From the NCBI RefSeq assembly GCF_902652985.1, contig NC_047028.1, forward strand, positions 15,624,001-15,688,000: a stretch of DNA of 64,000 bases, read 5' to 3'. The first letter of the stretch is position 1, and every line of letters begins with the position of its first letter. Origin of the DNA: Pecten maximus (lineage: Eukaryota). A program made the position numbers and the translations under genes. Positions 1 to 64,000 of this stretch are shown here, in pieces. The notes beneath the pieces are model-generated. The model was not told the origin of the DNA. It was given only the letters and a program-made list of their open reading frames with translations, and made no database searches.

Positions 1-170
1 CAATATAATTAACAAGAATACTTAATATTAAATGAATACAAATATAAACAATTATAACTATATATTAAATGTCTCACACAAATGCGTATGTATAAATACG
101 CTAGTCTCTGGCTACGATAACAAAACAACTTCCCCGGAAGTGAATAATTCCAGGAAAGGTAACACGAACT

Positions 171-322
171 TTAAAAAATCCAAGAATCAATGGAATTAAT
201 ATGTAGACACTTGGAGATGTACAAATGCCGGGAAATATAGGAGGCTCCGATGTTTAAATATCGTGAACGAAGCAAGATGGCGATGTATGGTGTAGTTCTA
301 TCTCCCACAGTTTCAGGAAAAC
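171..322 (-). CDS. Candidate exon (acceptor at 323); coding part of putative last exon of spliced 114-aa ORF, or a 5'UTR exon carrying a uORF; exon probably continues left out of the window
   Basis: Strong minus-strand acceptor tcttgtctctttctgtcattgcag|GTTTT. Phase-1 entry reads (G)FPETVGDRTTPYIAILLRSRYLNIGASYISRHLYISKCLHINSIDSWIF* (TAA 173-171). No donor or AATAAA seen between 170 and 1. Confidence 0.4.
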
Positions 323-1304
323 CTGCAATGACAGAAAGAGACAAGATTTTGAGAAAACATGCAATAATAATTAAACATTTAAATTTTTTTTTCAAACTGT
401 AATACAAATAGATACCAAATAGATTGTAATGTAACTTAAGACATTGTATTAAGAAATCTTATTTCTTTGTTAAGTAATCTATTTCACTGCAAGGATTATA
501 TATCTTAATAGATACAAGAAATAAATGGTTCGAGGATATCTTACAAAATAATTGAGCTTAGTTTTAAGAGAAACAGATATTGTCATTCAAACTGTCCATC
601 ATTCTAATAACAAGATTGGTGTTGGAATTAAATATTTCCAAATTATAAATCACAAAAATTACCTGTAAATTTCCCACATGTTAACAGGGAAAACCAAAAA
701 GGGAACTTTTCTTTCAAACATGAAAGTGTAATTATTGAACATCGCAAACCAGAAATATGAGTTTTTAACCAAACAAAGGCTCTCTTTACATTTGATAATT
801 ACTTCTCTGATACAAGAGTTCCAACTCAACATCTTGTTTGGTGTACAGCAGTTAAATATCTTATTATTTCAAAATTGTTCGTACTTTAGCATCAAAAAGC
901 ACTTGTGATTATATCAGAGCTAATTTTTGTTTGAATTAAATTTAAATAGAATAAAGACCAAATCAGCTATATGAATACCATACATTTTTTTTGTTTTTAT
1001 TATCCATATATTGAATATAGAAATGATCTAAACATCCATACACTCCATATCTTTTTATCAACATTAATCTATGGTAAATCTTAACAGAAAACATCTATCT
1101 TATTTTTCCCATGTTTGTAAACTTTACTTGGATACAGACCGAGAAAAATGGTGGCTTCTCATTGTTTATCAATATCTTACAAAAAAATCAAATCCAAATA
1201 TATATATATATATATATCAATTCACGTCTATTTCTTGTCTTTGACTTTCACAACAAGTTCCATGTTTTTTTTTTTTTCTCTATACAAACTTGATATGTTT
1301 CTCT

Positions 1305-3120
1305 AAGCATTTACAGTTCTCGTAAACTGTTTGTCACTCTCAGCATTTACAGTTCTCGTAAACTGTTTGTCAATGTCCCTAACACTTTTAGGCATTCCTA
1401 TCAGCTGATGAAACCTCTCTCCAAAACAGTTGTAAGAACTCTCATCCATGGTAAAAGAAAGTCTAACATCTCTTTCCGACACACAAAAGATTGTTTTATT
1501 AGTGGGATGGCGTTGTGAATACAACATTTAATGTAATAAAGCATGTTTGGAGTGAAGTTTCTCCCAGACGATCTGCCAGAGGAACAGCTTCCTAGAACAA
1601 CTCGGCTCTCAATCCAATCAAGATTTTAGTGGAGTGTGTGTCGTACCCAGTGGGGAGAAAAGGCAAAATCATTTACAAAAACATGAGCACCTTTCCTGGG
1701 ACTCCCTGTAACACCGTGCCTAGAGGGTTGAGTTGATCCCCACATCTGATAAGATTAGGATTCCTCGGGTTAATTTCTCCCCATAGTGTGAACAGGCAAT
1801 CTTATTTTCTAAGTACAAACTGACATAACACAGTCCCGACACTCGGAGCAGTAATTCTTCCTCAATTATTGACTAAACTTTCCCCTATACCGATACTGTC
1901 TCCTGTTTTTGTTGAAATTCCTAGAACCTATATATGTATAGGGATATGTAGATCGATCTCCCCATATCATTATTAATAAAAAGAAATTCCGAAAAATTGG
2001 AGGGATGCAATATTATGTAATTTCTTTCAATAATTGTAGATGATGGTGATAAACAAACTATTTATATACAACATACTCAAATCCTCACCTTACATCGTGC
2101 AGAAAAGCTTGTTCACAAAATACATAGAAATCCAGAGTGAAAATTGATACTAAAAATTTAACAAAAATTCACCTCCAGCACATTTGAGGAGCAGCCTCTG
2201 GAGAGATTGGTGTGTGATCCTAGCACTACCATATATCCTGTATTACCATAGGACATACAATCCTTCCACTAATGCCTACGCTCAACACTTCACAATTAAA
2301 CTTACTTCATGGCAGCGCAAGCATTGCATGTGTTGGCTGGGCAGGAGCATATGCATAATGGCCACAGGAGAAAGGTACCGTCACCACCAATAGTAGAAAG
2401 GTTTTTTTTTCTTGCATACTTATATTGCTCTACAGCCTTCCAGGATGGAAATGAGATGGGGGGAGGGATGGGGGGAGGGATGGGGGCAGGCAAAGGAATT
2501 TCTGATACTTGGCCTCCTACTGGCATAGTTTCGGCAATAAGCAGCCTGTTTTTGTCATTTCTACTCCCCTCACTAGCAAGCATTTATCAGATAAGAAGTG
2601 AAACCGACCCCCAGCCTTCCTTTTCATCTGTCAAGTTCCTGCAGTAAAACAGTGGAAATATAAGCAGTGCTTGATTGAGTAAGACAGTGCTAGAGACACA
2701 GGCCTTTCTTAGCTTACACTCTATGCCACAAACATTCATATCCACATACCCTTCACCCCCATAATTTTAATGAGATAAGCAAATGTTTGCAAGAAGCATA
2801 TAGGTAGTAGGGAGTTGGGAGGGGACAACAGGGAGGGGGAGGGGGGGGGGGGGGGGGAGTATGTAGCTGCGAGGGTGCCCCACCCACCTACTTTCCCCAG
2901 GGTGAAGGTTAGTAGAAAGAGGGCTGAGGAGGCGAAAGTAGGAAGTATTTTTTTTTTGACAAAGTCAGGATGAGCAAGTCGAAGTCACTGTCTGTATCCA
3001 AGTCAGGTTGAGAAAATCCGTAGTCACTTTCTGTACCTAAGTCAGGATGAGGGAATCAAAGTCACTTTCTGTACCTCAGTCAGGGTGAAGAAATCATCAT
3101 CACTCCCTGAACCCAGACTG
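1305..3120 (-). pseudogene. Possible decayed coding/TE relic (Pro-rich and Cys-rich ORF, 38-39 bp acidic repeat with frameshifts)
   Basis: Looks GC-richer than its flanks. ORF 2302-2583 has a PIPPPIPPP tract and CICSCPANTCNAC and ends in donor ATGAA|gtaagt. Repeat units at about 2960-3115 read GTESDYGFSQPDL-like but vary 38/39 bp. Downstream frames carry several stops. Confidence 0.2.
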
Positions 3121-3403
3121 TGTAGACCTATAAGTGCTATAAGTTCAGTCACCAACTATAGACAGGTTATACACCTGTGTTACACAACCCAGTAGTATAT
3201 AACAATGAATGTCAGTATTACCATGCTCATTATAATGAATGTCAATGTATTTAAATTACTGTTTCAAAGATTATTTCAAATTATATTTATTTTGATGCCT
3301 CCACTGGAGATTGAACGAGAGCCCTTACACTCCTCCACAGCTGAGTCCGGTACGAGTCAATATCACTACTGGGGTGACATTCCCAGGCTCATTATAATGT
3401 CAA

Positions 3404-3595
3404 TACAGTCAAACCTGCCTTAGTGACCACCTGCCTTAGTGACCACCTGCCTTAAGTGATTCCCTCTTATATGTGACACTGTTTTCCCCTCCCAATGTTA
3501 TTAATACTATTAATACTATACTAGTTACCAGAACCTGAGTTAAGAGACCATCTGTCATATGTGACCTTTTTGTTGCCTCCCTTAGATATATGTAT
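3404..3595 (+). mobile_element. Left end of a Tc1/mariner-pogo(Tigger)-like MITE
   Basis: TA followed by CAGTCAAACCTGCCTTAGTGACCACCTG with 17-bp subterminal repeats. 29/30 nt are the reverse complement of the 38-bp satellite unit at 15.2-15.8 kb. Confidence 0.6.
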
Positions 3596-6415
3596 AATAT
3601 TTCATTTATCCAAAATAAAGGAAAAAATTACAAAATTGTCAATGTCTATACAATCATTTAGATTATCATTTGTAGTTGAAAATCATATGTTGGTCGAGAG
3701 AAGTCAATCCAAACCATACAATCACCTATATCATAAGAGGTATAAAATTTCACGGGGCTAATACTTCTCAGTTATCTTAGACAGATCTAGTTCACAGATC
3801 ACTAAACCAAGTCTTGTACACTTTTCACATTAAACACTTTTAAACACTTTGTTTGTGTACATAAATATTTGCGCTATATTAAATGACTGCGATTATAGCT
3901 AAATTAAATTTCCCACAAATATTACCAACTTTACTGTATATACATTTTAAAAACAACAAAATCTCCAAATGTTGTATAACTGATCTCATTTCAAGAAAGT
4001 TTAGCATGAAAAGGGTCAAATTACATGTTGTCTATTTCAAATACTTAAAACAAGGATCTTTTAACGTCTGATTTTTATATAAAATAATCTATAGTTTTGA
4101 AACTTTCACTTACTAGGTTGAACGAGCAATATATTACGTAATCCCAGTTTATAACTTTTTCAAATTAAGCAGTTCCATTCCAAGTTATCTCCCTTGAAAG
4201 TAATCTTCAACTTTGATTTGGAGAGCAAATATAGATGTGTGCGGTGGTGATTAGTCTGGAGTCCCTCGGCTACTACACCATAACACTGACACAACACAAT
4301 CAATCATTCTACGACACAAAAAGTACAAATCAAATTTTCAGAACATTTCCCTGTCAATCTTGTAACCAACTGAGAAAACATCCTGCTCGTTGCTTAAATA
4401 AAGACTCCTAAGATTGATAAGAAAATGGAAGACGGCATAAACAAGCCGATCAACCTACGTGGTTATTTGATGTGCATACACACATTACCTGTACAATATT
4501 AAAACGACAGGTACAAAAAGGCAAAGCAATGCTCATTCATTTACAGCAAAATGATTTGCACCGCCCTACTAAGTCAAACAAATCAGTAAGGTACAAAGCA
4601 TTGAACGTGATCTTACATAATGTAGAGAACGGGTTTTATAGATCCTGTAGAACTTAAGTATCATAGCCCACTGTAAGATTATAAACCTGTACACACGATT
4701 AACAGTCTATCTGCACATTCTGCTCAAATTCAGAGATTGTTCTCACTTTCCTGGAGCCCTTTAAAGGTGAGACAGACAGTACATGTGCCCAGCGGGAGAC
4801 ACACAGACAAGACGTGACTCACGCGACCCCGAGTGAGTACTAAGGAGGTAGGACAATGAACAGAGATGACAATCCTGTGAAAAAACCATGGAAACATTTC
4901 ATTTGCATAATCCTGTAGAAAACCTGATCCAAACAGACCAGTTTGTTTAATCATCTCTAATGCAATGATGTAACTTTTAATGGACAGACTAGCAGTAAAT
5001 AGTGTCTGATTAGACAACACAAAAAATTACTGAATGCAGTCAAAAAATGAAAATGTCTTCGGCCCTTGTGCTGCATTTGGTTCAGGGAATAATTATAGTC
5101 GTGCATGCCAATCAAATCCCTCAAGATGAATTTTCAATTTCAGAATTTGAATATGTGCCCGCATGCATCATGAATTTTCAAAATTTGAATGTAACTTGTA
5201 TAATGGGGCATATCAGATCAGTTGGCATGTATTTTAGAACCGAAGTTTTTACATTTTACATACCATTTCGATTTACATAGACAATAATTGCTGTCTGGTG
5301 AAAATTTTAAATGACTACAGAAATTTTCTTTATTGTCCCGACAATGAATATTTTGATTTTATAAATAACTGAAATATGATTAAAATGTTGAAGTTTGAAA
5401 ACTATTATACAGCCTAATATCAGCACAGTTATATATAAATGTCAATGCAAACAAATTTCAACATGACATTTTAAGACAACACCCATATAAAAAAATTAAA
5501 GGTGGCCCCCATTATATAATTTTGGGTCTACATTCCCACAGTGTTTAGTGTGGCCCCTACCACTGCCTGGTTGTCGAGGAAGGGATAACATCTGGTTAGA
5601 AAGTTTGACATATCCACTCCCACGAATGTGTTGTATATCAACCTGCAGTTTCTGTCCCTAACAGTCACTTAAAACCACATATCTTTGTAAAAGTCTGGTG
5701 AAATTTTCTTTTCAAGTGAAAAACACTTTGATTGAATATGTTAGAACTGCTTTTCCACTTCATGCAAGGATTTATACTTTAAAATAATGTTCAGACATAC
5801 AAGCTAAAAATTGTTTAAAAACTAGCATTAAGTTTAAAATACATGGATGTGACTATTGTCTCCCTATGATTAACTTTCAACTCTCCTGTACCCACTAACT
5901 TGCGTTTGTGGCATGAAAAAGGCCAGAGGGTTAAACACCCCACCAAAGTCTTCGATCAGTTTGTGATGCCCAAAAAACACCCTTCGCCTAACACTCGATC
6001 AATTTGTATCCTTTTGGCAGGCAATCTTAGTCACTTATTTTCTTGAAAGCTTTCTTGCTTACAAAGTTTAAAACCCTGAGATAAGCCCGTCAAAACATAT
6101 TCATTAGGATAAACCATTTATCAAGAGAAAGCCCTGCAAATGGCTGCATGTTGCTATGCTTCACAGAAAATATAGATCTTTTGTGGTAGCTGTACATAAA
6201 ATGAACAGCTGATGCAGGCTGTAAGCCCACTCTCTAATATCTGTAATCACTTTCAAAGTGGATCTAAAGACTTCCTTAGCGACATGATCTCCGCCATTGT
6301 ATGCCGTGGATTAGATATTCCTGACCACAGAGGGTAGTGCGGGACAGACTTCTCCTGGTACAAAGACATTACCAACTTCACGACACAATCAGGCTACTCA
6401 TGAGCAAACATGGGC

Positions 6416-7021
6416 AGTGATGACAGGGTATTCACACGTACACACGAGAAGTGATGACAGGGTATTCACACGTACACACGAGAAGTGATGACAGGGTATT
6501 CACACGTACACATGAGAAGTGATGACTGGGTATTCACATGGACACACGACAAGTGATGACAGGGTATTCACACGTACACACGACAAGTGATGACAGGGTA
6601 TTCACAGGTACACACGAGAAGTGATGACAGGGTATTCACAGGTACACACGAAAAGTGATGACAGGGTATTCACAGGTACACACGAAGTATGACAGGGTAT
6701 TCACAGGTACACACGAGAAGTGATGACAGGGTATTCACAGGTACACACGAGAAGTGATGACAGGGTATTCACACGTACACATGAGAAGTGATGACAGGGT
6801 ATTCACACGTACACACGAGAAGTGATGACAGGGTATTCACACGTACACAGTGATGACAGGGTATTCACACGTACACACAGAGAAGTGATGACAGGGTATT
6901 CACACGTACACACAAGAAGTGATGACAGGGTATTCACACGTACACACGAGAAGTGATGACAGGGTATTCACACGTACACACGAGAAGTGATGACAGGGTA
7001 TTTACACACAGAAAGTGATGA
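6416..7021. repeat. Minisatellite, 34-bp unit, about 17 copies
   Basis: Unit agtgatgacagggtattcacacgtacacacgaga. Confidence 0.95.
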
Positions 7022-7069
7022 CAAGTCACTATTTCAGGGCAACATTTAGGTGCAGTGTCTAGAAACTTC

Positions 7070-7430
7070 TAAAGGAGAGCAGGGGGAAAGGGGAAAAGGG
7101 AGGATTGAAATAAGGAACACAGATAAAGATAGAAGGTAGTAGAGACAATGGTGCAGAGATAGAAAGAGAGGAGAAATATGGAACGAGGGAGAGGAATAGA
7201 GATAAAGGACAGGTACAGAGATAGGGAATTTGTGTAGGTGATAGAGATACAGGTGATAGGCTTGAGAGAGGGAGTTGATCAACGGATAAATAGAAATGAA
7301 TGACAGAGAGGCAGAAACATAGATTGAACATATAGAGAAATGAGGAAGGAGAAAGTGAGAATATAAAGGACCGAAAGATGAAGAGACATACGATGATATA
7401 TAGACAGATTGATGAGATAAAGAATGGAAT
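7070..7430. repeat. Purine-rich (GA) low-complexity tract
   Basis: Plus strand strongly A/G-biased; source of the spurious Leu/Ser/Pro ORFs on the minus strand. Confidence 0.7.
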
Positions 7431-8494
7431 ACTTTAATGATAATCTTGTTGAGTTAAAACCAAACCATGCATGGTTTATATCTTACTATGTATTGGTTGA
7501 ATATGACATGACAGGTGCATAGTTTATAGACAGGGGAGTGATGGATGTACTTTCCAGTCACTGCCTCCACAAAGATCTCCTAATGTGATACCCCGAGAAG
7601 ATTTCATGTCAAATGTTCTGTTTCCCCTCGAAAGCATTTCTTATTAAGTTGGTCCTTCACAGCTTTACATTTCAGAGCTCTGTGAAATGCTAGAAGGACT
7701 TTGGGCCAATCAGTCTCTAAAAACAGAAAACTTCAGTTAACTGCCAAAGATTATAGTCTTATATTGGTATTTACTAAAATAGGTAAAAACTAGCATCCCA
7801 TTGCTCTTCTTAGTATTTCCCATATATATATATCTTAATGTCTGGTGGATAGAGGGAATTTCTCACAGTGGAAATTCCTTCATGTGAGATCAAACACATA
7901 ATCTATTATAAAATTCATATGTGTGGGAAATGAAGACTAATATCAAGTTGCTCTTGGTGGTGTGGTGGAGGTATCCTCCAGGGATAGAATTTTAGGGAGA
8001 GGACAACCAATCTCTGGGACAAACTTTAGACAGGTAAACTTTACTGGTTGTGACTGGTGGAGTTCAGGGGTTGGAGAAAAAAAATCCCGTAGTTGGGGAC
8101 AGAAGTGATGTCTATGGAAGGATCCAGTTAACTCCATGTAGGAAGTGAGCTCTGGCAGACAAGCTACTAAAGTGGGAAAATTAAGTCGAAAGATACTTGT
8201 ATCCTTGTCGGTGTATTTCATTTCCCATCCATACTGTTGGACCTCATCCATACATGTTCACTTTCTTTACCGCCAGACTGGGCCCACACAAGCGTAGCCA
8301 AGTTTTATTGTATAAATGCAAATTCAAACTGCTTTACATTTGCAGTAGTGGTCTTGCTATTTTGCATGTCTGGTGATCAGAGGTGATAAAACTGTTTCTC
8401 TTCGAAACACTGCATGTCTCCTGTAGCACCCTGGGGAGCTGCTAACTAGCTATAACTACCTGGCTCCCTTGGGATTACCACAGTAGTGTTGGGC

Positions 8495-9240
8495 CTACTA
8501 CCCTAAAGTACAGAACTACACAGCTCCCTGGGGACCCTCACAGCAGTACCTGCCCCTATCTTTAGGTACTACACTACAAAGCTCCCTGGGGACCCTTACC
8601 TGCCCCAAACTTTAGGTACAACTCTACACAGCTCCCTGGGGACCCTCACAGCAGTAACTGCCCCTAACTTTAGGTACTACACTACACAGCTCCCTGGGGA
8701 CCCTCACAGCAGTACCTGTCCCTAACTTTAGGTACTACACTACATAGCTCCCTGGGGACCCTCACAGCAGTACCTGTCCCTAACTTTAGGTACAACACTA
8801 CACAGCACCCTAGGGTCCCTCACAGCAGTACCTGTCCCTAACTTTAGGTACAACACTACACAGCACCCTAGGGTCCCTCACAGCAGTACCTGTCCCTAAC
8901 TTTAGGTGCAACACTACACAGCACCCTAGGGTCCCTCACAGCAGTACCTGCCCCTAACTTTAGGTACAACACTACACAGCACCCTAGGGTCCCTCACAGC
9001 AGTACCTGCCCCAAACTTTAGGTACTACACTACACAGCTCCCTGGGGACCCCCACAGCAGTACCTGCCCCTAACTTTAGGTACAACACTACACAACTCCC
9101 TGGGGACCCTCACAGCAGTACCTGTCCCCTAACTTTAGGTACAACACTACACAGCACCCTAGGGGACCCTCACAGCAGTACCTGCCCCTAACTTTAGGTA
9201 CAACACTACACAGCACCCTAGGGTCCCTCACAGCAGTACC
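8495..9240. repeat. Minisatellite, 58-59 bp unit, about 12 copies, two variants
   Basis: Unit cacagcagtacctgcccctaactttaggtacaacactacacagcaccctagggtccct; variant gctccctggggaccct. Confidence 0.95.
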
Positions 9241-9299
9241 GACACTTAAACATTTGGTTGTGATAATGGTGAGAGTCCTATTTCTTTGGAGAAAAACCA

Positions 9300-9680
9300 C
9301 ATTCTATTTTGTCTGGAAAAGACAAATCCAATATCACATATTTTTGTCTGACAAATTCTGTTCTAGCATCTTGAGGACAAAATCTAAGAAGTCCAACTTT
9401 GGAAGACAAATCTTACTTAGGAGACAAATCTTACTTAGGAGACAAATCTTACTTAGGAGACAAATCTTACTTAGGAGACAAATCATACTTAGGAGACAAA
9501 TCTTACAAATTTAGCCCTATTCTATTTGGTAGACAAATTAAAGGTTTTTTTTTTACTGTGCGGTAGACAAATCCAATTCCACTTTGACTTGGCAGACAAA
9601 TTCAGTTCAATTTATATGTCAGACAACTCAATACTGAGTCCTATTTTGTCACGCAGACAAATCCAGTTCTACTCCTCTAC
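9300..9680. repeat. 18-bp tandem repeat (about 6 copies, 9401-9507) inside an older degenerate AGACAAAT array
   Basis: ggagacaaatcttactta repeated; AGACAAAT recurs in both flanks. Confidence 0.85.
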
Positions 9681-11799
9681 TTGGCACTTAACAAGCCATC
9701 ACAATACCTCGATACCTCGTGGGTCAGATGCCTCACCAACTTTTCCACATAAAACGTAATTTTCATTAATGTAATAGTGTGGCTAGACTACCATCCTTCA
9801 ACCGCTTTCTGCATTAGGGGTGGCCTTAGCAATTAAACACTTTTTATTTCGCTGTAAAATTTCACCAAATACCACCATCATGTGTATTGTCTAGTGAAGC
9901 AGACTGATCCACCTTTCTGATAACTACCAATACCAGGTTATCAAAAAACACAGCTCCCCTGAAACTCCCATTAAATACTGGTGTTTTTCGCAACATGCAA
10001 ACCTTATGATGTTGAGCAGATCTGCCGACAATATCCTGAACAATTATAGGCCTGAGTATGTGTCATAACACATGTTGGCTTGTTCGTATTCCTGGTAGCA
10101 TCACTCTGACAAACCAGATATTAAAGACTGGTATTCTGGTCACCCAATATCTACCCGTATACAGTTTACACTCCACCCAGAAACATGATATGGAAATTCA
10201 ATATTCAATCTCATTTGTGAGAGTAAAACTTATTTCACATTCAAATATGATCTGAAAATTAAAGTTTTTAGAGTATTTTTAGAGTAAATAAAATCAGATT
10301 GAACTTCATCATTTACACCAATTTAATATTATCAGAAAATAAAGATGCAATCTAGCTTTTTGAATGAAAATTCCAACTGAAAAATATGTAACCTATTATT
10401 TTCTGTGAGTGATAAGAAGCAATATTTTACAAATGAAGATAATCTGCCAATTAATATATAATCTATTTTCAGCAAGTAAAATAGGAGCAAGATTTCACCA
10501 ATATACAGAATCTGATAATCTATGCACAGAGGAATATTTGATGAGAAGAAACAAATTGTCATAATAAGGTAAAATGCAGTCGTTTCTATTCTAGATCATT
10601 AACCCTGCATGGTGATATTCATCGAAGAACCAGTTTTTTTAAACTCCTAGCTAAAATGAATAGAAAAGCCTTTTATACAAGACCATAATACTTCAATGGA
10701 AAACTTTCTGCTACTAATCAATGGGGTTTTCACATTTTATGACAGGAAATCGTAAAAGTTCTATCAATAATTCAACAGCCATGGAATTCTTTCAAATTAA
10801 TTCAAACCGTATTCTCATGTGTTGATGTGATCTCCTAGCCAAGTCACTAGATGTGTCGGCACACGGCACAAACGCAAAAACAATACGATATTAATTACAA
10901 TAAAACACAATAGTACGACCTTCAATGATAACTGTCTGAAATAATTACTGAAAATTAGACGGAATCCATGCATGATTGATACACTTTGCCACATGGCTGG
11001 ATGGCAGACATTTTAGAATTACAGGTTGCAATTTGTAAATGATGCACTTTTAACCATAATATATCCCAACACTTCTCTAAGGGATATATTGTCTCAGGAA
11101 TTCCAATTCCTATTTCTGTTATCAATATTGATACACTCGTCATCACCATATTCCGAACAAAAATATATCAGTCTTCAATAATTTTGAATAAATTTTTCAG
11201 CTTTCATCATTCTTTCATAAATCCACTTCTATGCTATAGACATCTTACTAGAGAGTAAACCAAATGATATGCATACTTAATAGAGGAGAAAAATATATCG
11301 ACAAAGACTGGTCAGACACTTACTTGGTTAAAACATATATGTCAGTATGTAATTAATGGGTTTGTTCACATAACAGACTCTTTGTAAACTAGGTTAAGAT
11401 ATGCCCAGACATCAACAACAGATAGACATAATACCTGTGATTGGATTTCTAAAGGTTCCCACTAAAGGTAAAACAAAATTCAAATCAAATGTAAATGTTT
11501 AAACTGAATGCAATGAATAGCAATGGTGTAAACGTCTTAAATAGAACTACAGGTAACGAGGACTACAGGTAAGGAGTACTACACTTTAGAGTGAAGCTGT
11601 GGTAACCTACAGGTGGAGGAGCTAACGCTACGTCACAGCCTCGTCAGGTGAGGACGCCTCAGGTGTACCTACACTGATTACCATCAACATTTTACATAAT
11701 ATATTCCATCTGTTCTAGTGTATGACACCTACTTTACATGTTAATGTTCCAAAGGTATAATAACCCATCTAATGTAAAGATAGGACTTTTTATCTTTAT

Positions 11800-12300
11800 A
11801 AACGTACGGCTTCTAATATCTTTTATACCATGGCTACAATAACTAATAACTTTACATATTAATTATGTAATATCTATATTACAGATTTTACAACAAGTAA
11901 CACTTACATTACATTAATATCACGTAGATATGACTAATTTTTATATTACATTTATGTATGGACAATCAACTAGTATTTGTGTTTCATATAGTTACCATGA
12001 TCTAATTATATTACATAGTTATGGTAATCAATATATATTACATAGTTACAATTAACTAATATTAATTTTACATAGCAACGATAATTAAAATTTGAATAAC
12101 ATTGTTATAATAACTTTAAATATTTATATTACATAATTTATGATCAAATCTATATTACATAATCATGATAATTGATATTTATATTACATAGTTACGATTA
12201 ACTAATATTTATATTACCATAATCATTTATGACTAAAATTTACATTTCACAGATACAATAACAGCTGATATATAATAATACATTTTAAGATAAGATGATT
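11800..12300. repeat. Degenerate AT-rich tandem repeat (about 30-33 bp period)
   Basis: Recurring tttatattacatagttac...taactaat. Confidence 0.65.
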
Positions 12301-13239
12301 AATAACATAAAGGTGTGACCCGTTAATTTTTTATCATACAGGTTCACAACCTTCTAATCAGACCATAAATAAAATAGAACTTCTAATATTATTGAACTTT
12401 TCCGGACTGTCTATCAGACGAGATCTGTGCAATGAGGTGTTCAATATTGCAAGTTTCCTGACGACATAAGCAATGGGTCTGTGTTTGTCGTAAGTGCAGA
12501 CGTTCACAAGTGACAATGGAATAAATGCACTTCTACAGACCGTACTAAGTGGGCAGACAATAGGTAATCATCTGTTTCACTTTACTAATGGCTGACTTCA
12601 TCATAATCCAATAGAAGCTTGATTCCATCAGCGGGCCGTGTCCATGTTCACCACAGTATATATCGCCGGCCTCTACATCTCGCAAGCTCTTAGCTTTTAA
12701 CACGAGTCAATTGTTGTCGTTTAGATTGCATGCATTATTTATTGACAAACATTAGTTAATATTTATTCACTCGCTAGAAAACTTGTTGAGTAATGTTAAC
12801 AGTGACCTCGTCTATCGCCTCTAAAGATGTATACCACAATCAGATAACTGGCTAACCGATGAACATTACGAGTAAATAAATATCAACATTCCATATCTAT
12901 TTTACTTTTAAAAGATCTGTGTTATCCTAAATACATCCGACAATAAACGTACATTCTACTGAATACATATCTCTTCCTGTCCTTAAGCTACTGTCTGACC
13001 AAATTTCCAACAGTTAGAACCTCGATCTCGATCCAAAAATCATGTGGCCTGGGTTTCTCGAATGTTCTTTACAGAAAATTGGAGCCCATTTCAATGATCT
13101 CTCTATCATAACTTATTAAAGGCTTACTTATTCAGAGAAATTAATTTAGTGTCAAAATTTCAATTTCATTGACATTTCACTAATTTCAGTCTCAAACCTA
13201 CCTGTCTTGGGCGTATTTAAAATATTTTGGCTTAAAGAG

Positions 13240-13790
13240 CGCTCGCATCCTCAACATCATCATCTGTAACCTTTTACGTCCTCAAATATTGTTATCCTAA
13301 ACTTTCAACATCCTTCAACATTCTCAATCTTACCTCCCAAGTCTCCTCTCTCCTCAAATCCCAACATCCCCAAACTCCCACATCCTCATCCTCAAACTCC
13401 AACATCTTCATACTCAAATCCCCACATCTCCATCCTCATCTCGAAACTCCCACATATCCATCCTCATTCTCAAATCCCCACATCCTCATCCTCAAATCCC
13501 CACATCCTCAAATCCCCACATCCTCATCCTCAAATCCCAACATCATCAAACTCCCACATCTTCATCCTCATCCTCAAATCCCCACATCCTCATCCTCGAA
13601 TCCCAACATCCTCAAACTCCCACATCCTCATCCTCAAATTTCCACATCCTCATCCTCAAACTCCTGCATTCCTGATCAATCTCAAATTCCCACAACCTTT
13701 ACATTGTCAACCTCAAACTCCCACATCCTCATCTTCAACCTCAAACTCCCACATCCTCATGGAAATGTCCTCATCTTCAACCTCAAACAT
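13240..13790. repeat. Degenerate C/A-rich, G-poor tandem repeat
   Basis: Recurring catcctcatcctcaaa(t/c)tccca modules. Confidence 0.85.
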
Positions 13791-15135
13791 TTCTATCATA
13801 TCTCTAACTTGCTAAGAATCTCAGTTCTCAAAACATCTGTTTCTACGTCATGAAACACCCTTTAGTATTTTATTTCTCCGAATGTTTTAAAATCTTTCTT
13901 AATTTAAACAATTGTGCCATCTTTCATATAAGATTCCATACAGTTTTTGAATTTATCAATAATCTACCTATGATATAAGATTCCTTACCTTATAAGCCTG
14001 TGAGGTGTCAGTCCACAGACTGAACTGCTTGGCTGATATGTGTGCTGTTTGGCAGACCACGACAGTCAAACCATCATAAAAAAATCATTATCAATAATGT
14101 GTTGCTCGTTTCTTTAAAGCTTATATAGGAAGATATTTTCATAGTATATTCGGTGGGTTTTCCTGCAATGATATCACTGCTGTACAGTGTATATATATAA
14201 ATATATTGATAAGCATGCTTGCCTGGCCGGATTAATTTTCTGTCATTGATTTTTGGTAGCATAGATAGAAACACCATAAAATGACACTACGCTCTAGGAA
14301 AAACTAATTAGCTGTGGTTCTAGTATCAGTCGACTTGATAGTGAGTGTTGTCATGTCGCCATTGTATGGTACACGGACAAAGCCCCCCTAACCTTGCCAT
14401 CGTCACTTACTCCTGTAACACCTGCACTAACGAACACTGATAGGCAAGATGAACAGGTAAAAATAATCAAATCTGTGTGCTCACCTTTACATTTTGCGTA
14501 GAGTGTTGATAAAGCCTGTAGGACACTAGTCTCCCCGAATAACAGTGTGTCATTATTAACAAGCCTCAATGAATAAAAACTGTTCAAAATCTCTTTAGGT
14601 TTCAGTGTGTCCAGCACCTATATATAACACGACTGCCACCACGAGGGTCAGACTGTATACAGAGACACAGGGAAACACATGTAGTCTGGTCTGCTCCTCA
14701 CCGACACACTGAGCCCACGGCCTGCTATACACCGCCACAGCCACGACTTACTCAACCATGCGGTGGTGGTGGTAGCTGTGTCGTTTGTATTCTCAACAAA
14801 AAAGTCCCAAGATTCTAATTTCAATATGGCTTCCCCCACTGTTAGTGTGTGTGTGCGGTCACACATGTGTGATACTGTCTGTGTGTCTGTCAAACCTGGC
14901 CCCAGCTCACCCCGAGAGACTCCTAGGGCTACCATACAGTTATCTGTACAACTTGTAATCACCAACTTTCAATTTACATACACTGCCAGTATAACATATG
15001 GATTACACCACTACTGGGAAAGGGACAGGTATATTTGGATTGATATCAAATAATATTTGGTATTTAATATTTCTATCACCTCGACATGTATTCACCCCTG
15101 GCTATAATCACTGTCTAAAGGAAATGGTCATATTT

Positions 15136-15815
15136 ATAGACAAGTGGGCTTTATAGACAGGTTGAAATCAAAGAAAACTGATTCAGGATCTTATCTAACA
15201 TATGGTCTCTAAGGCAGGTTTGACTGTAGTTATAGACAGGTGGTCTCTAAGGCAGGTTTGACTGTAGTTATAGACAGGTGGTCTCTAAGGCAGGTTTGAC
15301 TATAGTTATAGACAGGTGGTCTCTAAAAACAGGTTTGACTGTAGTTATAGACAGGTGGTCTCTAAGACAGGTTTGACTAGGTTTGACTGTAGTTATAGAC
15401 AGGTGGTCTCTAAGGCAGGTTTGACTGTAGTTATAGACAGGTGATCTCTATGCAAGGTTTGACTGTAGTTATAGACAGGTGGTCTCTAAGGCAGGTTTGA
15501 CTGTAGTTATAGACAGGTGGTCTCTAAGGCAGGTTTGACTGTAGTTATGGACAGGTGGTCTCTAAGGCAGGTTTGACTGTAGTTATAGACAGGTGGGCTT
15601 TATAGACAGGTTGAAATCAAAGAAAACTGATTCAGGATCTTGTCTAACATATGGTTTGTAAGGCTGATTCCACTGTAGTTATAGACAGGTGGTATCTAAG
15701 GCAGGTTTGACTCTAGGTTTGACTTTTGCAGACTAGTTGTCCTTTAGACAGCTTTGACTAGCTATAGACAGGTGGAAGGTACAGAAAGCTTTTCTCTAAA
15801 GCAGTTGGACTGTAC
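15136..15815 (+). repeat. 38-bp minisatellite consisting of the right terminus of a Tigger/pogo-like MITE, with about 450-bp higher-order duplication
   Basis: Unit gacaggtggtctctaaggcaggtttgactgTAgttata. The block gggctttatagacaggttgaaatcaaagaaaactgattcaggatc occurs at about 15146 and 15595. Confidence 0.9.
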
Positions 15816-16650
15816 TTTAACATCAAATTCTAAAATGAATATATAGATTTTCCATTTAGTTTTGCGTTTACTCCATTTAAGCCTAGGTTAAGAGATCATT
15901 AATACCATACTATTCTTTAATAAGATATACAAAGAAAACCTTATTAGAGATTTATCACAATCTTCTAATCTATTTTAAAAGTTAATTGATTTCAAGCAGG
16001 TTTGAATTAAATTTATCATGTATCTTTCTATATCATTATTTCAAATTTCTTTACACAACATGTTGAACTTTGATTGGTTAAGTAAATAGACCTCCTATAG
16101 AATTACCTGGAAACCAGATGAATCACTCGACTTTAACTCACTTTTTGTGATCAAGAATATTTAAATTTAAATTTCTAAAGATATAGTACCTTTTGAAATT
16201 CAAATTAGATGAAAATGAACAGAATATAACAGAGAAAAAAGTGACCCTGACTTTTAAATGTACGATCGAGGGAACCAGATATGTAAATTATTTTTAATTT
16301 TCTGGGAACTGAACTAGATGTACGCAAGGCCAGTGTTATTTTGGATTTCATAATGAAGAGATTTATAGGTTGTTGGTATTGATCGGTCTGTGCTGTTGCT
16401 CCGCCCCTTTGTAGCTTCTTGTGGCCCACAGACAGACTTGTATAAATTGAGCAATGTTGTCCTCTAGAGGAAGTGGGAACTTAACTACACTAAAGTCTTA
16501 TGGCAGAGTATTCCAATAATGAATAAATGTAACTGTAACAACATAATATCTCACCAACATGTCCTAATATACATCCCTTATAGCTATCAGTCTTGTATTA
16601 AAGATTAGTACCCAGCCTATACCTCTATACAAAACGCCTGCTATTAATTA

Positions 16651-16835
16651 AAGGACAACTGTATATAGACCTGTCTACTCAGGGCATGTACTTTAAGGCT
16701 GCCTGTATATAAAGGACATCTGTATATAGACCTGTCTACTAAGGGCATGTACGTTAAGGCTGCCTGTTTATAAAGGACATCTGTATATAGACCTGTCTAC
16801 TAAGGGCATGTACGTTAAGGTTGCCTGTATATAAA
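16651..16835. repeat. 61-bp tandem repeat, 3 copies
   Basis: aaggacatctgtatatagacctgtctactaagggcatgtacgttaaggctgcctgtatata at 16651, 16712, 16773. Confidence 0.9.
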
Positions 16836-17378
16836 GAGTACCTATAGGTTGTCAGGACACTGTACCACATAGAAAATAAAGACCATTAGGGGTTGTATTA
16901 ATCACACAAGTTATTGTCCAGCTAATACACATAGACCACAAACAAGGACACATGTCCTTAACCAGATCAGACTGACCAGAATCACCAGTGTGTAGCAGTT
17001 GGGTCATGCCTGTTCTGATACTTGTTGAGTTTAATTTGGGAGTTGGTAACTGGAGCGTGGGATGAGGGTAGGGGGTTTATATGTAAGATGAGGGAATTAA
17101 TGAGGGGTGGGGGGATGGTTGATGATACCATGACCAAGCTTAAAGCCCCAACATCCATAAATCTTCATCTTTCTGGAATGTGTCCATCAACAGATGTCAG
17201 TTTTGTCTCCTCCCTGACCACTATTACTAGCCACAGTCCTCTAGCTTCTCCAGATGACAAGCATGAGTTTGCTCCCTTTTAGCTTTATGACCTGGCTATA
17301 TTGTCCCCTGGGGATCACTGAGTTAACATAAAAGGGGTTGTGTGTCAACAGTCTTATCATTTTCAATATCCTGTCCCC

Positions 17379-17756
17379 AGACCACAGGGAGGGATACCAT
17401 ACACCATCTTCCTCATACAGGAGTAAAACCTCATCTGACCACAGGGAGGGATACTATATGTCACCTTCCTCATACAGGAGTAAAACCTCATCTGACCACA
17501 GGGAGGGATACTATACACCACCTTCCTCATACAGGAGTAAAACCTCATCTGACCACAGGGAGGGATACTATACACCATCTATCTCATACAGAAGTAAAAC
17601 CTCATCTGACCACAGGGAGGGATACTATACGTCACCTTCCTCATACAGGAGTAAAACCTCATCTGACCACAGGGAGGGATACTATACACCACCTTCCTCA
17701 TACAGGAGTAAAACCTCATCTGACCACAGGGAGGGATACTATACGTCATCTTCCTA
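17379..17756. repeat. Minisatellite, 57-bp unit, about 6.5 copies
   Basis: gaccacagggagggatactatacaccaccttcctcatacaggagtaaaacctcatct; unit is a multiple of 3, which explains the repetitive ORFs. Confidence 0.95.
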
Positions 17757-20072
17757 ATACAGCAGCGTCACCTTACCTAATATAAGAGTAAAACTCACCT
17801 GATCACAGGGATTAACACCAGTTATGAACCATTTGAATTTGATAGACTTGCGTTAGTGAGTCAAGCATGATCAGCATAAAATTCTGTGTTAATTTCCTGT
17901 GTGTGCTCAACAGAAACAAGGCTTTGAAAGGTTTAGATTTCTACCAAAAAATCTTCTGTTGTCAAGATTTAATGAGTGGGTGTTCAAAAATGACATGTCT
18001 GATTCGTTAACTAAAACTAAGTGATAGCAAACAATCTCATACAGGATACAAGAATTTTTTTTACCTGGAGACAGATGACACATTGATAAGTAGTTCTTTG
18101 TCAGGGGACAGAAACTACCAAGAAACTTTTAAAACATACTGTGTATATAACCACAGATCTAGAAGTCGCGCCATATCGGTGTTTACTTTTGGAAAGTGAG
18201 ATTTTCTGCACATGCTTTAACACTACCTGTCTAGGTATGCACAGGTAACACCAACAGGTACAACGCACCTGTATAACACACCTGTATAACACACCTTTAT
18301 CTTCAGGTGAACCAACCTGGTTTGAATTTTCTCTTTACAAGAGAGAAGTAATGGCCAATCATAAAGTTAAAGAAAATCTCTTTAAAACAATAGAAGTGTT
18401 TCTATTGGAAATCCCAGCTGGAGTTGATGAGGATAAATCTGAAAAACAACTATTTTTTTTAAGATCGAGGATCACTTTCCAATGAGGAAATATATGTCGG
18501 TGGCCCAAATGACTTTGAAAACATTACTTATTAAATTGCAGTTTACAGATTTAAACCAGTAAATTGACAGCTGATTAGTGATATATTCTATAATGTTAAA
18601 AAGCTAAGAAGTTTCTAAATATTATAAATGAATCATCTGAGGTTACATATGATGGCTATTTTGTAATTGTTCAAGTTTCCTTTGACTATTACCATATTTT
18701 ATCTCATATAAGTATGACTGTATCTATAACACACACCTCAGAGTTTTCACATGGAAATTTGTCACGGTAAGAATTTTTTTAGCAAACCTGCCTTGTGTTT
18801 TTTAAGCACAAATTATACTTATTCTGGTACAGTATCACTTTTTCAGAAACATAATGGAATTTAAAAAAATAGCAACAAAAATGTAAATTTGTAAGACTTG
18901 CTGTTTCGTATATCTTAAGATTTTTAAAATTTTCAAATGGATTTTACTTAATCAGTATTAAAATCTCTACAACAATAGGACAATACCAATTTCAAAGTTA
19001 AATTATCTTAATTTTTTTAAAGAGTTATCAGAGGTCTCCTCCTCATGAGGAATATATATCATCTGAGAACTGAAAGACAGAAAAGAACGTAGATTTTTAG
19101 GAGATTATAATGGAGTGATATGTAGCGAGTGATTACAACCCAACAGACCATGTGTGGATCAACATTTTAACATCGTCATACAAAACATTAAAACAAAATC
19201 GAACACTCGATAACGGCGTGAAATAGATTACACGTGAGGTTTCTTATAAAACTGACAGGAGGCTGTCAGAACTATGGATAAGTTCTACGGACTTAAAATC
19301 CACACAGCGACATACTGCCGATTAAATATGTATGGACCCGCTGATATACAATCATGTGACTGAAAATACGGCACAAAACACAAATGATCTGATCGTATCT
19401 CAGACTACAGTTTGATTGGGTTGGTAGGAGGAAGTTCTGGGTGATTGGGATACGACTTGGATCACACAGAGAAACATATATACTATATATATATAGGTGC
19501 TACATAATATGTAAATGAGGAATATGTAGAATTGATGCTGGAAATATCAGCTGTCATTTTATACTATCAGTGAAAACTGGGCCACCAGTTTTACAAATTT
19601 TCATCATCCATGGCAACTAGTGAGAGAACAGTTAAGTTTTTTCCTACCACTGATAATGTTTGTATGTTGGGATCTATAAACTAATGTACAGTGTTAATAT
19701 GATTTTGGGTTCACAGCTTCTACTATACAAGTGTGTAAACGATAGAATTTTATAACATTTTTTTTTTTTTCAATTGACATTCAGCTAGCTGTTATACACC
19801 GACCAGACCAGGACTTGGTGTTTAGCTCAGTCAGGATCTGCTATAGGTTGCCTCTATAAAAACCCCGAGTCGAAATGTCCATATCTTTCCTACTAATACA
19901 CCTTGTTAGGATAATGAATTGGGAAACCCCCTATCCCCGATCCCTATGCTTCAATTGGCATGTACAACGTAAATTTCTGTGGAATCTGGTAGAAGCTCAT
20001 ACAACTGTTTTCCCTATATCCCATTCTGTCCCCTCCCATTACAGGTAAATCAGGGACATGTAAGTAACTTAC

Positions 20073-20136
20073 CTGCACAGTGACCTCCATGTTGAAGATG
20101 TGTGTAAACTTACTCCATGATAGCACTGACCAGTGT
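20073..20136 (-). other. Candidate 64-nt alternative exon
   Basis: Acceptor atttgttgtcctatatctgtttag|ACACTG and consensus donor GTGCAG|gtaagt; contains caacATGG (MEVTVQ|). Confidence 0.35.
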
Positions 20137-20494
20137 CTAAACAGATATAGGACAACAAATCATGGCTGGACACTTGTCTATACCCCACAAGGACAGAATG
20201 GACTGATCCATTTCCTCAGTGGGTCAGCCTATCTCTCCATTGTGGGAGATGAAAGGTTTATTATTTCCGCTATCACAGGTCAGTTCAAATGTGACCGAAG
20301 GTCAAAAATAGACACTAAAATATGGCAATCTGACTGATAACCTTAACTAATACCCTACAGGTATTTCCTCATATTATGTGTGAATCTTCCTACAGTTACC
20401 TCCCCTTGGATTATACATTATCTCCAGGTGCAAATATGTGGCTTGGTACATAATCCATACCATGATACTTTAGTAAAGGACAAGAGACAGAATC

Positions 20495-22163
20495 AGCAGA
20501 TATACAGGTACCTTGGAAAAGGTGTCAGTATCTACAGGTACCATGGAAAGGTGTCAGAATATACAGGTACCATGGAAAGGTGTCAGAATATACAGGTACC
20601 TTGGGAGAGGTGTCAGAATCTACAGGTACCAAGGAAAAGGTGTCAGAATCTACAGGTACCAAGGAAAGGTGTCAGAATCTACAGGTACCATGGAAAGGTG
20701 TCAGAATATACAGGTACCAAGGAAAAGGTGTCAGAATCTACAGGTACCTTGGAAAAGGTGTCAGAATCTACAGGTACCATGGAAAGGTGTCAGAATCTAC
20801 AGGTACCTTGGAAAAGGTGTCAGAATATACAGGTACCAAGGAAAAGGTGTCAGAATCTACAGGTACCAAGGAAAAGGTGTCAGAATCTACAGGTACCTAT
20901 GGAAAAGGTGTCAGAATCTACAGGTACCATGGAAAGGTGTCAGAATCTACAGGTACCATGGAAAGGTGTCAGAATATACAGGTACCATGGAAAGGTGTCA
21001 GAATATACAGGTACCAAGGAAAAGGTGTCAGAATATACAAGTACCTTGGGAGAGGTGTCAGAATCTACAGGTACCAAGGAAAAGGTGTCAGAATATACAG
21101 GTACCAAGGAAAAGGTGTCAGAATATACAGGTACCAAGGAAAAGGTGTCAGAATATACAGGTACCAAGGAAAAGGTGTCAGAATCTACAGGTACCAAGGA
21201 AAAGGGTTCAGAATCTACAGGTACTATGGAAAGGTGTCAGAATCTACAGGTACCATGGAAAGGTGTCAGAATATACAGGTACCAAGGAAAAGGTGTCAGA
21301 ATATACAGGTACCAAGGAAAAGGTGTCAGAATCTACAGGTACCATGGAAAGGTGTCAGAATCTACAGGTACCATGGAAAGGTGTCAGAATATACAGGTAC
21401 CATGGAAAGGTGTCAGAATCTACAGGTACCAAGGAAAAGGTGTCAGAATCTCCAAGGAAAAGGTGTCAGAATCTACAGGTACCAATGAAAAGGTGTCAGA
21501 ATCTACAGGTACCAAGGAAAAGGTGTCAGAATCTACAGGTACCAAGGAAAAGGGTTCAGAATCTACAGGTACCAAGGAAAATGTGTCAGAATCTACAGGT
21601 ACCAAGGAAAAGGTGTCAGAATCTACAGGTACCAAGGAAAAGGGTTCAGAATCTACAGGTACCAAGGAAAATGTGTCAGAATCTACAGGTACCAATGAAA
21701 AGGTGTCAGAATCTACAAGTACCTTGGGAGAGGTGTCAGAATCTATAGGTATCTTGGGAGAGGTATCAGAATCTAGAAGTACCTTGGGAGAGGTGTCAGA
21801 ATCTATAGGTACCTTGGGAGAGGTGTCAGAATCTACAGGTACCAATGAAAAGGTGTCAGAATCTACAAGTACCTTGGGAGAGGTGTCAGAATCTATAGGT
21901 ATCTTGGGAGAGGTATCAGAATCTAGAAGTACCTTGGGAGAGGTGTCAGAATCTATAGGTACCTTGGGAGAGGTGTCAGAATCTACAGGTACCTTGGGAG
22001 AGGTGTCAGAATCTATAGGTACCTTGGGAGAGGTGTCAGAATCTACAGGTACCTTGGGAGAGGTGTCAGAATCTATAGGTACCTTGGGAGAGGTGTCAGA
22101 ATCTACAGGTACCAATGAAAAGGTGTCAGAATCTACAAGTACCTTGGGAGAGGTGTCAGAATC
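20495..22163. repeat. Minisatellite, 29-31 bp unit, about 55 copies, with 90- and 150-bp higher-order blocks
   Basis: Unit aggtgtcagaatctacaggtaccaaggaaa; strict 30-bp period after about 21452; 150-bp block repeated at 21691 and 21841. Confidence 0.97.
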
Positions 22164-24169
22164 AACTACCGTAATATATAAGTACCAACTAAATCAGTGA
22201 GACTCTCCCTTACAGTTCGCTACAGTTCTTAATGATAAACCATTTAATACAAATGTTTTCTTTTGTCCCTTGTCCATCCATCAGGAGACACTTTAGGATT
22301 CAACTCAAGCAGAACAAAAAGCTGAGAGGGGGAGGGAAGTATATCGTGGAAAATGATGGATGGTTGAGTCAGTCTATCCATCAAAAAAGAATTTTTTACA
22401 CCTAAAACAATTAGATAAACTTTCAAAGTATTTTTTTAAAAACATGTATTTCATGTTTCCTTAAGACAAGATAACCTTAACTGCTCCCTATCAATTTTAA
22501 TAGGACATTAATCAACGATCTGGAATAGCCCTGTCGCCTTCACAGTAGACATTACATCATCCAGGATCCCATAACTGCCCAACTGTACATCTTGTCACAG
22601 ACAGTCTGATATACTAGATTAACAGTTATCATTACACAACTTAATTCTTTCTGGAGTTTAATCCTTTTTGTTTGTAATTTTTTTTACTAACAATCATTTC
22701 TGATAATCAGCTCAATTGCATTTACAAAAAATCTAAGCTGCCGTGACTGGTAGTAGCCTGCTGATGACAGGAAGAACTCCAGAATACCTGGTAAGCTTTA
22801 GCTAAACAAAAAAGAATATTTTAAAAAGGAGATTTTAGGAACACTCTGTAATTTTAAAACCATATCTGTTTTTCCTGTTTTTAAATAGTAATTTTTGATT
22901 CAAATACGAGTAATTTTAATGTCTGAATTTCAATATTTTAACATATACACAGTGAACATTTTACATTTGATTGCTGTCAATCTAACCAATCTTTAAATCC
23001 CTGAGTTCTGACTGTGACCTTCGATCCTAAATAAATTGTATATAAATGTCATAAGCTAATGTATGTGGGAGTCAAAAAGTATAACTTAAAGTCTTAACAA
23101 TAATACAAAACAATAAAAATACTTCACCCGAAAAATATATGTAGAAAACCATAAATAACTCATGTAAATTTAAGGACGATATCTCTTCCGATGTACATCT
23201 TGTATGTATATTAAAGTACTAGTACATAACAGCGTGAGAGGACCTGTGATGTTTACCAGGTAATGAACGTCACTGATGGCTGGATATGGATGGAGTGGCC
23301 CAAGACAAAACAAAAACTTACATCTAGCTAAGAAACATGACAGTTTGACATGCAATCATCAATAGATACATTGATACAGGCAATAATAAAATAGGACTTC
23401 CTACTAGCCTGCTTGACACATCAGAAATTAGTCCATTGATTAGAAACACCTGTATTTTCAGGTGAACATAAACAAAGTTCAAACTTATTCCTTTGTTTGA
23501 ACGATGTCCGAGAAATTTATTTTAAGATTATCAAAAAATTATAGAATTTGAAAATGCCAGGGTTGACGAGCCTGGAATGATGTTTATAACACTAGATTAT
23601 AGATTTGGTGATAAATTACGTTGGAACTGTAGATCCATACACTCGACAAGCCATAGGGTACAGAAAGAATGATGTATTACCTGGGATACCTGAACGATAT
23701 CCTACGGTATCCGTCCCGCATTTACATACATCCAGGACCAGCATGTAGTGTCAAAGACTTTCCCAATTATAGTGCACAGTGCCAGTCTGGTGTTTAATAT
23801 ATAGTAGTTAACTGTATTTAAAACAGCCAGGATCTAAAAAAAAATTGTGACCAGTTTTGTGTATACAAATGTAACGATGAGTGTTCTTATGTACCACAAT
23901 AGTGACACATTCTTACTCATATCTACACCACTCATTATTGTAGATTAGAACACAATGGACAATACCGCTACTGTTAACACCAGCTATTGTATCACCCAAA
24001 ACAAAGCAGCCCTTTACCTACAACTTACACAAGTCCCACCACCAGTAGCCAACAACAGTGTTTAAAAGTACTTCAAACTCAGGTAACACCAAAACATTCA
24101 CACCACATGGCGCAGTGCGGTGCCGTGTAGTGCAGTAATGCACTAAAGAGTACATGTAACCATCATCTC

Positions 24170-24680
24170 AGTTAAGTCTGATACTCAGTCTGACCATCTC
24201 AGTTTGACCCAGACATAGTCTAATCAAGACCCTTATTTTATCTTTACTAGCTAATTTTTGTCCAATTCAGACCAGTCTTGGGTCGATCTATATATCTGAT
24301 TTTAGTCAAACCCAGACCAGTGTAGTCTGATCCAAGTGAAATCTTATACAGATAGTCTAAACTATCCCAGACCAATCCTTATCATCAAGGTTATAGTCAA
24401 ACCCAGACCAGTGTAGTCTGATCCAAGTGAAATCTAATACTGATAGTCTAAACTATCCCAGACCAATCCTTATCATCGAGGTTATAGTCAAACCCAATGT
24501 AGACCTGATTCAGTGTAGTCCAGATCTAGACCTGTCACTTCAGACGAATTCAGACCATGTTGTTCAGTTTATCAGGGACAACAAAATCGGAGATTCAGAC
24601 CATGTTGTTCAGCTTATCAGGGACAACAAAATCCAAACCAATCAAAGATAATATATGATAATTCTAGCCAAGCCCAGACC
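24170..24680. repeat. Degenerate CAGACC-rich repeat with about 91-bp and 45-bp duplications
   Basis: tagtcaaacccagaccagtgtagtctgatccaagtgaaatct twice; attcagaccatgttgttcag...gggacaacaaaatc twice. Confidence 0.75.
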
Positions 24681-27600
24681 AACATTTGCACATACTGCAG
24701 GTGAACATTAAAGAATCTATTTATAGACATGATGTAATGATGTGACTGTGGCGCCCTCTGTTACTAGGTTCAGAACAGTAGTTATTGTTGTACCAATATG
24801 ATGACGGAACCGCAATAACACCCCATGTGTACTGTAAGTATTCACAGAATGCTGACCCTTCTCACACTGTCGATTCACATTATAAACATGTTTCTGGTGC
24901 AAACTCTGTATATTTATTGACTCAACAAACCTTGTAGCACTCAAGTTCCGGTATTTCAAAAACATCATCAAAGGAAAAAATGTATGGAAACTTGCAGCAA
25001 TCACATTTAAGAAAAAAACGAATTAAAATATCTGTGTTAAGAGGAGAAGTAAAGAAGAAAGAGAGACCTGTGTTCATTAGATCTGTCAGTAAAGGTTCAG
25101 TATCTGACGCAATGACAGTCAGATCACTATGGATGGTTCAGCTTGTATATACAGGGAACCCATCAAGGAAGCAATATCTAATAAAACACTAATTAATCAC
25201 CACAGACAGACCCTCCCAAGTTTGAACTTAAAGGGACTATAATAGTAAAAATCACTGTTGGAAAGTATTATCAAGTATAATTTTTCCCCTTAATTACAAA
25301 AATTAAAAGTGTCCACAACTTGGTTTTGTTAATACCGAAATCAGTGAAAACAGAAACATCACTATTAGGTAGGTCCTTCAAGAGTGCATGTGTTACCGCT
25401 CGAAAGCAGAACATTGAGCAGACTCGTTACTGACATGCAGCCACGTGACTCCATTTGGCTTTCTCTGTGTAGCATTCTTTACAAACAACAGTGTTTTAAA
25501 ACTTTTAAACATATAATCATAGAATATTTTTTGTAGTACGCTCGCACATCGCTATATTTTAAACCTATTTGCATGAAGAAATCACCATTTAGTTTGTATG
25601 AAATCTACAGTTATCATTACTTTAAACAATCTATTTCTCGGACAATTAACAATGAAACATTAAAATATTTAAAATGTTCTTAGGATGGAAGGGAAGACAG
25701 CCTAAGTCTGGTCTTTATCTAGTCACCAAGGATATCATTGTCCTGGTTGTCCCACTATTCTTACTTATGAGTAGTCAAAATAATCAAATATACAGTACTT
25801 TCATAATTTGGTAGGGTTATCTCCCCTTAAATGCCATACTTTACGCTGTCTTTAAATTTCAACAAAAATAACTAATCAAATGATTACACTGAAAGAGAAG
25901 AAGTATCCTTCCAAAACTGGAGGTTGACAAATATGTGAAGTAAAACAATTGTCGATTTTGATAAAAAAATTACAAATATAGTCAACTTACAAAGGCTACT
26001 CAAGGGAGCAGGGAAAGTGGTCCATATAGGCAGGTGTTCTTTATGCAGAGGTTCACGAAGAGATAATTTGTTAGACTGGACCGAAATCATATGTCTTTAA
26101 CTATATACAAGTCCATATTACTTTTAGAAAGCATTAAGGGTGAATTGGACTGCGGTTGTTTTGCTGGTACTACCAACAAAAATGAAAACTCTAAACCACT
26201 CATCACATACCCAGTACATGTATTTATCAATAAACATATCATAAGTCATAATTGACTTCTGGGAAGTGATAAGGCTTAAATAGAATATTCCCATCATTAA
26301 GGAGTAACTGTTGTAAACTTGGGTGGCCACAGTCCGGGTCAGTGGCACTCTTTCTTCTCCCTAGCCAGGAGAAGGGCATGCAAGCATGCAATCAACAGGA
26401 ATGGAATACTTTCTTCCATTCTCTATTAGAATTAAACATACTGAGGACTTGGTTTGCAATAAAAGCTGATACCTATTTTAAAAGGTGTCTACATCTGCAA
26501 AAGTAAATAGCGATATATATCTACTTACAGTCATATACCTCCTTAATACTATATTCATATTTAAATATTTAAAATCCATTTTTCCAGAAATACATTCGGA
26601 AATCTAATTGACTTTGAGTTAAGAACATAATTGGATAGAAACCTGCAGACCTGCATCGGATTCCAAGGATAAAGAAAGTGCTTGGAAATGAAAATACATG
26701 AATATTTTGTGAAAAACCATTACAGAAATATGCGCCTGACTGTACTTTGGCTTGGAATCCCAGGAACAGCGTTAGAGTGCAGAAAGACGTGTCAACAACA
26801 TATCTAGATGCCAAGGAAAGGGCGTAGAGAGAGCCAACAAATGGAAACGTAATTAAATTTTAGTGGAAATCAAATTTCTGAAAATGTTATGTGATTATTA
26901 GGGCGATGTAGTTTCCAGGAATAACATACTGAAAATGTCTATAATTATATTTCACTCATTTTCCAACCAATAAAACAGATTCAGAATTAATATCGCTAAT
27001 AGTATTTTGTCAGTGTTGTAATGAAATACATTTCTATGAACAAACTGTTTTGATAGTTTTCATTGAAAACTAAACGTTATGATATCTGAACTATTAATAT
27101 TACGTAACATCGACAGAAAGATATTTCCAGGATCCATTATATTTCGTTCATAATTTTAACTCAAATCAATATCGCAGTCGGAGATATTTATCATATCCGA
27201 TTTTATTAAGACACTGAGATATCTCACACAAGACACTTCCTACTGAATTACTTGACACTTCTCATTATAATAGTGCTACAAAATTACAATAGACTTTTTT
27301 AATGAAAAAATATGTTCAAAACAAAAAGCCTGCGATTCTAATTTGAAACAAACATCCATGTACATGAACTATAAAATACTTGCACACTGTGTATATCAAT
27401 GTATATTAAGAAAGATATATTTTTCTTTTTGAATTTTTTTTTACTGTAATGTATTAAGAATATAACACTACATCATTAGATCAGATCAAACTCCGGAGCA
27501 TGCCGTTATGCATTCTATCTGTAAATATCTGACTAAGAACTTAAAACGAACGTGTGATATGGAATTTTTTTCCAACTGAAAATTATAAAATTAAATGTAT

Positions 27601-29008
27601 GGTACATATTGATACCTGTACCCTGAATAAGATGTGTCCCCCTTGCTAGCAATCATGTGCTTTTGCTCCGTGTGAAAAAATTCTAGTCCCATGAAATAAT
27701 TTTAAAATATTTTTTGAATATTTATGTATACACGATTAACAACCAGACAAACCTTACCTTGCAGACATGCAGAAGACCATTAATTTTCCTTATCACAACT
27801 TTTGTAAAAATGTCTCACACGGACCATACTTGGATGCACCTTTCCTCGCACATGTCTGTCTGTCTTATCAAGCTGTCCCAGTTCAAATCTCGTTGTTCAG
27901 GTGTACACTGTGACGTCACGGTCAATATGCTTTACAGACTAGAGGGAGAGATTTCTTGTAAAAGGACACACATTCGTGATGTCAGCTAACACAAGGATAT
28001 AGATCCACTTGTAGCAGAGGAATAAATATTGAAACGAAGCAACCGCCAAGCCCTGCAAGAATGATGACAAGGTCCCAAGACGACACAACAGCTCCAGACA
28101 AAACAGCATGTGACTCAAACACTCAATAGACTCAGACTATATTTTTTAAAACCATCAGTGACAAAGCGTGGCTGGAACAAGCTACCTATAGTCATTGCTG
28201 TGAGTCATACTGCATATATCCAGCCGCATGGAAATCTAACAGTAAATAGCAAGATAAATATCTACCTCAATTTACATGCAGTTACCTGTAATAGTACAGG
28301 TACGCATCTGTATCGTTATCTCAACGCGATCCTATGCTAACATTACATCTTTTATCTACACCAAATACACATATACATTAATCTCTTATGTTTCTTGTTT
28401 GAAAAAAATTGAAGTGGCCTTCGACCCGCTTCTGACGACCTCTTCAACATGCCTGTAGATTTGGACTTGTAAGTAATCTCTGAAGATTCAAATCATATTA
28501 TTCAATGATCTAAGGTCCATATCTAGCTGTCTATGAAGTTTGGGAATAATCAGACAAGTCTCCATTAGGGCGCTATCTTGAAAACTTATTTCTGATAGCT
28601 ACTAAGCCTCAATCACACCGGCTCAACAGCAGATCACATCTCAGAAACGGATATGAAAATCCATTTTCAAAACTGAACTTTATTGTTTTAAATCCAATAA
28701 TATTAAATATAAGTGATTTCATGTTGATCTTTCCCCTTAAATGTTATAGTAGATATGTAAAGTTGTTAAATGAGAGAATATGTTAAATGGATCCTTGGGA
28801 AGCTGTTAATACTGGAGGCCCTGAAGTCTTTTTATCTACATCTAATGAAGTCATTATAGCACACACACATAGGGAGGCCTTTGATTCAGGGAGAGTTATG
28901 CAGGCTCAGGGATGGGTCAGACCGGCCTAGGGGTGAGAGATGATGCTCTTGTCCTTCAAAGGGCTGTCAAGGGATCAGGAAGTCACTAGGTCCTTATACG
29001 CAGGGTAT

Positions 29009-29430
29009 CACAGGTTCTTATACACAGGGACTAAATGTAAGGGTAATATAATGTGTATTCACAGGTTCTTATACACAGGGACTAAATGCATGTAAGGGTA
29101 ATATAATGTGTATTCACAGGTTCTTATACACAGGGACTAAATGTATGTAAGGGTAATATAATGTGTATTCACAGGTTCTTATACACAGGGACTCAATGTA
29201 AGGGTAATATAATGTGTATTCACAGGTTCTTATACACAGGGACTAAATGTATGTAAGGGTAATATAATGTGTATTCACAGGTTCTTATACACAGGGACTA
29301 AATGTAAGGGTAATATAATGTGTATTCACAGGTTCTTATACACAGGGACTAAATGTAAGGGTAATATAATGTGTATTCACAGGTTCTCATACACAGGGAC
29401 TAAATGTAAGGGTAATATAATGTGTATTCA
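29009..29430. repeat. Minisatellite, 51/55-bp unit, about 8 copies
   Basis: cacaggttcttatacacagggactaaatgt(atgt)aagggtaatataatgtgtatt. Confidence 0.95.
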
Positions 29431-29549
29431 CCAGACTCATAATCATTTGACTCGTTCCTACAATGTAAGTTTACAGCTTCCTTCTTCCTAATGTCTCCCT
29501 TGACATGGCCTCACTTTTGGCCCATAAGTTAGTTTTTGTCCCATAAGGA

Positions 29550-29796
29550 AGGCTTTGGGTTCTGTCCTCTAGCTGGCCAAGACAAACCAGAGTCTATAAA
29601 CCTGCTTAGCGCTCAGCACTTTGGGACTGGGTAGACTGATTTGCCTGTTATGACTGGTGGTGTGTCCTGCTGGGTGTATTCTGCAGTAAGCATCTGTTCT
29701 GCACTACGACAAGGAGACAGACATGGAGACAAATACAACACACATGTATCTCACACACAGGGGCTGTCCATAAAACAATAAAAAACCATAACCCAA
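29550..29796 (+). mobile_element. Degenerate SINE fragment (Meta-SINE-like)
   Basis: B-box-like gggttctgtcc, then agagtctataaa..cctgcttagcgctcagcact resembling the Meta central domain (from recall), ending in an A/C-rich tail. Confidence 0.35.
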
Positions 29797-29820
29797 CTAC
29801 ATATATATATCAATTATAAC

Positions 29821-30193
29821 GACAGGTGTATAATGTACCTGTATGACTGTGGGCCCAAAAGACAGGTGTATACTGTACCTGTATGACTGTGAGCCCAATA
29901 GACAGGTGTATACTGTACCTGTTACGACTGTGGACCCAATAGACAGGTGTATACTGTACCTGTATGACTGTGAGCCCAATAGACAGGTGTATACTGTACC
30001 TGTATGACTGTGGACCCAATAGACAGGTGTATACTGTACCTGTATGACTGTGGGCCCAATAGACAGGTGTATACTGTATCTGTATGACTGTGGGCCCAAT
30101 AGACAGGTGTATACTGTATCTGTATGACTGTGGACCCAATAGACAGGTATATAATGTACCTGTATGACTCTTGGCCCAATATCATAGACAGGT
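29821..30193. repeat. Minisatellite, 40-bp unit, about 9 copies
   Basis: agacaggtgtatactgtacctgtatgactgtgggcccaat. Confidence 0.95.
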
Positions 30194-31993
30194 ACAAATA
30201 CTAATTGTTTGGGGTCCCTAGATAGGTACCATACTTGACATACTATGATCATGATCTATTATAAAATTTAACATTATTTCAGTGTAAGATTATATATTTT
30301 ACCAAGTCAATTTGATGGATTTACTAGAAAATTTATTCATATATAAGGAATTTGGAAATAGGAAAAATTACCCTTGTTTCTCTTTTCTTGGTTTATTGGG
30401 AAAATAACCAAAACAATGTATGTTGGTAAAGTTAACACTAAACCCATCACTAGTGTCCTTATTAGGTGTTATGTACAAACCCTATACTCGACTCCCACGG
30501 TGCTATATATCACCACTAACAAGTCACATGATTATAAGATACAACCTCACACGACAAGTCCATCTGACAATATGTCATTCTACAGCCTGCTCTACATTCC
30601 TCTCACCCTTTACTTTAGTTAGTCCTACACCAATCAGAATACCTTGAATACACGACTTCACACCAATGTAAAGAATATAAGCAATTTGTTGGCCAGACAA
30701 CAATTTATTCCAAAATGGTGCTATCCCATCATGAGTCATATTCGTTACATTCCGTAGCACTCCGAGTTCCCCTCTCCTCAAAATCACAAGAATATAACCT
30801 GTATCACATTTACAAACATCATAATGTCTTGTCAATTTATTACCGATCAGTTTTTCTATTAGCCAGGACGCTAGTGTCTTTTATCAGTACACGAACCAAT
30901 GTCAACATGCGTGATAAAATGGTCACAAGAATCTTGTTGAGAAATTTTACTTACAAAACCAAGGAAATTGAAAATGAGTTGGAATTGTGACTAAATACTA
31001 ACAAGGAAAGTGATATATAGTCTAGTTTATAGAAGATATTTCATTATGATAATACAAAGTTTAACTATAGCAATTTAGAACAATTAATTAACCAAACGAA
31101 ATTTCTAAATTCTAGCTTTTAGAAGTTATCTAATAACAAATTAAAAGATTCAGATTAGGAAGAAAATAAAAGACAATATCACAGAAAATGAAAGCAATAT
31201 CACCTACAAATAGTGTTTAAATATATCTTCAAATTCAACACTCCGACAAATCGTTTGATTTTCTATAGAATACATTGCTGTATTCATTATGTCTAGAGCA
31301 GTTAATGCCGTGATGACAGACAGATTTGCACGTGAATGAACATACAAATTAAAAACAAATTTATTACTTTCTTTCTTTTCTAGCAGGATACCTTAGCTCG
31401 AACACATATAATCAAATTATTTTGACAGTTTGGTGTCTTTGGAAAAATAAAAGATTTCTATTTGACCTTGCCAGGAAATCTCCTCACCGTACTGTGTAGA
31501 AGAAAATTACAATGACCTAACACAGACATGAGAACAAAACCTGCCAATAATCTTCTGTCATGTTCAAATGTTTTATACAAATCTGATTGCTCGGTGACGA
31601 TCTCATATTGAATTTGCTGTTGAAATGAAATCTTCATATGAAAAGACGTTCAGACATTTTGTTTTACCCTATGAATATACAGTGAATAGAAAATTTAACT
31701 TTCTGTACAACTTCTTCCGTCTGTTAACCAACCCTAAAATATATGCACTTAAATCTTTATTTCCTTAAACGCTGCCATTCTATTTGTTATATCCTTACAC
31801 AACAAGACATGGTATTGTCGTCGTCGTCCTTGCTTCCTTATAGTCCACAGTAATACTACATTCAGAAAATACCAGCTACTTTGTTGGGTCATTTGGAGAG
31901 TGATCCCGCATTTAAAAAGAAAATATTCATTACATTTAGTCAAGAGATTTACATGAGAATAAACAGGAAATAGAAATGGAAGGGTTCAAACAG

Positions 31994-32007
31994 GTTGTCA
32001 TGGCAAC
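31994..32007. promoter_or_regulatory. RFX X-box motif
   Basis: GTTGTCATGGCAAC, one mismatch from the palindrome GTTGCCATGGCAAC. Confidence 0.45.
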
Positions 32008-34365
32008 ACAGGTTTTTTTTATCTTCAATACTTAAAAAGGAAAAAAATGTACTAGGATAGCTGTCCAATAAAAATTTTGGATGGTGTGATGTACGTGTGG
32101 AAACTGTTCCACCTGCACTTTAATAAGAAGAGTACAGAATGTATTCTCCGTCTCGAATCTCTGTCCTCTTCGTAATAGCCAATTTTGTTTCCAAGGTGTC
32201 ATTTTCTGCCTAAATTACCAATGGCAGTGTGTACTTTCAGTGTGAAAGCATTTGCCATTTAGAAAATCTTTCGACAATCCCAAACATTTGTAGGACTCGA
32301 TGCATACCTTTTTAACGCCATTAACAAACTGTAGCTGTGATGCGACTTCTGTTACTACCGTTTTCCTCAGTGAAGGATTATACCCAGAATGAGCAGCTCC
32401 CAATGCATCATAAAGGTCTTAGGAAATTATCCGGAATTTAAGCAATTTTAATTTTCTACCTTATCAATCACTAGGAGATTTACTGATCAACCTTAAAATA
32501 ATTAGATTTAATCTAACGGTGAATTATTTTTAATCTTATTTTGAATTAATATTACTTAAATTGTAAATAAATAACAAAATTATTCAAATTTCTCAAGTGT
32601 AGATTCAGAAAGTTTTAGAATTGATCATTAAATATTTCTATTTTCATTTAAATTGTCTAAAACTTCCAGGCTTCCCAACATAGTGCAGAATTCGTTACAT
32701 TTTTATTTTCTAAACGGTTGCCTGCTGAAATTACATTAGCCATATTCTTTACTTTAAATCGAAGAAGTGAAACACTTTTAATATTGCGGATGAATGTTTT
32801 AATGAGGTTTTACATCTAAAAGTATCCTGAGAAAATGCTGCTCATCAACTCTGCAACTAACAGCCTGCACCATTTCCATGGAATAAAAGTATTTTGTAAT
32901 TGGTTAAAATCAATTCTTGACTAATTACGAATAGCACTTTGAGTCATTAACCAAAACACACAGATTCTTTAATTACATAATTTACAATACATTTCAAGAT
33001 TACGTTCAATTAACAACATCAAACGTACTGGACTGATTGATCAGAGTCGACTATGGCTGAAGTGGGCCATTTTTAAAAGTTCTCAGACACAGCACAGTGC
33101 CGCGCTAACGTGACACGCAGCCATACCTCGGCATTGATTATGCATGCAAGTTTTTCATGACCTCTTCATGATATTTTTACTTGTGAAGTCTGCTTGATTA
33201 AGCTGACGCTTAGCAGACAAGCAAGGTTCTTAGAGTTCGTACATATTCATGATCAATTCAGCGTTTAAGTAGAGGGCAATATTTTATTGATTCCATGATT
33301 GTCCGAAAATTTACTTCTTTCGTATTATTTGCTCCAATTTGCATCTGGCTTTTACCTCTGTTGATTCCCTGGTCATTTTATCATATATATTCTAATGATA
33401 TTGATAAGATTAATCTAAGAACTTATCTAGAATGATTTCCTTTGTATACCTCTGTCATGTACCCTGGTAAAACAGGTCTGAACTACACATGTACACTCTG
33501 TTAAGAGGAGAGATGAAGATTCTGTGCCTCATCCTCCTTCCTCAAATGTACAACTATAAAAAGTCATCGGGTTTGCCTCAAAAGTAGAGGTCAAAAGTAT
33601 GGAACAGCTAAAAAGTCTTATATTTCTACAGGGAAATATATAAATTATTGCAGTATAGCATTTTTTTGTTTTTAATTTCCCTGGCCTTTACATAAAAAAT
33701 AGTTAACTATATTCCTTATACAGGGCATTTTAACTTCCGAAAACTCAAAATTTTCAAATTTATGTAAATTTTAGACATTTACAATAATTGTCTTAGCAAG
33801 ATTTAAACAAAAAATACACATACTGAAAAACAATACATAAAATAATAGTTTCTATTTCCTGACAGTTTCTGACGGTTCAAATCATTATCAAAGTCTGTAA
33901 CCAGAGACTCGGGCCAACAACCTTCTACCTCTCACTTCAGCATATGTTTATAACCCTCCACAATTACCTGACAATACCGGTGATTTACCGGTGATTTACC
34001 TGTGGCTATATTTGCATGGCACAGTCCTTACTAAGTCAATGCCACCATAGTTGTTCAAATAAAAAACAGTGATAAAATAAATACTCATCCTAGAAGTAGC
34101 TTAGGTCAATATATTGAGAATTTGTTCTAACTTCTACAGCTGATCATAAAGTCTGTTACACAAGATAGCACCAGATGAGTGAAGATTAGAGCCAGCTCAG
34201 TTAGCTTAAAATTACCAGTAATTATAAAATATCTGGGAAGGTAAAAACTAACCAAAAAGACTGAGATTTGATGGAAGAAAAAACTTAATAACTGCTAACA
34301 AAAATTTTAGAAGGGTGCAATCATTTACAAGTTTCCAAATGAAATACATAAAGGGGTAGGGGAAA

Positions 34366-34627
34366 TTACCTATCTGGTCAAGGTCCAGGGGGAGGGGAGG
34401 GGGGGATTACCTATCTGGTCCAGGGGGAGGGGGGATTACCTATCTAGTCCAGGTAAGGTCCAGGGGAGGGGGGGTTACCTATCTAGTCCAGGTAAGGTCC
34501 AGGGGAGGGGGGTTACCTATCTAGTCCAGGTAAGGTCCAGGGGGAGGGGAGGGGGGGATTACGTATCTAGTCCAGGTAAGGTCCAGGGGGAGGGGGGTTA
34601 CCTATCTAGTCCAGGTGAGGTCCAGGG
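34366..34627. repeat. G-run minisatellite (about 40 bp unit), G-quadruplex-prone
   Basis: ttacctatctagtccaggtaaggtccagggg(a)ggggggg, 6-7 copies. Confidence 0.9.
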
Positions 34628-36773
34628 AGATGTGGAGTACTCTACCCACCTAGTCTGTTAATTGGCAGATGGAACTGGTCAAGATAAAGGAGGTCAATAA
34701 TTGCCACCTATAGTGGCTATTAACTCTGGTCAGTTAACAGGTGACCAGGTAAATGGTCAGTACCTGTGTTGATTGTGAGTAATTGATACACAGAAGGTGC
34801 TTTGTAGTAGACAGGTGTTGTCTGAACCAGTAAATTTGTCTGGATAAATTAAAGAGATGCCAACATTTTCTAATAAATCTTAATATCTGAAATGGGGAAA
34901 TATATTCCAACCTTACCATGTTTTACAGGGGTTTAAAGTATAATACACTTAATCTGTGTTCAAAGAAAAATCATTCAATTTTTTGCTTTTTTCTTTAAAA
35001 TTTCAAATGTCTGTACTGTCCCAGTTAGATCATATTGCAGCCCAGTAAATACTGTTATATATAAGTCTGAATTGTAATATTTTTCACATAAAGTAAATGA
35101 TGAAAACTTGACATTAAGTTATTTGAAATCTAACCATGGGAAATATTGGACTGAGATCAATGACCCAGAAATTCAATAGATCATCGCTTGGGTCAAAGGT
35201 CACTGGTGCCCATCCAAGCTTCCTTTCTTTGCAGCCTTAGGAATGCAGATTTATGTGACCACTAAAACCGTACTGACCACAAATTGATACGACTATAAGA
35301 TTCTTAACCCAGGTGATAGTCTGCCAGGGCACTACTAACCCGTCCAGGTAATTCATGTGATTTGAACGACACCAAGACATTTAAAAGTCCACAAACAACT
35401 CCAATACGGCACATTTTAAAGCAGCGGTCAGTTCCTCTGGTCGGCTAGTAAACAGGATTCGTTACATTTACGGTTACATTGTTTTTTAACACTGACTATA
35501 TTTTTGTTAGTATCTGACTGACAATTATCATTTTTCCAGGAGCCAAATATGTTGAGTTACAGAATCCTGGAGAACTACAATACTACACATTACCCTATTT
35601 AGGATCCAGCCAGCAAAATCGTTGTTGAAAATGTTCCCTTTTTTATATTAAAAAACAGTTATAATAATTAGGTGTAAGAATATGAGAACATTGTATTTAT
35701 CTGGAGATAATTCATATCTTAATAACAAACTGGACAAAATGTTCTTTATTTAATTTTGTTTCCATTCTAACTTTTACTGTGATATTAATTTAATTTTTAC
35801 CTCTAAATGCTAACAGAGCTTTATACTGATGCAAAAAAGTTTGATTTTCAAATTCAACAAAGAAGGAAATGGCCACTTGTCCAGTCAGGAAGTATGTACT
35901 GAACATTTCATTAATGTGAAATACAGCCATGAATGTATATAAACCTGACAGTTTGATCATGTTTAAAAAAAGACATTAAAAATAAAACTCTATAGTCCCA
36001 GATATATCTATTGATGAGAATTTTAAGTTATAGATATGTTATTAATATGTAAATATGTTATTAATATGTTATAAATATGTTATTAATATTTTTGGTTGGC
36101 AGACAGTTTTATTTGTATAAAATCTATAACTTTTATACAGGTAGTCCAACACACTGGTTACCACCTGACCAATATTATACAGTGGTCAGCTTTGTGTTAT
36201 CAGCTAGGTTACAGTTAACAAGAAATATCTTTATAAAAGATAAACGGCATAGTTTTAATGCCGGTGGTTATAATGTAAAACTGCTGGTGAAATAAATTAA
36301 CGAACTAATGCGTTTCAGCACGGATAACAAAATTATATCAGTTTGAATCATTTTTTGGTGATAATAAGAGGGCTTAAGAGCCAGCAGCTGACCTATGAAA
36401 TGTTTACTCCCTTATGAATAAATTTCCTGAAGTAATTTTAAGAAGAAAATTCAGGTATCAAATTTTGCATAACACATTCCATCTAATACAAACTTTGCAG
36501 CCATCAAGCAAAATTCATTTATACATTTTTGTTAATAGATAATTCATACTTATAATTCTTGGTATTAATATTTTGCCAGGTTTTTATTTTCACACTACCA
36601 TGTAATATATATTCAATGACCGCGGATATGGAGAAATCCCCTGTTGGTATTATCAACTATACAGTAATCAATGTCTGAAAGTAGATAGTGTGCAGCATGT
36701 AGAAATGTGATTCCTGAAGTATAGATGAAATATCAGTTAAATATTGTCGATCTAGAATAACAAAAGTACTCAC

Positions 36774-36831
36774 CTTTCTGTTGGTTATACTGGCATTTCA
36801 CTGGGATTCCAGTCTTAACTGATATGGTCCC
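36774..36831 (-). CDS. Candidate 58-nt internal exon (GTISVKTGIPVKCQYNQQK)
   Basis: Acceptor gttttcttgtgttacag|GGGACC and donor CAGAAAG|gtgagt. Only the phase-0 frame is open, matching the phase-0 exit of exon 48359-48480. Confidence 0.5.
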
Positions 36832-38651
36832 CTGTAACACAAGAAAACTCCGTTTAGAATCAAGATACAAACTACACCGTTTGTCTTACAAGGAAGATAG
36901 ACGATTGGGTTACACAGACTGACTTCCCTGTGACACGTACAGGTACAAAAGTGCAGCATTTCTGGGTATCTACTCATGAACCTACAACAGGGAAGGTTTC
37001 AGTTTCTCATTCAAATGTTTAGAGTAGATATGAGCATGTCCTTCGCCTTTAATACGGGTCAGTCATCCTTATCAGTTTAAGGTATTGGGAAGTTTTTTGT
37101 CACCAGTGGCAGTTTCTACTTCCTGTTTGAACACTAAACAAAAATTGTAACTATTGAATATGTATGACCTGAACTGTCTCATCATGATCCCATGTCAAAC
37201 TGACTGTATCTAGGTCACCAAGACTCTTGTTTTACATGTTATATATCAGGGGAAATTATTAGACTCAGCTGGTGACATTACCTGAAGTCTTGTTTTGTAT
37301 GTAAAATTGTTAGGGTCAGAAAATGATCACTGATGATTTATTAGCCTTTCTTAAATCAGGTTGTCTCAAAGGTTTAATTATCAGTAAAAAATCCCTATAC
37401 ATTTATCATCTAGTTGTTACATTTGCATACTTTAGGTGTTGAAAATCCTATGACATTTAAAACATTATTTTAGTCATTAAAGCACCCAAAAACGATTTCT
37501 GTTTAATATCTATTTAATATTTGCGATCAAATTTAATAAATAAGGTATCAGGTGATTCCAACGTTTTTCACTATTTTACCAAATCATGACGGCCATTTTA
37601 CCAGACAGTCCAGATGAGTTGGACAGGCTATCAATTAACTCCCTAATTCATTCATACTTTTTTAGAAGTTCATCAGGATCTGAATGAGAGATCTAGAGAC
37701 ATGCTAGAATATATTTTTTATCTTCCCTATATATAATCACTATCACAAGGACGATAAGAACTTTGATATTATGATGATACATATACACAAGTGTACATAT
37801 TTTGTCAAGTAGTAATTAATAACCATAGAACAGACAAGTAAATTGTCAATTTTTCGAGGCAAATCAAGATAATTACAAATTATCACATATATAGACACAG
37901 AACATGGAACAGTTACACAAATTTAGTAGATAAACGACAAAAATACTGTTATGTTTGTGAGAACGATCCGCTTGGTCGATAATTAATATAAAAAATGAAG
38001 TAATACCCATGTGTACATATATATATGGGTAATAAAAATATGTCAGTATCCGCTGGGAATTGAACCTATGACCCTGCAGACTTTCCAGGCCAATGCTCCA
38101 CTATCGATGAATGATATATACAGGTGTACATCTACACATACATTATTTATATATATATATATATATAGTCAGCCAGCATGTTATATAATATATAGACACA
38201 TTCTTATCACTGCATCGGGACAGGTTTTGTATTGAGAAATGGTTTTTTATCATCTGTCTGTTACACAAATATATTTTATGAGATGAGGATTATAGTCGGA
38301 GATAGCCATTCCCTACTGAAAATGTAAAATATTTATAACAATAATTATATGTTATCAGAAGAACTGTCTGTGTTATTGAGTAGATAATCTGCGAGAGATG
38401 CCATAGCTCGCTAAAACATCATGTACCAGCTGGGATCGCTAGCTTTAACCATCATGTAACATTCGTAGAAATTACAGGACAGTAAAATCTGGACAGGATA
38501 CATCCTTATCAGACCATATATATACCCCATTATGTTACAGAGATTCCTTGTTGTATCAGTTATATACACTGTAGACTTGTACTATACTGAACTGATAAGT
38601 CTAATAAGGAAATTGACCAGCTCCTTTCTGGCCAAAGTTTCATCAATGTCC

Positions 38652-39018
38652 TTCAAGGGATACTCCTTCGTTCGTACATCAGAAACATGCACAATTTCTT
38701 TCGATGAAATCCATGTCGGAACAATGATTATATGAATGACTGTGCCTACATGTAATGAAATTAACACTGAAATGTACAAGAAAAAGGTGTATCCTTATAT
38801 ACAAATACTGTCTGTATTTGTGGTAATTAGTGATACTTCGGGTAAAATTAAGAATTTTCAGGACTCAATACTCGAAAGAGCTTTGGTTTATCTCGAGAGT
38901 AAAACTGCCTTATTAATGTAAAGATTATAACTTTTACAACTTGGAGAAAATATGTATTTTCCAGTAAGTTTAATTTTTACAACCTAAACTTTATTCAAAC
39001 GAAGGAATGTCCCTTTAA
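38652..39018. mobile_element. Kolobok-type non-autonomous DNA transposon (about 359 bp)
   Basis: TIRs AGGGATACTCCTTCGTT (38656-38672) and reverse complement AGGGACATTCCTTCGTT (38998-39014), 15/17 match; flanked by TTCA and TTAA (TTAA TSD with one change). Confidence 0.65.
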
Positions 39019-40034
39019 CTGAAAATAGGAAAGAATTAAGTTTTGAATTTAAGGAATATATATGTTCCCTAATAAAGTTTTTTTCCCTTAAATCCAATCA
39101 TGCTTTCATCAGGAAAATTTTCAATTAAGTAATGTTGAGTATAAACCAGCTAGGCCTGGTGTGATACTAATATAGTCTTCTTGACTAGGATCCAGTCCCT
39201 GACCAGGAATTGACCACCATATTACAATGACATATATCTGACCATTTAGGCCCATTGTGGACAATCTAACTAACGTATCTCTATATTAGGCCAGATCTAA
39301 ATTGAACAGAACATGAAGATCCACATGACTTTGTTCTACCACATTCTCTCCATAAATAGGATACTGCAGATCTCTATCTTGGACAACTGAAGTAAAACTG
39401 ACCAAATCCTTGACCATTATAAATATTGAGATTGAATTGCCTGGCTTAGCCTATTCACCCAATCAATACCGACCACTAGTTCTAAGGCTTTAGAAGGGAT
39501 CTAGAAGGGATCACTAGATTTGGTCACCAATCTGACTACATCAGTTAGTTGATGAAGCATGACCTTTTCCACATGCTATATACAGTGGTGATCAACCAGG
39601 CATGATCAATCACCTAATATACAGGTTATATGCCAAAGTGCTGATCATTCAGGCATGACCAGTCACAAGAAATACTATACATGTATATACTGCAGGTCAC
39701 CTGGGGACAGCAATGTATAGGGTCACCTAAGGTCATTTAGATTGACCACATATATTGACCATTGTGTTATAATCCTCTCATTAGGACATACATTCTACTA
39801 TCTACAGTAAAGTGACATAATGACCCAGACAGTGACCACAGGGAGCCATCTGAGGACAGCCACTGACCACTCCAGACCAGGATCAATAATACCAGCAGAT
39901 CTGACAACCCCTGGCTGTGAGCTGTCAGATATAACTATGCTGGGACAGATTTAGGAATCTGGCTAACTGTCTGGAGAGCTATCCACTAAACTAGTATGCC
40001 ATAAAATAATGTTTTGGGTATAAGATCTTATCGT

Positions 40035-40280
40035 ATACTGTATGTTATTATTTTGTGTATGATCCCTCTAATACTGTATGTTATATGGAAGTATTTTGTT
40101 TATGATCCGGCCCTCTAATACTGTATGTTATATGGAAGTATTTTGTGTATGATCCCTCTAATACTGTATGTTATATGGAAGTATTTTGTGTATGGTCCCT
40201 CAAATACTGTATGTTATATGGAAGTATTTTGTGTATGGTCCCTCAAATACTGTATGTTATATGGTATCATTTTGTGTACA
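40035..40280. repeat. Minisatellite, about 44-bp unit, about 5 copies
   Basis: atactgtatgttatatggaagtattttgtgtatg(a/g)tccctc(t/a)a. Confidence 0.9.
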
Positions 40281-41355
40281 AACTTTCATTTTGGTATATA
40301 TGGTATTATATATATATTTTGTCTGAGCTGTCATATGATTACTGTTATTTTGTATAAGTTCCTATTTGGTATACATATGCCATATTTTTCTTGTCTGATA
40401 TATATTTAAGTATGACTACACATACTGACACTATGAATGTTTCAGTAACTAACAAATCGACTGCCTATAAACAGGGTGTGTTTTAAACAGTTCATGTCAA
40501 ATTATAAAGAAATTAAACTGGAATCAATCAGAGTCAATTAAACTCTTTTAAAAGACACAAAAATAATCTGGATCGCTGACTTTCTTGTAATCTATATGCA
40601 CAACGTGTATGCAGCAATGTAAAAGGTCAAATCATCAAGGATTGATTTAAGAACGGTACCCAAATTAACGGACCACGTAATTGTAACATCAATGGCATCA
40701 TAACATAACAATGACAACAACGCGGAAATATGCATATCCTGAAAATGGCAGACTCCTGGAAATGTCATTCATCTGCAGGAAGCTGCAACAATTTTTTGTC
40801 ATTCCTGTCAGATAACCGAATAACCTAGCTACACCAAGCTGCAGTCAAGGATAAGAAAGTTCGGTAAACATGGGCCAGATAGGATGTCAAAGAATCAAAA
40901 AAGAGGTCAAGGTCATATCAGTCAACTCAACGCCAACATTACAAATTGTATCAAGGTGAGATCAAGACTGCATCTTTTTCAAACACAGGTCAAGGTTCAC
41001 ATATTACAAACACAGGTCAAGGTTACATCCTTCAAAAAAAGGTCAAGGTCAGAACTGTTTGAAGCAGAGAGCAAGGTCATACCGAAAGTTGTCTTGTTTT
41101 AATGAAGCAATGAGATAAAAAAAATCCATGCTACAGAGACTGATAAATACTTCCTGTTTCCCCTCTCACATACATAGAATACAAGTCAATGACTAAGATA
41201 ACTGGAATTCCCCATGTATAAATAGCATTACAGATTATCTAAGGTTAGATGGAGGAATACCCATCTTTATATATATATATAGTACCTTTGTATATTTAGA
41301 GAGCATCCCATGCTTATTTCTAGTAAAGGATATACTGTGTGGTTGAATTTGTCCA

Positions 41356-41675
41356 ATGTTTATTTATAGAACAGCAGAATTTCACCAGTGTTGGTTTAAT
41401 TTGACCAGTGTTGGTTTAATTTGACTAGTGTTGGTTTATAGAACAGCAGATCTGATGTGGCTTAATTTGACTAATGTTGGTTTAATTTGACTAATGTTGG
41501 TTTAATTTGACTAATGTTGGTTTAATTTGACTAATGTTGGTTTAATTTGACTAATGTTGGTTTAATTTGACTAATGTTTGGTTTAATTAGAACAGCAGAT
41601 CTGATGTGGCTTTAATTTGACTAATGTTTATTTATAGAACGGCAGATCTGGTGTGGCTTAATTTGACCAGTGTTT
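41356..41675. repeat. 20-bp tandem repeat with interspersed agaacagcagatctg module
   Basis: ttgactaatgttggtttaat repeated. Confidence 0.9.
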
Positions 41676-42360
41676 ATTGGCTGTATGTAGGGTCAGGTCA
41701 CTCTGAGATCTGTTTACAACTAAAGTCATTCCAGAGGTCACATGAGGACATGACCTGGACTTCTGGCAGACAGCTCTGTGCCACCCCAGGCCTTACTGGC
41801 ACATACATCAATGACCAATTTCACACTGACCACTAACTGACTGACCACAAACTGACCAATACACCAGTGAAAGTATGATAAGGGGAAATTACCAGTGTTC
41901 TACATCTTCAGTGAACCTATATTCTTAACTAAAATCTACACCTACTGAAAGGTTAAGACAAAAAGGAACATAAGGGTTAAATTTATAAATAGATTAACAT
42001 GGCCAAGAGAATAAGGCTGTGATGCATTGCCTTATCTAGGAAGTTTAAATGGACTCTGGCCTTGTATTAGCTCTAAGCCTCTCGCACAGCGATGAGAATT
42101 GACGCACATCATTATTATCTCATAAATATTTGAACTGTTTAATGATGGTAGAATAAGACGATATGGCTGGTGATGTACAGGAGTATTGACCAGTCTAGAT
42201 ACAAGCCCAGGGAGACCATCAGTGTAAGAATTCTCACCTAGACGACAGCAACATTACAGGTGTATATAGGATTATACACATCCCTAGACAACACTTAACC
42301 TATAGCGTATCTATTGATATAAATAACACGTAAAATCCACAGAATATCTAACAGAATCAT

Positions 42361-42510
42361 CAGGTAAAAACCTGTTTAATCCGACATATTGACAAAAGTA
42401 TTGGTCAGATTAGACAGGAATACAGAGTATTATCTTATTTGATTTTTATTGTCAGAAATATAACATAATTACACTGGATAAGACAGTATGTCGGAATGTA
42501 CAGGTCCTTA
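42361..42510. mobile_element. Small degenerate MITE (Tigger/pogo-like)
   Basis: Inverted repeats acctgtttaatccgacata (42370-42388) and tatgtcggaatgtacaggt (42487-42505), 16/19 match. Confidence 0.5.
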
Positions 42511-42569
42511 TTATAAGACTATCGTCAATACCAATGGGAATGAAGCAGGTAAATGTCATAACTAACTAG

Positions 42570-43013
42570 ACAAGAGATCCCAGAGGGATTTTGATACCCA
42601 CGATTGAATGATTTTCATAGGTTCTATGTCAGACTTGGTACCCACCATTGAACGATCTTTATTGGTTCTATGTCAGACTGATCTTCTTTTTGTTTTTCTG
42701 ATTAAAAATCTAAATTGTATTGGCACAATTAGGGACCTATACACATGAAGTTTGAGGAATGTCCCTCCAGTACTTTCCAGAAATAGCTATAACAAACTTC
42801 AGGTTCTCAAAATCCAAGATGGCTGCCTGTCAGCCATTTTGTTTCTCTGATTAAATTCTAAATTGAACTGTAACAACTAGGGACCAAGGGGAAAGATTGA
42901 GAAATAGCACTCTAGTACTTTTCAAGAAATAGCGATAACGAGGATTATTTACGGATAGACGATGGAGGGACTACGGATACAGGGCAAATTGAATCTGATG
43001 ATGGTCGGCTGAA
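42570..43013. mobile_element. Helentron-associated interspersed element (HINE/pearl-like)
   Basis: Starts acaagagatcccagaggga. Two internal ~149-bp repeats (42692, 42841) with caagatggctgcc/gccattttg and atgaagtttga between them. Degenerate (GACG)n tract at about 42950-42980; ends gatgatggtcggctg. This is the architecture of bivalve HINEs. Confidence 0.65.
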
Positions 43014-43666
43014 TATATCAGGTAACTTATTCACAGGTAAATGTCATAACTAGCTGGAAAATATCAGGTAACTTATTTACAGGTACACATGGTTATTGTG
43101 AAGAAAATAATGAAGCTAAATTTTTTGCCAGAATTTAAAAAAAGACTTCAGATGGAATTTTTGAAATTATAAACCTGTTCCACCTCCAAAATGAGTATAT
43201 CTGGATCATTAAAGACAACTGGATAAATTTAAGACTTGGATCCAGTAGCTCAAATACAAATCAACTTAACACTAAATTCTAATTCAATATTATTACATTT
43301 AGAAAAAAAGGAAAGACAAAATAATTAAAAACTTAAATTTCATGAGCAGTGATTCAAAATTATTATCAAGAAAGGAAATATAAAATCACAAAATTTTCAA
43401 ACTATTTCTCAAAAGCTGCATTTTGAAAATTTGTGCAAAGGGCTTGTAAACTAACAAAGCTTTGAAAAATATAAAAGTTATGTAATCAGTCTTACAAATA
43501 AATTTGACACTACTGATGCTGTTCTGTGTTATACAATACTTTAATTATATATGGTATTAAATTCACAAAAGCTTTTCCAGTTTTGATTGATATATATTCC
43601 TTATATATATATACATATATCATGAGAGTAATGACAGCACCTATCCCAACACAGAAATGTACAGTA

Positions 43667-45488
43667 CGTTACTCATCCTGGTGTGTCCGTGTGATAATCA
43701 TGAACACACGTTACTCATCCTGGTGGGTCCGTGTGATAATCATGAACACACGTTACTCATCCTGGTGTGTCCGTGTGATAATCATCCTGGTGTGTCCGTG
43801 TGATAATCATCCTGGTGTGTCCGTGTGATAATCATCCTGGTGTGTCCGTGTGATAATCATCCTGGTGTGTCCGTGTGATAATCATCCTGGTGTGTCCGTG
43901 TGATAATCATCCTGGTGTGTCCGTGTGATAATCATGAATACACGTTACTCATTCTAGTGTGTCCGTGTGATAATCATGAACACACGTTACTCATCCTGGT
44001 GTATCCATGTGATACTCATGAATACACGTTACTCATTCTAGTGTGTCAGTGTGATAATCATGAACACACGTTACTCATCCTGGTGTGTCCGTGTGATACT
44101 CATCCTGGTGTGTCCGTGTGATAATCATGAATACACGTTACTCATCCTGGTGTGTCCGTGTGATACTCATCTTGGTGTGTCCGTGTGATAATCATCCTGG
44201 TGTGTCCGTGTGATAATCATCCTGGTGTGTCCGTGTGATAATCATCCTGGTGTGTCCGTGTGATAATCATCCTGGTGTGTCCGTGTGATAATCATCCTGG
44301 TGTGTCCGTGTGATACTCATCCTGGTGTGTCCGTGTGATACTCATCCTGGTGTGTCCGTGTGATAATCATCCTGGTGTGTCCGTGTGATACTCATCCTGG
44401 TGTGTCCGTGTGATAATCATGAATACACGTTACTCATTCTAGTGTGTCCGTGTGATAATCATGAACCCACGTTACTCATCCTGGTGTGTCCGTGTGATAC
44501 TCATCCTGGTGTGTCCGTGTGATAATCATGAACCCACGTTACTCATCCTGGTGTGTCCGTGTGATACTCATCCTGGTGTGTCCGTGTGATAATCATGAAC
44601 ACACGTTACTCATCCTGGTGTGTCCGTGTGATACTCATCCTGGTGTGTCCGTGTGATAATCATGAACACACGTTAATCATCCTGGTGTGTCCGTGTGATA
44701 ATCATCCTGGTGTGTCCGTGTGATACTCATCCTGGTGTGTCCGTGTGATAATCATCCTGGTGCGTCCGTGTGATAATCATCCTGGTGTGTCCGTGCGTCC
44801 GTGTGATAATCATCCTGGTGCGTCCGTGTGATAATCACCCTGGTGTGTCCGTGTGATAATCATCCTGGTGTGTCCGTGTGATAATCATCCTGGTGTGTTC
44901 CTTTTGTGATATCCATCTGGTGTGACCGTGTGAACTCATCCTGGTGGTCCGGGTGTGATAATCATCCTGGTGCGTCAGTGTGCCATGGATAATCATCCGG
45001 TGGTATCATGAACACACGTTACTCATCCTGGTGTGTCCGTGTGATAATCATCCTGGTGTGTCCGTGTGATAATCATCCTGGTGTGTCCGTGTGATAATCA
45101 TGAACACACGTTACTCATCCTGGTGTGTCCGTGTGATACTCATCCTGGTGTGTCTGTGTGATAATCATGAACACACGTTACTCATCCTGGTGTGTCCGTG
45201 TGATACTCATCCTGGTGTGTCCGTGTGATAATCATGAACACACGTTACTCATCCTGGTGTGTCCGTGTGATAATCACCCTGGTGTGTCCGTGTGATAATC
45301 ACCCTGGTGTGTCCGTGTGATAATCACCCTGGTGTGTCCGTGTGATAATCACCCTGGTGTGTCCGTGTGATAATCATCCTGGTGTGTCCGTGTGATAATC
45401 ATCCTGGTGTGTCCGTGTGATAATCATCCTGGTGTGTCCGTGTGATAATCATGAACACACGTTACTCATCCTGGTGTGTCCGTGTGAT
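43667..45488. repeat. Minisatellite of interspersed 25-bp and 41-bp units
   Basis: atcatcctggtgtgtccgtgtgata with or without an atcatgaacacacgtt module. Confidence 0.97.
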
Positions 45489-47963
45489 TAAACATTAAAC
45501 CAGGACTGAGAGGAAACTGAGGGATTGATAAGAAAAACAAGCAAAATGGACCTTACCTGAAATTTAAGGTTTGGTAGCATTTATAGTAGTGGACCCTTTT
45601 ATCGAATTTACTGAATTTATATGATGTATTAGACCTAATAATTGCACTGTACTTACACAAACACAAAAGGGGTGCGCTTTATGAAACCAAAATATGTACT
45701 AGGAAAGATTTTCTGTATGAAATTTGAGGGGAAAAAACCCTTCTTTTTTCATTTAAATTTTATGCAGTGAAAACAATCTCTAGTCTTTGGTAAAAGACTA
45801 AAGGTTGTATTATATTGACAGATAACTTAGGTAATTAATAAACTTTTTATCTGTTTCAATTAGGAAACCCATCTTCTTTTCTTCTTTTTAGCGACAGATT
45901 CGTTTATTAGGTAGTATATGTAGATGTAATGCATTGAGGTTTTATGTATGTAAATTAAATGTATTACATTGAGGTTTTATGTATGTAAATTAAATGTATT
46001 ACATTGAGATTTTATAGAGTGAGCTCCCCTTAATTCAGGATTCTTGGAGTACATTTCTGGAGCTCTACAACTTCTAATAAATATATATAGTTACCAAATT
46101 AATTATATTATTTTCAACGAATCCATTATCGAACAAATCACAGTCTAGCCAACCTGTCACTTTCTCCCACCATCTATACAGTCTTGGAGACTTTAAACCC
46201 TAATTAATGACACCATTATGAAGACTACTTTGTAAAGACATTAATCCAGGCCTACAGACAAGCCCATCTGATTAGGTTTTATTGAATGCGCATAAATCAC
46301 GGCTGCTTACCAAGACACAGGCTCACAGCCAGAGGAAACATTCAGTTACCACGGTAATCAACATTGGCGACCTCAACATCATTAGAGAGTTCCAAACAAG
46401 GGCAGAGAACTGATCCATCACAAAATGCCAATATCACAGATTGACCTACTGGAGATGTTTTGTGTGTGAAGAACAAAAAAGACAATGTGTGCCTACGATA
46501 TATCATCCTGGCTTTAATACATGCCAGCAGAGGAAGGGAATTCTTCTATAGCTCCACAATGTATCATTCTGCATTGTCAATTGCATTCCTGTGCTGAGAT
46601 GGTTAAGGCTGGATATTTCAGACAATTTCTAGTGTATAAATTCCAAAGTTAAACTAATGATCTGAGATATTGATCCTCATTTCCAGCAATCTCTTGGCAG
46701 AGATCCTTTTAGCTGTGACAATTGTGATCAAGTTCCCTTAGGTTTTCAACTTGCCCTCAACATAACTCTACTAGTGTCAAATGTTGCATAGTTTTCAGCG
46801 GAAACAGAAAGCAAGTGTCGGATCAACCCCGGTAACAGAACACACAAAAAACTCATTATTCTGCAATAAGCTGATTGAAAAATATCAATTTACTTGCGAT
46901 TGTTATCCCAGTCCATAATGCTAATGTGCCTTTCTCCTTTGACTGTACATAAAGCAAATCACCCGAGTCGATCTGGGGATAGCCGATAATCCAAGTGATT
47001 TATGGGAAATTACCGTAAATGGAAATTTCACGACAACATTGTAGAATGTCCGCAGCAACAATCAAACCACTAACATGTAGCGCGATGATTCACCTTTCTC
47101 CAATTTTATTTTTATCTTTAAATTTTTATTTTTTTTCCCTTTTAGATTCATCCGGAATGTTTCCAAACATTCTGCATGATTCAGACAGGTTTTTTTTGTT
47201 TCACCAGTCTCTTGCTATCACCAATTCATTAATTTTGATAAAATTCATTTAAGCGTTAACGATCAATGCAACCTATGTTTTGATGAATATACCCAGACCA
47301 TGTTTGAGGTCGTGAATCATTCCAGCCAAGCTAATCACCTATGTATTGGAAAAATAAAAAACAGGTTTGTGATCAATGGATCAGCCAACAATGAACAATA
47401 CACCCTATTCGATAAAAGGTCTTGCTATGTCAATTGACAGATTGATGTAAGTTGGATCGGAATCCATGTTTTTATACTTCACTTGGCATGAACTGATGGC
47501 TGCTAGACATGGACCCATAATTCTCACCGCGCAATTTCCTGAAAAAAATATTGCACAGTCACAGTCATAGATATGCATCCAGGGATCGACCAAAGGTTGG
47601 AAATGGACATCAAGTGTTTCCAAATGTTCTTAGAGCGAGGGATGATGAGGGCAGCAAAGGGTGACAACTCTGTAGACACATTTGTTACGCGCATGTCAAA
47701 ATCTTGTTTGAAACCTAGCTAATTTATTACAGGGTTGGCACTCCTTGGTTTTATGAGTGATTACGTGTGCAAGCATGTACATTAAATTCTGTTGTTTTTT
47801 TATACAACAAATTAGTGAAGAAATTATGGTACTTCACATGCTTTTATGGATCTTGGAGGATATTAATGGCTTTAAGCATCCTTCTGAAAAAGACAAATGT
47901 CTTGGTCAGAGAGATGTTTTCAATCAACCATACATCCTCAGGACTTGATTAATTTGAATCAAT

Positions 47964-47977
47964 GTTACCATGGTAAC
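47964..47977. promoter_or_regulatory. RFX X-box motif (perfect palindrome)
   Basis: GTTACCATGGTAAC within the 16-bp palindrome TGTTACCATGGTAACA. Confidence 0.5.
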
Positions 47978-48358
47978 ACATCTTATGCAATGGACAAGTT
48001 TGTAGAATCAGGAGGAAGGCTATATTAGACACCATCCCAGATTTTATATCTATCAATTATCTTAAGCCCACACAACCTGGCATTCCAACATCTTCATGAA
48101 AAGTAGAGAAATTCTAATCAAACTAATCGTTATTATCTGTGTCATTGGAAGGTCTACATCACAAATCAGAATCATAGATTTAGTAACTATGAAATATAAA
48201 CATGTATTCCATTTTGAGAGACTTGCTGTCCCCTCAATGCTCCTCCTTACTGTTGGCCCAGAGGAACAGAAATTGTTGAGTTGTTTAGTCTCCAACAGCG
48301 TTACATCAGAAAGTGACATGGTAATGAATGACAGGTTAATTCAACCCTCTTACCTTAC

Positions 48359-48480
48359 CTTGTCTGAATCATCGTTAACAAGGACAACAGCACAGAAACC
48401 TTTTATAACACTAGAGTTATTATTGTGGGAAGACTGAAAGTTCCTGAGAAAATCCTGAAAATGTCGGTCATTGGTTACAG
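48359..48480 (-). CDS. Candidate 122-nt internal exon (VTNDRHFQDFLRNFQSSHNNNSSVIKGFCAVVLVNDDSDK)
   Basis: Acceptor ttttttattttcttacctag|CTGTAA and donor GACAAG|gtaagg (second donor 5 nt further). One of three frames is fully open (phase 1 in, phase 0 out). Confidence 0.5.
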
Positions 48481-50998
48481 CTAGGTAAGAAAATAAAAAA
48501 TTTAACTTGATTTGATATCAATTATATTTCAGATCATCACTATACTGTCTCCTTAAATCAACTTTTTAAAAATTTTACTGACAAAATATGATGAATCTTT
48601 CACCAATCCAGGTTATTATAGTTTTAAGGTGACAGTCCATTTCAACAGAATTAGAAATTCAGCAATATATAGAAAAATTATCAGATTAAAAAGATGAAGT
48701 TTGAAATGCTTTTCCTGACCATATTTATCTGCCAAATAAGTTACCGCCCACTAAATAAGCCTCTTTCTACAGTTTTGCAGGACCATCAATTTTAAAATAG
48801 TTAACTAAAAGTGCTTAACAATTAAGACCTCCCCAAACTTTAAAACTTGATTGTGAAGATTGACTATGTTGTACATATGGTCAGGGACTGATGAAGTACT
48901 GGGCTAAAGTGTTCATTAGGTCAAATACATGTACCAGAAATGTAGTTTTAAAGCTTTCTTGTTATAATGATATAAAATATTCACATGATATTAAAATCAG
49001 TGTGAAGAGTTGAGTTGATAGCACAGGGAGATGGGCTTTAATCCTATATATTTTTTTATTAGTAGACTTAGGGAAATAAAAGTGTCGTTAGATAGGTAAA
49101 TCCACGCTGTGAGGGAGGAAGATACTCTGGTACATTGTGAGGTAACACAACCTGGGAATGACTTGAGGAGTCCTGGGGCGTTTTAATGAGGTTGCCAGCA
49201 TGCCTCTCATACAGAGTCTGGCCCAGCTCCACCATCAGTCAAACTGTTATGTAGCAATGACATGAGAAGTGAAGCTTTCAGTTCAAACAATTTACTACCA
49301 GAGAGGTCCACAAAGGGGGACTACTCTAACATCAGATTTTTACAATTCAAAGATACATGTTTTGCTTTAAATCTCAAGAACTAAGTATTATGGATAATTA
49401 ATTTCATCAATGTAAGATAGAGAGATACAGAAAGTGTGACAGTAAGTTTTGCAGAAAGGCAAACCTTTGTCAGCTCAAAATACATTTTCTGTGCCACTGC
49501 TTATCACTGCCCCCTTGAATAGTGGGTTAGATAAAGACTCACAGCTTCATGATTACTGAAATGGCTAGCTAGAAAGTTATGGGGCCCATTACTCAACCTA
49601 ATTCAATATGCCATGGGCTTTACATGAAAAATTCCCCGACAAGACTTCCTCCACTCAAGAAGTCTGTGTAAAGAAGTCGGACTATTCTGCATATAGGTAT
49701 ACAAGTCTGCCATGCATGACACCTCTAAGATGGTTTTTTGGCTGCAAATGTCATCATTTCAGATGGAAAAACTTCACCATGTAAATCTTACAGACAAGTA
49801 TATGTTCTCCATATGCGAATAAAACTCGAAAACAAATCGTTTATAGCACTGGAAAAAAATACATGTCTTCTTGCTAAATACTGTATGCATATTCGCTCTG
49901 GCAAAATGCCTCTACAATAGCAAAGCCTATTTAAAGCTTTGTTGAATATCTGAGATACAATTAAATATCTCTCTCTTAAAATGGGTTTATTTGCAAAAGA
50001 TTGAGAAAGTTGAACAAAGTTAATTCCAAAATGGAAGAAACACCTTTGAGTGGATAAATTCTTGGTAATAAGGTCAAGTGCCTCCGGACCAGCAGCTGGG
50101 CCAATAATAAAATCAGTTTTGGATACAGTACTTTAACGGCCTGTAAGCTGTTAGTGGTAATGTGGAGTATCTATTAACAATTCGATCATGTTAATTTGGT
50201 TTTTATGTCGAGTTGAGACTAAATACCAATCAGTCGCTGTACAAGCCACTAGGTCAGACAGTTTAACTATTCTTAGCACTTAATGTAACTAGGCTGTCGC
50301 AATCACAACCTTACATACCGCGGTATCACTTTATGTTGAAAATTGCCAAATCTTAGTGTTAAAGAAACATTTTTATTTTGAGCACAGATAGTGACAATAA
50401 TTAGGTCACATAATGATGTCCACAACATCAGTAGCGTACTTATTATGTTCCATATCTCATTTCAAAATAGCATAATATATCGGTTTGGGAAAGAAGAGAA
50501 CCTTTTCTAAATTTCATCTACCTTGAAATTGAGGTTAAATTTCCATATTTATCCTCAAAAAAGTCCCCCTCCCTTTTGTAAAGTTGTGGAGGCCTCATTT
50601 GTTGACCACTTTTTGCTTATATGTTGGCAGGGCCTTATTTGCAGATAAATACAATATTATAATTAATTACAGTTTTAAAAAGGCTATCTAAACCTTGTTA
50701 TGAACCAAGTAGCCAAGTGACAAGACACCCAACACCAATTGATTTGAGCCTTATTCAATCTGTACCAGATTTCACCATCATATATATCTGCTTCTTGATT
50801 CTTAACTAGCATTGCTTTCCATCCAAGAACATCTTCTATAGAACCATAATGCTATATATCATTCTTTAAATTCTTCTTGATTTTCAAGCAAATTTAACAA
50901 ATTGTGATTCATAAGAGACACTATCTAACAACAGAGGTTCACATACTGAAGGTTAAAATATCAAAATAAAAAAAAAAAAATATAGAAATATGTGGTTA

Positions 50999-51705
50999 AG
51001 GGCAGAGGCCAGAATCAGAATTTGAATATACACGACCATTTCTGTAGTCCCACCAAATTAAAAATTGAACTATATGTAACAGGGCAGAGACCAGAATCAG
51101 AATTTGGAGCTAAACAACCATTTCTCTAGTCCCACCAAAAATTAGAAATTGGACTTTGTGTTGGAGGGCAGAGACAAGAATCGGTTTGGTTTGGTTTATT
51201 TTGTTTAACAGCCCTTTAACAGCCATGATCATTTAAGGATGTGCCAGGTTTTGGAGGTGGAGGAAAGCCGGAGTACCCGGAGAAAAGCCACCGGCCTACG
51301 GTCAGTACCTGGCAACTGCCCCACGTAGGTTTCAAACTCGCAATCCAGAGGTGGAGAGCTAGTGATAAAGTGTCGGGACACCTTACCCACTGGACCACCG
51401 CGGCCCCCACAAGAATTGGAATCAGACCTACATGACCAGTCTGCAGTCCCACCAAGTTAGAAATTGGACTTTGAGGTGGAGGGCAGAGATAAGAATCAGA
51501 ATTTGGACCTATATGGCCCCCTTTGTAGTCCCACCAAGTTAAAAATTGGACTTTGAGGTGGAGGGCAGAGAATCAGAATTTGGACCTATATGGCCCCTTT
51601 TGTAGTCCCACCAAGTTAGAAATTGGACTTTGAGGTGGAGGGCAGAGATAAGAATCAGAATTTGGACCTATATGGCCCCCTTTGTAGTCCCACCAAGTTA
51701 GAAAT
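50999..51705. repeat. About 80-bp tandem repeat interrupted by a SINE
   Basis: agggcagagataagaatcagaatttggacctatatggcccc..tgtagtcccaccaagttagaaattggactttgaggtgg. Confidence 0.9.
51185..51408 (-). mobile_element. tRNA-derived V-domain SINE, full length (copy 1)
   Basis: Head GGGGCCGCGGTGGTCCAGTGG, B-box GAGTTTGAAACC, V-like domain TTCTCCGGGTACTCCGGCTTTCCTCC, (AAACC)n tail. TSD acaagaat(c/t)gg at 51174-51184 and 51409-51419. Near-identical to 57877-58103. Confidence 0.9.
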
Positions 51706-53034
51706 AGGAGACTCTACAGTATTGGGGACATAGTCAGATATCTGAGGCTGACCCAGCAGGACTCCCAGCCATTGAGCCATAGTGTCAGAAGACTACTGCT
51801 GGGGGTCATCCCAGAATCCATAAAGTCTCCATCTTGTGTGTAATTTAATGGTTTAGACTTCATGGTCATAAGTCACACAAACAAAGATCCCAGGCCGATC
51901 TATATGTTTACCAGGCCACCTTTATCTAAACTTGTTTATATATAAATACACACGTTTTAGATCAATCCAAAAAGTGAAAAGCATGAGATAAGAAGTTTTT
52001 GATAAAGAAAAAAAAGAAATGACTAAAATATATGCCAACACTTTGATAACATTGTGTATTCAGTTAGGGAACCAAGGTGGTGTTTTTTTTCTTATTAAAT
52101 GGTCAAAATTATCATATCACATTCTATAACAGATAAAATAGTCTGGAAAATTGGCATATTTATAAAATAAAATTGTATTAGTTCTATCTAATTCTGACAT
52201 TTTCCCTTTCCTGTTGAATAAATATACAAAACGCTTAATTCGTAAAGTTCCAGAAAGATAAAAACAAGAATTTGTAATACCATTATACATATAAGAAAGA
52301 AAATCATCACATACTTCTTCCAACAAGATTGTCCTGTCAAAAACATAAAGCAAGCTATTTAAATGCAATAAAAGTTTCAAAAAAATAAATTAAAAAGCTG
52401 TTTACTGATCAGGATTTAAAACATCGTCATGACCGAGATCATGTGATGAAGGTTGCTAAGTTAATGAATAGAATATGAGCATGTTGTGGTTTGCGCTGTA
52501 GTTGTGAGTCATCGCCATGCCTTTTTATCATTATCTTCCAATATACACGTCTCAGTAATGCTATAAAAAATTCTTGCTTTTTTTTAAGCAGAAGAAATCT
52601 GCATTAAAATAAATGGTGCATAATTGCATTACCTTCGTGTAGACAAACATATTTTAAATATGACCATACATAACTGAATCATCTCCCGATAATATTTTGG
52701 AAAAAACTCAACAAACCTGATTGTCCAGTTTGAGAGCCTTTGGTAACAGGCTATACAAATCTTACTCATAATGATATGAAAATATTGTTAACAATCGAAA
52801 TTGAAAACTGGACCATAAAGTTGCCAACATGTCAACCATTACTACTTCAGTATTAAATACTCATGAGAGTGCCAGCTTTTTTTTAAGATGATGTCAAATA
52901 CTGAAAGACTAAATATAATTAAATTACCATAACGTAAAATTCAACATAATCATTTCTGTGCTCCACAATTACAAGTTGAGTCCACTCAATGCTGACAATA
53001 TGGATAGCCCCTGTATGTTCTATTGTTTTCACAA

Positions 53035-53746
53035 TACTGTATTCAACCTAATAAGTGTACCGTGTGCTTACAAAACACAAAAGGTCTGTGTGTTTAATAA
53101 AACCATGCACAGGGAAATCTGGTTGGAAAAAAACAGCTTTTTTGTTTTCATTTACTTATATATTTATATATATGCTGTGAAAATAATCTTGTCTTTGGTT
53201 AAAATACTGAAGATAATATTGGCAGATCTGTGAGGTAAGGAACTTTTTATAAACAAAAATACACTCTTTTCCTGAAAAACGGAGGAGCATGCTGATGGGG
53301 GCAGGTGCTCTTATTAGGTTGAATATGGAGTGGCAGGTGCTCTTATTAGGTTGAATATGGAGGGGCAGGTGCTCTTATTGGATTGAATATGGAGGGGCAG
53401 GTGCTCTTATTATGTCAAATATGGAGGGGCAGGTGCTCTTATTATGTCAAATATGGAGGGGCAGGTGCTCTTATTGGATCGAATATGGAGGGGCAGGTGC
53501 TGTTATTAGGTTGAATATGGAGGGGCAGATGCTCTTATTGGGTCGAATATGGAGGGGCAGGTGCTCTTATTGGATCGAATATGGAGGGGCAGATGCTCTT
53601 ATTGGGTTGAATATTCAGGGGCAGGTGCTCTTATTGGGTCGAATATGGAGGGGCAGATGCTCTTATTGGGTTGAATATGGAGGGGCAGGTGCTCTTATTG
53701 GGTCGAAAATGGAGGGGCAGATGCTCTTATTGGGTCGAATATGGCA
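53035..53746. mobile_element. Tigger/pogo-like MITE whose right TIR is tandemly amplified (32-bp unit, about 14 copies, 53298-53744)
   Basis: Left end TA-CTGTATTCAACCTAATAAG. Repeat unit ggggcaggtgctcttattaggttgaatatgga contains the exact 16-nt reverse complement (53040-53055 vs 53310-53325). Confidence 0.8.
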
Positions 53747-55125
53747 ACAGTGGCTATATAGATTAAACTAAATTTAAAAGTTTTTATATCTACTAGTAAA
53801 CAAATGATTCTGATTTTTCCTTAAATTCCTTTAGTTCATAAACAATTTTTTCTTTCTGGCATTGCAAAATTTTGTAACAAACATTTTAGATATACGATAT
53901 ATATATTACCCCCACATTACGGCCCTGGTTATATGGTCGTTAAGATGTAATAATGTTGGTAAGACGAGCCTTCATTGCATACCAACAAAATATGTGCAGC
54001 TGTGTAATTTGAAACAACCATCAGAGACACTATCAGTTTTTGTCCCACGGAAGGAAATTATTTTACTTTTTATGAGTTAAAAGTAAAGACACTTTTACTG
54101 ACATTTTCAACTGCCTCTAAGTTTTAAATTAGAGAACAGCAATATCTATAACCAAAGTAATTTTGTGTCTGTGGTTTAAAAATTGCAACAGTTTCACAAT
54201 GAACCTTTGGGAAACAAGTACAGGGATATGGAAAACACATTTTTTATTTTGTTGCTAAAGCATCTCCATCAGACCAGTAATATAAAGATTTCCTGTCTAG
54301 ACAGAGCAAATGGTGTTAAGTAAAGTTTAAAAACAGTAAGAGTTAACTTAACAGCTATTGAAAAACTGATGATGTTCTTATCTCTACCATCACTTTAGAG
54401 ATGAATTCAAATGCACCATTACAGCATAGAAAATTTTGATCTTTTAAGAAAAATACAAACTGGATTTTTGTTTTCTCTGGAATTTGAAATTTTTCATTTT
54501 ATATTGAACATATCTGCAGCAAAAATGAAATTTGAATATTATAATCATTTTTGAATTTAAGTGTTTAGTTTAATACAATAAACTTTAAGCACCAAAATTG
54601 ACTCAGCATTAAGTAAATTACTATCAGTAAATCACGTCTGAATACACTTTCGGTACACACATGGAACAAAGAATCTCCATGTTTGTTTTGTGTTTCTCTT
54701 GTGCATGCATTTTCTGCAGTTGACGTCCTGTTCATGACAGCACAGCATGATAGAACATTATTTACGGCATTAAAAAACATGGAAAAAACATCACCTGCTC
54801 CTACGAGGAATCACTACATATAAAAACAATATTTATGCATATTTAAGGGAGTAAATGTGTAAAATTCAATGCCTTTTTCACACATTGGATACAATAAAAC
54901 TGCAAAGATCAGCTGCACATTTTAAATCTAAAGTTCCCAGTTGTAACAGCCCTGCTTCTCACAGAGGTCAAAGGCTAACCTTGAGCAAATGCGTCAATGT
55001 CTCCATGTTTGTGTCGTGTCAACAAACAGCAGCGCCCTCTGTTGTGAATTATAATCTTTCTATTTGACAATAGTTGGGCTTCCTCTGTGGATTACAAGAG
55101 CATTATCAAGATGTTAAGACACATT

Positions 55126-56700
55126 GGAGATGGTGTCGGTGGAGAGTATATCAACATATGGGGGGGGGGGGGGGGGGGGGGAGGGAGATGGTGTCGGTGG
55201 AGAGTATATCAACATATTGTGTCTCCAAGTAGAGGGGGACAAGAGTGGTGGGGGGGGGGGGGGGGAGGGAGGGAGATGGTGTCAGTGGAGAGTATATCAA
55301 CATATTGTGTCTCCAAGTAGAGGGGACAAGAGTGGTGGGGGGGGGGGGGGGGGGGGGGGGAGGGAGATGGTGTCGGTGGAGAGTATATCAACATATTGTG
55401 TCTCCAAGTAGAGGGGACAAGAGTGGTGGGGGGGGGGGGGGGAGGGAGATGGTGTCGGTGGAGAGTATATCAACATATTGTGTCTCCAAGTAGAGGGGAC
55501 AAGAGTGGTGGGGGGGGGGGGGGGGGGGGGAGGGAGATGGTGTCGGTGGAGAGTATATCAACATATTGTGTCTCCAAGTAGGGGGGACAAGAGTGGTGGG
55601 GGGGGGGGGGGAGGGGGGGAGGGAGATGGTGTCGGTGGAGGAGGTATATCAACATATTGTGTCTCCAAAGTAGAGGGGACAAGGAGTGGTGGGTGGGGGG
55701 ATGGGGGAGGGATGATTGGTGTCGGTGGGAGAGTATATCAACATATTGTGTCCTCCAAGTAGAGGGGACAAGAGTGGGGGGGGGGGGGGGGGGGGAGGGA
55801 GAGGGTGTCGGGTGGAGAGTATATCAACATATTGTGTTTCTCCAAGTAGAGGGGACAAGAGTGGTTGGGGGGTGGTGGGGTGGGGGGGGGGGGGGGAGGA
55901 GATGGTGTCGGTGGAGAGTATATCAAACATATTGTGTCTCCAAGTAGAGGGGACAAGAGTGGTGGGGGGGGGATGGGGGAGGGAGATGGTGTCGGTGGAG
56001 AGTATATCAACATATTGTGTCTCCAAGTAGAGGGGACAAGAGTGGTGGTGGGGGGGGGGGGGGGAGGGAGATGGTGTCGGTGGAGAGTATATCAACATAT
56101 TGTGTCTCCAAGTAGAGGGGACAAGAGTGGTGGTGGGGGGGGGGGGGGGGAGATGGTGTCGGTGGAGAGTATATCAACATATTGTGTCTCCACGTAGAGG
56201 GGACAAGAGTGGTGGTGGTGGTGGTGGTGGTGGGGGGGGGGGGGAGGGGAGGGAGATGGTGTCGGTGGAGAGTATATCAACATATTGTGTCTCCAAGTAG
56301 AGGGGACAAGAGTGTGGTGGGGGGGGGGGGGGGGAGGGAGATGGTGTCGGTGGAGAGTATATCAACATATTGTGTCTCCACGTAGAGGGGACAAGAGTGG
56401 TGGTGGTGGTGGTGGTGGTGGGGGGGGGGGGGGAGGGAGATGGTGTCGGTGGAGAGTATATCAACATATTGTGTCTCCAAGTAGAGGGGACAAGAGTGGT
56501 GGTGGGGGGGGGGGGGGAGGGAGATGGTGTCGGTGGAGAGTATATCAACATATTGTGTCTCCAAGTAGAGGGGACAAGAGTGGTGGTGGGGGGGGGGGGG
56601 GAGGGAGATGGTGTCGGTGGAGAGTATATCAACATATTGTGTCTCCAAGTAGAGGGGACAAGAGTGGTGGTGGTGGTGGTGGGTGGTGGGGGGGTGGGGG
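55126..56700. repeat. Poly-G-containing minisatellite (about 85-100 bp unit, about 17 copies)
   Basis: Constant ggagatggtgtcggtggagagtatatcaacatattgtgtctccaagtagaggggacaagagt plus variable (GGT)n/(G)n tract. Confidence 0.97.
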
Positions 56701-57628
56701 GCTGGAAGGGCTGTTATCTCGTAGAACGGAGAGGAAATGAGGGGGTAGAGGTATGCTTTATTGTGTTGCCACAGAATAGAGTAACCAGGGGCAGAACTGA
56801 TGTAGTGGGCAAGCTGTTAACCCTTGACCTTTTCTGTTAACCCTTGACCTTTTGCTGAAAGTTTCTACAGGAAAAGAATCAGCTAGCCATTTCTTAAACT
56901 GGAGAGACTTTCAGGATGGGGAAAGAACTGACTGCTACACTGGGGTCATGGGTCAGAGTCTAAAACAGTTTTCTATTCATAAAAAAACCCCAAAAAGATA
57001 AGAATACGAAAAACTTTAACTTCAAGAACTTTATAGAATGAAAATAGTTCCAATAGATTTTATGCATGAAAGAACTTTTTATGCAACTTTTTTATTTCAT
57101 GTGTAATTAGTGCTGACTTAAATCAAGATTTCAAAAACTTTTACAATATATTAACAAACTCTTTGACTGTTGCGATTAAAACCAGATGATTTAACCAAAT
57201 AAATCACTGTGGAGTTTCCTGCTTCCCTGTTCCTGATGTAACTAAAAACTTCCACCAACTCGGCACTTTGTTATAAACATAAGGATGACTAACTCATCAA
57301 TTCATATCCATTCTTCACATAACTTCTTTGAAACCGAATCCATTGATTCTGAAGAATGATTGGAAACCTCTCTGCTTGACCTTGGAGGTCAGATACCATT
57401 CGTTTTAGAGCAATCCATTTCAGCAGTTTTAACATTTTTGTGCCATGATTACCCCCGTGTTTTGTCTCTGTGAATTCTTTCTCTACTTCACTCACCCTCT
57501 GTACAGCTATAGATAAGCTGGCAACCAAGTCGCTCATTTTCAAAATGGCTGCCAAATTGAAATCATTAAGCCACAAATTTATCACTAAACATCAACCTAT
57601 CAATAGCTATTAACCTCCCAAGAAGTTT

Positions 57629-57865
57629 GAGTTCCCTTCTTCTCTTAATATCTCCCTCAAGTTCCCTTCTTCTCTGAATATCCCCCTCAAGTTCCCTTCT
57701 TCTCCAAATATCCCCCTTGAATTCCCTACTTTTCTGAATATCCACCTTGAGCTCTCTTCTTCTCCGAATAACCCCCTCGAGTTCCCTTCTTTTTTGAATA
57801 TCCCCCTCGAGTTCCCTTCTTCTCTGAATATCCCCCTTGAGCTCCCTTCTTCTCGGAATATCCTC
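57629..57865. repeat. Pyrimidine-rich minisatellite, 30-31 bp unit, about 8 copies
   Basis: gagttcccttcttctctgaatatccccctc. Confidence 0.9.
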
Positions 57866-57876
57866 CTATCATTGAT

Positions 57877-58103
57877 TTGGTTTGCTTGGTTTGTTTTTGT
57901 TTAACGTCCTATTAACAGCCAGGGTCATTTAAGGACGTGCCAGGTTTTGGAGGTGGAGGAAAGCCGGAGTACCCGGAGAAAAACCACCGGCCTACAGTCA
58001 GTACCTGGCAACTGCCCCACGTAGGTTTCGAACTCGCAACCCAGAGGTGGAGGGATAGTGGTAAAGTGTCGGGACACCTTAACCACTCGGCCACCGCGGC
58101 CCC
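57877..58103 (-). mobile_element. tRNA-derived V-domain SINE, full length (copy 2, intact A/B boxes)
   Basis: A box TGGCCGAGTGG, B box GAGTTCGAAACC, V-like domain, A/C-rich tail; perfect TSD ctatcattgat at 57866-57876 and 58106-58116. Confidence 0.92.
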
Positions 58104-58727
58104 TTCTATCATTGATCAAAACATTATCATTTAACCATTATGTAACCCTTGACCTCTAGGGTTCCTAGTACCATAAAAAGTTACTTGACCTTATTATGCT
58201 GTTTCAGTGACCTTGACCTAAAGGAGATGATCACAAATATGCAGCTGTTTTCAGACATGACTGCCCTATGAAATTTACTGTGTCACTGTTTGACAAATTA
58301 TTTCTCTAAGTAATCTTGGCAGTGATCAGGGCACTGTGAATACCATTCTTTCCAAGATTTACTCTTGATGACTCTGAATTATAAATAGTAGTGATGACCT
58401 TGACCTTGGAACCCGGAACTCATCAGAGGGATGTCCTGTGTTGGACTTATGTCTTCTCTTACCATAAACATATGTGGCATAAAACATTAAAGAAATAAAA
58501 TCAAAATTATGAAAAGAAAAAAAAATTGAGAGAAATTTATTTCAACTTTATTCAAGTTAAATTTAGTTGTAACAAGTTTTGATCAATCAATACCATTGAA
58601 AAAATATGAGACAGCTGAAATTTAAAAATATTTAAAAAATAAAAAAATAAAATTCAATATTAAAGTACAAATCACTAAAGCCATTTTGTTTGAGTAAACT
58701 GTAAAACACTTGCCTTTCTCTACTCAC

Positions 58728-58747
58728 TTTGTCTGTACCTTGGGGAC
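58728..58747 (-). other. Candidate 20-nt microexon
   Basis: ctatttccaattacag|GTCCCCAAGGTACAGACAAA|gtgagt. Confidence 0.25.
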
Positions 58748-59626
58748 CTGTAATTGGAAATAGCCTTCAATGAATTTCTAAATAAACTGTTCTGCCACTG
58801 ATGAATGAAAAAAAAACGTTATTGTGTTCACAACACAAAGGAGTAATTAAATGTGGAAACTGTGATCGGTGATTTACCTAAAAACGATAATGGCAAATAA
58901 AATAAATTTAAAAAGAAGTAGATCTAGACTACAGACGCATGATTTTCTCACACACACCATTAGAACGGAGTGCACAAAGTGTTTGTTGTGTTACGTCTAT
59001 GATTGAACGGCTTTCCCAATGTGTTCCGGTAACTTGATATAAAAACACCCGTTTATCTTACATTGGCAGGTAAGTTCTCGCCTGTCACAGTATGTATATT
59101 AATGCTGTCATCTAGCCGACATAATGGTAGGACAGAACCGGTAGCTACTCACAGCAAGAGCTTACAGCAATGATGTGGGAGTTGTACTGTTGGATTGAAT
59201 TACTATCATTTAAGTTGATCACAGACAACCTTTGGTCCGACCAGTCATTTTTCTGATAAACAGTTAATAATCTCTTTCTATTTTACAGTGAAAAACCTGA
59301 AACATTTCAGACAGAAACAATCTACAATGGTGGTTAGGTATCACTGTCCTAATGTAGATCCTGTTTAGTTTTGTCAGCACAATTATGCAAAGGACATATT
59401 TAACAAATTTGCTTTATGAAGATTTGCTTGCATATTGTTGGTTTTGGGTGAAAATTTCTAATTATCTTTTACAGCACCATTGTCATTTGTAATAAAAGTA
59501 GCTAGAAAGAGAAATAAACTATATCAGCTTTCTGCGATTGAGTTTGAAAAACTTGAGAATTTGTCTGATGTAACATTACTGGCTAAAGTAAGCATACCCT
59601 AAAGTCACAATAATCAGAGGAAGTTC

Positions 59627-61590
59627 CTTTACAGGGGTGGTCTCTCAACAGAGGAGGTCCTTTTACAGGGGTTGTCTCTCAACAGAGGTGTTCACGTAGT
59701 GCCTAAACAGGGGTGGTCTCTCAACAGAGGTGCTCACATGGTGCCTAAACAGGGGTGGTCTCTCAACAGAGGTGTTCACGTGGTGCCTAAACAGGGGTTG
59801 TCTCTCAACAGAGGTGTTCACATAACTGGGGTCGTGCCTAAACAGGGGTGGTCTCTCAACAGAGGTGCTCACATAACTGGGGTGGTGCCTAAACAGGGGT
59901 GGTCTCTCAACAGAGGTGCTCACATGGTGCCTAAACAGGGGTGGTCTCTCAACAGAGGTGTTCACGTGGTGCCTAAACAGGGGTGGTCTCTTAACAGAGG
60001 TGTTCACATAACTGGGGTGGTGCCTAAACAGGGGTTGTCTCTCAACAGAGGAGGTCCCTTTACAGGGGTTGTCTCTCAACAGAGGTGTTCAAGTGGTGCC
60101 TAAACAGGGGTGGTCTCTTAACAGAGGTGTTCACATAACTGGGGTCGTGCCTAAACAGGGGTGGTCTCTCAACAGAGGAGGTCCCTTTACAGGGGTTGTC
60201 TCTCAACAGAGGTGTTCAAGTGGTGCCTAAACAGGGGTGGTCTCTTAACAGAGGTGTTCACATAACTGGGGTCGTGCCTAAACAGGGGTGGTCTCTTAAC
60301 AGAGGTGTTCACATAACTGGGGTGGTGCTAAACAGAGGTGGTCTCTCAACAGAGGTGCTCACATGACCGGGGACGTGCCTAAACAGGGGTGGTCTCTTAA
60401 TAAAGGTGGTACTTTTACAGAGGTTGTCTCTCAACAGAGGTGTTCACATAACTGGGGTGGTGCCTAAACAGGGGTGGTCTCTTAACAAAGGTGGTACATT
60501 TACAGGGGTTGTCTCTCAACAGAGGTGTTCACATAACTGGGGTCATGCCTAAACAGGGGTGGTCTCTTAGCAAAGGTGGTACTTTTACAGAGGTTGTCTG
60601 TTGACAGTGACATAATGGGGATGGTCTCTTTACAGTGTTATGGCTGATCTGTTAACACAGGTGGTCTATTAACAGAGGTTGTCTGTTGACAGTGGTGGTT
60701 CCATAAAGAGGATGGTCTCTTTACAGTGTTATGGCTGATCTGTTAACACAGGTGGTCTATTAACAGAGGTTGTCTGTTGACAGTGGTGGTTCCATAAAGA
60801 GGATGGTCTCTTTACAGTGTTATGGCTGATCTGTTAACACAGGTGGTCTATTAACAGAGGTTGTCTGTTGACAGTGACATAATGGGGATGGTCTCTTTAC
60901 AGTGTTATGGCTGATCTGTTAACACAGGTGGTCTATTAACAGAGGTTGTCTGTTGACAGTGACATAATGGGGATGGTCTCTTTACAGTGTTATGGCTGGT
61001 CTGTTAACACAGGTGGTCTATTAACAGAGGTTGTCTGTTGACAGTGGTGGTTCCATAAAGAGGATGGTCTCTTTACAGTGTTATGGCTGATCTGTTAATA
61101 CAGGTGACCTCATAACATACGTGGTCTATTAACAGAGGTAGTCTCTTAACAGGGGTCCCTAACAGGTTTGGTCTCTTGACATAGGTGGTCTCTTAACAGG
61201 GGAGGTCTCTTAACAGGGGTGGTCTCTTAACAGGGATGATCTCTTAACAGGGATGGTCTCTTAACAGGGGGAGGTCTCTTAACAGGGGGAGGTCTCTTAA
61301 CAGGGGGAGGTCTGTTAACAGGGGGAGGTCTCTTAACAGGGGAGGTCTCTTAACAGGGATGGTCTCTTAACAGGGGTAGTCTTTTAAAAGAGTTGACCTC
61401 TTAACACAGGTTTCCTTTAACATGGTCTCTTAACAGAGGTTGCCTTCTAACAGAGGTGGTCTTTTAACAAAGGTGATCTCTTAATATGGGTTGGCTCTTA
61501 ACAGGGGCAGTCTCCTAACAGAGTTACTCATACAACAGGTGGCCTCTTAACTGGATAGTCTCTTAACACAGGTCTCAATGCAGGTGGTCT
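59627..61590. repeat. Compound minisatellite built on an 18-19 bp ACAGG(G)GTGGTCTCTTA core
   Basis: 47/56-bp units (59.6-60.6 kb), 85/91-bp units (60.6-61.1 kb), bare 18-19 bp units (61.1-61.6 kb). Confidence 0.95.
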
Positions 61591-63487
61591 TTCAATATAT
61601 TTATTCAGTTAACATGAATATAAGAATAAAATGGGTATTTTAAAAGTAGTCTCTTCGTTCATTAGCAGACTGAAGATATATATATTGCTTGCTTTGGGAA
61701 GTATTTATTATTACAACCATCATTAGAAACCCTCAACTACAGGGAAACAATACAGTATATAGAAAACTTACATTGTTTAATAAAGTGATTTATTTCCTCA
61801 GGCACACAATTCTAATTTATTCAAATAAAACACTGATATCCTGTTTGTAGAATGCATACACACATCTAAAAATAGCACGTTGTTCATAAAACCATAAACT
61901 TCACTTGTGTTAAGTGACCAGGAAGTTTCCAACAACCATTGATACAGTTTAACACAAATTCATGATGACTATCAAACGTCTTCTTCCCTGTCCAAACTTA
62001 CAATTTTGTTAAAATAAAAACTGCTTTTTCTATTTCCATACAATAAAGATAAAATGATGGTATAAAAAGTTTCTTTGTCTTGTATTTTGTTTTCATGTTT
62101 GAGGGATTTAGATTTATAACACAGCGTTCCCTGTTGTGGGAGCTATAGGGGTTAACATAGCTCCCCTAATCCCCACCTCTATTAACTGTAGGATACATAC
62201 AGGTGTAGCACAGCAACAGAATGAAATTACACCACTTTGAAAAGATGATATTGGTAAACCAGACAAAAGATGCATGTTACAGGGTTTGATGACAGACCCC
62301 ACACACAATCCACACATCAGCGCTGTCACTTACCGACCTAACCCCTGTCGTCAGGGTGACTCCTGATATCACGTTAGCGTGGGCACCTGGTATAATTTAT
62401 CTGTGCAGCAGTGACACGCTTTATACCTACACCTGATGCAACACAATGCTGTGACCAGGTGCACCGTATCAATAAACAAAGATACATTTCAATTCCCACT
62501 GGAGTTATCTCCCTTGATTGAGTAATTCCAAAGAACGTATATCTCTGCTCTACTATATCAATAATGTTTAAATCACCCACATTTTTATCACTAAGTTGTA
62601 CCCAATATGGTAAAGTTTGTAACAGGAAAGGAACAAGATAATAATCAGACTAAGACTTGAATTCTAGGCCTTCAAGCTGCATTAGGCAGATGGGTAGCCA
62701 TTAGTCTAAATGCTTAAGTGCGACCTCTGACTCTTTAATTATGACAAATTACTACCACACCTTGATGTTCAGAAAAAATAATTTCTTTGTTTTAAAGTGT
62801 GAGATTAGTTTTTTATGAATTGCTGTCCTGTACTTAAATCTCCGTAAGAAATCAGGAAGATGAGTATATTAAATCCATTACAAATTGCCTTTTATCTGTA
62901 TTTTTTTGCTCACAACTTTCATTATTTCTCCTTGGTGAGGCTTTGGCAGTGAATTTTACTAGCTGATCTCATCTGTTAGTTATTTTAGAAATCTGAAGAA
63001 AAACTCTTTAGTGAAATGGATACAAATGTCTTACTGCTGGTAAATTTAATTTCAATAAATTAACGGTCATCAAATACAGCGCGAAAATAACAAGAATTAC
63101 ATGTAATCTAACAAATATACAGTATGTTATATCTTCTATGTATTTTGTTTTACATTAGAAGGTAAAAACAGACTAATCATAGTTGTCATAGATTCTAAAC
63201 CACATGGATGTTGTATGATACAAGACAGAAAATACACCCATAAACTATCCTATTGTTATGTGCTGTGACCTCTGACCTTAGGGTAAAAGGGCACTAGTCA
63301 CCCCCGACCTCTGACAATGGTCACTTTATCTACCATGTGTTTTGTAGATCTCTGTTTAACAAGAATTTGTTATAGATTTAAACAGAAGACAATGTAAAAG
63401 CTTTGTTATGGCTGTCACTATAAGGAATGGCTGTGGCACTCCAGGAGTAGCATGCAATGACCTACACATGTTGCTATTTCCTCTCAC

Positions 63488-63500
63488 CTGCTGTTTCCAT
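63488..63500 (-). CDS. Candidate start-codon exon end (META|, phase 1)
   Basis: accATGG Kozak context followed by GCAG|gtgaga donor; phase matches exon 48359-48480. The ATG is also the centre of an X-box, so it may be coincidental. Confidence 0.25.
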
Positions 63501-63506
63501 GGTAAC
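63493..63506. promoter_or_regulatory. RFX X-box motif
   Basis: GTTTCCATGGTAAC matches GTTNCCATGGNAAC. Confidence 0.5.
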
Positions 63507-63602
63507 TAATGAGTAAATGGACATTTTTCAGGTAAACAAAGTAATTTGAGTGAAGCCATTAAGCTAAACACTAATGTCTGAAGAGGCCACTATAAGGTGC
63601 CA

Positions 63603-63930
63603 TACAAGGACACTTATCCACACCCTCCCGTCCCTGGTGGGCCAACAAATGTTTATATACAAGGACACTTATCCACACCCTCCCGTCCCTGGTGGGCCAA
63701 CAAATGTTTATATACAAGGACACTTATCCACACCCTCCCGTCCCTGGTGGGCCAACAAATGTTTATATACAAGGACACTTATCCACACCCTCCCGTCCCT
63801 GGTGGGCCAACAAATGTTTATATACAAGGACACTTATCCACACCCTCCCGTCCCTGGTGGGCCAACAAATGTTTATATACAAGGACACTTATCCACACCC
63901 TCCCGTCCCTGGTGGGCCAACAAATGTATA
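63603..63930. repeat. Minisatellite, 55-bp unit, about 6 near-identical copies
   Basis: tacaaggacacttatccacaccctcccgtccctggtgggccaacaaatgtttata. Confidence 0.95.
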
Positions 63931-64000
63931 AACAGTTTCCTCAAAACACTGTATCCATGCTTAACAATTTCCATTTTATACAGATTTTTTTATCTTCAAA

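What the first reader, a model, noticed from the sequence alone, without database searches (positions are those of the whole stretch)
171..63500. Hidden spliced 114-aa ORF spread over 63 kb on the minus strand
Seen: four segments with good splice signals, 63500-63488 (13 nt), 48480-48359 (122 nt), 36831-36774 (58 nt) and 322-171 (152 nt), join in compatible phases (1,0,1) into 345 nt with no internal stop: METAAVTNDRHFQDFLRNFQSSHNNNSSVIKGFCAVVLVNDDSDKGTISVKTGIPVKCQYNQQKGFPETVGDRTTPYIAILLRSRYLNIGASYISRHLYISKCLHINSIDSWIF*. Each internal exon has only one open frame, and those frames are the ones that join. A six-frame track cannot show this. Inference: either an orphan small protein gene with very long introns, or a long uORF in the multi-exon 5' leader of a gene whose CDS lies left of the window. 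I recognise no domain, the first exon is the weakest link, and I chose the exons by eye.
Basis: partly seen in the sequence, partly recalled or inferred. Interest (0 to 1): 0.7.

Follow-up and report, generated by a model that had tools for sequence, protein, structure and literature searches.

The report
Muscleblind gene's spliced 5' leader
The proposed hidden 114-amino-acid gene lies in the long, multi-exon untranslated front end of the muscleblind splicing-regulator gene of a bivalve-like animal; only its last splice junction was seen in RNA, and the reading frame is likely incidental rather than a new protein.

Summary
The four segments, their GT-AG signals and the 345-nt open frame are as stated, but they are not a separate gene. 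Segment 322-171 is only the first 152 nt of a 693-nt exon that runs off the window's left end and carries the AUG and first zinc fingers of muscleblind (MBNL; E 3.7e-26). In 4 of 4 runs laid, contigs cover this exon and splice on to the next muscleblind exon 50 kb away. No call supports the 48480-48359 or 63500-63488 exons, and the only ATG lies in the latter. The frame stops 349 nt before the muscleblind AUG, finds no credible protein relative, has non-coding composition, and is broken in the one bivalve-like orthologue whose leader aligns. The RNA-supported part (69 codons) arises by chance in 25% of simulations. Verdict: alternative 5' leader exons of muscleblind, as in flies and mammals. 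A rare isoform with a long repressive uORF is not excluded (about 0.2).

The parts
1..322 (-). 5' part of the 693-nt first coding exon of muscleblind (501 nt of leader, then 64 codons with zinc finger 1 and part of zinc finger 2); the exon continues off the window to G000:C14:15623630, AUG at C14:15623821
   Evidence: Covered by contigs in 4 of 4 runs and spliced to the next muscleblind exon; MBNL match E 3.7e-26; PF22628 E 1.3e-11
171..322 (-).
   Evidence: Sequence; no Pfam family; no credible protein relative
36774..36831 (-). Leader exon; its donor at 36774 is used with the acceptor at 322. The 5' border 36831 is predicted only
   Evidence: Loose end of the X9 contig matches 36776 onward; single copy in G000; splice scores 5.4 / 8.0
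14485..14517 (-).
   Evidence: Loose end of the X5 contig, 31 letters, one mismatch in the 20 searched
48359..48480 (-).
   Evidence: Splice scores 5.3 / 7.4, one of 5 such pairs on the minus strand against 1 on the plus strand in 254 kb; single copy; no RNA support in any call
63488..63524 (-). Candidate upstream exon end with a strong donor and two in-frame ATGs (63524, 63500), the second in a strong Kozak context (context rule recalled); untested

Best explanation
These segments lie in the 5' leader of the single muscleblind (mbl/MBNL) gene, where at least two alternative upstream exons (ending at 36774 and 14485) splice onto the 693-nt exon that carries the start codon, and the 114-aa frame is likely an incidental open stretch of that leader rather than a selected protein. 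Shown: the gene's identity, the exon's extent, the two junctions and the onward splice. Inferred: the upstream exons come from alternative promoters spread over tens of kb, as in fly, worm and mammalian muscleblind genes, and they set tissue-specific output and the fate of the AUG exon (inclusion, skipping or circularisation); ribosomes scan past a few short uORFs to the muscleblind AUG.
For: Muscleblind CDS starts in the same exon, 349 nt after the frame's stop; second zinc-finger pair 72 kb further left, no other copy among 4 candidates scored in G000. Contigs of 4 of 4 runs splice the exon to the next muscleblind exon. Two different upstream joins, 1 run each. The RNA-supported part of the frame has no ATG and its 69 open codons are reached in 24.5% of 3000 simulations. 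Amino-acid make-up: 41% of 3000 non-coding windows score as protein-like or better, against 5% for the muscleblind piece. Last-exon peptide: 1 hit among 1.84 billion representatives, E 9.3e-4, a repetitive 1078-aa protein; 0 of 5 candidates among longer proteins; 122-nt exon peptide 0 of 2 candidates. In bivalve-like locus L035 the leader aligns as DNA (0 of 300 shuffles and 0 of 400 GC-matched genome windows reach the score) but the same-phase frame stops after 16 codons and the shared 8-mer lies in another frame. Stop-free runs of 109 codons or more occur in 7 of 26 spliced muscleblind leaders from other animals (several are near duplicates). Same architecture in mouse/human (PMC5389549), fly (PMC9352392) and worm (PMC10773944), passages read.
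Against: With it the frame is 109 codons, reached in only 2.6% of simulations. The ATG at 63500 has a strong context. The exon ending at 14485 is also open for 44 codons in the same frame, without ATG. The 152 nt show no variant in 4 of 4 runs, though neither does the rest of the exon. Conservation was tested against one distant bivalve-like locus and three other genomic loci only, with acceptors placed by eye; a uORF confined to close relatives would be missed.
Confidence: 0.7

Rival explanations
1. A real but scarce leader isoform puts a strong-context AUG (63500/63524, or another upstream exon's ATG such as the phase-0 candidate 45580-45557) in frame with the 69 supported codons. The long uORF would block scanning to the muscleblind AUG and, stopping upstream of many junctions, send the mRNA to nonsense-mediated decay: a 'poison leader' that tunes MBL. 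The peptide itself would not matter.
For: Strong splice scores of the untested exons; 2.6% chance for the 109-codon run; such an isoform would be scarce and easily absent from contigs (inference); the mouse Mbnl1 leader exon e5'UTR2 holds an ATG that the authors mutated to prevent a shorter protein (PMC5389549, passage).
Against: No call shows the two upstream junctions; frame broken in L035; 0 of 26 homologous spliced leaders hold an ATG-started ORF over 61 codons; exons were chosen by eye for compatibility.
Confidence: 0.22
2. The muscleblind mRNA is bicistronic in this lineage and the 114-aa product is a functional, lineage-restricted small protein.
For: The frame is open and ends in a stop; close relatives could not be searched, so lineage-restricted conservation is untested.
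Against: No domain, no credible relative, non-coding amino-acid make-up, best protein alignment to L035 reached by 32 of 500 shuffles.
Confidence: 0.05
3. An independent orphan gene with very long introns that ends shortly after 171.
For: Only the open frame and splice signals.
Against: Contigs run through the stop into the muscleblind CDS and on to its next exon: unbroken in 2 of 4 runs (X9, X14), in two pieces in the other 2.
Confidence: 0.02

Closest known systems
Mammalian MBNL1 5' region (T1-T3 promoters, leader exons e5'UTR1-3 spliced to e1; PMC5389549, passages read)
   Same: Several upstream leader exons up to about 50 kb away splice onto one large exon that holds most of the 5' UTR, the start and the first zinc fingers; an upstream ATG in a leader exon is mentioned.
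   Different: Leader part of the exon is 501 nt here against 875 nt; 2 YGCY motifs in it here against nine conserved ones; promoters, skipping and MBL binding are not shown here.
Drosophila mbl exon 2 / circMbl with proximal and distal promoters (PMC9352392, PMC5387669, passages read)
   Same: AUG exon flanked by long introns (14-36 kb or more upstream, 50 kb downstream); alternative 5' exons, including a two-exon distal leader (1', 2') like the possible multi-exon leader here; a circle of this exon would give a product of about 10 kDa (86 aa predicted).
   Different: No back-splice joint was listed in 4 of 4 runs (contigs drop rare forms); no circRNA shown.
Long uORFs and NMD-coupled autoregulation in RNA-binding-protein genes (general knowledge)
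   Same: A frame that would start in an upstream exon and stop before the main AUG.
   Different: Start exon unsupported, translation untested, not conserved in the one alignable orthologue.

Membership tests
Muscleblind/MBNL gene | Tandem CCCH zinc-finger pair 1 (ZnF1-2) like MBNL1/2 | tested here: met
   PDB MBNL2 E 3.7e-26, MBNL1 E 1.1e-25; named muscleblind proteins of oyster, mussel and clam at 71-86%; rest of ZnF2 in the next exon
Muscleblind/MBNL gene | Second zinc-finger pair (ZnF3-4) downstream in the same gene | tested here: met
   C14:15551781-15551915, minus strand, E 4.5e-8; joining to it by RNA not tested
Muscleblind/MBNL gene | [quoted passage not shown] | tested here: met
   693-nt exon with spliced ends on both sides
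Muscleblind/MBNL gene | Alternative upstream leader exons | tested here: met
   Two different donors (36774, 14485) join 322, one run each
Muscleblind/MBNL gene | Alternative promoters (transcription starts) | not testable with these tools
   Contigs cannot show starts; CpG scan gave no clear island
circMbl-type circular RNA | Back-splice joint of the AUG exon | tested here: inconclusive
   No joint listed in 4 of 4 contig sets; contigs show presence, not absence
Translated uORF | AUG, frame and stop on one mature mRNA upstream of the main AUG | tested here: inconclusive
Translated uORF | Ribosome occupancy in frame | not testable with these tools
   No Ribo-seq available
Conserved-peptide uORF / small protein gene | Frame and peptide kept in relatives | tested here: not met
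   Frame broken in L035 although the DNA aligns; no tblastn match below E 0.6 in 80 homologous loci; no credible relative. Close relatives were not available
Independent protein-coding gene | Own transcript ending after its stop codon | tested here: not met
   Contigs continue into the muscleblind CDS

The most novel reading that the evidence does not exclude
A distal muscleblind promoter makes a four-exon leader whose 63-kb-spanning, 114-122-codon uORF shuts off MBL translation and triggers decay: a poison leader, switched by promoter choice or by the 122-nt cassette, adding a uORF layer to muscleblind autoregulation that my paper searches did not turn up.
Probability: 0.2. Interest if true: 0.5.

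Novelty: new member of a known kind. Interest (0 to 1): 0.2.

Why it matters
As it stands it is ordinary: it adds a bivalve-like animal to the flies, worms and mammals in which muscleblind has several distant leader exons feeding one AUG exon, and it annotates two such exons. If the long uORF isoform were real and translated, it would be a new control layer (uORF/NMD through the leader) on a splicing regulator central to muscle and nerve differentiation and to myotonic dystrophy, testable with a simple reporter.

Tried and rejected
Reads on the 122-nt exon: window 45600-53250 was laid with X9, X14, X17, X3; the two bins holding 48359-48480 had depth 0 in 4 of 4 runs. Contigs drop rare forms, so this is no proof of absence. 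Only 5 of the 18 runs that hold the last exon were laid. Back-splice: none listed. Pfam on the two peptides and the stop-to-stop frame: 0 of 3; on 80 further frames (60 of 244 from the 100 kb to the right, 20 non-repeat ones of the window's 65): 0 of 80, so no neighbouring gene was found to own the upstream exons. Rfam 0, tRNA 0. ESM Atlas gave no answer. The joined 114-aa peptide was not searched as a whole, only its two longest pieces (49 and 40 aa), which lowers sensitivity; shorter relatives (under 87 aa) of the 49-aa piece were covered only. blastn of the leader and upstream exons against 80 homologous loci gave nothing meaningful; local alignment of 37 of the 80 upstream regions: 1 of 37 (L033) exceeded all of its 30 shuffles, by an AT-rich match downstream-type signal I did not pursue. 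Of 4 genomic homologues trimmed to the exon, only L035 aligned above all 300 shuffles. CpG peaks at 89 kb and 122 kb are repeat-like, not promoters (by eye). Exonised-repeat origin of the three upstream segments: each gave a single match in G000 (the search skips very common words). Earlier scan notes: nothing in 3 look-ups.

Full report
Observation. The four minus-strand segments have the stated lengths, AG/GT borders and phases, and join to 345 nt reading 114 residues and a stop. The window is G000:C14:15624001-15688000 in a 918-Mb genome, 37% GC, N-free, rich in tandem repeats.

What lies left of the window. The last segment is held by 18 of 24 listed runs from 6 studies. Laid on L002:3800-7200, contigs of 4 of 4 runs (X9, X5, X14, X17; one study each) cover L002:4629-5324 and little else. 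The exon is 693 nt, window 322 down to C14:15623630. Its last 192 nt read 64 codons that match MBNL2 and MBNL1 (E 3.7e-26, 1.1e-25), PF22628 and named muscleblind proteins of oyster, mussel and clam at 71-86%; 'bivalve-like' rests on these matches. In all 4 runs the 3' loose end matches the next muscleblind exon about 50 kb further left. A second zinc-finger pair lies at C14:15551781-15551915. Only X14 is on record as RNA, but joints across 14-50 kb introns show spliced RNA.

Junctions. X9's contig continues from 322 into the 3' end of the 58-nt exon: junction 36774->322 is real. X5's continues into a different exon whose donor is at 14485. X14 and X17 begin 1-2 letters beyond the acceptor, as expected where several upstream exons converge (inference). 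No call supports 63488->48480 or 48359->36831; what was laid there is given under Tried and rejected and is not proof of absence.

Are the untested exons plausible? With a position-weight model from recalled consensus frequencies, the 122-nt segment scores 5.3/7.4, close to the confirmed exon (5.4/8.0). At thresholds 5.0/6.9, set after seeing these scores, 254 kb hold 5 exon-like pairs on the minus strand and 1 on the plus; at 4/5, the 27 kb upstream of the 58-nt exon hold 4 and 4. So the 122-nt exon may be real. An ATG with an open frame and compatible phase before a donor is easy to find: upstream of the 122-nt exon 1, 2 and 3 phase-1 cases at donor scores 7, 5 and 4, and a phase-0 case at 45580-45557 that would join the 58-nt exon directly.

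Chance. The RNA-supported part has 69 stop-free codons, reached in 24.5% of 3000 Markov simulations of the same length and make-up; with the 122-nt exon, 109 codons in 2.6%. Among 80 homologous loci, 26 are spliced with at least 450 nt of leader: 7 of 26 have a stop-free run of 109 codons or more, 0 of 26 an ATG-started ORF over 61 codons (several loci are near duplicates and GC differs). The peptide's composition is matched or beaten by 41% of 3000 non-coding windows, the muscleblind piece by 5%.

Relatives of the peptide. Pfam 0 of 3. The 49-aa piece: 1 hit in 1.84 billion representatives, E 9.3e-4, to a repetitive 1078-aa protein with 11 matched stretches, judged chance; 0 of 5 candidates among proteins of 87-2000 aa. 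The 40-aa piece: 0 of 2. These are weak for short queries. Locus L035, whose N-terminus resembles the clam protein P0023, has a 360-nt leader part that aligns with ours as DNA (score 392; 0 of 300 dinucleotide shuffles, 0 of 400 GC-matched genome windows reach it), yet the same-phase frame stops after 16 codons, a shared 8-mer near the acceptor is read in another frame, and the best protein alignment is reached by 32 of 500 shuffles. Three other genomic homologues (L026, L030, L032) did not align above shuffles; their same-phase frames stop after 1, 5 and 35 codons. Acceptors were placed by eye. This looks like weakly conserved UTR, not a conserved ORF, on one informative comparison.

How it most likely works. 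Shown: one muscleblind gene, a large AUG exon, at least two alternative upstream exons, long introns on both sides. Inferred from known families: the upstream exons come from alternative promoters, and leader choice sets tissue output and the AUG exon's fate. In mouse and human, three promoters with leader exons 0.2-50 kb away splice to e1, and MBNL drives e1 skipping (PMC5389549). [quoted passage not shown] Worm mbl-1 has two promoters (PMC10773944). For each of these four papers I saw the search listing and selected passages only, no supplements. Short uORFs are likely present anyway: two ATGs in the 501-nt leader part and, if the 14485 exon extends far enough, a 45-codon one in another frame.

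Rivals. A scarce isoform with the full uORF acting as a poison leader (0.22) fits the strong splice signals and would be hard to see in contigs, but has no direct support. A functional small protein (0.05) and an independent gene (0.02) are poorly supported.

In print. Searches for muscleblind with 'upstream open reading frame' and 'untranslated region' (25 of 38 listed), with 'uORF' (20 of 43 listed), with 'bivalve' (0 papers) and with 'mollusc' (10 of 2,368 listed) showed no title or abstract start describing a long muscleblind uORF or a bivalve muscleblind leader; the library lacks most subscription papers.

Verdict. A partly correct by-eye exon prediction inside the muscleblind 5' leader; known architecture, new organism. 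Interest 0.2; the poison-leader reading has probability about 0.2 and would deserve about 0.5.

Noticed in passing
   Followed up: partly
window 322 to G000:C14:15623630 (-): The AUG exon is 693 nt, a multiple of three; a circle of it would read an 86-aa product from the muscleblind AUG, like fly circMbl. No back-splice seen in 4 contig sets.
   Followed up: partly
window 46568-47624: Single-copy stretch covered by one unspliced 1057-nt contig (depth 23.8) in X9 only, with weaker contigs to 46028; possibly another start region, terminal exon or lncRNA.
   Followed up: partly
window 28052-27758 and 18064-17799 (-); about C14:15565713-15565852 (-): Further strong acceptor-donor pairs: two in the leader region, and one of 140 nt inside the muscleblind coding region that has stops in all three frames of the stretch read, a possible poison cassette.
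   Followed up: no
window 45580-45557 (-): ATG plus strong donor (8.2) in phase 0; would start the 69-codon frame if spliced to 36831. Just outside the stretch laid.
   Followed up: no
window 51190-51408 (-): Short repeat with very deep cover from many related contigs in 4 of 4 runs; looks like a tRNA-derived SINE (label recalled, not tested; ARAGORN finds no tRNA).
   Followed up: partly
window-wide, e.g. 20503-22163, 43757-45488, 55159-56700, 59631-61573: Many minisatellite arrays (83 Tandem Repeats Finder rows) give most of the long six-frame ORFs.
   Followed up: no
window and L012-L021 (100 kb to the right): No Pfam match in 80 frames tested, so the muscleblind upstream region may be a gene-poor stretch of 160 kb or more (short exons would be missed).
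   Followed up: partly
L035:837-1196: Leader of a bivalve-like muscleblind exon shares short motifs near the acceptor with ours, one next to a YGCY site; possibly the MBL-binding region known from MBNL1 e1 (inference).
   Followed up: partly
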